Below, piece by piece: positions 1 to 35,625 of a DNA stretch of 35,625 nt. Where the stretch lies: contig JALUAR010000215.1 of the NCBI GenBank assembly GCA_027050975.1, positions 2,375 to 37,999 of the forward strand, read 5' to 3'. The DNA is from Thermodesulfovibrio sp. (GTDB lineage Bacteria; Nitrospirota; Thermodesulfovibrionia; Thermodesulfovibrionales; JdFR-85). Made by a program: the position numbers and the translations under genes. The notes below the pieces were generated by a model that saw only the letters and a list, made by a program, of their open reading frames with translations, had not been told where the DNA came from and did no database searches. How positions within the stretch are numbered: the stretch's first letter is position 1; each line of letters begins with the position of its first letter.

Positions 1-144
1 AGCCTCGGTCAGTTCCTTTATCTGCTCTTCTCCTCCGGTACCACATAGGGTAGCACACTCAGAGCACCCTATAAGGAAGAAACTCTTGTAGTTTTTGATA
101 TTCTCCATTAACTCCTGAAAGTCCTTCTTCTTCGTGATGATCAT
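1..144 (-). CDS. partial CDS (N-terminal 48 aa, continues off the left edge); tentatively MetV-like / methylenetetrahydrofolate-reductase-associated Cys-rich protein
   Basis: Not in the ORF track. The reverse complement of 1..144 reads MIITKKKDFQELMENIKNYKSFFLIGCSECATLCGTGGEEQIKELTEA. ATG is at 144..142 and GGAGG (154..150) lies 5 nt upstream. I recall the GCxxCAxxCxTGG motif from MTHFR-C/MetV-type proteins. The gene lies immediately downstream of folD. Confidence 0.4.
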   Translation of the reverse strand, partial: MIITKKKDFQELMENIKNYKSFFLIGCSECATLCGTGGEEQIKELTEA

Positions 145-213
145 TATTGCCTCCTGTTACACAAAAATATAAGGGGAGCTATACCAAAGCTGTGCTCCTA
201 TATCCAAACGGTT

Positions 214-1119
214 TTATTTGATCGATAATTTAGCTGCTCTTACCGTATTCTTCATAAGCATGGTAATGGTCATGGGTCCCACACCACCTGGAACCGGTGT
301 TATAGCACCGGCTATCTCTTTGGCTGCATCAAAGTCAACATCACCCTTCAGTATGGGGACCATTCTGCCTGTCTTCTCACTCTTTTTCTCACCAACCCTG
401 TTGACACCGACATCAATAACACATGCACCAGGCTTTATCCATTCAGGCTTAACAAGGCCCGGCACTCCGGCAGCCACGATAAGTATGTCCGCACGCTTGC
501 AGTGAGCGGCAAGGTCTTTTGTTCCTGTATGAACCACAGTTACCGTTGCATTTGCACCTCTGCCTTTCTGCATTAACATTATGGCTATAGGCTTTCCGAC
601 AATATTGGATCTGCCTACCACTACCACCTCTGCTCCCGATGTTTCAACGCCGGAGCGGACTATCAGTTCCTGAATACCTGCAGGTGTGCAGGGCAGAAAC
701 CTTGTCTCCTCGCCACCGATGACAAGACGTCCTAAGTTTACCGGATGAAAACAGTCAACATCCTTGTCCGGATCAATTGCATTGATCACCTTCTTCTCAT
801 CAATGTGCTTTGGCAGTGGCAGCTGAACAAGAATACCGTGAATCTTGGGGTCTTTGTTGTACTTGTCTACAAGCTTTAAAAGCTCCTCCTCGGAGATATC
901 CTCGGGCTGGTCATCCTGCACTGAGTAGAAACCAAGCTCATGAGCTGTCTTCTGCTTTGCCGTTACATAACTTACAGAGGCGGGATTCTTACCCACCAGA
1001 ATGGTAACAAGGCCGGGAACAATGCCGTGTTTTTCCTTCATCTCGGCAACTTCCCTCTTAAGTTCTTCTCTGATCTCTGCTGCAATTGCCTTTCCATCGA
1101 TAATCTTTGCTGACATCAA
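214..1119 (-). CDS. folD: bifunctional 5,10-methylene-tetrahydrofolate dehydrogenase / 5,10-methenyl-THF cyclohydrolase
   Basis: 301 aa. The N-terminus AKIIDGKAIAAEIREELKREV..PGLVTILVG.NPAS.SYV..K and the motifs GILVQLPLP and VVVVGRSNIVGKP are the classic FolD signature. AAGGAGG lies upstream of the start. Confidence 0.93.
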   Translation of the reverse strand: MMSAKIIDGKAIAAEIREELKREVAEMKEKHGIVPGLVTILVGKNPASVSYVTAKQKTAHELGFYSVQDDQPEDISEEELLKLVDKYNKDPKIHGILVQLPLPKHIDEKKVINAIDPDKDVDCFHPVNLGRLVIGGEETRFLPCTPAGIQELIVRSGVETSGAEVVVVGRSNIVGKPIAIMLMQKGRGANATVTVVHTGTKDLAAHCKRADILIVAAGVPGLVKPEWIKPGACVIDVGVNRVGEKKSEKTGRMVPILKGDVDFDAAKEIAGAITPVPGGVGPMTITMLMKNTVRAAKLSIK

Positions 1120-1182
1120 AACCTCCTTATATTTTGGTTATTTGGCGTTTAGGAATTCGGGGTTAGCTTTTTAATTAGGGTT

Positions 1183-1746
1183 CTAATCTCTTTTTTTAAT
1201 AAGTTCCAACATCTCCTCCCTTGTTGACTGCTTTGATCTGAATATTCCCCTTACCGCAGACGTAACGGTTCTTGAGCCGGGCTTTTTTATCCCTCTCATA
1301 CTCAGACATAGATGTTCCGCATCTATAATAACCATGGCTCCCTTGGGTTTTAGCCTCTCCATAATCATATCTGCAAGCTGAGCTGTAAGGCGTTCCTGAA
1401 CCTGGGGCCTTTTGGCAAGTATTTCAAGGGCCTTTGCAAGTTCTCCTATACCGACGATTCTACCCTTTTCAGGTATGTATGCAATATGGGCCCGGCCGAA
1501 GAAGGGAAGCAGATGATGTTCACACACGGAATAAAAAGGGATATCCTTGAGCATCACCATCTCGTCATGGCTTTCGCCCTCTATGGGTTTCAGAAGGTCC
1601 TCAGGTTGTGACTCAAGACCTGCGAATATCTCTTCAAACATTGCAGCCACACGCTGAGGGGTTCTTCTGAGCCCGGGTCTGTCCGGATCCTCCCCTATGC
1701 CTTCAAGAAGCAGCCTCACGCCCTTTTCTATCTTTTTGATATCCAT
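1183..1746 (-). CDS. folE: GTP cyclohydrolase I
   Basis: 187 aa. [33 protein letters not shown] and the C-terminal HLCLSMRG are canonical FolE type 1 motifs. Confidence 0.93.
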
Positions 1747-1758
1747 AAAAACCTTCCC

Positions 1759-2352
1759 CTATATTTTTTCTGTTATCTTTATAACCCGTCTGTCTGTCAC
1801 AATCATATCGACCTTTATATCATGCTCTGCTGTTGGCACCTCCTCAACTATCTGCTCTTCGTAGGCAACGGCAATTAGAGGGGGTCTATTGATTATACCA
1901 CCAATAAGACGGTCATAGTATCCTCCTCCGTAACCGAGACGGCCTCCTCTGTCATCAAAGGCCACTCCCGGCAGCATGATCAGGTCCAGATCTTCCGCAT
2001 TAACCTCTCTGTCAGCAACAGGTTTTGGCTCAGATATTCCCATATACCCCTTTTCCAGATCCGAAATATTATTAATCAGGTACAGTCGAAGCACCTTAGT
2101 TTCCCTATCCACCCTTGGCAGCACAACCCGTTTGCCATCACCCAAGGCAGTGGTAATGATCTCAAAAGTATCCACTTCCGTCCTGAATGAGGCAAAAAGC
2201 ATTACCGTATCAGCTGTCCTGTACTCATCAAGGCCAAGAAATCTCTCTCTTATCAACCTGTTTTTAACCTCTCTTACCTCGGGAGGGATGAGGTCCCTTT
2301 TTTTAAGAATCTCCGATCTCAATTCCTTTTTGGTCATTAATAATTCCATCAT
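1759..2352 (-). CDS. 5-formyltetrahydrofolate cyclo-ligase (MTHFS)
   Basis: 197 aa. KKELRSEILKKR at the N-terminus and GRLGYGGGYYDR near the C-terminus are typical of the 5-FTHF cyclo-ligase family. The true start may be the third Met (2337, MTKKELR). Confidence 0.85.
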   Translation of the reverse strand: MMELLMTKKELRSEILKKRDLIPPEVREVKNRLIRERFLGLDEYRTADTVMLFASFRTEVDTFEIITTALGDGKRVVLPRVDRETKVLRLYLINNISDLEKGYMGISEPKPVADREVNAEDLDLIMLPGVAFDDRGGRLGYGGGYYDRLIGGIINRPPLIAVAYEEQIVEEVPTAEHDIKVDMIVTDRRVIKITEKI

Positions 2353-2373
2353 TGCTTAACAGAGTTCATGTTT

Positions 2374-3144
2374 TTAGTCACCGTCCAGTCTGTTTTTTAT
2401 TTCCCTTACTTCCTCAACCGTATCTGGACTGTTTTTGTAAGGAGGAATTCCCGAAATATCCGCCTCCATAATTTCGGGCCTGAAGGTGATATGCCCTAAG
2501 AGCGTCATGTCACCTATTGCTGTCTTTATGAAATCTATATCCTCAGAGCCTCGCACCTTATTAGCCACCACATACACCTTTTTTATTCCCAGGCCTGATG
2601 CCATCTCCTTCACATGATGGGCGGTCTGAATCGATCTCTGTCCGGGCTCAACAACCACCACAAAGGCATCCACACCTTCGGCAGTACCCCTGGTAAGATG
2701 TTCTATCCCCGCCTCCATATCCACTATAACCACCTCGTCCCTCTCTACAACGAGATGTCTGAGAAGGCGTCTGAGAAAAACATTCTCCGGACAGTAACAT
2801 CCTGAGGCAGCCTCTTTGGATTTTCCCATAACAAGGAGGGTTATACCATTGACCTTCTTGCCGAACTCCTCGGGGATATCATCCACACGAGGGTTAAGCC
2901 TGAATATCCCTCCCATACTGCCCGGTCTTGCACCTGTGCGTTCCGCAATCACGTCCGTAAGTTCGGCAATTGGTCTTATCTCTTCGATCTCTTGCTGTGA
3001 CAGGCCGAGTGCCTGGGCAAGGTTAGCATCAGGATCGGCATCTACAGCCACCACCCGCCTGCCCTCACTGGCATAAAGATAGCTCAGAATAGCAGAAAGG
3101 GTGGTCTTCCCTACACCGCCTTTTCCGGTTATTGCTATTTTCAT
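2374..3144 (-). CDS. cooC: CooC/AcsF-type nickel-insertion P-loop ATPase (CO dehydrogenase maturation factor)
   Basis: MKIAITGKGGVGKTTLSA is a deviant Walker A, and the CYCPEN motif (a CxC metal site) is typical of CooC. The track ORF extends to 3159 (MLEFFM...), but MKIAITGKGG at 3144 is the canonical N-terminus. Confidence 0.85.
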   Translation of the reverse strand: MKIAITGKGGVGKTTLSAILSYLYASEGRRVVAVDADPDANLAQALGLSQQEIEEIRPIAELTDVIAERTGARPGSMGGIFRLNPRVDDIPEEFGKKVNGITLLVMGKSKEAASGCYCPENVFLRRLLRHLVVERDEVVIVDMEAGIEHLTRGTAEGVDAFVVVVEPGQRSIQTAHHVKEMASGLGIKKVYVVANKVRGSEDIDFIKTAIGDMTLLGHITFRPEIMEADISGIPPYKNSPDTVEEVREIKNRLDGD

Positions 3145-3149
3145 AAAAA

Positions 3150-3179
3150 ATTCTAACATTTACTTTAAAAAACTGTCAA
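3150..3179 (-). promoter_or_regulatory. candidate sigma70-type promoter for the cooC-folate operon (TTGACA-N18-TAGAAT)
   Basis: On the minus strand, TTGACA is at 3179..3174 and TAGAAT at 3155..3150. The -10 ends only 5 nt before the ATG at 3144. No Shine-Dalgarno precedes either candidate ATG. Confidence 0.3.
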
Positions 3180-3250
3180 AAAAGGGCTACTATAGTATTT
3201 ATTTATAAACAAACAAATTAAAAAAAACTAAACTTTATATTTACAAGATA

Positions 3251-4060
3251 ATGAGGGTAATAGATTTTCACACCCATATCTTTCCTGACAAGATAGCTGA
3301 AGAGGCACTAAAAAGGCTTTCCGAACACTCCGGCCCGTACAGCCCCAAAACCAACGGTACCCTTTCGGGGCTTCTCTCCTCCATGGACCATGCAGGTGTG
3401 GAATTAAGCGTTGTGGCAAACATAGCCACAAAACCCACACAGGTGGAACCTATTCTAACGTTTTCTCAACAGATTCTTTCGGAGAGGATATACCCCCTGG
3501 TCTCTTTTCATCCTGACAACAGCCTGGCTGAGGTGGAAGAGCTTCTTAGAAAGGCATCCTCTGCGGGTTTAAAGGGTATAAAGCTGCATCCCATGTATCA
3601 GGACTTTTTTATTGATGAAGAGAAAATGTTCCCATATTATGAGTTGGTTTCAAAACATGGGTTCTTTCTTTTTTTCCACACAGGCTTTGACATCGCCTTT
3701 CCGGGTAACACCCAGGCTGAGGTGGAGAGGATAGCAAGACTGGCCGAACAGTTTCCCTCCCTTACCATTGTCGCTACCCATACAGGAGGGTGGAAACAGT
3801 GGGACAGAATCGGCGTACTCACCGGATATGAAAACATTTATACAGAGATCTCCATGACAATTACAGAGGTCAGTGAGGAGGAGTTTGTTGATCTCCTGCA
3901 TCGGTTTGACAGCCAGAGGATATTTTTCGGCACTGACAGTCCCTGGACAGACCAGAAGGAGATGATTGACAGGCTCCTGAGACTTCCTTTATCCCGGGAA
4001 TTGACAGAGAGGCTTCTTTACGACAATGCCAGGAGATTCCTTGACAGATACAGGGTCTAA
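3251..4060 (+). CDS. amidohydrolase-fold (TIM-barrel metal-dependent hydrolase, Amidohydro_2-like) protein
   Basis: 269 aa. It has the N-terminal [10 protein letters not shown] (HxH metal motif), internal HTGF and THTGG, and C-terminal FGTDSPW. Confidence 0.75.
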
Positions 4061-5361
4061 TCCGTCAGGTTTCTCCTGTCAATCACCCGCTTTGCCTTTC
4101 CTTCAAATCTCTCCAATGTCTTTTTCTCTACAAGCTTTACCTCTACGGATATCCCGAGTTCAGATGCAAGTCGCCTCTTTATGAGCTCGATCAGTTCATG
4201 CTGTTTCTTCATCTCGTCAAAGAAGATCTGCTCTGATACCTCAACAAGTACTGTAAGTTCATCAAGATGGCCTTTTCTGTCAACTATTATCTGGTAGTGA
4301 GGTTCTGTGCCTTCTATCTCGAAAAGGACTGACTCAATCTGCGAGGGAAAGACGTTCACGCCCTTTACTATGAGCATATCATCCGTCCGACCAAGCACCT
4401 TGGACATCCTGTAGAACTTTCTTCCGCAGGGACACGGCTCTGTTATAAGACGTGTAAGATCCCTCGTCCTGTATCTGATCATTGGAAAAGCCTCTTTCGT
4501 AAGGGTAGTGATAACTAACTCACCCACCTCTCCCGGCTTAACTGGCTCAAGGGTATCAGGATTTATAATCTCTACCAGAAAATGGTCCTCATTGATATGA
4601 AGCCCGTTTCTTTCAAGACACTCTCCTGCCACACCGGGTCCCATCACCTCACTCAGGCCATAGTTGTCAGTAGCGGTGATTTTCAGCTTCTCCTCTATCT
4701 CCTTCCTCATCCTCTCCGACCATGGTTCTGCACCGAAAAGGCCGTATTTCAGGGAAAGACCATTAACATTTATCCCCATCTCGTACATGGTGTCTGCCAG
4801 AAGCAGTGCATAGCTGGGTGTACAGATAAGGGCCGTGGTCTTGAAGTCTTGCATTATCTTTATCTGCCTTCTGGTGTTGCCGCTTGAAATGGGAATAACA
4901 GAGGCACCTATACGTTCTGCTCCGTAATGAAGGCCAAAACCTCCTGTAAAGAGTCCGTATCCGAAGGCGATCTGCACCACATCATCCTTTGTAACGCCTC
5001 CGGCTGTAAGCACCCTTGCCGTCAGATTCGACCAGGTCTTTATATCATTTTTCGTGTATCCTACAACTGTAGGAATACCAGTTGTACCGGAGGAGGCATG
5101 TATTCTAACCACCTCCCTCAGAGGCACTGCGAAAAGTCCATAGGGATAGTTGTCTCTCAGGTCCTGTTTTGTGGTAAAAGGAAGCCTCTTTAGATCGTCA
5201 AGGGACTTGATCTGGTCAGGATCAATGCCGAGTTCGTCAAATTTTTTACGATAAAAAGGCACATTCAGATAGGCTCTGTTTATTGTAGCCTCAAGCCGTT
5301 CAAGCTGCAGCTGTTCCAGCTCATCTCTGTCCATGCACTCCTTATCTGGCTCCCAATACAT
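4057..5361 (-). CDS. paaK: phenylacetate-CoA ligase family (PaaK / coenzyme F390 synthetase-like adenylate-forming enzyme)
   Basis: [19 protein letters not shown]...FYRKKF...[18 protein letters not shown]...[13 protein letters not shown] is the PaaK signature. The track start at 5367 abuts GGGAGG with no spacer, so the second ATG (5361) is the likelier start. Confidence 0.88.
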
Positions 5362-5426
5362 TGTCATCCTCCCTTAGATGTTCATAATTACTTCATTCTA
5401 TGGTTACGGAAAACTTTTGTCAAGAT

Positions 5427-5453
5427 TAAAGTTTTTCTTCAAATGTCCGATAT
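5427..5453 (+). promoter_or_regulatory. sigma28 (FliA) class III promoter of fliC: TAAAGTTT-N11-TCCGATAT
   Basis: taaagttt is at 5427..5434 and tccgatat at 5446..5453. The spacing matches the consensus TAAAGTTT-N11-GCCGATAA (TAAA-N15-GCCGATAT in Bacillus). It lies about 120 nt upstream of the flagellin ATG. Confidence 0.8.
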
Positions 5454-5529
5454 AGATATCAGACAGACAAGAAGGTCCGGAAAGGAGGTGGTTAGCGGGA
5501 AGAATCTGGACCAGAAGCCAAAGCTAAAT

Positions 5530-5546
5530 GGTAGCCGGATGCTACC
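5530..5546 (+). promoter_or_regulatory. fliC 5'-UTR hairpin presenting GGA in its loop (candidate CsrA binding site)
   Basis: GGTAGC (5530..5535) pairs perfectly with GCTACC (5541..5546). The loop is CGGAU. A second GGA lies in the SD AAGGAGGT (5562..5569), and an identical AAGGAGGT octamer is at 5482..5489. Confidence 0.35.
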
Positions 5547-5574
5547 AGAGAAAACTTTTACAAGGAGGTAAAAG

Positions 5575-6417
5575 ATGGCATTAGTTATTAACACCAATAT
5601 CATGTCTTTAAATGCTCAGAGAAACCTGGCGAAGAGTAACGCCAGTCTGAGCAAATCAGTCCAGAGACTCTCCTCAGGTCTTAGAATTAACTCAGCAGCA
5701 GATGATGCTGCAGGGCTTGCCATATCAGAGAAGGTCAGTGCCCAGGTGAGAAGCATCCAGGTTGCGATCCGTAATGCTCAGGATGGTATCAGTCTTGCTC
5801 AGGTAGCAGAAGGCGGACTTACAGAGATCGGAAACATCCTTACCAGGATGAGAGAGCTGGCTGAGGAAGCTGCAAACGGAACTCTTGGCTCTTCAGAAAG
5901 GTCAGCTCTGGATAACGAGTATCAGCAGCTTAAGTCCGAGATTGACAGAATAGCCAGTGTAACAGAGTTCAACGGCATCAAACTCCTCGACGGTTCTCAG
6001 TCTACAACTGGTGTCACACTGCAGGTCGGCTTCAAAAATACCACCAACGACAGAATTACCTTTTTCTCGGGTATTGACGCAACAAACACCACAAAACTCG
6101 GAATTACGGGCACCTTCGGTACCATCTCATCTGCGGCAAATGCCCAGTCAGCACTCACTCAGATTGACTCTGCTATCTCCACAGTTGCAGAACGCAGAGG
6201 CACCCTTGGTGCTATTCAGAACAGGCTGGAATCCACCATTAACAACCTTAGAATCGCATCAGAGAACCTCTCCGCTGCAAACTCACGAATCAGAGATGCG
6301 GACTTCGCGTATGAAACAGCTATCTTTACCAGGAACCAGATACTGGTACAGGCAGGCACTGCAATTCTTGCACAGGCGAATGTGCTGCCACAGTATGCAC
6401 TTCAGCTCCTGGGATAA
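5575..6417 (+). CDS. fliC: flagellin (short, D0/D1-only type, 280 aa)
   Basis: ALVINTNIMSLNAQRNL....LS.S.QRLSSGLRINSAADDAAGLAISEK at the N-terminus and LSAANSRIRDADFA.ET...TRNQIL.QAGTA.LAQAN..PQ.AL.LL at the C-terminus. There is a strong SD 6 nt upstream. Confidence 0.97.
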   Translation: MALVINTNIMSLNAQRNLAKSNASLSKSVQRLSSGLRINSAADDAAGLAISEKVSAQVRSIQVAIRNAQDGISLAQVAEGGLTEIGNILTRMRELAEEAANGTLGSSERSALDNEYQQLKSEIDRIASVTEFNGIKLLDGSQSTTGVTLQVGFKNTTNDRITFFSGIDATNTTKLGITGTFGTISSAANAQSALTQIDSAISTVAERRGTLGAIQNRLESTINNLRIASENLSAANSRIRDADFAYETAIFTRNQILVQAGTAILAQANVLPQYALQLLG

Positions 6418-6425
6418 TTTCGGTT

Positions 6426-6454
6426 CGGAAGGAGGGGCTACGCCTCTCCTTCCG
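6426..6454 (+). terminator. strong stem-loop just after the fliC stop (terminator-like or attenuating/stabilising hairpin, no U-tract)
   Basis: CGGAAGGAGGGG (6426..6437) pairs with CCTCTCCTTCCG (6443..6454). This gives 12 bp with one G-U pair and a 5-nt loop CTACG. It is followed by GCCAGAATGAGG rather than a T-run. Confidence 0.4.
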
Positions 6455-6473
6455 GCCAGAATGAGGGCAAGCC

Positions 6474-6818
6474 ATGATTGATGGCATAAAGAACATAAGC
6501 ATTCAGACAACGCAGAGCACAGCAGAATCTGCAACAAAGAAGAGTGCGCCAAAAAAGGATGGCACCCCCCGGAGCAGGAACCTCCTTGCCACAAAGACCG
6601 AAGAAAAAAAGAAAACAGAAAATAACGAGGTCGTTATAGATAAGTATTTAAACAGAACAATACAGTTAGAGATAGATAAAGAGCTTAAAACAGTGGTTGC
6701 AAAGATTATTGATAAAGAGACGGGAGCGGTGGTTAGACAGATTCCTCCCGAAGAGATGATGAAGATTGCCAGGTTTATCAAGAAAAAAGTGGGCTTAATA
6801 TTAGACAGGGAGGCATAA
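6474..6818 (+). CDS. flaG: FlaG family flagellar protein
   Basis: 114 aa. The C-terminal LEIDKELKTVVAKIIDKETGAVVRQIPPEEMMKIARFI matches the FlaG-family core (..V.V.D..TGEVIRQIP.EE.L). It sits between fliC and fliD, as is usual. Confidence 0.85.
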   Translation: MIDGIKNISIQTTQSTAESATKKSAPKKDGTPRSRNLLATKTEEKKKTENNEVVIDKYLNRTIQLEIDKELKTVVAKIIDKETGAVVRQIPPEEMMKIARFIKKKVGLILDREA

Positions 6819-8189
6819 ATGGCTGTTATAACCGGAGTTGGTGTAACATCAGGAATAGATTATAATCAGTTAATAGCCAGTATTATAGAGGTTGAAAGAC
6901 AGCCAATATACAGGCTTCAGAGCAGACAGTCCCGGTATCAGGATAAAATCAGCGTCTATAACACCTTATCATCTAAGCTTTCTTCTCTTCAGGATGCCGT
7001 GGACAAGCTAAGAACCTCCACCAATTTCTATGAAAAGACTGCTTCTGTCAGTAATGAGACAATTATAGATGCCACAGCAAGCAACTCTGCCTCTGCTGGC
7101 ATATACACTATAGAGCCTCATTCCGTGGCAGGGAAGATCCAGCTTGCCGCTGCTGACCGTCGTACTGGCACCACCTCATGGACGTCATCCACTGACGTTA
7201 TCAATAGCACAGGAGCCTCGCAAACCTTTGAATATACTTATGCCGGAACCACTGTCACTCTTTCAGTAGCTGACGGTGCCACATTGGAAGATCTCCGGGA
7301 CGCTATTAACAATGATACAAACAACCCAGGAGTAACAGCAACAATAATCAATGTGGGAACAAACGACTACAGGCTGGTTCTTACAGGTCAGGATACGGGC
7401 TCATCCAACACAATAACAATTACAACAAATACAACCCTTACCGGCTTTTCTGATTCAGACTTCACAGCAAGCACGGCAGCAGATGCAAAGTTCAGAATAG
7501 GAGGCATAGATATAGTAAAGGATAGCAATACCATATCCGACGTAATCCCTGGAGTAACCTTTACGCTTAAGGCAGAGAGCACCTCTTCCGTAACAATCAC
7601 AGTGAACAATGACATAGACACGATTCAGCAAAATATAGAGGACTTTGTCAGTGCCTACAATGAGGTTGTTGACTATGTCTCCAGTAACTCCCAGTATGAC
7701 ACTACAACACATACAGGCGGCCCCCTTAACGGAGAGTCCACAGCCAGAGAGATCATCAACAGATTAAAAAGCATTGTTACAAGCAGGGTCTCAGGGCTTT
7801 CTGAAGACCTGAGAACACTTGCACAGCTTGGAATCACCACAGATTACGAAACAGGACAACTTACCATCGACAGTTCTACATTGAATGAGAAGCTAACAAC
7901 CAGCCTTGATAAGGTGGCAGACCTGTTTACGGATTCGACAGCAGGAATCGCTGTGGAGCTTTATGACTATATCGATGATGTAACGGACTCAACGGATGGA
8001 AGGATCACAATACGCACCGAAGGGCTTCAGGATCTGGTTGAGGACATCTCTGATGAGATTTCCGACCTGGAAAGCAGGCTGACAATTGTAGAGGAGAACC
8101 TGAGAAGACAGTTTGCTGCTCTGGAGTCGTTATTAACAAATATGAGTGCTGAAAGCACATTCCTGATGAACCTTGTAAGCATGTTATAA
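6819..8189 (+). CDS. fliD: flagellar filament capping protein (hook-associated protein 2)
   Basis: 456 aa. It has the N-terminal GVTSGIDYNQLI..II..ERQPI.RLQ and the C-terminal coiled region ..E.RL...E..LRRQFAALESLL..M....TFL. The central part is Thr/Ser-rich. The start abuts the flaG stop, with GGGAGG upstream. Confidence 0.93.
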   Translation: MAVITGVGVTSGIDYNQLIASIIEVERQPIYRLQSRQSRYQDKISVYNTLSSKLSSLQDAVDKLRTSTNFYEKTASVSNETIIDATASNSASAGIYTIEPHSVAGKIQLAAADRRTGTTSWTSSTDVINSTGASQTFEYTYAGTTVTLSVADGATLEDLRDAINNDTNNPGVTATIINVGTNDYRLVLTGQDTGSSNTITITTNTTLTGFSDSDFTASTAADAKFRIGGIDIVKDSNTISDVIPGVTFTLKAESTSSVTITVNNDIDTIQQNIEDFVSAYNEVVDYVSSNSQYDTTTHTGGPLNGESTAREIINRLKSIVTSRVSGLSEDLRTLAQLGITTDYETGQLTIDSSTLNEKLTTSLDKVADLFTDSTAGIAVELYDYIDDVTDSTDGRITIRTEGLQDLVEDISDEISDLESRLTIVEENLRRQFAALESLLTNMSAESTFLMNLVSML

Positions 8190-8203
8190 AGGAGGTGTAT
8201 TCA

Positions 8204-8635
8204 ATGAACTATCATGCAATGGAGTACAAAAAGACGGAGATTAACACATCTGACAGCGTGAGAATCATTTCTCTCATGTATGACGGAGCTCTCAATTTTA
8301 TCAGGCTGGCAAAGGAGAAGCTGGCTGCAGGAGACCTGGCCGGAAAGGGACTATACACCGGTAAGGCAACAGCTGTTATTGGCGAACTCTCAAGTGCACT
8401 GAACATGAAAGAGGGCGGAGAGATAGCAAACAATCTGAAGATGCTCTATGATTATATACTGGACCGGCTTGTGCATGCCAATCTTCATAATGACCCTCAG
8501 GGATTTGACGAGGCTGTCAGGCTGCTGGATATATTAAGGTCAGGATGGAAAGAATTAGAGTCCAAAAGGAATGACTCTGCTCAGCCCATTGCAAGCGAAG
8601 GAGCGAATACAATAACAGCGGGGTTAAAGGTATGA
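8204..8635 (+). CDS. fliS: flagellin-specific export chaperone
   Basis: Y....I.T.....II.LMYDGAL.FI..A and ..I..EL...L....GGEIA.NL..LYDY....L are FliS motifs. The track start at 8195 is a GTG inside the SD. The ATG at 8204 lies 8 nt after GGAGG. Confidence 0.9.
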   Translation: MNYHAMEYKKTEINTSDSVRIISLMYDGALNFIRLAKEKLAAGDLAGKGLYTGKATAVIGELSSALNMKEGGEIANNLKMLYDYILDRLVHANLHNDPQGFDEAVRLLDILRSGWKELESKRNDSAQPIASEGANTITAGLKV

Positions 8636-9024
8636 TGAAAGAACTGTTGACACTATGCCGGCAACTACTTGATATATCTCAGCAGCAGAAAAATGCCCTT
8701 GACAGGGGAGAAGTTGATTACGCTGTTACGCTCCTACAAGAGAGGCAGCGAATTCTGGAGAATATTCAAAAAATTGACATAGCCTCCTTCAGAAGTAAGG
8801 ATATTGACAGTGACAGAAATTCCTCAATGGAGGAAAAAATTGCCGACGAAATAAAGACGTTGGTAGGCATGATCCTAAATGTAGACAGAAAATCAAAGGA
8901 ATCGATACAGAATAATATGTGGTCAATAAAGAGGAAGCTGCAAACAGTAAAGAAGATGAAGGATGGTTTTTGTCAAGGGGGGATTAACAGTGCAAGGGCA
9001 TCAAAACTAAATATTAATGTTTGA
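8632..9024 (+). CDS. putative flagellar export chaperone (FlgN/FliT-like helical protein)
   Basis: 130 aa and predicted helical. LL.LCRQLLDISQQQKNAL.RGEVD....LLQERQ.ILE.I resembles FlgN/FliT-type chaperones. It has an ATGA overlap with the fliS stop and occupies the position usually held by fliT/flgN-like genes. Confidence 0.4.
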   Translation: MMKELLTLCRQLLDISQQQKNALDRGEVDYAVTLLQERQRILENIQKIDIASFRSKDIDSDRNSSMEEKIADEIKTLVGMILNVDRKSKESIQNNMWSIKRKLQTVKKMKDGFCQGGINSARASKLNINV

Positions 9025-9160
9025 ATATTACAGTAACCCTTCATTAACAATTTCTGCATTCTTTCTTACAAATCCGCCTTGTTCTCTTCTGGTATAAATT
9101 TTGCTTTCATAGAGTATGTGTTCCTAAAAACTTCTTTCTTTAATTTTTAACTGGATAAAA

Positions 9161-10357
9161 ATGAAAGCTGATATCAACGTGAGAGTATTGACAGAAGAAA
9201 GGACTGACCAACGAATGTTCATACCTTTTGGAAAGCCTAATTTTTGTGATGATGAGATCGAGGCTTTGATTAGAGTTATGCGTTCCGGATGGATTGGCAT
9301 GGGGCCAGAGACCATAGCCTTTGAGAAGGAGCTTGCCAGTTTTTTAAAGGCACCATATGTTGTTACTGTAAATTCCTGCACTTCGGCTCTGTTTTTATCT
9401 CTCCTTGTGCTGGGTATAAAGCCAGGAGATGAGGTCATATGTCCAAGCCTGACCTGGTGCAGCACTGCCAATGCCATACTTTATACAGGAGCTACACCTG
9501 TCTTCTGTGATATTGACCCAAATACCCTGTGCCTGACTCCTGAAAGCGTTGCTGCAAAGATTACCGACAAAACCAAAGCTGTTATTGTCGTCCATATGGG
9601 AGGATATGCCGTTGATGTAAACAAACTTGCTAAAGCTTTGCCAGAGCATGTTGCAATTGTTGAAGACGCTGCTCATGCATTGGGCGCCAAATATCCTGAC
9701 GGAACCTGCGTTGGCTCCTCCGGCAATCTGACATGCTTTAGTTTCTATGCAAACAAAAACCTCTCTACAGCAGAGGGAGGAGCCATAAGCTTATTTAATG
9801 AAGAGCTATATACAAGACTATGTTCTTTAAGACAGCATGGTCTTAACTCAGATGCATGGAAGCGGTATATAAATCCTCAAGCTGCTCTTGTTCCTTTAAT
9901 AAGTGAATTAGGATACAAAATGAACTACACCGATCTTCAAGCCTGTATCGGACGAGTACAACTAAGGCGTCAACAGGAATTCTTTAAAATCAGAAAGGAA
10001 ATCGCTTCTATATATTATGAGGAACTACAGAATACCGGAGTAGAGTTTCAGAGAGACTGTCTTGCAGAAAGGCACTCAAGACATCTCTTTACAATACTCC
10101 TTCCTATTGAGAAGCTCTCGAAATCAAGAGACGAATTTGTTATTGAATTAAGAAATCGTAATATAGGTGTGGCAATACATTATCCCCCTCTTCATAAAAT
10201 GCCACTGTATAGTCAATACTGCAAAGATGATCTCATAAATACCGATTATGTGTGTGAACGAATATTGACACTGCCGATCAGTGCATCTATGAGTTTCAAG
10301 GATGCACGCCATGTATTTACTGAATTCTTGAGGCTATTTGAACAGAGTCTTACATAA
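9161..10357 (+). CDS. DegT/DnrJ/EryC1/StrS-family PLP-dependent sugar aminotransferase
   Basis: FIPFGKPNF.DDEIEAL..V.RSGW...GP....FE.E.A.F......V.V.SCTSAL.L.L, then DAAHALGA and SFYANKNLSTAEGG (catalytic Lys). The alternative start at 9215 (MFIPFGKP) would give a more typical N-terminus. Confidence 0.88.
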   Translation: MKADINVRVLTEERTDQRMFIPFGKPNFCDDEIEALIRVMRSGWIGMGPETIAFEKELASFLKAPYVVTVNSCTSALFLSLLVLGIKPGDEVICPSLTWCSTANAILYTGATPVFCDIDPNTLCLTPESVAAKITDKTKAVIVVHMGGYAVDVNKLAKALPEHVAIVEDAAHALGAKYPDGTCVGSSGNLTCFSFYANKNLSTAEGGAISLFNEELYTRLCSLRQHGLNSDAWKRYINPQAALVPLISELGYKMNYTDLQACIGRVQLRRQQEFFKIRKEIASIYYEELQNTGVEFQRDCLAERHSRHLFTILLPIEKLSKSRDEFVIELRNRNIGVAIHYPPLHKMPLYSQYCKDDLINTDYVCERILTLPISASMSFKDARHVFTEFLRLFEQSLT

Positions 10358-10394
10358 ATTATTTCAATTATTTCAGATCATAAGAAATCTATAA

Positions 10395-11270
10395 TTGGAG
10401 AAATATGGACAGATGGTGAAAGTAGAAAAACCCATCTTTATTGTTGGTTGTGGCAGGTCAGGAACAACACTGCTATTTAACATAATGAAAAAACATCCTC
10501 ATCTTGTTGGTACCACAGGATATCCTGACGGTGAGGATCATATCGGTTGGATTAAACATGGAAAATGTATCATAAGCGGGCTCGGGTATTCTCACATAGA
10601 GAAAGGTCATACGGGCTATCATTACTGTCTCTATATGGATGAAAAGCAGGTGACTCCAGATATTATCAATACCATGAGAGCTTACTACTACAATGAAGTT
10701 CTGTCAGGTGACAGTTCAAAGCGGATTGTAAACAAATGCCCTCATCTGTCCAACAAACTCAGATATATCCGAGCGATCTTCCCGGATGCAAAATTTATTC
10801 ATATTATCAGAGATTGTCTGCCTGTTGTTTCAAGCTGGATCAAGATCATGGAGACACAGCCCTTTCAGGTTTTATACTGGCCGGATGTGGAGTTCCCTTG
10901 CTTCTGGGTACTTCCGGCTCCACAGGACAGGGATAGAGAAACTGTGTTTCATAACAATGACAGAGTATTCCCTGGAGGCGGTGCAGCACGTATCGTGGAT
11001 TATTGGACAGCTGTAAATAGTTACATTCCTGTCCAGCTATACGATTCTCCTGACCAGCTACTTACGATAAGATACGAGGATCTTTGCCGTAACCCACAGG
11101 CATTGTTAGAAATAATCTGTGACTTTTGCGAGATTCCTCCTTTTGATGACATACCTGTAGATATTACACCTAATACAAACGAAAAATATAAGGAAGTTCT
11201 AACAAGGGAACAGATAGAGGAGTTTTTAAGACGTTCACATGCAACCCGGGTACTTTATGGATATGTTTAG
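10395..11270 (+). CDS. sulfotransferase-family protein (PAPS-dependent)
   Basis: IFIVGCGRSGTTLLFNIM is a 5'-PSB loop (GxxRSGTT). IHIIRDCLPVVSS is a 3'-PB-like motif. The track start is TTG at 10395, and ATG at 10413 is an alternative. Confidence 0.75.
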   Translation: MEKYGQMVKVEKPIFIVGCGRSGTTLLFNIMKKHPHLVGTTGYPDGEDHIGWIKHGKCIISGLGYSHIEKGHTGYHYCLYMDEKQVTPDIINTMRAYYYNEVLSGDSSKRIVNKCPHLSNKLRYIRAIFPDAKFIHIIRDCLPVVSSWIKIMETQPFQVLYWPDVEFPCFWVLPAPQDRDRETVFHNNDRVFPGGGAARIVDYWTAVNSYIPVQLYDSPDQLLTIRYEDLCRNPQALLEIICDFCEIPPFDDIPVDITPNTNEKYKEVLTREQIEEFLRRSHATRVLYGYV

Positions 11271-11280
11271 GAGTTAAACA

Positions 11281-12282
11281 ATGGCAATCGCGGCTAAAGA
11301 AACTTCTGACAGCAAGAGCAGATACGGTTTTTACGGACGGCTGAGAAGGGAATTCCCTTCTCAGGTGATAGTGGATATAACCGAGGTTTGCAACCTTGCA
11401 TGTATTCATTGCCCACATAATGAGTTCAAAAACAGCCGTTATTACAATGCCTCTCATCTTGACCCGGAATTAAATGCCAGGATGGTGGATGAAGTTAAAG
11501 AACATGGTAAAGGCATAACACAATATATACGTTATGCCAGCAATGGCGAGTCTCTTCTGCATCCTCACTGGTATGAAATGATAAGATACGCGGCCCACAA
11601 CTCCGGTGTGATGGTAACACTCACAACTAATGGAACGCTTCTCAATGAGAAGAGAACGCAGATGTTGCTTGACTCGGGGGTGCATCTGATTGATATTAGC
11701 ATTGATGCATTTACAGCTGAGACTTATGCCAAAGTTCGGATAAAAGGAGACCTATCTGTTACCAGAACAAATGTTCTCAGATTGATCAACTGGGTAAAGG
11801 AGTCAGGATTAAAAACCAAGGTGGTAGTCAGTTTTGTGGAGCAGCCAATAAATCTGCATGAAAGAGAGGATTTTGAAGCCTTCTGGAAAGACCAGGGGGC
11901 AGATTATGTTGTAATACGCAGACTCCATTCCTGTTCAGGGGCCAAGACTACCCTGGCGGCTATGAGAAGAAGCCACAATCAAGGGAAAAAGAGACGGCCG
12001 TGTTTGTATCCGTGGGAAAGAATTGTGCTGAATGCAAGAGGCGAATTATCATTCTGTCCTTCTGACTGGGTACACGGGTCAGTTATAGAGGATTATCGCA
12101 ACACAACGATAAGAGAATGCTGGCAGGGAAGTTTCTACAAAGAACTCCGGCAGGCGCACCTGTCAGGCAATTTTAGCAAGCACCGATTCTGCAGAGACTG
12201 TCCGGACTGGGAAGCAACACGCTGGCCCTGGGAGGGGCGAAGTTACGCTGATATGATAGAGGAGTTTAAGGGAGGAGAATGA
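11281..12282 (+). CDS. radical SAM enzyme with a partial SPASM/twitch C-terminal domain
   Basis: DITEVCNLACIHCPH is a CX3CX2C motif. The C-terminal CLYPWERIVLNARGELSFC fits CX12GX4C and is followed by FCRDCPDW (CX2C only). Confidence 0.85.
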   Translation: MAIAAKETSDSKSRYGFYGRLRREFPSQVIVDITEVCNLACIHCPHNEFKNSRYYNASHLDPELNARMVDEVKEHGKGITQYIRYASNGESLLHPHWYEMIRYAAHNSGVMVTLTTNGTLLNEKRTQMLLDSGVHLIDISIDAFTAETYAKVRIKGDLSVTRTNVLRLINWVKESGLKTKVVVSFVEQPINLHEREDFEAFWKDQGADYVVIRRLHSCSGAKTTLAAMRRSHNQGKKRRPCLYPWERIVLNARGELSFCPSDWVHGSVIEDYRNTTIRECWQGSFYKELRQAHLSGNFSKHRFCRDCPDWEATRWPWEGRSYADMIEEFKGGE

Positions 12283-13037
12283 AGCTTACGGACAAAACAA
12301 TTCCCGTTATCAGGCAGATAGAAGAGATGGTACAGGACATACCTGGCTGGACACCTGTAGATGAGTTATACACGCTCTTTAATCTGGCCTTCATAACAGC
12401 GGATCTGGATGGAGACATTGTAGAGATTGGGGCCTGGTGTGGCAGGTCATCTGTGGTATTAGGGATGGCTGCTAAAATGACTGGTAACACAAAACTAATC
12501 TGTATAGACCTCTTTCCGGAAAAGGATGACTGGAAGCAAAATCAGGACGGAAGCTATTCCTTTGAGGTATTAATAGGTGATAAAAGGTATGGTGGCTATC
12601 AGGAACAGACAGTTTGGAAAGAGCCTTTTGAACGTGATATAGCTCCACTTTATGAGCAATACAACAGTGTATTCGATATTTTTTACAAAAACATAAAAAA
12701 GTATAACCTTACAGATATTGTCAGACCTTTTCGAGGCACATCTGAAATACTGAAAACCAACATGCCCATAGACTTCAGGTGCAGGCTTGCCTTTATCGAT
12801 GGTGACCATAGTTACAGAGCGGTATGTCAGGATATCAAAAATATAGAACCATTTCTGGTCGAAGGCGGCTGGCTCTGCTTTGATGATGCCTTCACCACCT
12901 ACAACGGAGTAAATCAAGCTATAGAAGATCTCATAATCAATAACCCAAATTATGAACTCTGCCAGCAGATGACAAGGAAGTTTTTCATAGCAAGAAAAAA
13001 GAGAACCGTTCCATATGGAAAATATAGCAGGGACTGA
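12279..13037 (+). CDS. class I SAM-dependent methyltransferase (Methyltransf_24 / TylF-like fold)
   Basis: IPGWT...EL..L..LA......GDIVEIGAWCGRSSVVLG.A and FIDGDHSY..V..DI......L..GG...FDD are typical of this family. It has an ATGA overlap with the upstream stop. Confidence 0.75.
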   Translation: MKLTDKTIPVIRQIEEMVQDIPGWTPVDELYTLFNLAFITADLDGDIVEIGAWCGRSSVVLGMAAKMTGNTKLICIDLFPEKDDWKQNQDGSYSFEVLIGDKRYGGYQEQTVWKEPFERDIAPLYEQYNSVFDIFYKNIKKYNLTDIVRPFRGTSEILKTNMPIDFRCRLAFIDGDHSYRAVCQDIKNIEPFLVEGGWLCFDDAFTTYNGVNQAIEDLIINNPNYELCQQMTRKFFIARKKRTVPYGKYSRD

Positions 13038-13041
13038 ACAT

Positions 13042-13749
13042 ATGAGAGTTGGAATTATTCAATCAAGTTACATACCCTGGAGAGGATACTTTGATTTCAT
13101 TGACAGTGTAGATCTGTTTATTGTGTTTGATGACGTAGCATACGGATCTAAAGGTAATTGGAGAAATCGCAACAAAGTCAAGACCCCAAAGGGCCTGAAA
13201 TGGCTAACAGTACCTGTAAAAAGCAAGAGAGAGATGCCGATAGATCAGGTGCTTATATGCAATTCTGAAAAGTCCTGGCAGGACAGACATCGTGGTCTTT
13301 TGAGATACTCTCTCGAGCCTGCTCCATACTTCAAGGATGCAATGGAAATCTGGGAAGAAGGGGTCTCCGCAGGGGACTCCACAATCACTCAGCTTAATCT
13401 TAGATTAATCAAGCTGATCTGTGTATATCTTGATATAAAAACTCCCATCGTAATGTCACGAGATTACAGAGTGGAGGGCTCAAAAACTGAGCGATTAATA
13501 AACCTGCTTAAAAAGGTGGGAGCTACCGTTTACCTCTCCGGACCGACAGCCAAGGCATATCTTGATGAAAACCTCTTTGAGATACACGGTATCGGACTGG
13601 AATACAAAACATATGATTACAAACCATACCCACAACTATGGGGAGAGTTTGTGGACACTGTAACGGTCCTGGATATGATTGCAAATTGTGGACCTACGGC
13701 AAAAGATTATTTAAAAAGTCAAACACCTAATGAGGTTGCAGTAAAATGA
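13042..13749 (+). CDS. WbqC-like family protein (polysaccharide-cluster protein of unknown biochemical function)
   Basis: MRVGIIQSSYIPWRGYFDFI..VD.FI.FDDV.Y.....WRNRN.VKT..G..WLTVPV matches my recollection of the WbqC family N-terminus. The track start at 13015 overlaps the previous gene, whereas the ATG at 13042 does not. Confidence 0.7.
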   Translation: MRVGIIQSSYIPWRGYFDFIDSVDLFIVFDDVAYGSKGNWRNRNKVKTPKGLKWLTVPVKSKREMPIDQVLICNSEKSWQDRHRGLLRYSLEPAPYFKDAMEIWEEGVSAGDSTITQLNLRLIKLICVYLDIKTPIVMSRDYRVEGSKTERLINLLKKVGATVYLSGPTAKAYLDENLFEIHGIGLEYKTYDYKPYPQLWGEFVDTVTVLDMIANCGPTAKDYLKSQTPNEVAVK

Positions 13750-15926
13750 GAATCGGTTTTATAGGGAATGCGAATAATTATCCTTTTATGCTAGCCCGTG
13801 CTTTCCGGAGAATGGGGCATGATGTGCTTTTTATTATAACGCATGACAGGCGAACACCACTTGATCGTCCTGAGAACAAGTATAAGGATCTTTCAACATA
13901 TCCTGAATGGATATACGATGTGAGTCCCTTGGAGTTGTGGAATCATGCAGATCGGGACGAACAGAAAGAAAGAGATGTCGTGAGCTTGCTGAAGACATGT
14001 GATCTTGTAGTACTGAACCAATACGCAATATGTCTTGCACCAGAGATAAACCGTCCAAGCGTAGCTCTCTTAACCGGAACAGATCTTTTGACACTGGCAA
14101 GGCCAGAGCATGTAGATGAGAGATTGAAAAGCTCCGGACTGAATCCATCAAGTCCGGAATACGAGAGAGCACGCCGGTTTTACGAGGAACGTGTTAGTGC
14201 TCAGCGCCTTGGGATTAGTCAAGCTGTTGTCGTAGTCTTTTTCCCTGAAGGGGCATTTCCCAGGGCTGATAAATTGTTAAACGAGTTAGGAGTAAATAAC
14301 CGGCAAAGAACATTCTTCTTAATGACAGACACCCATGATATAGCCTTTTCACCGCCTCCATCCAACAGAATTATCAGAACATTCTGCGCAACGCGGCTTA
14401 CATGGGACAGGTCCAAGCCACCGTTTTATACGGATCTGGATTATAAAGGCTCGGATATCATGATAAGAGGCCTTGGACTTTTCTACAGAACCCATAAGAC
14501 ACCCCTTGATATTCACCTTGTACGGAAAGGTGCACATGTTCCAGAAACCATGGAACTGGTCCGACAGGAGGGGCTTGAACCATTGGTTACCTGGCATGAC
14601 GAGATGAGCCAGATTGAGGTCCTGGAGCAAATGAAAAAAGCGGATATCATTTTTGAACAGTTAGGAGACAGTATGTTCGGAATGGCCGGTCTTGATGCCA
14701 TGGCAGTCGGTCGTCCTGTCATAGCCAATGGACGTTCTGAGATAATGGAGAAGGTTATGCCATCGCCGCCTCCTATCTGTAATGCAAAAACCCCTGAGGA
14801 TGTCTGCTCTCAACTAAAACGGCTTGTTTTCAATCCGGAAGAAAGGGAGCGTATTGGAAAGGCTTCAAGAGAATATGTTGAAAAATATTTCTCTTCTGAC
14901 CTGGCGGCCGAGATCTTGATTAATAAAATAGACTCATACGTCATCTCATCCATTGTCAGTCAAATCTGTGAAACCTTTAAGCCTGGCAGTGTAATAAATA
15001 TCGGTTACAACTCTGAGGAATGGCTTAAAGAGTTTGAGCTAAGAGGAGTTACTGTAGCCGGTTTCAGCAAAGACAACCCAAACTCAAAACTGGAGAGACA
15101 TTATGATCTCTGTCTTTGTCTCGATCCCCCGGAAGCTCTGACCAACGAACAGGTAGATTCTTTAATATCTTCATGCTCAAATTCAAGTAATACGATTATA
15201 TTCGCCACTTCACTGCCTAATACATTTTCGAATGAACGACCGATTTCCGTTTTAGTTGAAAAATTCTATAACCACGGATTCGTATTCATTGATAATCTAA
15301 CCCCCTATTTCCATAAACTCCTCTGTCTGTCAGAAAAAACAGCTAAATTGAATATCCATGTTTTAAAGAGGATGTTCTCTGACAGGGATCTGGAGACTCT
15401 TGCCACTGCGTTTCCCCAGATACCCGATATACTCAAGAACAAGGAAAGATGCATTGAGGATCTTTTCAGATATCTCTTCCATGAAAAACGAACCGTTGTG
15501 CTTCAAATGCAATCACCCTCAAGGAGAGACCTGGAAGAATCTGACAAGAAACTCTCCTCTGCTGTTGAAAACATGCCGGCTATAGACTTTGTACTACCGA
15601 GGGAGTATATTTTCCATGAAGAAGGATACTGTTACATCTATCCTTTCAGAACCATGGCCGCAAAAATGTTTTCATACTTGCCGGTTTACAATCACCTGAT
15701 TCTGTATGAAGATGGAAATCCTCTGCCTCTTGGAAATGCTCTTCATGAGGAGATCAGAAGAGCTGGCAAAGGAAGGTATTCCATGTGGTATGAGCAGATA
15801 TACTTCTCTACCTCTGACAATTCCGACCCCCGCACAAACGGTCGTACTTACAGTGTCCGTGTTCCTTCTTACATTTATGTTCTGGAAAATTTGCCGGAGG
15901 AACAGATTAGGGGGGTGAATCTATGA
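13746..15926 (+). CDS. 726-aa multidomain protein: N-terminal GT-B (GT4-like) glycosyltransferase, a central degenerate methyltransferase-like segment and a C-terminal domain of unknown function
   Basis: MRIGFIGNANNYPF at the N-terminus and FGMAGLDAMAVGRPVIANG...P.DV...L..L..NPEERERIG..SREYVEKYFS form a GT-B C-lobe. The central VINIGYNSEEW...DLCLCLDPPE looks Rossmann-like. I do not recognise the last 150 aa or so. Confidence 0.55.
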   Translation: MRIGFIGNANNYPFMLARAFRRMGHDVLFIITHDRRTPLDRPENKYKDLSTYPEWIYDVSPLELWNHADRDEQKERDVVSLLKTCDLVVLNQYAICLAPEINRPSVALLTGTDLLTLARPEHVDERLKSSGLNPSSPEYERARRFYEERVSAQRLGISQAVVVVFFPEGAFPRADKLLNELGVNNRQRTFFLMTDTHDIAFSPPPSNRIIRTFCATRLTWDRSKPPFYTDLDYKGSDIMIRGLGLFYRTHKTPLDIHLVRKGAHVPETMELVRQEGLEPLVTWHDEMSQIEVLEQMKKADIIFEQLGDSMFGMAGLDAMAVGRPVIANGRSEIMEKVMPSPPPICNAKTPEDVCSQLKRLVFNPEERERIGKASREYVEKYFSSDLAAEILINKIDSYVISSIVSQICETFKPGSVINIGYNSEEWLKEFELRGVTVAGFSKDNPNSKLERHYDLCLCLDPPEALTNEQVDSLISSCSNSSNTIIFATSLPNTFSNERPISVLVEKFYNHGFVFIDNLTPYFHKLLCLSEKTAKLNIHVLKRMFSDRDLETLATAFPQIPDILKNKERCIEDLFRYLFHEKRTVVLQMQSPSRRDLEESDKKLSSAVENMPAIDFVLPREYIFHEEGYCYIYPFRTMAAKMFSYLPVYNHLILYEDGNPLPLGNALHEEIRRAGKGRYSMWYEQIYFSTSDNSDPRTNGRTYSVRVPSYIYVLENLPEEQIRGVNL

Positions 15927-16963
15927 TTAAAGTAACAACAGAAATAAACATAACAATGGCTGATATAGTGCAGGCATTCAATCAGTACAGACAGCTGCAC
16001 AATCAGGAGCCAGATGTGAACACAAGATTAAGCTTACCTGCCGAGATTACCATAAACGATACACTATCCAATATTATTAAAGAATACGATTTCAAGCAGT
16101 ACGACGCAAAAGAATACAACACAGCTTTTACAGAACTTGTTAGTAAAGGGGAAGGTCAGCAGGGTTCATTTATTTATGATCTCACAATATTCAACCGATA
16201 CAGTCGTCCGATGTTAAAGTATTTGGAAAAGACACCAGTAAGTACGTTGCAGATAGGTCCTGGCGGATCTTTGGGATGTGAAGTCCTGTTCTCCCTTATA
16301 GGCGTTAAGGAGGCATACACTTTGGATCCCTTTCCCCTGTTAAGCTTTGATCTTGAAATCTTTATGAATTCCTTGCAGAAACTTTTTCAGCTGCTCTCCC
16401 ATCTTGAATTCATTACAGGAGGGGCCTATTTTGAGATGCCTGAGTATCAAACACTCGATACAGGCCATTATCGAGTAGGAGACTGCTGCATCAGACACTT
16501 TGGCAACAGGACATTTGAGGACACAGGCTTTGCAGATGAGAAAATTGATTTTCTGTTCTCACATGCCACGTTTGAGCATGTAAGAGACCCCGTAAAGTGT
16601 ATTAAAGAAATCAAAAGGATTTTAAAGCCGGGAGGATTAACAGCACATTGTATTGATCTGAGAGATCACAGGGATTTTAATAGACCTCTTGAGTTTCTTC
16701 GTGAATCTGAGGAGTCATGGAGATTTATTATGGATGATTATTGCCGCTTTGTGCCCCATGGTTACATGAACAGATTTAGAGCAAGTGAGTTCAGGTCTGT
16801 ATTTGAGAGTGAGGGATTTGAAATTCTTGAATATATACCAGAGATGAGAGTTGATAAGGAGGAAATAGAATCAGTGATGCAGCATTTTGACGAACGCTTT
16901 AGGGTACAGCCAGTGGATGATCTGGCCATTACAACTTTATTTATAGTTGCTCGCAAGAAATAA
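15923..16963 (+). CDS. class I SAM-dependent methyltransferase (Methyltransf_11-like)
   Basis: LQIGPGGSLGCEV is motif I. FLFSHATFEHVRDP....KEI.RILKPGGL is the motif II/III region. It has an ATGA overlap with the upstream stop. Confidence 0.75.
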   Translation: MIKVTTEINITMADIVQAFNQYRQLHNQEPDVNTRLSLPAEITINDTLSNIIKEYDFKQYDAKEYNTAFTELVSKGEGQQGSFIYDLTIFNRYSRPMLKYLEKTPVSTLQIGPGGSLGCEVLFSLIGVKEAYTLDPFPLLSFDLEIFMNSLQKLFQLLSHLEFITGGAYFEMPEYQTLDTGHYRVGDCCIRHFGNRTFEDTGFADEKIDFLFSHATFEHVRDPVKCIKEIKRILKPGGLTAHCIDLRDHRDFNRPLEFLRESEESWRFIMDDYCRFVPHGYMNRFRASEFRSVFESEGFEILEYIPEMRVDKEEIESVMQHFDERFRVQPVDDLAITTLFIVARKK

Positions 16964-16990
16964 CGTTTGGAACAACTATAGGAAAAGCTC

Positions 16991-18817
16991 ATGTGTGGAA
17001 TAGCCGGTTTTATTTCATTTTCAGACAAGAGAATTGATGAGAATATCCTTAGGAGCATGCGTGACTGCATGGCCCACAGAGGCCCTGATAATGCTGGTAT
17101 ATATATATCTGGTGACAGGACAGTCGGGCTTGCGCACAGGAGGCTGTCTATTATTGATCTTTCTTCTGCAGGTCATCAACCCATGAGCAATGAGGATGGC
17201 ACTATATGGATTACTTACAATGGTGAGATTTTTAACTATCTTGAGCTTAAAAGACTTCTTCAACAGTTAGGCCACTCCTTCAGGTCTAACTGTGATACAG
17301 AGGTGATCATTCACTTATATGAAGAATACGGTGAAGATAGCCTCAACTATCTGAGTGGACAATTTGCTTTTGTTATATGGGATTCGGTAAAGAGAAGAGC
17401 CTTTGGAGCAAGAGACCATCTCGGCATTAAACCTCTGTACTACTATTGGGATGGCTCGACCTTTGTTTTCGGTTCGGAACTAAAGGCTCTCCTTCCTGCC
17501 GTCGGAAAAGGTGAGATCGATTATAGCGCAGTAGCAGACTTTCTGGTGCTCCAGTATGTTCCGTCACCTAAAACCATATACAGGCACATCAGAAAGCTTG
17601 AGGCCGGAACCTGCCTGTTGCTTGACAACGGCGAACTCAGAACAAAACGCTATTGGACACCTCAGCCAGAGCACACATATGATCTCTCGGAAGAGATCAT
17701 TGCTGAACAAATAGATGAGTTGCTGCATAATTCCGTTAAACAGCAACTCATCTCCGATGTGCCTTTGGGAGTCTTTCTCTCAGGTGGGCTGGACTCAAGC
17801 ACGATAACATACTATATGTCGGCTACAACCGGAACCACTGTTAAAGCATACTCCGTAGGCTTTGAAGAGAGGGAATACAGTGAACTTGATTATGCCACCA
17901 TAGCAGCAAACTACATTCCCAACGTGGAACATCACAAATTGATTCTGAAAGCAAGCACTGCCTTTGATCTTATTCAGGATCTCATTCAGACCCTTGACGA
18001 GCCTTTTGCTGATCAGGCAATTATTCCTACCTATCTGATGTCAAGATATGCACGTGAATCAGTAACCGTGTGCCTTTCTGGTGAGGGTAGTGATGAGATA
18101 TTTGGGGGATATGACAGATACAAATCTGCCATACGGACGGTAAAACTTCTGGGAGAGCTAACAAGGGTTAATCCCGAACTCTATCAATACCTCAGAGATG
18201 GTATTGCTCTTAAATACGATGAGTATATTTCCAGTTTATGCTCATTCCGCCCCGGTGAATTACTTTTGTTACTGCACCGAGATGTCAGAGGTTTTGATGA
18301 CTATGTAACAACAAAATTCAGAGAATTTTATGAGAAAATGGCTGTGACGGATGATTTAGAAAAGGTTCAGATGTTTGATGTTTCGACTTATCTATCAGAC
18401 AACCTCCTGTTCAAGGTTGACCGTGCAAGTATGCTCGCTTCTCTTGAGGTAAGGGTGCCGTTCCTTGAACCCAGGCTTGTCAATTTCTGCATCGGTCTGC
18501 CCTTTCATATTAAATACAGGAGCAATCTTCAGAAGTATATACTCAAGAAGCTCATGAAAGACAGAATACCCAACGAGGTTATCTTCCGAAAAAAAATGGG
18601 ATTCTCCGTACCGATATTCGTATGGTTCCAGCAGTCATTCTATGAGTATCTCAGAGAGACTCTGCTTAGTAAGAAGGCAAAGGAAAGAAATATTTTCAAG
18701 CCGCGGTATGTTGAGTCTCTTCTTGATCCGCAAAGGATAACTACTGACAGGCACAACTCGCTGAAACTCTGGTGTCTGTTAGTGCTTGAGGAATGGTTCA
18801 GGAGGTACCATGACTAA
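16991..18817 (+). CDS. asnB: asparagine synthase (glutamine-hydrolysing) family amidotransferase
   Basis: MCGIAG provides the Ntn catalytic Cys2, followed by HRGPD and HRRLSIIDLS..G.QPM. FLSGGLDSS is the PP-loop. The length is 608 aa. Confidence 0.9.
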   Translation: MCGIAGFISFSDKRIDENILRSMRDCMAHRGPDNAGIYISGDRTVGLAHRRLSIIDLSSAGHQPMSNEDGTIWITYNGEIFNYLELKRLLQQLGHSFRSNCDTEVIIHLYEEYGEDSLNYLSGQFAFVIWDSVKRRAFGARDHLGIKPLYYYWDGSTFVFGSELKALLPAVGKGEIDYSAVADFLVLQYVPSPKTIYRHIRKLEAGTCLLLDNGELRTKRYWTPQPEHTYDLSEEIIAEQIDELLHNSVKQQLISDVPLGVFLSGGLDSSTITYYMSATTGTTVKAYSVGFEEREYSELDYATIAANYIPNVEHHKLILKASTAFDLIQDLIQTLDEPFADQAIIPTYLMSRYARESVTVCLSGEGSDEIFGGYDRYKSAIRTVKLLGELTRVNPELYQYLRDGIALKYDEYISSLCSFRPGELLLLLHRDVRGFDDYVTTKFREFYEKMAVTDDLEKVQMFDVSTYLSDNLLFKVDRASMLASLEVRVPFLEPRLVNFCIGLPFHIKYRSNLQKYILKKLMKDRIPNEVIFRKKMGFSVPIFVWFQQSFYEYLRETLLSKKAKERNIFKPRYVESLLDPQRITTDRHNSLKLWCLLVLEEWFRRYHD

Positions 18818-20624
18818 GTGCCATTACTGCAGAAGCAGTACCAAATACATACTCTCTGTCAAAGACGAAACAGGAGGCATCTTCAAAGTAAGGGAATGCC
18901 CGAACTGCTATCTGATAAGTATGTATCCCTTTCCTAAACCGAAGATCGCTATCAGGGCTCTGTCACGATATCAAAAGCAGTATCCGTCATTTGATCCAGT
19001 TTTCGAGTGGCGGGTGTTTCTGGCAAGAAGATATTTTGATGACGGATTCCGGGTATTAAGCATAGGACAGGAAAGCAAAGCTCTTACGAATGTTTTGAAG
19101 CATGAAAATGTTGATTTGATCCAGATCAATGCCATAAGTCCCAGGGATTTCCAGCAGTTTTCGGATGAGGAATTCGATGCTGTCTATCTCTGGGATAACC
19201 TCGGATTTGTATATGATGTCAGGGGATATTTTGCCGAGCTTAAAAGGATTTTAAAAAGAGACGGTTATCTCTCTGTTCGCACCAGGGATGCATTTTCAAA
19301 ATCAAATATTGCAAAAGGCTCCAAGAATTTTTTCAGCGGTACCTGCAACTTCATAGGGAGAAAATTTCTGACCCAACTTTACAGGGAATATTTCAATATT
19401 GTACCTCAGTCATTTATGTTAGAAAACCACGATGACAGCTTCATAATAACCTTTGGAGCTGTAGGCGATGACGCAGCAGTGGATTATAAGATGAAGGTTT
19501 TGATTCTTGTACACCCCTATCTGTTTGCAAACATTGACGATGCCACCGGGCCCAGGGGAAGGGTGCTCAATACAATGGATATGCTGAAACGTTACGGAGT
19601 TCACGCTGATCTGTCATTGTCTCTTGATCCCGGCTCAGAGGGATACGATCTTGTACATCTCTTTCATAATGCCTGGGAGACTCAGGATGCACTTTCTCAA
19701 CTTTGTGCTGTGAAAGAAGAGAATAAAAAGGTTGTTGTCTCAACAATATATATGGACATGTCAGAGACGAACTTCATAATAAACACAATAAACAAGATAT
19801 TTAAAATCCCGAACAGCAATGAGAGAGATGCCTTCCTGCACCAACTGGAAAAGGGTGAATTACGTGCTGGCAACTTATACCAGAAAATGCGTTTTTACGC
19901 ACAGTGGAACCTTGAAGAAGATCAGCGGGCTCTACTTGAGATGGCAGACAGAATAATTTGTTTTTCTTATACCGAAATGCGACAGATGAGTCTGAACCTT
20001 AACCGCACGGCTCCTTTTTCCATTGTATACAACTCTGCTGATGATGATCTCTTCGGAGTTCAGGGGCCTGAGTTCTTTACAAACAGATACGGCATAAAGG
20101 ACTTTGTAATATCTGCAGGGCACGTTGAATGGCGGAAGAATCAACTGATGACTCTTTATGCTTTGCGAGACTATCCTGAAATACCCATAGTTATAGTTGG
20201 TGCTAAAACAGATGATGAATACTATGAACTATGCAGGTTATGGGCCCACAAAAACACTATCTTCATCTCTCAACTGAAACATCGTCATCTTGCCAGTGCC
20301 TTTGCAGCAGCAAAAGTACATGTTCAACCTAGCTGGATTGAAGGAATAGCCCTCTCAACAATTGAGGCTGCAATGTCCGGATGCACACCAGTTGTAGCTG
20401 ACCGGGCCGGCGAAATTGAGTATTACGGTGATCTTGGCCTGTATGTAAATCCTGGCTCTGTTTCATCGATAAGAAATGCTGTGCTTAAGGCATTTAAAAA
20501 CAACCATAAACTGCGAGAAAAAACCCGTAACTTTGTAAGGGAGAGATACACTTTTAAAAAAGCGGTGCAAATGACGATTGATGCCTACAGGAAAACTCTC
20601 TCTAACAGTGAGGATGAACAATGA
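18810..20624 (+). CDS. bifunctional-looking protein: N-terminal Zn-ribbon plus methyltransferase-like domain, C-terminal GT4 (GT1-fold) glycosyltransferase
   Basis: CHYC...x...CPNC forms a Zn ribbon. FDAVYLWDNLGFVYD....F.ELKRILKRDGYL is methyltransferase-like. V.PSWIEGIALSTIEAAMSGCTPVVADRAGEIEYYG..GLYVNP is an EX7E-type GT4 motif. The ATG at 18810 follows AGGAGG, and the track start at 18786 overlaps asnB. Confidence 0.75.
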   Translation: MTKCHYCRSSTKYILSVKDETGGIFKVRECPNCYLISMYPFPKPKIAIRALSRYQKQYPSFDPVFEWRVFLARRYFDDGFRVLSIGQESKALTNVLKHENVDLIQINAISPRDFQQFSDEEFDAVYLWDNLGFVYDVRGYFAELKRILKRDGYLSVRTRDAFSKSNIAKGSKNFFSGTCNFIGRKFLTQLYREYFNIVPQSFMLENHDDSFIITFGAVGDDAAVDYKMKVLILVHPYLFANIDDATGPRGRVLNTMDMLKRYGVHADLSLSLDPGSEGYDLVHLFHNAWETQDALSQLCAVKEENKKVVVSTIYMDMSETNFIINTINKIFKIPNSNERDAFLHQLEKGELRAGNLYQKMRFYAQWNLEEDQRALLEMADRIICFSYTEMRQMSLNLNRTAPFSIVYNSADDDLFGVQGPEFFTNRYGIKDFVISAGHVEWRKNQLMTLYALRDYPEIPIVIVGAKTDDEYYELCRLWAHKNTIFISQLKHRHLASAFAAAKVHVQPSWIEGIALSTIEAAMSGCTPVVADRAGEIEYYGDLGLYVNPGSVSSIRNAVLKAFKNNHKLREKTRNFVRERYTFKKAVQMTIDAYRKTLSNSEDEQ

Positions 20625-23488
20625 TAAAAGTACATGTTATATATCAGTGGTATCTGCCAACAACAATTCAGAGACTAATAAAACCCCTGGACACGTTAAA
20701 AGAGGCCGGAACTATAGAAGTCTCTTACTACGGCATTTTTGAATACAAAAACATCTATATCTCAAACGCTGATGTGATTATCTTTTCAAACATAATAAGC
20801 CCTGATGCAATAGTAATTGCAACTGAGGCAAGACTAAAAGGCATCAGACTAATCTATGATGAATCTATCGAGTCCGAGGCAAATACCCTATCATCTAACT
20901 TCCTGCGCACCTATTATTATGATGTGAGGGCACAAAATGTAAGAGACCGCCTTCTGCGAATGGTGGATCTGGTAATCTCGTCAGATAAGACAATCGTGGA
21001 AAGACATCCACATATAAGACAGCAGTTTAATCACATAGAGAACGTCACGCATGAATGGCTTTATGAAATATTGAAAACAACAAAAATCGCTACATACAGA
21101 GAAAGTGATTGCAAAAAGATATTCTTTATCTCACCAACCTTCATGTGGCCTCATCAATATATATCCGACTTAATGGTTGAAGAACTTATGAGGATGGGAC
21201 ATGATGTCTACCTCTTTACTGTTAAGCCTTCATATTTCCTCCACAAGACAGTATGCAAGCCATCCCGTTTTGAGAACTCTCTATTAAAGGTTATCGAAGA
21301 ATACGCCGAAGATGCATGGAAGATTCCGCTTCTGATTGACAGGTTCGAGCCGGATCTGGTACTTACAATACAGGGGTATGTAATTCCTCGTCAGGTATTA
21401 GCGGAGATAAGAAGCAGAAACCTTCCTTTTGTGGTCTGGTTTTTAGACGAACCCTTTGATGCAATAAGAAGCTGCTCTTACGGTAGATATTTTACCCATG
21501 TCTTTCTGCAGGACAAGGCATCTTTAATGTATCACAGACATTTTGGCAATCCAAACAGCTTCTATCTGCCTTATGCAGCAGCACCAGACATTTCGAAACG
21601 CTTTTCGGAACAGCCAGGAGAGCAACCCAGGTATAAGGTTCATTTGGTGGGAAGTCCATCTGAAAAACGGTTAAAACTTATAGAGAAGCTACAGAGTGCC
21701 GGAATAGAAGTAACTGTTGCAGGGTGCGGATGGACAGGCGCAGAAAAGGGAGTAAATATTGTACAGCCTCGATCATACAACGAGGTATTCAATCTTTACA
21801 GACAGTCTTTAATTAACATCAGTCTTGGTGATACGAAATCCTCCCCTTATAATCCCTCCCAGCTACAGCCATATAGTCCGGATCATGCAACATTTAATAT
21901 TGCAGCATCCTGTGGCTTTCATATTACAGATATTTCTCGGGCAGGTATAACAGAATGTTTTGTTCCTGATAAGGAGATTGTGCAATTTACTGATCTGGAT
22001 GACTGTGTTGAAAAGGTGCGTTATTATTTAGAGCACACTGATGAAATGGAAGCAATTGCAGCTTCAGCATTTGAACGGGTATGCAATGAGCATACCTACA
22101 GACATCGCATAGAAGCAATACTTAAGACAGTTGAAGAGAATGAAATACAACGCAACCTGTCTTTCCATTATAGCATAGGGTATGTCCAGTTCGAATCGGA
22201 AGCCCCAGGATCCGTTGAACAGCTGCCCCCAACTGCTACATTAACAGTTATTACAGAGAGACCATCAAAGAATTATATTGACAACAAAATGCGTCTTATC
22301 CATAACCGTCCAGAAAAGGGGTTCGCATCTGCTGTCAATACAGCTATTTTAAATTCTCCTTCTGATTATATAGTTATCAGTCACTCTTCTTTATGGAGGC
22401 GTCACAGAGAAATTCTCTCTCTTGTTAGTGCATTCAGTAATGATTTGCTTCTCGGCATGATTGTTTTAAAGGACAGAGAAAACTCTGACTTTGCCGGCCT
22501 GATAATACCTGTAAGAGTACTTCTGAGTGCAGGCAGTTTTAAATACAAAAATGCCGAATATTCATTTCTTGATATACGATACAGGATGGAAGAAATGGGT
22601 TATTCAGTGATTGAACATGCTATAGACTCCTCTCCGGTTTCGAAAACGGCATTTTCCTTAGCTGTCTCAGAGGATGAAAGAACGGAATTTATAAAAGAGT
22701 GGACTGATAACCCAGAGAAAAAAATTAACGCTCACAAGATTTTAAATCTCCTGATTGAAAACAATCATAGATTTGATAAAAAAGAAGCCTTATATATAAT
22801 CAAAAGGTCTCTTGAGTTATGCCCGGATTTATACAATGCACACTCAAATCTGGCAAAAATATATTTAACAGACGGAAACATAACCAAGGCTATACAGCAT
22901 CTCGAATACGTATGGAATAGAAAGCCTGAAGATGTGAAAACTGGCCTTCTTTTCTGCATTGCACTAATTATGCAAAAAGATTTCGACCGTGCCAGCAATA
23001 TACTTGACAGTATTCTTAACTCGGAACTTCATCCTTCAGAGAGGGCAAGTGCTTTATATCAGAAAGGCTTGCTGCTAAAAAAGCTTAATCGTCTCGAGGA
23101 TGCAGTTGAACATTTTCTTCTGGCACTCAGGATTGATCCGTCCCATACAAATACATTGAAGGAGTTATCACTGGCTTATCTCGAGTTAGGAGAAACCGAG
23201 GAAGCAATACACATGATGAAAGCACGACTCTCCTTTATGGTTACAGCTGAGACGCTAAATGACGTAGGAGCTTTGTACTGGGTGCTGGGTGACAGGGAGG
23301 TGGCTTATCAATGGTTCGTCAAGGCCCTTGAGTTAGATCCGAAATTCAGAAGTGCAGTCCTGAATGCTGTGACTGCTGGACTTGAGCTTGGTCGCAACGT
23401 GGATGAGATTAAGGACTTTCTTATTGGATACCTTAATTATTATCCAGGTGATGCAGAGATGTGGAGAATTTTTGAAAGCATAAAATAG
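20621..23488 (+). CDS. 955-aa multidomain protein: CgeB-like glycosyltransferase region (DUF3880 plus Glyco_trans_1_2-like), central degenerate GT2-like segment and C-terminal TPR repeats
   Basis: FNIAASCGFHITD......ECFVPDKEIVQFTDLDDCVEKVRYYLEH.DE.EAIA..AFERV.NEHTY.HR is the CgeB-type C-terminal motif. The last 210 aa or so contain repeated A..YL..G....AI......L..DP TPR-like units. Confidence 0.65.
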   Translation: MIKVHVIYQWYLPTTIQRLIKPLDTLKEAGTIEVSYYGIFEYKNIYISNADVIIFSNIISPDAIVIATEARLKGIRLIYDESIESEANTLSSNFLRTYYYDVRAQNVRDRLLRMVDLVISSDKTIVERHPHIRQQFNHIENVTHEWLYEILKTTKIATYRESDCKKIFFISPTFMWPHQYISDLMVEELMRMGHDVYLFTVKPSYFLHKTVCKPSRFENSLLKVIEEYAEDAWKIPLLIDRFEPDLVLTIQGYVIPRQVLAEIRSRNLPFVVWFLDEPFDAIRSCSYGRYFTHVFLQDKASLMYHRHFGNPNSFYLPYAAAPDISKRFSEQPGEQPRYKVHLVGSPSEKRLKLIEKLQSAGIEVTVAGCGWTGAEKGVNIVQPRSYNEVFNLYRQSLINISLGDTKSSPYNPSQLQPYSPDHATFNIAASCGFHITDISRAGITECFVPDKEIVQFTDLDDCVEKVRYYLEHTDEMEAIAASAFERVCNEHTYRHRIEAILKTVEENEIQRNLSFHYSIGYVQFESEAPGSVEQLPPTATLTVITERPSKNYIDNKMRLIHNRPEKGFASAVNTAILNSPSDYIVISHSSLWRRHREILSLVSAFSNDLLLGMIVLKDRENSDFAGLIIPVRVLLSAGSFKYKNAEYSFLDIRYRMEEMGYSVIEHAIDSSPVSKTAFSLAVSEDERTEFIKEWTDNPEKKINAHKILNLLIENNHRFDKKEALYIIKRSLELCPDLYNAHSNLAKIYLTDGNITKAIQHLEYVWNRKPEDVKTGLLFCIALIMQKDFDRASNILDSILNSELHPSERASALYQKGLLLKKLNRLEDAVEHFLLALRIDPSHTNTLKELSLAYLELGETEEAIHMMKARLSFMVTAETLNDVGALYWVLGDREVAYQWFVKALELDPKFRSAVLNAVTAGLELGRNVDEIKDFLIGYLNYYPGDAEMWRIFESIK

Positions 23489-23502
23489 TTTCAGGAGACG
23501 AG

Positions 23503-25194
23503 ATGAAAACTTTCTTAAAAACGTCAATTCAGGTTGTACCTTCAAGGTCAGGAGCCCTGACCTTGAAGGTATCCTCACCGGACGGTCGGGATAGGGCAAT
23601 ACATAGTCTCTATGACCCTGAAAAAGAGGCAGAAGCACTTGTAAATGCTTGCCATTTTGACGGTAAAGGTATTCTTGTAGTATTAGGCTTGGGGCTTGGT
23701 TATCATGTGGAAAAACTTATTGAAAAATATCCTGAAGCTGACATTGTAGTTGTGGAAGCACTTGAGGAAATTTATGAGATGGCGAAGTTAAATAAACAGG
23801 TTGATGTCTTGAAAGAAAGAATTGAATTTATCGTAGCAACTCCCCCTCAGGAGGTTCTTGAAAAGATTACAAAGATGCAGCTTAAGATGGGTATGCCTCC
23901 CCTTGGTGTCTTCATTCTTTCATCTGCTGTTAGCGCATTTTCTGAATACTATCATCCTATAGCTGAAAAGCTTACAGCAGCAACATCCTACAGGCTATGG
24001 GAGAAGCTTCGCTATCCAAAGTTTAAAGCACCTCTCTTGAAAGTCGCAATAATGGACTTTGATTATTTCTTAACCCTTGAGATTGAAAAGGCATTAAGGA
24101 ATCTCGGTCATAAAGTGGTGAGAATAAAAGGCGATCTAAAAAAAGAGAATGCCTCTGACATTCTTACCAAAGTTATCAAAGCGATTATAGATTTTAAACC
24201 TGATTTTCTCATTGCAGTGAACCATATAGCATTTGATGAGGAAGGGATAATCAGCTCATTTCTCAATTCCATAGAAATACCTGTTGCAGTATGGTACGTG
24301 GATAGCCCGACAATTATTGTTAAGGCATTTAGCAAAAATGCCACACCGAATACAGTCGTATTTGTTTGGGATAGGACATACATAGAAGATGTAAAAGCCA
24401 TGGGATTTGAGTCAGTTTACTACTTACCACTTGCAACTGACGAAACAGTTTTTACTCCCCGAAATCTTACACAAGAAGAATTTCAACTGTATGCTGCCGA
24501 AACAGGATTTATAGGAAACTCAATGGTGAGATCAACTGAGGAATATATGGAGAGATTGCCCAGACCTTTACATCCACTTGTAGATAAAGTGGCCCGACCG
24601 ATGAGTGAAAAGAGGCAACGATTTGTTGAGGCTCTCATGATTCTCGATGACAGGGATTTTAAGATACTTAACGCTTGTTCGGAGAAGACAAAGTCTGATT
24701 TTGAGACTGCTGTCTTAAGAAGGGCGACATTTCTGTATCGTCTCTCCTGTATAGAACATCTGTCATCTTTTAATACAGTAATTCATGGTGATAAAGGCTG
24801 GAAAGAGATACTACATGGTGGCTATATTATAAGACCCAAACTTAATTATTACAATGAACTACCCATCTTTTACAATGCCTGCAAAATCAACTTCAATGCT
24901 ACAAGTCTTCAGATGCGGGAGGCTGTAAATCAACGGGTCTTTGATGTTCCGGCATGCGGGGCCTTTTTACTTACAGATCATCAGAAAGCCATTGAAGAGC
25001 TTTTCGAGGTGGGGAAAGAGGTTATCACTTATAAAGAACCGGAGGAGATTCCAGAGCTTGTCAGGTTCTATCTGAGGCATGATACCGAGAGGGAAAAGAT
25101 CGCTACAAGGGCACGAGAGCGAATATTAAATGAACATACTTATGTACACAGGCTACAAAAAGTGATAGATGTGATGAGGAGACTCTATGCATAA
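23503..25194 (+). CDS. 563-aa protein: Maf-N-terminal-like module fused to a CgeB-like glycosyltransferase domain
   Basis: IHSLYDPEKEAEALV....GILVVLGLGLGYHVEKL......DIVVVE resembles the N-terminal region of motility-accessory-factor proteins. It is followed by KVAIMDFDYF...DFKPDFLIAVNH...VWYVDSP (DUF3880-like) and RVFDVPACGAFLLTD.....ELFEVGKEVITY..PEE.PELVRFYL.HD.EREKIA..ARERIL.EHTY.HR (CgeB-like). Confidence 0.65.
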   Translation: MKTFLKTSIQVVPSRSGALTLKVSSPDGRDRAIHSLYDPEKEAEALVNACHFDGKGILVVLGLGLGYHVEKLIEKYPEADIVVVEALEEIYEMAKLNKQVDVLKERIEFIVATPPQEVLEKITKMQLKMGMPPLGVFILSSAVSAFSEYYHPIAEKLTAATSYRLWEKLRYPKFKAPLLKVAIMDFDYFLTLEIEKALRNLGHKVVRIKGDLKKENASDILTKVIKAIIDFKPDFLIAVNHIAFDEEGIISSFLNSIEIPVAVWYVDSPTIIVKAFSKNATPNTVVFVWDRTYIEDVKAMGFESVYYLPLATDETVFTPRNLTQEEFQLYAAETGFIGNSMVRSTEEYMERLPRPLHPLVDKVARPMSEKRQRFVEALMILDDRDFKILNACSEKTKSDFETAVLRRATFLYRLSCIEHLSSFNTVIHGDKGWKEILHGGYIIRPKLNYYNELPIFYNACKINFNATSLQMREAVNQRVFDVPACGAFLLTDHQKAIEELFEVGKEVITYKEPEEIPELVRFYLRHDTEREKIATRARERILNEHTYVHRLQKVIDVMRRLYA

Positions 25195-28114
25195 GGAAGG
25201 ACAAAAATTGAGAATTTCAGTATCTATGATAACGTTAAATGAGAGAGAGAACATTGAGAGAGCACTCTGCTCCTGCAGCTTTGCCGATGAGATTGTGGTA
25301 GTTGACGGAGGCAGTACAGACGGCACACTTGATATACTCCGCAAGCATGATAAGGTTGTATTGATTCAGAATCCATGGAATGGACATTTCGGGCAGCAGA
25401 GACAGATCTCTCTGGAGCACTGCAGTGGTGACTGGGTGATCAGGCTTGATGCCGACGAGGCATTCAGTGAGGAGTTTGAAAAAGGTATAAGAGAGCTTCT
25501 TGAAAGGACCCCTCCCGAGGTTGTGGGATATCATATCAGACAGTGTAATCTTGTTGGCAATGAAAAATTCTACTCAAAGGGACTTGACTACTTTGAGGTC
25601 TTTCCAAGAATCTGGCGTAACAGGCAGGGCATCAGATGGGAAGGGCATATTCACGAAAAACCAGTAGGCATAGATGGAGAAACAAGACATTGGGATGTCT
25701 ATGTGGTACATTACGGCTTTTTAAATAAGCAGCGTTATGCAGGAAAGGGACAGTTCTATTCCACTATTCCGGATTCCGGTTACAGCAAACCCGAAGAGTT
25801 ACTCTTCAGGGAGTATGACATCCAGCCCCGTCCTCCAAGATCAAAGGTCTCTTCCAATGTTCCGGCCTTTCCATTACCCAGTAATAATTTACAACCGAAG
25901 ATAGCAATTCTCAGAGGTCGGGGTTTCCATATAAATGAAATCAAAGCATACGAACCTCTGCTTGAAGAGTTCGCTGTAGAGGTCTATACTAAAAGCAATT
26001 CTGCTATCCCTCATGACCACTCTCTGATTCCCGTAGTCAGACTGCCCGACAGAAGCATAGACCCGCCGTATCAGCCATCTGATCCGGAATATATGATCGG
26101 TCTCGAGTTTGCTCTGTTTGATTGCGATCTGATTTACCTGGATAGTATGACCAGCATCTACACTCTTCAGGCCATCGAGCTCAAGAAGAAGTTTTCTAAA
26201 CCGATTATCTGCCTGCAGAAAGAGGTGCCTGATGTTTCAGATCATACAAGGGCTTACATAAAGGGACAGGCTGTATGCTGGATAGATTTCTTTATAGTCC
26301 CATCCTCACAAGTAGCAAGAGCATTGAGACATCTGGGTATTGCAGAGGAAAAGCTGACAGTGATCCCCTATTTTAAGGATACACGTGGAATGCCTCCAGA
26401 AAGAATATCAAGAAGACTGTCACAGATTTTCAGAAACATTATAAATGCCTCAGCAAAAAACGATATCGCAATTGTTTATGAGACTTCACATGATTCCAGT
26501 TCCCCTCAACATGAGCAGACCTTCTCCTCTCTTGTTGAGGCATTTAAACAAGATCCTGACAATAAAGATGTGGTGCTGAGACTTACAAAACGTCTTAAGG
26601 AGACGAATCGATTCGATGAGGCAAAAGGATATTTAGAGTCTTATCTTACTTATCATCCTCTTGATTTGGATGCCCTGGCGGAGTATGCAGACCTCTGCCT
26701 GTCTCTGAAACAGTACCCTGAGGCTCGGGAGACTATTTCGAAGCTCGAACTGTTCGGCTTTAACGAGGAAGTATTGAAAATCCTCTTGCAAAGACTCTCC
26801 GAAGCAGAGAAAAACTGCAGTAGTGATTCATCACAAACAGTAGATACTGCTTGTTCCGTAAAGCTTCATATTGGTTGTGGCTCTGACTATAAGGAGGGAT
26901 ATATCAATATTGATGGATATGATGCCTCAGTGGCTGATGTTGTTGCCATGGCCCACGAACTGCCTTTTCCAGACGGATATGCTGATCTTATAGAATCACA
27001 TCATCTGATCGAACATCTTTCTTTTGAGGAGTTCAGAGACACCGTAAAGGAATGGTATAGAGTGCTAAAACCGGGAGGCATGCTTGTAGCCGAATGTCCT
27101 GACCTTATTGAAAACATGAAAATATTCCTTAACAGTGACTATAAGAAAAGGTGGCTCTGGTATCGAAACGAGCTACCATTCGGAAGAGTGGCTGCCTTTT
27201 ACGGAAACCAGTTTCATCCGGGACAGTTTCATAAGAATGGGTTTGACAGAGAAAGGCTATCAGGTCTACTTGATGAGCTGGGATTTGTCAGGATCAGTAC
27301 CAGGAGTATAGAAGGGACACCGGAACCTAATGAAAACTTCATTGTAGAGGCATTCAAGCCTCAGGAGGATGAGGAAGGCTTCAGTCTTATACTGCCAACT
27401 TATTCTGCTGCAAAGGAACTGGATCTCTGTCTGAGAAGTCTGAAAAAAAACAGTCGTCTCAAGCATGAACTCATCATCCTTGTAGACAGAGATCGTGAAA
27501 GCGGAGGTTTCAGCCAAAGCATAATCGAGGTTTTGACCAGACACAGGCTTTCCTTTAACATATCCTTCTTCATTAACGATAAAAACTACGGGCCTTATGC
27601 AAGCTGGAATCGCGGAGCAGCAATGGCATCAAGGAAGGTTCTGTGCTTCATTACTGATGACCAGTATTTTGCACCCGACTGGGATATTAATCTGAAAAGA
27701 CATATAGAGGATGACAGAATTCTGACCTCTCAGCTCGTTGAGCCAGGGATAATAGGTGTATGGAAGGACAATATTGAATACAACTGTGGTGTTAATCCTG
27801 ACGAGTTTGATGAAGAGGCATTTCTGCAGTTTGTTGCAAATATGGGAAGGTCGGAGATTGTTGAAGGTGGCTTCTTTATACCTCTTGTAATGTTCAGAGA
27901 GACCTTTCAAAAGATTGGCGGCTTTACAACAGATGACAGTTTCGGAAGGTTTGATAGTTCCGGCAGGCACATGGCGTATCCCCATGACGTACTTTTCATA
28001 AAGAGGGCTGAGGAGATGGGCATCAGACTTTATCAGGTAAAAAACAGCTTTTCCTATCACTTCCAGGGAAGCAGCTGGAGAGCAAAGGAGAGAAAAGGGG
28101 TGTTAAGGAGATGA
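25187..28114 (+). CDS. 975-aa megaenzyme: GT2, GT-B-like segment, TPR, Methyltransf_11 and a second GT2
   Basis: ISVSMITLNERENIERAL.S..FADEIVVVDGGSTDGT with RLDADE is the first GT2. DPDNKDV.LRL.K.L.E..RFDEAK.YLE..L..HP.D is TPR-like. LHIGCGSDYKEGYINIDG...LKPGGMLV.ECPD is a methyltransferase. FSLILPTYSAAKELDLCL.SL is the second GT2. Confidence 0.7.
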   Translation: MHKEGQKLRISVSMITLNERENIERALCSCSFADEIVVVDGGSTDGTLDILRKHDKVVLIQNPWNGHFGQQRQISLEHCSGDWVIRLDADEAFSEEFEKGIRELLERTPPEVVGYHIRQCNLVGNEKFYSKGLDYFEVFPRIWRNRQGIRWEGHIHEKPVGIDGETRHWDVYVVHYGFLNKQRYAGKGQFYSTIPDSGYSKPEELLFREYDIQPRPPRSKVSSNVPAFPLPSNNLQPKIAILRGRGFHINEIKAYEPLLEEFAVEVYTKSNSAIPHDHSLIPVVRLPDRSIDPPYQPSDPEYMIGLEFALFDCDLIYLDSMTSIYTLQAIELKKKFSKPIICLQKEVPDVSDHTRAYIKGQAVCWIDFFIVPSSQVARALRHLGIAEEKLTVIPYFKDTRGMPPERISRRLSQIFRNIINASAKNDIAIVYETSHDSSSPQHEQTFSSLVEAFKQDPDNKDVVLRLTKRLKETNRFDEAKGYLESYLTYHPLDLDALAEYADLCLSLKQYPEARETISKLELFGFNEEVLKILLQRLSEAEKNCSSDSSQTVDTACSVKLHIGCGSDYKEGYINIDGYDASVADVVAMAHELPFPDGYADLIESHHLIEHLSFEEFRDTVKEWYRVLKPGGMLVAECPDLIENMKIFLNSDYKKRWLWYRNELPFGRVAAFYGNQFHPGQFHKNGFDRERLSGLLDELGFVRISTRSIEGTPEPNENFIVEAFKPQEDEEGFSLILPTYSAAKELDLCLRSLKKNSRLKHELIILVDRDRESGGFSQSIIEVLTRHRLSFNISFFINDKNYGPYASWNRGAAMASRKVLCFITDDQYFAPDWDINLKRHIEDDRILTSQLVEPGIIGVWKDNIEYNCGVNPDEFDEEAFLQFVANMGRSEIVEGGFFIPLVMFRETFQKIGGFTTDDSFGRFDSSGRHMAYPHDVLFIKRAEEMGIRLYQVKNSFSYHFQGSSWRAKERKGVLRR

Positions 28115-30981
28115 GCAGCGGTTACAATATTTTGACATTCAATTGGCATGAAGGCTATCTTTATACTCTTTCAAGGATAGGACATCATTTTGATATTGTG
28201 CCACGTCTAAAGGGCGGATACAGCGACTGGATGTACCAGTTTCGTCCTCTTCCGGCAAACGCCTCTCTTGTTACGGAAGATATGGCCAGAGCCAACCTCA
28301 AGGCTGATAAATATGATTGTGTAATCTGCCACAATTTATTAGACATTTTTGATGTCTCATCATTTAATGTGCCCAAGATTCTGATTTTTCATACAAAACC
28401 GTCTGCTCTCTTTACTCCTGAAGGTTTACCTGTAAACAAATCTTTATTTATATCCGATTTAAAGAAACTTACCTGTTCCAGTGATAGACTGTTGATTGTT
28501 TTTGTTTCCGAAGCCAAAAAACAGGCATGGGGCATAGATGGTACCGTCATCCCTATTGGCATAGACATAAACGATTACAAAACATATAGAGGTGATCTCG
28601 AGAGTGTCTTAAGAGTAGGTCATTTCTTAAAAGCCAAGGACACGCATTACTTTGACCTAAAAAAAATCGAGTTTCTGCTTAAAGACATTCCTGTTAGTAC
28701 TCTTGGAATAAATCCTGATATTTCGGAAGCAACCCTTTCCAGAGACTGGGATGATCTGAAAGAACATTATGCCGCTCATCGTCTTTACTTTAACACCCTT
28801 TACGAAGAGCTTGATGATGGATACAATATCTCGATGGTAGAGGCAATGGCAACGGGAATGCCTATTGTCTCAGTTGAAAACAGTACATCTCCGATCAAGG
28901 ATAGTGTTAATGGCTTCATTTCTAATGATATGGGATATCTGAGGAAGCGAATTAATGAATTACTGAATAATCCGTCTCTGGCCAGAGAGATCGGAGCTGT
29001 TGCACGTGAGACTGCTTCAAGGATGTTTAAATTAGATGATTTTATTGACAGATGGCACAGGGCTATTGAGACGGTAACGGTTAAAAGACCGGGAAGCAAA
29101 TTGCTTGGTTCAGGTCTTGCAGAGAAGAATTCAATGTCGGTTTCTACTCCTGACAATAACACCTCCGCAGCCAGCGCTGTTAATGTATCAATCTCCAGGA
29201 ACTCAACTTTTGATAATAATATAAAAATTCTCCGTGAAAAACAACCTGATCTGGCAGAGATCTTGAGCAGGACAGTCCCTTCTTCAGAATACAAAAAAAA
29301 AAAAAAAAAAAACGGTGAAAAAACTCTCAGGATAAACAATACAACTCTACATAGCCTTTATGATCCATCAGGAGAGGCTGAACTCTGGCTAACATCATAT
29401 CAAAACATCACCCCAAATACATCTGTTTTGGTTGTTTTAGGCTTCGGGCTTGCCTATCACATTGAAAAGCTCTGTGGTGCCACTGATAAAGAGATTATCG
29501 TCATGGAGCCGGATTTGAAAACCCTGAGGATAGCCCTTTCCGTGAGAGACCTGCAACATGTTCTTAAAAGGATTAGCATCATTACTGATTATTCTCTCCC
29601 TTTCATAAAACAGAGATTTACAACCCTGGAGTTTTTACCTTCGGTAAAACTGCATCCTCAGTATTTCGAATTTGTTAAGTCAAGGCTACAGCTAAACAGA
29701 AGGATGCAGAGAGGACTGAAAATCATGGTGGTAGGGCCTATTTATGGCGGTTCGCTTCCTATTGCTCAATTCTGTGTAGAGGCATTAGGTAACTTAGGAC
29801 ATAAAGTGGATTATGTAGACAATAGCATATACAAGGATGCCTATCTTTCGATCACTAAAATTACATCCAACCGAAGAGTACAGGATCTGCTCCGTGCCAG
29901 TTTCATTAATTTCGCCTCCGAGGCTGTACTGGCACGTTGCGAGGAATTTCAACCTGATATTCTCTTTGCCCTTGCACAGGCTCCGATTAACGAAACTACT
30001 CTATTAAAACTGAAATCTACCGGTGTTCCCACTGCTTTCTGGTTTGTAGAGGATTACAAATTGATGACATATTGGGAGCAGATAGCCCATCTTTACGATT
30101 ACTTTTTTACAATCCAGAAAGGAGAGTTCTTTAGCGCATTGAAAGCCAGAGGAATAAAAAACGTTCATTATCTGCCACTGGCTTCATCTCCTTCTGTACA
30201 CAAGCCTTTAAATCTCTCGGAGGAGGAAAGAAACCTGTATGGCAGTGACATCTCCTTTGTAGGCGCAGGTTATTACAACCGTCGCTGCCTCTTCGAAGGT
30301 CTGCTTGACTTTGACTTCAAAATATGGGGAAACGAATGGGATATGAGTTCCTCTCTTGGGAAATTTATACAACTTGAAGGCAGACGAGTGGATACCGAAG
30401 AGATCGTAAAGATATTTAATGCATCTAAAATCAACATTAACTTACACTCTTCACCATATCATAAAGGTGTAAATCCGGATGGCGATTTTGTAAATCCGAG
30501 AACATTTGAGATAGCTGCTTGCGGTGGTTTTCAGCTGGTGGATCAACGGTCACTGCTTCCGGAGTTATTTGAGATCGACAAAGAGATTATCTGCTTTACC
30601 GGCCTTGAGGATCTAAGAGCAAAAATAAGGTTCTATCTTTCACGCCCGGAAGAGCGACAGGAGATCGCTCAAAGGGCTCGAGAACGGGTCTTGAAGGAGC
30701 ATACGTACGAACTGCGTATGCAGGAAATGCTCTCTTTTATATACGAAAATGGCATAGAGCTACCAGCCTGGAGCACTTCGAGACAGTCAATAGACACTAT
30801 GATTGAAGAGGCCGGGGAAGACACGGAGTTGAGGGCTTATCTTAGCCAGTTTTATGACAAAGGAAGCATAGATCTTGATGACATTATTGAAAATATACAG
30901 AGCGGAGAGGGGTCTCTCTCCAGAGTTGAAAAGATTTTTCTCTTAATGAATCAGATGAAAGATGTTTATCTCCAGAAGTGA
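28111..30981 (+). CDS. 956-aa fusion: N-terminal GT4 glycosyltransferase, Ser/Thr/Asn-rich linker, Lys6, Maf-N-terminal-like module and CgeB-like glycosyltransferase domain
   Basis: GYNISMVEAMATGMPIVSVENS..PIKDSVNGFI is GT4. LHSLYDPSGEAELWL....VLVVLGFGLAYHIEKL....EIIVMEP is paralogous to the N-terminus of 23503..25194. RTFEIAACGGFQLVD.....ELFE.DKEIICF..LEDLR.KIRFYLS.PEERQEIA.RARERVLKEHTY is CgeB-like. Confidence 0.7.
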   Translation: MSSGYNILTFNWHEGYLYTLSRIGHHFDIVPRLKGGYSDWMYQFRPLPANASLVTEDMARANLKADKYDCVICHNLLDIFDVSSFNVPKILIFHTKPSALFTPEGLPVNKSLFISDLKKLTCSSDRLLIVFVSEAKKQAWGIDGTVIPIGIDINDYKTYRGDLESVLRVGHFLKAKDTHYFDLKKIEFLLKDIPVSTLGINPDISEATLSRDWDDLKEHYAAHRLYFNTLYEELDDGYNISMVEAMATGMPIVSVENSTSPIKDSVNGFISNDMGYLRKRINELLNNPSLAREIGAVARETASRMFKLDDFIDRWHRAIETVTVKRPGSKLLGSGLAEKNSMSVSTPDNNTSAASAVNVSISRNSTFDNNIKILREKQPDLAEILSRTVPSSEYKKKKKKNGEKTLRINNTTLHSLYDPSGEAELWLTSYQNITPNTSVLVVLGFGLAYHIEKLCGATDKEIIVMEPDLKTLRIALSVRDLQHVLKRISIITDYSLPFIKQRFTTLEFLPSVKLHPQYFEFVKSRLQLNRRMQRGLKIMVVGPIYGGSLPIAQFCVEALGNLGHKVDYVDNSIYKDAYLSITKITSNRRVQDLLRASFINFASEAVLARCEEFQPDILFALAQAPINETTLLKLKSTGVPTAFWFVEDYKLMTYWEQIAHLYDYFFTIQKGEFFSALKARGIKNVHYLPLASSPSVHKPLNLSEEERNLYGSDISFVGAGYYNRRCLFEGLLDFDFKIWGNEWDMSSSLGKFIQLEGRRVDTEEIVKIFNASKININLHSSPYHKGVNPDGDFVNPRTFEIAACGGFQLVDQRSLLPELFEIDKEIICFTGLEDLRAKIRFYLSRPEERQEIAQRARERVLKEHTYELRMQEMLSFIYENGIELPAWSTSRQSIDTMIEEAGEDTELRAYLSQFYDKGSIDLDDIIENIQSGEGSLSRVEKIFLLMNQMKDVYLQK
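29293..29312 (+). repeat. 20-nt homopolymeric A tract inside the 28111..30981 CDS (encodes KKKKKK-N)
   Basis: Counted directly: tac followed by 20 consecutive A residues, then cggtgaaaaaactctcaggataa. It is the longest homopolymer I found in the window. Confidence 0.95.
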
Positions 30982-30991
30982 GGCTTCGAAC

Positions 30992-32707
30992 ATGAAAGAG
31001 GTCCTTATAATAAATCTAACAAGGATGGGTGATCTTATCCAGACCACCCCGGTAATACAGGGACTCAAGGAAAAGTACCGGGATCTAAGAATTACCCTGC
31101 TTGCAAGCTCCTCATTTGCTTCTATTTGTAAGCACCTGCCATTAATTGACCGGGTTATTATCTTTGACATTAAGAAGGTAATCGATCTTGTGACAGGTGG
31201 TCGTATTATCGAAGGATACAGATACGTCGAGGAAATTCTTGACACTATAAACGATACTCGGTATGACCTTGCCGTTAACTTCACGCATTCCGCAGATAGT
31301 GCGGTACTTACGTCGTTGATAAACACAAAAGAGGTGCGCGGAATAAGTATGGATGCCGAGGGATATAGTGTTAAGAGACATCCCTGGATCAGATACTTCT
31401 TTAATGTAATACCCAGCAGAGAATTTAATCCTTTCCATCTCTGTGATATGCATCTGAAGGTATGTGAGGTATCTCCTGTAAAAAAAGGTCTGCATTTGAA
31501 TGTGCCTGATGAGGCGATGCATTGGATTAATGAGTTGCTTGTAAGAAAAAGATATAACTCTAACGGTCCTGTAATAGCACTTCAGTTAGGAGCCAGTGCA
31601 GAAGATAAAAGATGGCCTGTAGCCTCTTTTGCTGCCCTTGCAGATCTTCTGCAAAAAGAGCTTGGAGCTACAATAATTCTCACAGGTGCTCGGAATGAAA
31701 CAGAGTATGGTGTTGAATTTGAGCGCCTCTCAAGGGCAGAAATAATCAATCTAATTGGAAAGACCGATCTTTCCCAGCTGTCAGCCACATTAAAAGGTTG
31801 CGACCTTTTGATTAGCAACGATACAGGCCCTCTGCATATCGGCACTGCCGTGGGCACTACGGTAGTAAACATATCTCTGGCTTCAGTTCATTTCAGGGAA
31901 ACCGGTCCTTACGGAGAGGGTCATTATGTGATCGTTCCCGAAATTGCCTGTTATCCATGTAACTTCAGGTCTGACTGCAAAACCACCTTATGCAAGAAAA
32001 CGATATCGCCTGAAACGGTTCTTAAGCTGGTAAAGCTTATCTTTTCAAAAAATGAAATAGATAGCTTAGCACAGGCCCCTGAATGGGAGCAGGTACAGAT
32101 ATTTAAGTCCTTCTTTGACAGCAACGGGCTGATAGAGTACATGCCTCTCATAAAAAACAGACCGATTCATAAAGCCACCCTTTTTACCCATATTTATCGT
32201 GAAACGTGGTTGAAAATACTAGACAACAACAGGTCGATTGATTATGAGAACCTGTATCTGAAGGTCTTAAACAAACTAACCACATGGTATGATATACAAA
32301 CATTACGCAAAATATTGTCTGAAATCGAAGAGACAGAAGCACTGGAAAGGCTTGAAAAGTTTGCAGACAGTCTGCTCTCGATTCTTGATGTTATCACCAG
32401 GGAAATTCGGAAGCCCGATCACAATATTGAGCTTATAAAAACATTATGGAAGAGTGTACCACCCATTGACGAGGAATTAGAAAAGTTAGGCTGTCTTTAC
32501 CCCTCTATCAAACCGATAATTATTTTGTATAAATACGAAAAAGAATCCCTTGAAGGAAGCAGTGAGGTTGAGATATTAACTGACGCAAAGAGAATGTATC
32601 GGAACATTAAAGAGCACGCTGCTGTTTTGAGACAGATACTTTTAAAGCTTCGGGCCTGGTCTGCCATCGAAGGCAAAAAACCCTTGACTCAACAGGCTAT
32701 CTTATAG
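30992..32707 (+). CDS. glycosyltransferase family 9 (heptosyltransferase-like) with a C-terminal extension of about 230 aa of unknown function
   Basis: VLIINLTRMGDLIQTTPVIQGLKE.Y....ITLLA, then LQLGAS...KRWP...FA.LADLL, LIGKTDL.QL.A.LK.CDLLISNDTGPLHI..AVGT are GT9 motifs. The ATG at 30992 avoids overlap with the upstream gene, unlike the track start at 30962. Confidence 0.8.
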   Translation: MKEVLIINLTRMGDLIQTTPVIQGLKEKYRDLRITLLASSSFASICKHLPLIDRVIIFDIKKVIDLVTGGRIIEGYRYVEEILDTINDTRYDLAVNFTHSADSAVLTSLINTKEVRGISMDAEGYSVKRHPWIRYFFNVIPSREFNPFHLCDMHLKVCEVSPVKKGLHLNVPDEAMHWINELLVRKRYNSNGPVIALQLGASAEDKRWPVASFAALADLLQKELGATIILTGARNETEYGVEFERLSRAEIINLIGKTDLSQLSATLKGCDLLISNDTGPLHIGTAVGTTVVNISLASVHFRETGPYGEGHYVIVPEIACYPCNFRSDCKTTLCKKTISPETVLKLVKLIFSKNEIDSLAQAPEWEQVQIFKSFFDSNGLIEYMPLIKNRPIHKATLFTHIYRETWLKILDNNRSIDYENLYLKVLNKLTTWYDIQTLRKILSEIEETEALERLEKFADSLLSILDVITREIRKPDHNIELIKTLWKSVPPIDEELEKLGCLYPSIKPIIILYKYEKESLEGSSEVEILTDAKRMYRNIKEHAAVLRQILLKLRAWSAIEGKKPLTQQAIL

Positions 32708-32745
32708 TAATGTAGTCATAATTATATCTAATAGCAGGAATTTTT

Positions 32746-33174
32746 ATGGAGAACAATAAAGACAAACAGATTGCTCTTTTAGAGGCGTTAAAAAAAGGGA
32801 TTACAGAGGTTGGAGACCTCATTAGCATCGCATCGGAGGGGCTGGTTCAGTGTGCAACACTTTTAAGAGTTGATCAGTCAGAAAAGGTGTTTTCAAACCT
32901 CTCTGAAGGACTTAAAAGCCTGAATGCCATTATTGATTTTATAGTACAGGTTGAAAAAGGAATTGACCAGCTAAACACCCAGGGATATAATATTTCAAAG
33001 GACTCTCTTGCATGCTGGGGAAAATCAATTCCTGTTTTTGAGGAGATGCTCTCTGCTTTCGAATCAAAGGACTGGGTTACAGTATGCGATCTTATACAGT
33101 ATGAGATTGATCCCCTTTTGAAGGAAGGAGAGCAAGGACTCAAGTCACTTCTTGAAATCCTCAATACATATTAA
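32746..33174 (+). CDS. hypothetical acidic, predicted all-helical 142-aa protein
   Basis: A clean ORF with no competing frame. I recognised no family motif. It is the last gene of the island, immediately upstream of the second sigma28 promoter. Confidence 0.5.
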   Translation: MENNKDKQIALLEALKKGITEVGDLISIASEGLVQCATLLRVDQSEKVFSNLSEGLKSLNAIIDFIVQVEKGIDQLNTQGYNISKDSLACWGKSIPVFEEMLSAFESKDWVTVCDLIQYEIDPLLKEGEQGLKSLLEILNTY

Positions 33175-33219
33175 TTACATATTTAATAATCAACTCCTCT
33201 ATCCCTCATGAACCGAAAT

Positions 33220-33246
33220 TAAAGTTTTCAGAAAAATGTCCGATAT
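33220..33246 (+). promoter_or_regulatory. second sigma28 (FliA) promoter: TAAAGTTT-N11-TCCGATAT, upstream of the flgM-like gene
   Basis: taaagttt is at 33220..33227 and tccgatat at 33239..33246. It shares ATTAAAGTTTT and AAATGTCCGATATA with the fliC promoter at 5427..5453. Confidence 0.75.
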
Positions 33247-33330
33247 AAGTATTAGGAGTTATGTCTTTATAGCAAAAGACTCCTTTTATAACAATAAAAT
33301 AATGTTAACAGAGAAAGGACAGGTGAGAAC

Positions 33331-33552
33331 ATGACAGTTTTACCCTCACAAATAAACTCCATGCTCAAGTTATATACAAAGTTCTCCCGTGATCAGAACA
33401 ATCCCTTTGATTCGACAGATATACCTACAGCCTCTGAACCAGAGGATAAGGTACATATCTCTGCTGAGGCAAAAAAACGACAGATTCAGGAGCAGACAAA
33501 GAATGAAGTGATGAAGCGGATAAAGGAGACAGTCATTGGTGGAAAGAAATAA
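33331..33552 (+). CDS. flgM: short FlgM-like anti-sigma-28 factor candidate (73 aa)
   Basis: DKVHISAEAKKRQ matches the conserved FlgM D.V.LS..A motif (B. subtilis DKIEISSQAKEMQ). The following EVMKRIKETVIGG resembles EKI..LK..I..G.Y, but the protein ends there. The sigma28 promoter upstream fits a class III flgM. Confidence 0.45.
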   Translation: MTVLPSQINSMLKLYTKFSRDQNNPFDSTDIPTASEPEDKVHISAEAKKRQIQEQTKNEVMKRIKETVIGGKK

Positions 33553-34141
33553 TTTCCGGATACTCGTTATCGACGACGACGAAATAGCAAGAGATGTGGT
33601 AGTGAGTCTCCTTTCCAAAGAGGGGTTCTCTGTCCAATCAGCCAGGGACGGTATCGAAGGAATAATGGCTATCAGGAGTACCGACTTTGATCTTATAATA
33701 ACAGATCTTAAAATGCCCGGTGCTGATGGAATTGAGGTTTTGAAGGAGGCAAAACGTCTTCGGCCTGATGCTGCCGTTGTTATACTAACTGCATATGGCA
33801 CCCTGAATAATGCCCTTGAGGCAATACAGCTGGGGGCTTACGACTATATAACCAAACCTTTTAAACTACAGGAACTTTTAATAGTTGTTGAGAATGCAAA
33901 GAAGCGCGCGGAACTTGTTAAAGAAAATGAAGAACTAAGAGAGCATCTGAGAAACACTTACCGTGACCTTGAAATGATTGATTCCATAGGAAAAAGCCCG
34001 GATCCTGAACTAAAGATTAGTATATTAGAAAGAATGGCAAGATTAAAGGAACTTGGAATTTTGAACGATACAGATATAGAGATCCTTAAAGAAAGAATTA
34101 TAGGGGGCAGAACAAGTGCCAAGGGTTTTAGTGGTAGATGA
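33536..34141 (+). CDS. CheY-like response regulator receiver protein with a C-terminal coiled-coil tail
   Basis: ILVIDDDE...DLIITDLKMPGADG....K......V.ILTAYG.......A...GA.DYITKPF is a complete REC motif set. The start is TTG at 33536, 7 nt after AAGGAG. Confidence 0.85.
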   Translation: MVERNNFRILVIDDDEIARDVVVSLLSKEGFSVQSARDGIEGIMAIRSTDFDLIITDLKMPGADGIEVLKEAKRLRPDAAVVILTAYGTLNNALEAIQLGAYDYITKPFKLQELLIVVENAKKRAELVKENEELREHLRNTYRDLEMIDSIGKSPDPELKISILERMARLKELGILNDTDIEILKERIIGGRTSAKGFSGR

Positions 34142-35603
34142 TGAGGATGTGGTAAGAGATGTACTCTCAAAGATGATAGAAGCCATTGGTCCGTTTGAGA
34201 CGGACACTGCTTCTGATGGGATAGAAGCCCTGGATCGCCTTAAAGAAGGACATTATGACATCGTATTTACTGACCTGAGAATGCCTCGGCTTGGTGGCTT
34301 TGAATTCATGAAAGAGGCTCGGGAGATATCTCCTACTGTGCCTTTTGTTGTTGTTACTGCTTTGTCGCATCTGGATACGGCCATAAACGCATTAAGAGAT
34401 GGTGCCTCGGATTTTATAACAAAACCTTTCAAATACGATGACATCAGACGTGTTCTAGACCGTGTGAACCGGGAAAGAAGTATACTCAAATCGCTTGATG
34501 ATAACGGAAATCGGGATGGCGCAGTAAGATTGCTCAATTCGGAACTTTTCAGAAAACTAAACGAAATAAATCTTCTCTTTACATTATCATCCGAACTGGA
34601 TGAAATAACCGACAATAGCGAGATACTTCAGAAACTCCCTTCAATGATTGCAAAGCTGTTAAGAGCCAACTGTGTAATACTCCGTGCCATCGAGAATGAT
34701 TACTTAATAAGCAGAAGCTGCTTTGGCCAATCTATTGTGGAACCTATACGGCTGCAGGGGTCGATTTTCGAAAAGGTTTTTAATGATGGCAAATACATGT
34801 TACTTGAACTCGGAGAGCTAAGCCCTCTTGACAGAACACCGTTGAATTCAGAAATGCTTATAGTGCCTATAATGCTTCATGAAGAGGTCTTTGGATTTAT
34901 AGTTATAACCGACAAGATCGACGGATATCGTTTCAGTGAAGACGTTATTAATCTTGTCCTTACCCTCATACACAAGGCATCCCTGAGGCTTGAAAATAAC
35001 GCCCTTTATGAGATTACGTACAATAATTTATTAAACACACTTAAGACCCTGGTCCTAACAATTGAGGCAAGAGATTCCTATACGAAACAGCACTCGGAAA
35101 ATGTTACGGATATAGCACTTGAGATTGCCGAGGTTGTGGAGTGTACTCAAGAAGAAAAGGATGCCCTGAAATTTGGAGGATATCTCCATGACATTGGCAA
35201 GATAGGAGTTCGTGACACCATTTTACTAAAACCTGCAAGATTAACCTCCGAAGAGTATGAAGAGATAAAGAAACACCCCTTGATAGGTGATACTATTGTT
35301 GCTCCTCTGGGCTCTTTACCGTTAGAAAGGCTTTTGATAAGACATCATCATGAACGATTTGATGGGAAAGGCTACCCAGATGGCCTGGCTGGAGAAGAGA
35401 TTCCTCTCATAGCACGTATTCTTGCCGTAGCTGACACGTATGACTCAATGACTACAAACAGACCATATAGAAAGGGGCTATCCCATCAAATCGCAATTGA
35501 CGAGATTAAGAGATGTTCGGGTACACAGTTTGATCCTGCAATAGCCCGAGCATTTTTAAATACACCTACTGCGAGGAGAGGGCTCAATCATGATAAAGCT
35601 TAA
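34116..35603 (+). CDS. REC-GAF-HD-GYP protein (response-regulator c-di-GMP phosphodiesterase family)
   Basis: VLVVDDED...DIVFTDLRMPRLGG...VVVTA...ITKPF is REC. The central part is GAF-like. HSENV....GGYLHDIGKIGV...KHP..G......HHERFDGKGYPDGL......IARILAVADTYD.MT..RPYR is HD-GYP. The start is GTG at 34116 after AGGGGG. Confidence 0.88.
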   Translation: MPRVLVVDDEDVVRDVLSKMIEAIGPFETDTASDGIEALDRLKEGHYDIVFTDLRMPRLGGFEFMKEAREISPTVPFVVVTALSHLDTAINALRDGASDFITKPFKYDDIRRVLDRVNRERSILKSLDDNGNRDGAVRLLNSELFRKLNEINLLFTLSSELDEITDNSEILQKLPSMIAKLLRANCVILRAIENDYLISRSCFGQSIVEPIRLQGSIFEKVFNDGKYMLLELGELSPLDRTPLNSEMLIVPIMLHEEVFGFIVITDKIDGYRFSEDVINLVLTLIHKASLRLENNALYEITYNNLLNTLKTLVLTIEARDSYTKQHSENVTDIALEIAEVVECTQEEKDALKFGGYLHDIGKIGVRDTILLKPARLTSEEYEEIKKHPLIGDTIVAPLGSLPLERLLIRHHHERFDGKGYPDGLAGEEIPLIARILAVADTYDSMTTNRPYRKGLSHQIAIDEIKRCSGTQFDPAIARAFLNTPTARRGLNHDKA

Positions 35604-35625
35604 ACCCGACAGCAGGGTACATATA

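What the first reader, a model, noticed from the sequence alone, without database searches (positions are those of the whole stretch)
9161..33174. 24-kb non-canonical flagellar glycosylation island built from multidomain glycosyltransferase/methyltransferase enzymes
Sixteen co-directional genes sit between fliC-flaG-fliD-fliS-flgN-like and a sigma28-driven flgM-like gene, the usual position for flagellin glycosylation islands. I recognise at least 9 GT domains: two GT2, three GT4-like, one GT9 and three CgeB-like. I also recognise about 5 SAM methyltransferase domains, two TPR modules, a DegT aminotransferase, a sulfotransferase, a radical SAM/partial-SPASM enzyme, a WbqC-like protein and an AsnB-like amidotransferase. 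The hallmarks of described systems are missing. There is no pseB/pseI/neuB/legI-type nonulosonic-acid synthase, no CMP-sugar synthetase and no DUF115/MptE-type Maf catalytic domain. There is also no sugar nucleotidyltransferase or 4,6-dehydratase. This implies a long, heavily methylated and possibly aminated, amidated and sulfated glycan, assembled from precursors made elsewhere by enzymes of uncharacterised architecture. No integrase, transposase or tRNA marks the borders. No terminator is obvious in 9025..9160, so read-through from the fliC operon is possible.
Basis: partly seen in the sequence, partly recalled or inferred. Interest (0 to 1): 0.85.

Follow-up and report, generated by a model that had tools for sequence, protein, structure and literature searches.

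The report
Flagellin glycosylation island, hybrid Maf-like enzymes
A 24-kb, 15-gene operon just downstream of the flagellin genes of an uncultured Nitrospirota bacterium most likely decorates the flagellar filament with a complex sugar chain, using enzymes that join the N-terminal domain of known flagellin glycosyltransferases (Maf) to a different catalytic domain.

Summary
Bases 9161-33174 carry 15 (not 16) tightly packed co-directional genes between fliC-flaG-fliD-fliS-fliT-like and a sigma-28-type promoter. No NeuB/PseI, CMP-sugar synthetase, MptE/DUF115, nucleotidyltransferase or 4,6-dehydratase was found.

- Two proteins (P11, P13) carry the Maf N-terminal domain fused to a CgeB-type GT-B catalytic domain. 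A profile of that domain retrieves true Maf proteins.
- P11, P13, the GT9-plus-helical-bundle protein P14 and the small DUF8042 protein P15 form a conserved core. It recurs next to fliC/fliD/fliS and motAB in Nitrospirota and Desulfobacterota genomes. The other genes vary.
- No island protein has a membrane segment, which fits cytoplasmic, lipid-carrier-free protein glycosylation.

Verdict: probably a real flagellin glycosylation island, and a new variant of a known kind. I found no paper describing a Maf-N/CgeB enzyme working with a DUF8042 partner. All evidence is computational; flagellin modification itself is untested.

The parts
5427..5452 (+). sigma-28-type promoter motif upstream of fliC
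   Evidence: TAAAGTTT-N11-TCCGATA. Two matches in the window against 0.01 expected by chance.
5575..6417 (+). fliC, 280-aa flagellin and the presumed acceptor. Its central region (aa 143-194) is 33% Ser/Thr.
   Evidence: Flagellin_N E 3e-44 and Flagellin_C E 1e-26. Ser/Thr count.
6474..6818 (+). flaG
   Evidence: Pfam FlaG, E 1.5e-15.
6819..8189 (+). fliD, filament cap
   Evidence: FliD_N and FliD_C hits.
8195..8635 (+). fliS, flagellin export chaperone
   Evidence: Pfam FliS, E 2e-34.
8632..9024 (+).
   Evidence: FliT E 5e-5 (24.4 bits, below the cut-off of 29.5); FlgN E 0.5.
9161..10357 (+). P1, DegT-family sugar aminotransferase
   Evidence: PF01041, E 2e-106. Below every NCBIfam equivalog cut-off, including PseC, ArnB and LegC.
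10395..11270 (+). P2, PAPS-type sulfotransferase
   Evidence: Sulfotransfer_3, E 1.6e-29. Weak local similarity to protein-tyrosine sulfotransferases.
11281..12282 (+). P3, radical SAM enzyme with SPASM domain
   Evidence: PF04055 and PF13186. Closest solved relatives are MoaA and BtrN, both weak.
12279..13037 (+). P4, Methyltransf_24 (TylF/CmcI-like sugar O-methyltransferase type)
13015..13749 (+). P5, WbqC-like protein of unknown biochemistry
   Evidence: PF08889, E 8e-69. No solved relative.
13746..15926 (+). P6, 726 aa: GT4-like GT-B plus an unassigned C-terminal ~330 aa
15923..16963 (+). P7, class I SAM methyltransferase
16991..18817 (+). P8, AsnB-type glutamine amidotransferase
   Evidence: Asn_synthase E 7e-93 and GATase_7. 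Passes the generic NCBIfam model TIGR01536 (asparagine synthase, glutamine-hydrolysing: 501.9 bits, cut-off 267.1). Top NCBIfam hit is the XrtA/PEP-CTERM amidotransferase, 547 bits, below its cut-off of 817.
18786..20624 (+). P9, methyltransferase + GT4 fusion
20621..23488 (+). P10, 955 aa. CgeB-like GT-B at about nt 21098-22123 and a C-terminal TPR at about nt 22763-23380. It has A and N where the P11 family has invariant R478 and D481.
23503..25194 (+). P11, 563 aa. Maf-type N-terminal Rossmann-like domain (nt 23503-24027) plus CgeB-type GT-B (nt 24040-25191). The most widely conserved island gene and a candidate flagellin-directed glycosyltransferase.
   Evidence: Pfam. AF2 model pLDDT 86.9. 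Foldseek matches GT4 enzymes and Maf 5mu5. N-domain profile retrieves true Mafs. Synteny.
25187..28114 (+). P12, 975 aa: GT2 - (GT4 N-terminal-like) - TPR - methyltransferase - GT2
   Evidence: A nonsense SNP splits it in strain variant L001.
28111..30981 (+). P13, 956 aa. GT4 (nt 28111-29100), Maf-type N-domain (nt 29293-29700) and CgeB-type GT-B (nt 29713-30735). Paralogue of P11.
   Evidence: Maf_flag10_N 32-35 bits. BLASTP against P11 gives E 1e-31.
30962..32707 (+). P14. GT9-fold glycosyltransferase (nt 30992-31996), an invariant CxPC-x5-C-x4-C motif (nt 31949-31996) and a C-terminal helical bundle (nt 32171-32677).
   Evidence: PF01075 89.9 bits. AF2 model pLDDT 87.1. Foldseek: 3tov E 1e-16, WaaC/WaaF, TibC E 9e-7. 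Invariant Cys residues.
32746..33174 (+). P15, 142-aa DUF8042 (PF26154) protein. It is the regular partner of P11-type enzymes and a proposed adaptor.
   Evidence: Homologous to a ~200-aa protein adjacent to P11 homologues in Desulfobacterota (hhalign 98.7%). Present in 38 of 50 loci with enough downstream sequence.
33220..33245 (+). second sigma-28-type promoter motif; marks the end of the island
33331..33552 (+).
   Evidence: NF041863, 26.7 bits, below the cut-off of 40. No FlgM hit.
33536..35603 (+). response regulator, then a response regulator-GAF-HD(GYP-type) protein. Conserved downstream context; followed by pilZ-motA-motB in relatives.

Best explanation
This is a flagellin O-glycosylation island that works in the cytoplasm without a lipid carrier.

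**Transcription.** The 15 genes are probably transcribed by read-through from the sigma-28 fliC-flaG-fliD-fliS-fliT-like operon, or from a weak promoter of their own.

**Conserved core: P11, P13, P14 and P15.**
- P11 and the C-terminal two-thirds of P13 combine the Rossmann-like N-terminal domain of Maf flagellin glycosyltransferases with a CgeB-type GT-B catalytic domain. Canonical Maf has a sialyltransferase-like MptE/DUF115 domain there instead.
- I propose that P11 and P13 are the flagellin-directed transferases.
- I propose that they are helped by the small DUF8042 protein P15. It would act as an adaptor, as the four-helix protein GlfM does for Maf-2.
- The helical bundle of P14 and the TPR modules of P10 and P12 may also help bind flagellin. 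TPR domains do this in Maf-1 and FlmG.

**Variable genes.** The remaining GT2, GT4 and GT9 domains would extend the glycan on Ser/Thr of the short central region of the 280-aa flagellin. The variable genes would tailor it in these ways:
- amination: DegT, possibly fed by the radical SAM enzyme acting as an anaerobic sugar dehydrogenase like BtrN;
- O- or N-methylation: 4-5 methyltransferases;
- amidation of a carboxylate: the AsnB-like protein;
- sulfation.

**Donors.** Donor nucleotide sugars must come from elsewhere in the genome. They are not nonulosonic acids made in this locus.

**Shown versus inferred.** Shown here: domain content, homology to the Maf N-domain, GT-B and GT9 folds, conserved linkage to flagellar genes, and absence of membrane proteins. 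Inferred: the acceptor, the order of steps, the adaptor role of P15, and the chemistry.
For: 1. Position and co-orientation directly after fliC-flaG-fliD-fliS. Sigma-28-type motifs bracket the unit. No terminator is predicted in the 136-nt spacer.
2. P11 and P13 hit Maf_flag10_N above Pfam's cut-off.
3. A profile of this N-domain finds 4218 representative proteins at E <= 0.001. Of 78 hits of 540-700 aa that I scanned, 59 are canonical Mafs (MptE-like + Maf_flag10_N) and 18 are the CgeB type.
4. The AF2 model of P11 (pLDDT 86.9) matches GT4 GT-B enzymes (BshA, E 3e-8). It also matches the Maf crystal structure 5mu5 (E 1.2e-6).
5. The Maf N-domain is described as a degenerate Rossmann fold with weak methyltransferase similarity (PMC11339370). 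The P11 family shows the same weak similarity.
The 80 best are Nitrospirota and Desulfobacterota, with a few others.
7. Seventeen of 37 loci with full 10-kb flanks contain fliC, fliD or fliS. Other frequent neighbours are motA, motB and pilZ.
8. In L032, L037 and L059 the P11 homologue follows fliS within 0.5-0.7 kb; in L059 only a 129-aa ORF lies between them.
9. The order P13-P14-P15-response regulator recurs in 27 loci.
10. A DUF8042-like ORF occurs in 38 of 50 loci with at least 9 kb downstream. In L068, L071, L077 and L078 it abuts the P11 homologue next to fliC.
11. None of the 15 proteins has a convincing transmembrane segment. There is no flippase, polymerase, phosphoglycosyltransferase or exporter.
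12. The flagellin's central 52 residues are 33% Ser/Thr.
13. Precedents for adaptor- or TPR-mediated flagellin recognition exist: bioRxiv 10.1101/2023.12.03.569772 and PMC7591256.
Against: - There are no experimental data. All relatives found are from uncultured genomes.
- Linkage is not universal. A Cloacimonadales homologue (37% identical) sits among lipoprotein and LpoB genes with no flagellar gene nearby. Twenty of 37 full-flank loci show no fliC/D/S within 10 kb, though long islands can push these genes out of range.
- In Maf-2 the N-domain plus catalytic domain does not suffice for glycosylation without GlfM. The N-domain therefore cannot be assumed to bind flagellin.
- P15 was not compared with GlfM, and its fold was not modelled.
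- No donor-sugar pathway is encoded in the window, so the chemistry is open.
- CgeB in Bacillus acts on the spore surface, not on flagella.
- P10 lacks two residues that are invariant in the P11 family. It may be inactive.
Confidence: 0.65

Rival explanations
1. The island does glycosylate flagellin, but P11 and P13 only elongate the glycan. Under this reading the initiating, protein-directed enzyme is one of three others:
- a TPR-bearing protein: P12, whose GT2 + TPR resembles GmaR or SunS-type peptide glycosyltransferases;
- P10, whose GT-B + TPR resembles FlmG in reverse order;
- the GT9 protein P14, acting like the autotransporter heptosyltransferases TibC/AAH.
For: - TPR domains are the proven flagellin-binding modules of Maf-1 and FlmG.
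- The N-terminal GT2 of P12 has a sub-threshold hit to the SunS peptide S-glycosyltransferase family (E 1.4e-11).
- The P14 model matches TibC (E 9e-7). P14 also has an invariant four-Cys motif and a helical bundle.
Against: - P10 and P12 are among the variable genes. P12-like ORFs occur in only about 21 of 80 loci. Minimal loci have only P11 + DUF8042 beside fliC.
- P14 is absent from those minimal loci.
- P14 is much closer to LPS-type GT9 enzymes (3tov, E 1e-16) than to TibC. Sequence profiles do not reach TibC.
Confidence: 0.2
2. The locus modifies another flagellar or motility component rather than, or as well as, flagellin. Candidates are the FliD cap, hook proteins, a sheath or a motility-associated surface protein.
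For: - The same synteny evidence applies.
- fliD lies in the same operon.
- The large number of transferases could serve more than one acceptor.
Against: - The Maf relatives characterised in the papers read here act on flagellin.
- The minimal P11 + DUF8042 modules lie closest to fliC itself.
- No sheath or extra surface-protein gene is present in the window.
Confidence: 0.08
3. This is an ordinary polysaccharide locus (LPS, EPS or capsule) that merely sits next to flagellar genes. The GT9 protein would be an LPS heptosyltransferase and the AsnB-like protein an EPS amidotransferase.
For: - GT9, GT2, GT4, DegT, WbqC and AsnB-like genes are all common in O-antigen and EPS clusters.
- P8 scores best with the XrtA/PEP-CTERM EPS amidotransferase model.
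- A distant P11 homologue lies in a non-flagellar context.
Against: - There is no initiating phosphoglycosyltransferase, flippase, polymerase, chain-length regulator, ABC exporter or any membrane protein.
- P14 is below every LPS heptosyltransferase equivalog cut-off.
- P8 is below the EPS amidotransferase cut-off (547 against 817 bits).
- Maf-type N-domains are present.
- Linkage to fliC/D/S and motAB is conserved across phyla.
Confidence: 0.07

Closest known systems
Maf (motility-associated factor) flagellin glycosyltransferases, including the Maf-2 + GlfM tripartite system
   Same: - P11 and P13 share the Maf N-terminal degenerate Rossmann domain. Evidence: Pfam PF20157 above cut-off, profile retrieval of 59 canonical Mafs, and a Foldseek hit to 5mu5.
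- They are encoded next to flagellin genes.
- They are regularly accompanied by a small cis-encoded protein (DUF8042), as Maf-2 is by GlfM.
   Different: - The catalytic MptE-like/DUF115 (sialyltransferase-like GT-A) domain is replaced by a CgeB-type GT-B domain.
- No CMP-nonulosonic-acid pathway is in the locus.
- DUF8042 has not been shown to be related to GlfM.
FlmG-class flagellin glycosyltransferases (Caulobacter) and GmaR (Listeria)
   Same: They share a modular design: a protein-binding TPR module joined to a glycosyltransferase domain. FlmG uses a GT-B domain, as P10 does. GmaR uses a GT2 domain, as P12 does; the GmaR architecture is from my own knowledge, not from a paper read here.
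   Different: - Domain order is reversed in P10.
- P10 and P12 carry several further catalytic domains.
- FlmG transfers pseudaminic acid.
CgeB/YkvP family (Bacillus spore-crust maturation glycosyltransferases; PF12996 + PF13524)
   Same: P10, P11 and P13 score above Pfam's cut-offs for both domains. The GT-B fold is confirmed by modelling.
   Different: - The context is flagellar rather than sporulation.
- P11 and P13 have an added Maf-type N-domain.
- P11 has an ~85-aa helical insertion at aa 340-420.
Flagellin glycosylation islands without nonulosonic acids (from my own knowledge, not checked in papers: Pseudomonas aeruginosa a-type island with FgtA, P. syringae fgt/vio genes, FGIs of Enterobacteriaceae)
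   Same: - A variable gene island next to fliC with glycosyltransferases, aminotransferase and methyltransferases.
- Strain-to-strain variation: variant L001 differs by a gene insertion and a nonsense SNP.
   Different: - The transferase families and multidomain fusions differ.
- It is larger, at 24 kb with 9 GT domains.
- No sugar-nucleotide synthesis genes are in the window.
GT9 heptosyltransferases (WaaC/WaaF) and autotransporter heptosyltransferases (TibC/AAH)
   Same: P14 has a GT9 fold (3tov, WaaF, WaaC). Like TibC, it has a Cys cluster and could act on a protein.
   Different: - It is below all LPS heptosyltransferase equivalog cut-offs.
- It has a C-terminal helical bundle of ~170 aa that is absent from both groups.
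- Similarity to TibC is structural only.

Membership tests
Maf flagellin glycosyltransferase | Central MAF_flag10 / DUF115 / MptE-like catalytic domain (PF01973) | tested here: not met
   No PF01973 hit in any of the 15 island proteins or their sub-fragments at E <= 0.01 to 1.
Maf flagellin glycosylation system | Maf N-terminal domain (PF20157) | tested here: met
   P11 scores 24.4-26.3 bits and P13 32.1-35.5 bits; the cut-off is 23.5. A family profile retrieves 59 canonical Mafs among 78 scanned hits. Foldseek matches 5mu5 at E 1.2e-6.
Maf flagellin glycosylation system | Co-located CMP-nonulosonic acid pathway (NeuB/PseI/LegI synthase, CMP-sugar synthetase) | tested here: not met
   None found in the window. 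None appears among the frequent gene families of 80 related loci, which instead hold Rml- and GMD-type 6-deoxyhexose genes.
Maf flagellin glycosylation system | Genetic linkage to flagellin genes | tested here: met
   The window has fliC 3 kb upstream of the island. Seventeen of 37 full-flank related loci hold fliC/D/S within 10 kb.
GlfM-type adaptor (for P15) | Small cis-encoded four-helix-bundle protein that binds the transferase and enables flagellin glycosylation | not tested
   Only co-occurrence is shown: 38 of 50 loci, and adjacency in minimal loci. A PDB profile search gave nothing meaningful.
CgeB/YkvP family | PF12996 (DUF3880/YkvP_N) followed by PF13524 (Glyco_trans_1_2), with a GT-B fold | tested here: met
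   PF13524 scores: P10 91.7, P11 126.3, P13 153.4 bits (cut-off 25). PF12996 scores: 25.5, 43.9 and 61.5 bits (cut-off 25.2). The GT-B fold is seen in the P11 model.
GT9 / LPS heptosyltransferase | PF01075 domain and GT9 fold | tested here: met
   PF01075 scores 89.9 bits against a cut-off of 22. Foldseek gives 3tov E 1e-16, with WaaF and WaaC at E 1e-15 to 1e-13.
GT9 / LPS heptosyltransferase | Equivalog-level match to heptosyltransferase I, II or III or RfaQ | tested here: not met
   Scores against cut-offs: 94.2 vs 185.3, 80.1 vs 134.6, 85.3 vs 170.2, and 73.6 vs 467.
Autotransporter heptosyltransferase (TibC/AAH, BAHT) | Sequence or structure membership with the iron-finger Cys motif | tested here: inconclusive
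   Structure match to 4rap/4rb4 at E ~1e-6, TM 0.34-0.49. The sequence profile does not reach TibC. P14 has an invariant CxPC-x5-C-x4-C motif, but its equivalence to the TibC iron finger was not established.
FlmG-class flagellin glycosyltransferase | N-terminal flagellin-binding TPR plus C-terminal GT-B domain | not tested
   P10 has a GT-B then a TPR, in reverse order. No FlmG sequence was at hand for comparison.
Flagellin glycosylation island (generic) | Glycosyltransferase and sugar-tailoring genes inserted in a flagellar locus, acting without lipid-carrier or export machinery | tested here: met
Flagellin glycosylation island (generic) | Flagellin actually carries a glycan that depends on the island | not testable with these tools
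   Requires mass spectrometry and genetics.

The most novel reading that the evidence does not exclude
P11-type proteins define a further, undescribed class of flagellin glycosyltransferase that is widespread in Nitrospirota and Desulfobacterota. In this class the Maf N-terminal domain is coupled to a CgeB-type GT-B catalytic domain and works with a dedicated DUF8042 adaptor. It transfers ordinary sugars (hexose, 6-deoxyhexose or heptose type) rather than nonulosonic acids. If so, the Maf N-domain is a portable module for flagellin, chaperone or export-gate targeting, and it can be combined with unrelated catalytic folds.
Probability: 0.4. Interest if true: 0.75.

Novelty: new variant of a known kind. 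Interest (0 to 1): 0.6.

Why it matters
**The Maf N-domain question.** Flagellin glycosylation controls filament assembly, motility and surface properties. The papers read here describe two classes of nonulosonic-acid flagellin transferases, Maf and FlmG. GT2-type enzymes such as GmaR and FgtA are known to me but were not checked in papers. The function of the Maf N-terminal domain is explicitly described as unclear (PMC11339370). A natural family in which that domain is kept while the catalytic domain is exchanged gives a direct handle on what the N-domain does.

**DUF8042.** The regular DUF8042 partner suggests that adaptor-assisted, 'tripartite' flagellin glycosylation extends beyond Maf-2/GlfM.

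**Scale and reach.** It dominates environmentally important anaerobes (Thermodesulfovibrionia, Desulfobacterota) whose surface glycobiology is essentially unknown.

**Possible tools.** The multidomain GT/methyltransferase/TPR fusions could also supply glyco-engineering tools that do not need CMP-sialic-acid-like donors.

Tried and rejected
- **Literature, no result.** 'CgeB' + 'flagellin' gave only incidental co-mentions. 'DUF3880', 'PF26154', 'WbqC', flagellin glycosylation + Nitrospirae / Thermodesulfovibrio / Desulfovibrio gave no paper describing this architecture or these islands.
- **Mobile-element borders.** No tRNA, no direct or inverted repeats of 40 nt or more, no integrase or transposase domains.
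- **Horizontal transfer from composition.** Island GC is 0.41-0.42 against 0.47 upstream. The downstream regulatory genes are 0.415, so there is no clear foreign signature.
- **Sigma-54 promoter before the island.** Only one chance-level match, and it lies elsewhere.
- **P14 as a TibC/AAH family member.** Sequence profiles reach only LPS-type GT9 structures. The similarity is structural only.
- **Solved relatives of DUF8042 and WbqC.** None meaningful.
- **P3 as a specific known radical SAM enzyme.** All NCBIfam hits are far below their cut-offs. BtrN and MoaA are only weakly similar. The BtrN-like dehydrogenase idea stays a speculation.
- **Cultured hosts of the P11 family.** The ten representatives I looked up are all from metagenomes or MAGs.
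- **Unassigned regions.** The P6 C-terminal part, the P10 N-terminal and middle parts and the P14 C-terminal part gave no significant Pfam hits.

Full report
**1. What is in the window**

ORF listing and profile searches (Pfam; NCBIfam) give the following map.
- Upstream are unrelated housekeeping genes: folD, folE, a 5-formyl-THF cyclo-ligase, a ParA-like ATPase, an amidohydrolase and a PaaK-like ligase.
- Next comes the late flagellar operon:
  - fliC, 5575-6417 (280 aa)
  - flaG, 6474-6818
  - fliD, 6819-8189
  - fliS, 8195-8635
  - a 130-aa gene at 8632-9024. It scores weakly as FliT (E 5e-5, below cut-off) rather than FlgN (E 0.5).
- After a 136-nt spacer, 15 co-directional ORFs (I label them P1-P15) fill 9161-33174. 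Gaps between them run from -32 to +38 nt.
- The pattern TAAAGTTT-N11-TCCGATA, a textbook sigma-28 promoter, occurs exactly twice. One copy is at 5427 before fliC and one at 33220 just after the island. Chance expectation is 0.01.
- The second copy precedes a 73-aa ORF. Its only family match is the DVU0524 'FlgM-associated' family at 26.7 bits (cut-off 40). It is not FlgM.
- The spacer before the island has no predicted terminator. It is less structured than shuffled sequence, z = +1.9.

**2. The domain census is confirmed**

- P1: DegT aminotransferase
- P2: sulfotransferase
- P3: radical SAM + SPASM
- P4: Methyltransf_24
- P5: WbqC
- P6: GT4-like plus an unassigned C-terminal part
- P7: methyltransferase
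- P8: AsnB-type amidotransferase
- P9: methyltransferase + GT4
- P10: CgeB-like GT + TPR
- P11: CgeB-like GT
- P12: GT2 - TPR - methyltransferase - GT2
- P13: GT4 + CgeB-like GT
- P14: GT9 plus a C-terminal extension
- P15: 142 aa with no hit in the local Pfam copy

This gives 2 GT2, 3 GT4-like, 1 GT9 and 3 CgeB-like domains, 4 firm methyltransferases plus 1 weak, and 2 TPR modules, as claimed.

No ORF matches NeuB/PseI/LegI, CMP-sugar synthetase, MptE-like/DUF115, sugar nucleotidyltransferase or 4,6-dehydratase. P1 is below all equivalog cut-offs (PseC 291 vs 424, ArnB 303 vs 631, LegC 207 vs 420). There is no tRNA, no long repeat and no mobility gene. Island GC is 0.41-0.42, lower than the upstream genes (0.47) but equal to the downstream regulators (0.415). 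Composition therefore gives no clear sign of recent import.

**3.

- Pfam reports Maf_flag10_N (PF20157) above its cut-off of 23.5 bits in P11 (24-26 bits) and in P13 (32-35 bits). In both it lies just upstream of the DUF3880 + Glyco_trans_1_2 pair.
- P11 and the C-terminal two-thirds of P13 are paralogues (24% identity over the full length, E 1e-31).
- Both share the motif HSLYDP..EA...LVVLG.GL.YH.
- I built a profile of this ~175-aa domain (A3) and searched 1.84 billion representative proteins. It found 4218 hits at E <= 0.001 and 925 at E <= 1e-10.
- I scanned 78 hits of 540-700 aa with Pfam. Fifty-nine are canonical Mafs (MptE-like + Maf_flag10_N) and 18 have the CgeB-type architecture. 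The homology is therefore firm.
- An AlphaFold2 model of P11 (pLDDT 86.9, pTM 0.80) shows an N-terminal Rossmann-like domain (aa ~1-170) followed by a GT-B fold.
- Foldseek matches GT4 enzymes: BshA at E 3e-8, then PimA, MshA and HepE. It also matches the only solved Maf, 5mu5, at E 1.2e-6.
- The P11-family profile has borderline similarity to O-methyltransferases. [quoted passage not shown]
- P11 and P13 are thus Maf-like proteins in which the sialyltransferase-like catalytic domain has been replaced by a CgeB-type GT-B domain.

**4. Comparative genomics: a conserved core linked to the flagellum**

- P11 has hundreds of full-length relatives at about 50% identity in Nitrospirota and Desulfobacterota metagenome-assembled genomes.
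I analysed the 80 best loci by tblastn with all window proteins.
- A recurrent order emerges. It matches the window's own layout and runs: P11, variable genes, P13, P14, P15, sometimes the 73-aa ORF, then the response regulator and the RR-GAF-HD protein.
  - It is often preceded by fliC-flaG-fliD-fliS.
  - In relatives it is followed by pilZ-motA-motB.
- Of the 37 loci with full 10-kb flanks, 17 contain fliC, fliD or fliS. Islands longer than 10 kb hide the rest.
- In L032, L037 and L059 the P11 homologue starts 0.5-0.7 kb after fliS. In L059 only a 129-aa ORF lies between them.
- L006 has a short island: three genes, then P11, P13 (without its GT4 part), P14 and P15.
- By contrast P1-P9 are rarely conserved. 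Homologues of each occur in 1-10 of the 80 related loci.
- Other gene families in related islands are B12-radical SAM enzymes (18 loci), GT2, TPR proteins, methyltransferases, sulfotransferases and Rml/GMD-type 6-deoxyhexose genes. Nonulosonic-acid genes are not among the frequent families.
- The island is therefore a conserved core plus variable cargo.
- Variation is visible even between near-identical strains. Contig L001 is about 99.95% identical over 14.9 kb but differs in two ways:
  - It carries an extra 999-bp segment flanked by a 342-bp duplication of the P6 3' end. This creates a 441-aa sulfotransferase gene.
  - It has a nonsense SNP (window position 26137) that splits P12.

**5. The small protein P15**

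- The database's precomputed annotation places P15 in PF26154, DUF8042.
- A ~200-aa protein family found in the Desulfobacterota loci is homologous to it (hhalign probability 98.7%, E 2.5e-16).
- In L068, L071, L077 and L078 that gene lies immediately downstream of the P11 homologue and 1.5-4 kb from fliC.
- A six-frame HMM search finds a DUF8042-like ORF in 38 of the 50 loci that have at least 9 kb downstream of P11.
- This pairing recalls Maf-2, which needs the small cis-encoded four-helix protein GlfM to bind and glycosylate flagellin (bioRxiv 10.1101/2023.12.03.569772).
- I could not compare P15 with GlfM or model it. The adaptor role is inference from co-occurrence only.

**6. P14**

- The family (about 565-600 aa) is conserved at 40-50% identity.
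- The model (pLDDT 87.1) has three parts:
  - a GT9 fold, closest to 3tov, WaaF and WaaC, with TibC at E ~1e-6;
  - a poorly modelled loop with an invariant CxPC-x5-C-x4-C motif, likely a metal site;
  - a ~170-aa C-terminal helical bundle with no match.
- It is below all LPS heptosyltransferase equivalog cut-offs.
- A protein-directed or glycan-extending heptosyl-type transfer is possible but unproven.

**7. Why flagellin, and why in the cytoplasm**

- None of the 15 proteins has a convincing transmembrane segment. There is no phosphoglycosyltransferase, flippase, polymerase or exporter. This argues against an LPS, EPS or capsule pathway. It fits the known cytoplasmic, stepwise glycosylation of flagellin before export.
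- The flagellin is short, and its central 52 residues are 33% Ser/Thr.
- TPR modules, as in P10 and P12, are the demonstrated flagellin-binding elements of Maf-1 and FlmG.

**8. Mechanism proposed (inference)**

- The flagellin-directed transferases are P11 and P13, possibly with P15 as adaptor and with the P14 helical bundle and the P10/P12 TPR domains as further recognition modules.
- The other GT domains extend the glycan.
- DegT aminates a keto-sugar. This sugar may be produced by the radical SAM/SPASM enzyme acting as a BtrN-like dehydrogenase. That similarity is weak. The three related loci that have a DegT homologue (L015, L038, L061) also have a P3 homologue.
- Methyltransferases, the AsnB-type amidotransferase and the sulfotransferase tailor the glycan.
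- The sulfotransferase's nearest solved relatives are protein-tyrosine sulfotransferases. Direct protein sulfation is therefore a minor alternative.
- P10 has A and N where the P11 family has invariant R478 and D481. It may be catalytically degenerate.

**9. Caveats**

- Everything is computational, and all relatives come from uncultured organisms.
- The linkage is not universal. A Cloacimonadales homologue lies in a non-flagellar context.
- The Maf N-domain is not sufficient for flagellin binding in Maf-2.
- Donor sugars are unknown.

**10. Novelty and score**

- Flagellin glycosylation islands, including ones free of nonulosonic acids, are a known kind.
- What appears undescribed in the searchable literature is the following combination:
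  - the Maf-N/CgeB hybrid transferase;
  - its DUF8042 partner;
  - the GT9-helical protein;
  - their conserved core in two phyla.
- I rate it a new variant of a known kind, with interest 0.6.
- The most novel reading not excluded is a new adaptor-assisted class of flagellin glycosylation system, which would also reveal the Maf N-domain as a portable targeting module. I give it a probability of about 0.4.

Noticed in passing
window 15568-15926 and 26137; locus L001 1067-2065: A near-identical strain contig (L001, ~99.95% identity) differs in two ways. It carries a 999-bp insertion flanked by a 342-bp duplication of the 3' end of P6, creating a 441-aa sulfotransferase ORF that shares its last ~114 aa with P6. 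It also has a C-to-A change at window position 26137 that splits P12 into 316-aa and 655-aa ORFs. This could be real module shuffling or phase-like variation, or an assembly chimera.
   Followed up: partly
window 31949-31996 (P14): The motif CxPC-x5-C-x4-C is invariant in 20 family members and modelled with pLDDT < 50. It is probably a metal-binding site at the junction between the GT9 fold and the C-terminal domain.
   Followed up: partly
window ~21880-21910 (P10, around aa 422-430): The CgeB-like domain of P10 reads 'HATFNIAAS' where the P11 family has invariant 'NQRVFDVPA' and P13 has 'NPRTFEIAA'. The conserved Arg and acidic residue are replaced, so this GT domain may be inactive or use a different donor.
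   Followed up: partly
L079 9872-11596 and L076 (Cloacimonadales genomes): P11 homologues at 36-37% identity lie among LPP20 lipoprotein, LpoB, methyltransferase and XdhC genes, with no flagellar genes nearby. The Maf-N/CgeB architecture may have non-flagellar acceptors in some lineages.
   Followed up: partly
related loci, e.g. L066 19757-21451 and L027 6986-8320: B12-binding radical SAM enzymes are the most frequent accessory family in related islands (22 ORFs in 18 loci). The window instead has a SPASM-type radical SAM enzyme.
   Followed up: no
L082 18851-19441: A SIS-domain (GmhA-like phosphoheptose isomerase type) gene lies ~9 kb downstream of the island in a relative. This may be relevant to an ADP-heptose donor for the GT9 protein, or may be coincidental.
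   Followed up: no
window 33536-33552: The annotated TTG start of the response regulator overlaps the end of the 73-aa ORF by 17 nt. The two may be translationally coupled, or the regulator may start further downstream.
   Followed up: no
window 10395-11270 (P2): The closest solved relatives of the sulfotransferase are eukaryotic protein-tyrosine sulfotransferases, with a local ~70-aa match at E ~1e-6. Direct sulfation of a protein rather than a sugar cannot be excluded.
   Followed up: no
window 214-5367: Upstream of the flagellar operon lie a folate-related cluster (folD, folE, 5-formyl-THF cyclo-ligase), then a ParA-like ATPase, an amidohydrolase and a PaaK-like ligase. GC is higher here (0.47) and the genes are unrelated to the island.
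   Followed up: no
L040 8259-8687 and L012 5067-5435: Some related loci carry a second FliS-like gene inside or at the end of the glycosylation island.
   Followed up: no

Follow-up and report, generated by a model that had tools for sequence, protein, structure and literature searches.

Flagellin glycosyltransferases have been described in two classes, Maf and FlmG. Maf, represented structurally by the Magnetospirillum magneticum enzyme (PDB 5MU5), combines an N-terminal domain (PF20157) with a sialyltransferase-like MAF_flag10 GT-A domain (PF01973) and a C-terminal helical domain. In published work the N-terminal domain is a degenerate form of the Rossmann fold, with four strands, five helices and no assigned function (PMC11339370). 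FlmG of Caulobacter and Brevundimonas couples a GT-B to a separate accessory domain, an N-terminal TPR region that binds flagellin, and uses CMP-Pse/Leg donors (PMC7591256). In Shewanella, Maf-1 needs its TPR domain, and Maf-2, a glycosyltransferase (GT) without an obvious acceptor-binding domain, cannot bind flagellin alone and belongs to a tripartite system with GlfM, a small conserved protein encoded next to it, whose 89 residues form a four-helix bundle resembling FliS/FliT (bioRxiv 10.1101/2023.12.03.569772). Outside flagella, the 317-aa CgeB of Bacillus subtilis acts on the spore crust, and preliminary evidence has led to the proposal that it uses a UDP-sugar for O-glycosylation of CgeA at Thr112 (PMC13577073).

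Here, we describe a 35,625-nucleotide stretch of DNA from Thermodesulfovibrio sp. (the window) with two genes, A and B, that join a Maf_N-like module to a CgeB/YkvP-type GT-B glycosyltransferase. Like Maf, they occur in flagellar glycosylation loci with several paralogues per locus, and their N-module is homologous to that of Maf, with the LGLGLGY loop and the VEP/VVE strand end; unlike Maf, their catalytic domain is an unrelated GT-B, and they have neither a C-terminal helical domain nor nonulosonate (Pse/Leg) synthesis genes nearby. Their catalytic unit consists of the same two Pfam domains as CgeB/YkvP of B. subtilis, but the genes are linked to flagellar genes, carry a 170-aa N-module that CgeB lacks and a helical insertion, and belong to organisms not known to sporulate. 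With FlmG, to which we liken them by description only, A and B share the pairing of a GT-B with an accessory domain, which here is a Maf_N-like module and not a TPR region; a neighbouring gene, ORF 20621-23488, does join a GT-B to TPR repeats as FlmG does. As GlfM is encoded beside Maf-2, so a small DUF8042 protein is encoded here, always at the end of the conserved gene set. The pairing of a Maf_N module with a CgeB/YkvP-type GT-B looks like an undescribed variant of the flagellar glycosylation machinery. To our knowledge, flagellar glycosylation has had no prior study in the phyla carrying this gene set, and our literature search found no relevant paper on CgeB or Glyco_trans_1_2 together with flagellin, on DUF3880, or on PF20157/IPR045376.

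Results

A flagellar glycosylation island

In line with the sequence-only reading, which had associated these genes with flagellin glycosylation, they lie in a flagellar glycosylation island, a same-strand array located 3' of fliC-flaG-fliD-fliS-fliT (Table 1). The filament genes were assigned by translation; their orthologues in two related loci, L084 and L085, are labelled Flagellin_N/C, FlaG, FliD_N/C, FliS and FliT by Pfam, and there is a weak FliT match. From 9161 to 33174 every gene runs on the + strand, and the intergenic distances range from -32 to +38 nt. A promoter and terminator scan of 20000-33700 gave counts near those of shuffled sequence. With at least seven GT domains encoded in the island, A might be responsible for any step of the pathway.

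Table 1 Features of the flagellar island in the window.
Feature	Coordinates	Strand	Description
Flagellar filament genes	5575..9024	+	fliC 5575-6417, flaG 6474-6818, fliD 6819-8189, fliS 8195-8635, FliT-like 8632-9024
Sugar-tailoring part	9161..20624	+	DegT/PseC/ArnB-like aminotransferase, sulfotransferase, radical SAM/SPASM enzyme, methyltransferases, WbqC-like protein, GT1-type GT, AsnB-type amidotransferase, MTase-GT1 fusion
Third paralogue	20621..23488	+	955 aa; CgeB/YkvP-type GT-B (aa ~165-505), weak GT2-like stretch, C-terminal TPR repeats
Gene A	23503..25194	+	563 aa, ATG start; Maf_N-like module, then CgeB/YkvP-type GT-B glycosyltransferase
A, Maf_N-like module (aa 1-170)	23503..24012	+	Three-strand beta-meander, HSLYDPxxEA, then four-strand/five-helix degenerate Rossmann fold
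A, catalytic part (aa 180-563)	24040..25194	+	GT-B: DUF3880/YkvP_N half and Glyco_trans_1_2 half
Multidomain protein	25187..28114	+	975 aa, between A and B; GT2 / GT4-like / TPR / methyltransferase / GT2 (Pfam)
Gene B	28111..30981	+	956 aa; GT1 domain (aa ~210-300) fused to Maf_N-like module and CgeB/YkvP-type GT-B
B, Maf_N-like module (aa ~366-545)	29206..29745	+	More complete than that of A; Pfam 37 bits in two stretches
A20 homopolymer	29293..29312	+	Inside the Maf_N-like module of B; encodes KKKKKK(K)
GT9-like (heptosyltransferase-family) GT-B	30962..32707	+	581 aa, ~240-aa helical C-terminal extension; directly after B
DUF8042 protein	32746..33174	+	142 aa; last gene of the conserved core

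Directly after B, the GT9-like enzyme matches Pfam Glyco_transf_9 and PDB 3tov (E 1.4e-19). The DUF8042 protein that follows was assigned through genes carrying PF26154 in the loci L082, L084 and L085 (phmmer E 1e-31 to 4e-39), and its family conserves a KDWxxLxDLIxYEL motif. A FliS-, FliT- or GlfM-like identity of this protein found no support: hhalign gave the DUF8042 family a probability below 2% against FliS/FliT, and a Pfam scan returned no meaningful match.

The catalytic part of gene A

Gene A is preceded by an AGGAGA Shine-Dalgarno sequence 5 nt 5' of its start, and at least 745 homologues of ~560 aa with 48-76% identity were found, all from metagenome-assembled genomes (MAGs). Pfam places DUF3880 (43.9 bits) at aa 263-341 and Glyco_trans_1_2 (126.3 bits) at aa 418-555. 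We defined the CgeB/YkvP type by the joint presence of PF12996 (DUF3880/YkvP_N) and PF13524 (Glyco_trans_1_2), both of which score above gathering in A, B and ORF 20621-23488, and which follow each other in this order in 72/72 A-family members. None of the 72 A-family members scanned has a PF01973 (MAF_flag10/DUF115) match, nor do A, B and ORF 20621-23488 when searched at E≤0.01. A also matches no NCBIfam model, and TPR repeats have no Pfam match in A or in the corresponding portion of B.

An AF2 model of A (pLDDT 89.8, pTM 0.80) retrieved GT4-type GT-B enzymes as its best Foldseek matches (7qsg, BshA 3mbo, GlgM, PimB' and MshA; E 1e-9 to 1e-7, the best being 1.4e-9). The reading from the sequence, a CgeB-like catalytic domain in place of DUF115, is supported: by Pfam this domain is of the CgeB/YkvP type, and the model gives it the two-Rossmann GT-B fold. 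The retaining GT4-type enzymes (BshA, MshA, PimB', GlgM, ManT), although the best structural matches at a target-normalised TM-score of ~0.6, are only 8-12% identical to A, act on small-molecule or lipid acceptors and have no N-terminal Maf-like module. Two features mark the catalytic part of A: an NQRxFD motif, invariant in the A family, and a helical insertion at ~aa 342-420, which is missing from B and appears as a gap in the A/B alignment.

The N-module and its homology to Maf

Residues 33-86 of A, in translation IHSLYDPEKEAEALVNACHFDGKGILVVLGLGLGYHVEKLIEKYPEADIVVVEA, run into the degenerate Rossmann fold, which contains LGLGLGYH and VVVE; H34, S35, Y37, P39, A43, G62, G64, Y67 and E85 are invariant in the A family. 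Full-length A matches Maf_flag10_N (PF20157) at 24.4 bits (Pfam cut-off 23.5) over aa 53-124, corresponding to profile positions 110-188 of 228, that is, only the central third; scanned alone, the module scores 27.8 bits. The match goes beyond chance: the same family is present in 68/72 A-family members and in 26/26 B-family N-modules (best E 3.2e-14).

Profile comparison with Maf structures, the check proposed with the original reading, gave a divided outcome. With the profile of the B module, 5mu5_A (Maf) is the sole significant PDB match (E 3.2e-4, chain residues 119-173), whereas the A-module profile reaches 5mu5 at E 1.4, behind the O-methyltransferase 2gpy (E 0.0015), and PDB searches with the single A sequence or its full-length profile returned no Maf and only weak O-methyltransferase matches. 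Significance in these searches is reached only through the B-family module, and only ~55-80 residues of the module take part in the matches to Maf in Pfam and PDB. The A and B modules are related to each other by hhalign with 99.8% probability (E 3.6e-29). Since whole-protein Foldseek results were swamped by the GT-B part, we modelled the N-domain of A by itself. The AF2 model (pLDDT 87.5) has four parallel strands and five helices, and Foldseek ranks 5mu5 third (E 2.4e-4, TMq 0.45), with 195 aligned columns, the longest alignment.

On the basis of the Pfam family matches, the 5MU5 match of the B profile, the A/B hhalign comparison and the agreement of the predicted with the published fold, the N-module of A and B is homologous to the N-terminal domain of Maf, and the resemblance first noticed by eye is upheld. 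The accompanying idea of a 'swapped' catalytic domain does not survive in that form, because the direction cannot be read from the data; the accurate statement is that one module is common to two unrelated catalytic folds.

Gene B and the third paralogue

The recurrence of both parts at 29347..30740, and of the CgeB-like part alone at about 21115..22135, was borne out by Pfam. In B, Maf_flag10_N (32.1 bits) lies at aa 433-488, DUF3880 (61.5 bits) at aa 643-721 and Glyco_trans_1_2 (153.4 bits) at aa 727-874. In ORF 20621-23488, DUF3880 (25.5 bits, aa 272-345) and Glyco_trans_1_2 (91.7 bits, aa 352-501) are followed by TPR repeats, and the Maf_N module has no Pfam match. BLASTP aligns A 16-555 with B 401-874 at 24% identity (E 1e-31) and the C-terminal half of A with ORF 20621-23488 at 34% identity (E 3e-17), so that the three proteins are, as suspected, paralogues sharing the catalytic part. 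The module of B begins with the helix FDNNIKILREKQPDLAEIL, followed by LHSLYDPSGEA, LGFGLAYH and IVMEP. Most orthologues of B are not fused in this way but stand alone, at ~590 aa, and nearly all B-family matches have precomputed PF20157 and PF13524 annotations.

A conserved core beside filament genes

A survey of gene neighbourhoods, also suggested at the outset, showed the family to be strongly enriched beside filament genes: fliC, fliD or fliS lies within 10 kb in 21/80 (26%) species-representative loci. Among 20 loci of close orthologues with full flanks, eight have fliC, fliD or fliS within 10 kb and 15 have B plus the GT9-like gene. Flagellar adjacency extends over five or more phyla, among them Nitrospirota, Desulfobacterota, Acidobacteriota, Latescibacterota and Pseudomonadota. 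These comparisons define a compact conserved gene set, A, B, the GT9-like enzyme and DUF8042, which in many MAGs, of Nitrospirota, Desulfobacterota and others, stands directly 3' of fliC-flaG-fliD-fliS-fliT; synteny of the GT9-like gene with this core is kept in more than 30 loci, and many loci have a gene related to ORF 25187-28114 between A and B. The minimal arrangement, seen in L085 and similarly in L084, reads flgK-flgL-csrA-fliW-fliC-flaG-fliD-fliS-fliT-x-A-GT/MT-B-GT9-DUF8042 and then gives way to unrelated genes. In another locus (L026), A begins ~100 nt past a FliT-like gene.

Domain scans of all island ORFs found no NeuB/PseI and no CMP-transferase, and the only nonulosonate-related gene is the PseC/ArnB-like aminotransferase, which scores below equivalog cut-offs. 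Across 10 related flagellar loci, GDP-mannose dehydratase, RmlD and epimerase families are among the neighbours, and NeuB/PseI and CMP-transferase are not among the top neighbour families. The absence of NeuB/PseI and CMP-transferase genes from the island speaks against a CMP-nonulosonate as the donor, which would more probably be an NDP-hexose or deoxyhexose derivative. As the acceptor we infer flagellin itself or a glycan that it already carries.

Discussion

We consider it fairly probable that A and B are GT-B enzymes of the CgeB/YkvP lineage engaged in O-glycosylation of the flagellar filament, with the Maf_N-like module as a non-catalytic accessory. Both would be cytoplasmic glycosyltransferases with a fold like that of GT4 enzymes using NDP-sugars. 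Their A-B-GT9-DUF8042 core stands at the 3' end of a late flagellar operon, with variable sugar-tailoring genes and multidomain GT/MTase/TPR genes inserted around it. The N-module is a degenerate, methyltransferase-like four-strand Rossmann domain in which a GxGxGY loop and, where strand 2 ends, an acidic residue are retained; its part may lie in docking to partners, in oligomerisation or in the binding of nucleotides, as in contacts between A and B or with DUF8042, and it is probably not the flagellin-recognition element. Acceptor recognition could be provided by TPR-bearing neighbours or by the small protein, comparable to the TPR domains and GlfM that serve FlmG, Maf-1 and Maf-2.

A possible, though to us doubtful, alternative is that A and B elongate or branch a flagellar glycan begun by another enzyme, either the GT9-like one or a TPR-bearing GT (ORF 20621-23488 or 25187-28114). 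In that case the Maf_N-like module would serve only to assemble an enzyme complex. Known flagellin GTs bind flagellin through TPR domains (FlmG, Maf-1) or the adaptor GlfM and not through the Maf N-domain (PMC7591256; bioRxiv 10.1101/2023.12.03.569772), TPR repeats are present in two neighbouring GTs, with TPR proteins recurring in related loci, and the strict co-conservation of A, B and GT9 suggests sequential steps. However, it is the TPR-bearing GTs that are variable or absent in minimal islands, while A, B, GT9 and DUF8042 are constant, a protein acceptor has been proposed for CgeB-type enzymes (PMC13577073), and one close module-less relative lies 1.1 kb from a flagellin gene on a 5.3-kb contig where no other GTs are visible. 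It is very improbable that the N-module is instead a working SAM-dependent methyltransferase, making A and B bifunctional methyltransferase-glycosyltransferases: the model has four parallel strands only, where a complete class I fold has seven, and lacks the latter half of that fold with its catalytic motif IV region. The invariant or nearly invariant GxGxG loop (G62, G64, G66) and E85 at the end of strand 2 would suit such an activity, as would the weak profile matches to 2gpy and, at E ~0.04, to COMT, the Foldseek matches to class I methyltransferases at E ~1e-4, and the Pfam matches to Methyltransf_2 in 14/72 and Methyltransf_25 in 9/72 A-family members; yet those Foldseek alignments cover only ~72 columns, B-family modules match no methyltransferase family in Pfam, hhalign finds no relation to the island's own methyltransferases, and the Maf N-domain is itself described as a degenerate Rossmann fold.

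It also seems unlikely, if less so, that the family consists of general surface-glycan or other protein glycosyltransferases whose flagellar adjacency reflects co-located variable glycan islands. The full architecture does occur with no flagellar gene within 10 kb, in seven Cloacimonadales loci, where the surroundings include a methyltransferase, LpoB and XdhC, and on one complete Nitrospiraceae chromosome (L081); only 5/46 Cloacimonadota genomes are reported to encode flagella (bioRxiv 10.1101/2021.10.08.463351). At E≤1e-3 the profile finds 23,916 cluster representatives, and another module-less relative has a dsrAB/MCP neighbourhood. Against this, the proportion of loci adjacent to filament genes compares with a rough chance estimate of ~1% (for a ~4-kb fliC-fliS block, a 20-kb window and a ~3-Mb genome), the link recurs in five phyla, and the gene order right after fliS-fliT is conserved. 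Roughly a quarter of the 150 closest cluster representatives are proteins of ~375-430 aa without the module, and the one beside the flagellin gene indicates that the flagellar link is independent of the module. Most contigs with such relatives are too short to show the neighbourhood; two have long enough flanks, and of these one is flagellin-adjacent and the other is not. A class of flagellin-directed transferases, as the sequence-only reading had proposed, is thus supported in its flagellar half, by the island and the enrichment at fliC/fliD/fliS, and weakened as to flagellin itself by the insufficiency of the Maf N-domain for flagellin binding, by this module-less relative and by the non-flagellar contexts in Cloacimonadales and Nitrospiraceae.

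The occurrence of the Maf_N module with an unrelated GT-B, again in flagellar loci, amounts to a natural domain-swap experiment, by which the role of the module should be independent of catalytic fold and nonulosonate chemistry. Enzymes of this kind would extend the known types of flagellin glycosyltransferase to systems probably using ordinary NDP-sugars. More tentatively, the A-B-GT9-DUF8042 core might represent a third, undescribed class of flagellin O-glycosylation beside Maf and FlmG, with NDP-hexose-type donors and a portable Maf_N module. If so, this class would extend widely through Nitrospirota, Desulfobacterota and neighbouring phyla. The module, as a unit confined to flagellar glycosylation, would have been combined in evolution with two catalytic folds that are unrelated, and this would point to a common function, such as docking to a shared partner from flagellar export or the chaperone pathway, or nucleotide sensing.

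In a sister assembly, a TAC>TAA change breaks the counterpart of ORF 25187-28114 in two. Phase variation of Campylobacter maf genes is ascribed to poly-G tracts, and the A20 tract in B could render the A-B-GT9-DUF8042 system phase-variable: a slip of +1 or -1 would truncate B at aa ~402-407. The identical A20 is present in a second assembly, in which the scaffold stops 46 nt further on.

Domain architecture

Gene A, preceded by a strong Shine-Dalgarno sequence, has three Pfam matches above the curated cut-offs: Maf_flag10_N (24.4 bits, cut-off 23.5; residues 53-124, profile positions 110-188 of 228), DUF3880 (YkvP_N in newer Pfam releases; residues 263-341) and Glyco_trans_1_2 (residues 418-555). 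MAF_flag10/DUF115 gave no Pfam match in this protein, which carries a CgeB-type catalytic domain rather than DUF115, as the sequence-only reading had proposed. The same three domains occupy the C-terminal two thirds of gene B, following an N-terminal GT1 domain, and ORF 20621-23488 combines DUF3880 and Glyco_trans_1_2 with subsequent TPR repeats. Gene A aligns with B over nearly all of its length (24% identity, E 1e-31) and with ORF 20621-23488 in its C-terminal half (34% identity). These matches and alignments bear out that reading on coordinates and motifs, and on there being three paralogues.

ORFs 20621-23488 and 25187-28114 encode giant multidomain enzymes with glycosyltransferase domains and TPR repeats, one of them also with a methyltransferase domain. 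This arrangement is comparable to the logic of FlmG and Maf-1, making both candidate flagellin-recognising enzymes.

The full-length model of A is a GT-B fold (pLDDT 89.8, pTM 0.80), with GT4-type NDP-sugar enzymes as its best structural matches (ManT 7qsg, BshA, GlgM, PimB', TreT and MshA; E 1e-9 to 1e-7). CgeB, the founder of the Pfam pair, has been proposed on preliminary evidence to O-glycosylate CgeA at Thr112 from a UDP-sugar (PMC13577073), which gives some precedent for a protein acceptor. Our literature search found no paper describing a Maf_N-like module joined to a CgeB/YkvP-type catalytic domain, and one source names the Maf and FlmG types as the only flagellin glycosyltransferases on record (bioRxiv 10.1101/2022.03.25.485807). 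Automatic annotation already places PF20157 and PF13524 on many B-family proteins, whose source names are 'CgeB family protein' or 'glycosyltransferase'.

Relationship of the N-module to the Maf N-domain

Members of the A family are numerous and well conserved (at least 745 matches of ~560 aa, 48-76% identity), and an alignment of 72 members shows invariant N-module residues H34, S35, Y37, P39, A43, G62, G64, Y67 and E85, giving the motifs HSxYDPxxEA, LGLGLGYH and VVE. Maf_flag10_N matches 68 of the 72 in Pfam, and generic methyltransferase models match just 14 and 9 of them. The B-family module is more informative than that of A for the Maf link. It begins with a helix, FEKNLxxLxxxDPxLA, followed by LHSLYDPxxEA, GFGLGYH and VFEP; all 26 such modules match Maf_flag10_N (best E 3.2e-14), with no methyltransferase family match among them. 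Compared with the PDB, the B-module profile returned a solved Maf structure from Magnetospirillum magneticum (5mu5_A) as the top and only significant match (E 3.2e-4), aligned over Maf residues 119-173, MVCLGLGLGYQL...IHIVEPNFDFL. In hhalign, the module of A proved homologous to that of B across 138 columns (99.8%, E 3.6e-29), and both are unrelated to the class I methyltransferases of the island itself.

In the AlphaFold model of residues 1-178 of A (pLDDT 87.5), a meander of three strands leads into four parallel strands with five helices, in agreement with the published Maf N-domain, a degenerate Rossmann fold of four strands and five helices that weakly resembles methyltransferases and whose function is unclear (PMC11339370). 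Foldseek ranks 5mu5 third for this model (E 2.4e-4), with the longest alignment among the matches listed (195 columns) and a query-normalised TM-score (0.45) that is among the higher ones listed. Class I methyltransferases reach similar E-values, the top-scoring ones aligned over only ~72 columns. Together, the Pfam, B-module profile, hhalign, AlphaFold and Foldseek results affirm the suggested relationship to Maf, the significant sequence signal being that of the module core only. A true methyltransferase domain would agree with these Foldseek matches and with PDB sequence searches using A alone or A-family profiles, which gave weak O-methyltransferase matches only, 5mu5 appearing at E 1.4; set beside the four-strand model, the short methyltransferase alignments and the B-family modules with no methyltransferase family match, it seems very improbable.

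A conserved core near flagellar filament genes

The window comprises a flagellar filament locus (fliC, flaG, fliD, fliS and a FliT-like gene, in this order) followed by an island of 16 same-strand genes spaced by -32 to +38 nt. The sole public run containing this sequence is a hydrothermal vent metagenome, and the closest relative of A (76% identity) is on a contig labelled Nitrospirae bacterium. The tailoring region of the island encodes a PseC/ArnB-like aminotransferase, a sulfotransferase, a radical SAM/SPASM enzyme, three methyltransferases, a WbqC-like protein and an AsnB-type amidotransferase, and a nonulosonate synthase is absent from this region. The set suggests an unusual, heavily modified sugar.

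Coordinates of the features in the window and in related loci (L082, L084, L085)
Feature	Locus	Position	Remark
fliC	window	5575-6417	start of filament block
FliT-like gene	window	8632-9024	end of filament block
Island	window	9161-33174	16 genes
Tailoring genes	window	9161-18817	
Gene A	window	23503-25194 (+)	563 aa
Gene B	window	28111-30981 (+)	956 aa
A20 tract	window	29293-29312	within gene B
GT9 (heptosyltransferase-family) protein	window	30962-32707	helical C-terminal extension, ~240 aa
Small protein, ~140 aa	window	32746-33174	orthologues carry Pfam DUF8042
Small protein	L082	18327-18746	
Small protein	L084	19538-19981	
Small protein	L085	17967-18416	
Two response-regulator genes	window	33536-35603	3' of island

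We surveyed 80 loci from species-representative genomes, scoring flagellar genes within 10 kb. fliC, fliD or fliS was present in 21 of the 80, a lower bound, as fliC in the window is itself 17 kb upstream of A. Where full 10-kb flanks were available, close orthologues had one of these genes in 8/20 loci and B with the GT9-like gene in 15/20, and distant homologues had one of the three in 4/16. The flagellar-linked loci carry at least five phylum labels (Nitrospirota, Desulfobacterota/'Deltaproteobacteria', Acidobacteriota, Latescibacterota and Pseudomonadota). The expected co-occurrence with flagellin genes is found in part of the family; seven Cloacimonadales loci and one complete Nitrospiraceae chromosome have no flagellar gene within 10 kb.

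The conserved core runs A, usually one multidomain glycosyltransferase/methyltransferase gene, B, the GT9-like gene and the small protein. In the clearest case (L085), flgI, flgM, flgN, flgK, flgL, csrA, fliW, fliC, flaG, fliD, fliS and fliT precede a 118-aa ORF, A, a 916-aa glycosyltransferase/methyltransferase, B, GT9 and DUF8042; the genes beyond are unrelated. L084 has a similar order, and in a further locus ~100 nt separate a FliT-like gene from the start of A. The DUF8042 protein, in which the motif KDWxxLxDLIxYEL is conserved, always ends the core, a position reminiscent of GlfM, the adaptor of Maf-2. It showed no relation to FliS/FliT in hhalign. The GT9-like gene shows strict co-conservation with B and is present twice in some loci (A-GT9-B-GT9); genes for heptose synthesis are not apparent in the window.

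The second response regulator 3' of the island has an apparent HD-GYP-type domain, from its translation read by eye. Related loci, too, repeatedly have response regulators and HD domains 3' of the core, which may reflect regulatory coupling.

Proposed role in flagellar glycosylation

Neither NeuB/PseI nor a CMP-transferase is encoded in the window's island. Neighbours in ten flagellar loci include response regulators, TPR proteins, GT2 and radical SAM enzymes, as well as GDP-mannose-dehydratase/RmlD/epimerase enzymes. This absence and the last group of neighbours indicate that the glycan is probably built from NDP-hexose derivatives, not nonulosonates, which fits a GT-B catalytic domain in place of the sialyltransferase-like Maf domain.

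We propose with moderate confidence that the paralogues A and B are GT-B transferases acting in the cytoplasm as part of a flagellar O-glycosylation pathway. In concert with the DUF8042 protein and the GT9-like enzyme, they would act either on flagellin that is still to be exported or on a glycan that it already carries; within this pathway, direct transfer and glycan elongation appear roughly equally likely. The Maf_N-like module would be an accessory domain, probably non-catalytic, for which we prefer a docking or assembly role. Judging by the conserved GxGxG loop and the acidic residue at the strand end, it may have kept a nucleotide-type pocket or a structural motif.

The broader proposal of a distinct class of flagellin-directed transferases agrees with the flagellar-linked loci across phyla, but is limited by module-less relatives, non-flagellar contexts and published work in which the Maf N-domain is insufficient for flagellin recognition (PMC7591256; bioRxiv 10.1101/2023.12.03.569772, 10.1101/2022.03.25.485807). 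Maf-2 (N-region plus MAF_flag10) requires GlfM for flagellin binding and Maf-1 residues 1-420 are insufficient without its TPR domain (both bioRxiv 10.1101/2023.12.03.569772), and FlmG recognises flagellin via its TPR domain (PMC7591256). An exhaustive profile search gave 1,333 cluster representatives at E<=1e-30; about a quarter (~38) of the best 150 are ~375-430 aa long and match profile positions ~165-561 only. Since their N-terminus lies at the RYPKF linker, these correspond to A's catalytic unit without the module; one is 1.1 kb upstream of fliC-fliD and another is in a dsrAB neighbourhood.

Homologues in seven Cloacimonadales loci have the full architecture (36-38% identity) and keep the motifs (HSSYYPxxEA, GMGxGYH, IEPD), with unrelated neighbours (methyltransferase, LpoB, XdhC) and without B, GT9 or any flagellar neighbour. 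They may use an acceptor other than flagellin; flagellar genes were reported in just 5 of 46 Cloacimonadota genomes (bioRxiv 10.1101/2021.10.08.463351). On the complete Nitrospiraceae chromosome, A lies between GT2 and GT1 genes, with no flagellar genes within 10 kb, and in Desulfovibrionales homologues the module is degenerate. A general, non-flagellar glycan function would accommodate such contexts; weighed with the filament-linked loci, we consider it unlikely.

Homopolymer tract and strain variation

The A20 tract, which encodes a lysine stretch in B's Maf_N-like module, is the only homopolymer of at least 9 nt in the window, and in 1.42 Mb of related loci all runs of A or T stay below 12 nt. 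A one-base slip, +1 or -1, leads to a stop that truncates B at residue ~402-407. In a second assembly, from a strain that is nearly identical, the tract is the same and the scaffold ends 46 nt past it. A20 may be a phase-variation tract or an assembly-fragile site, poly-G tracts in Campylobacter maf genes being a parallel for the former.

That nearly identical strain (sister assembly L093), whose A protein is 100% identical, has TAA at L093 12632-12636 where the window has TAC at ~26137, splitting the 975-aa glycosyltransferase gene into 316 and 655 aa. It also has an additional sulfotransferase-like gene (441 aa), located between those for the 726-aa glycosyltransferase and the 346-aa methyltransferase, so that the island is not constant from strain to strain. 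In three other related loci, the A orthologue is split into two or three ORFs or truncated, and these may be pseudogenes or assembly errors.
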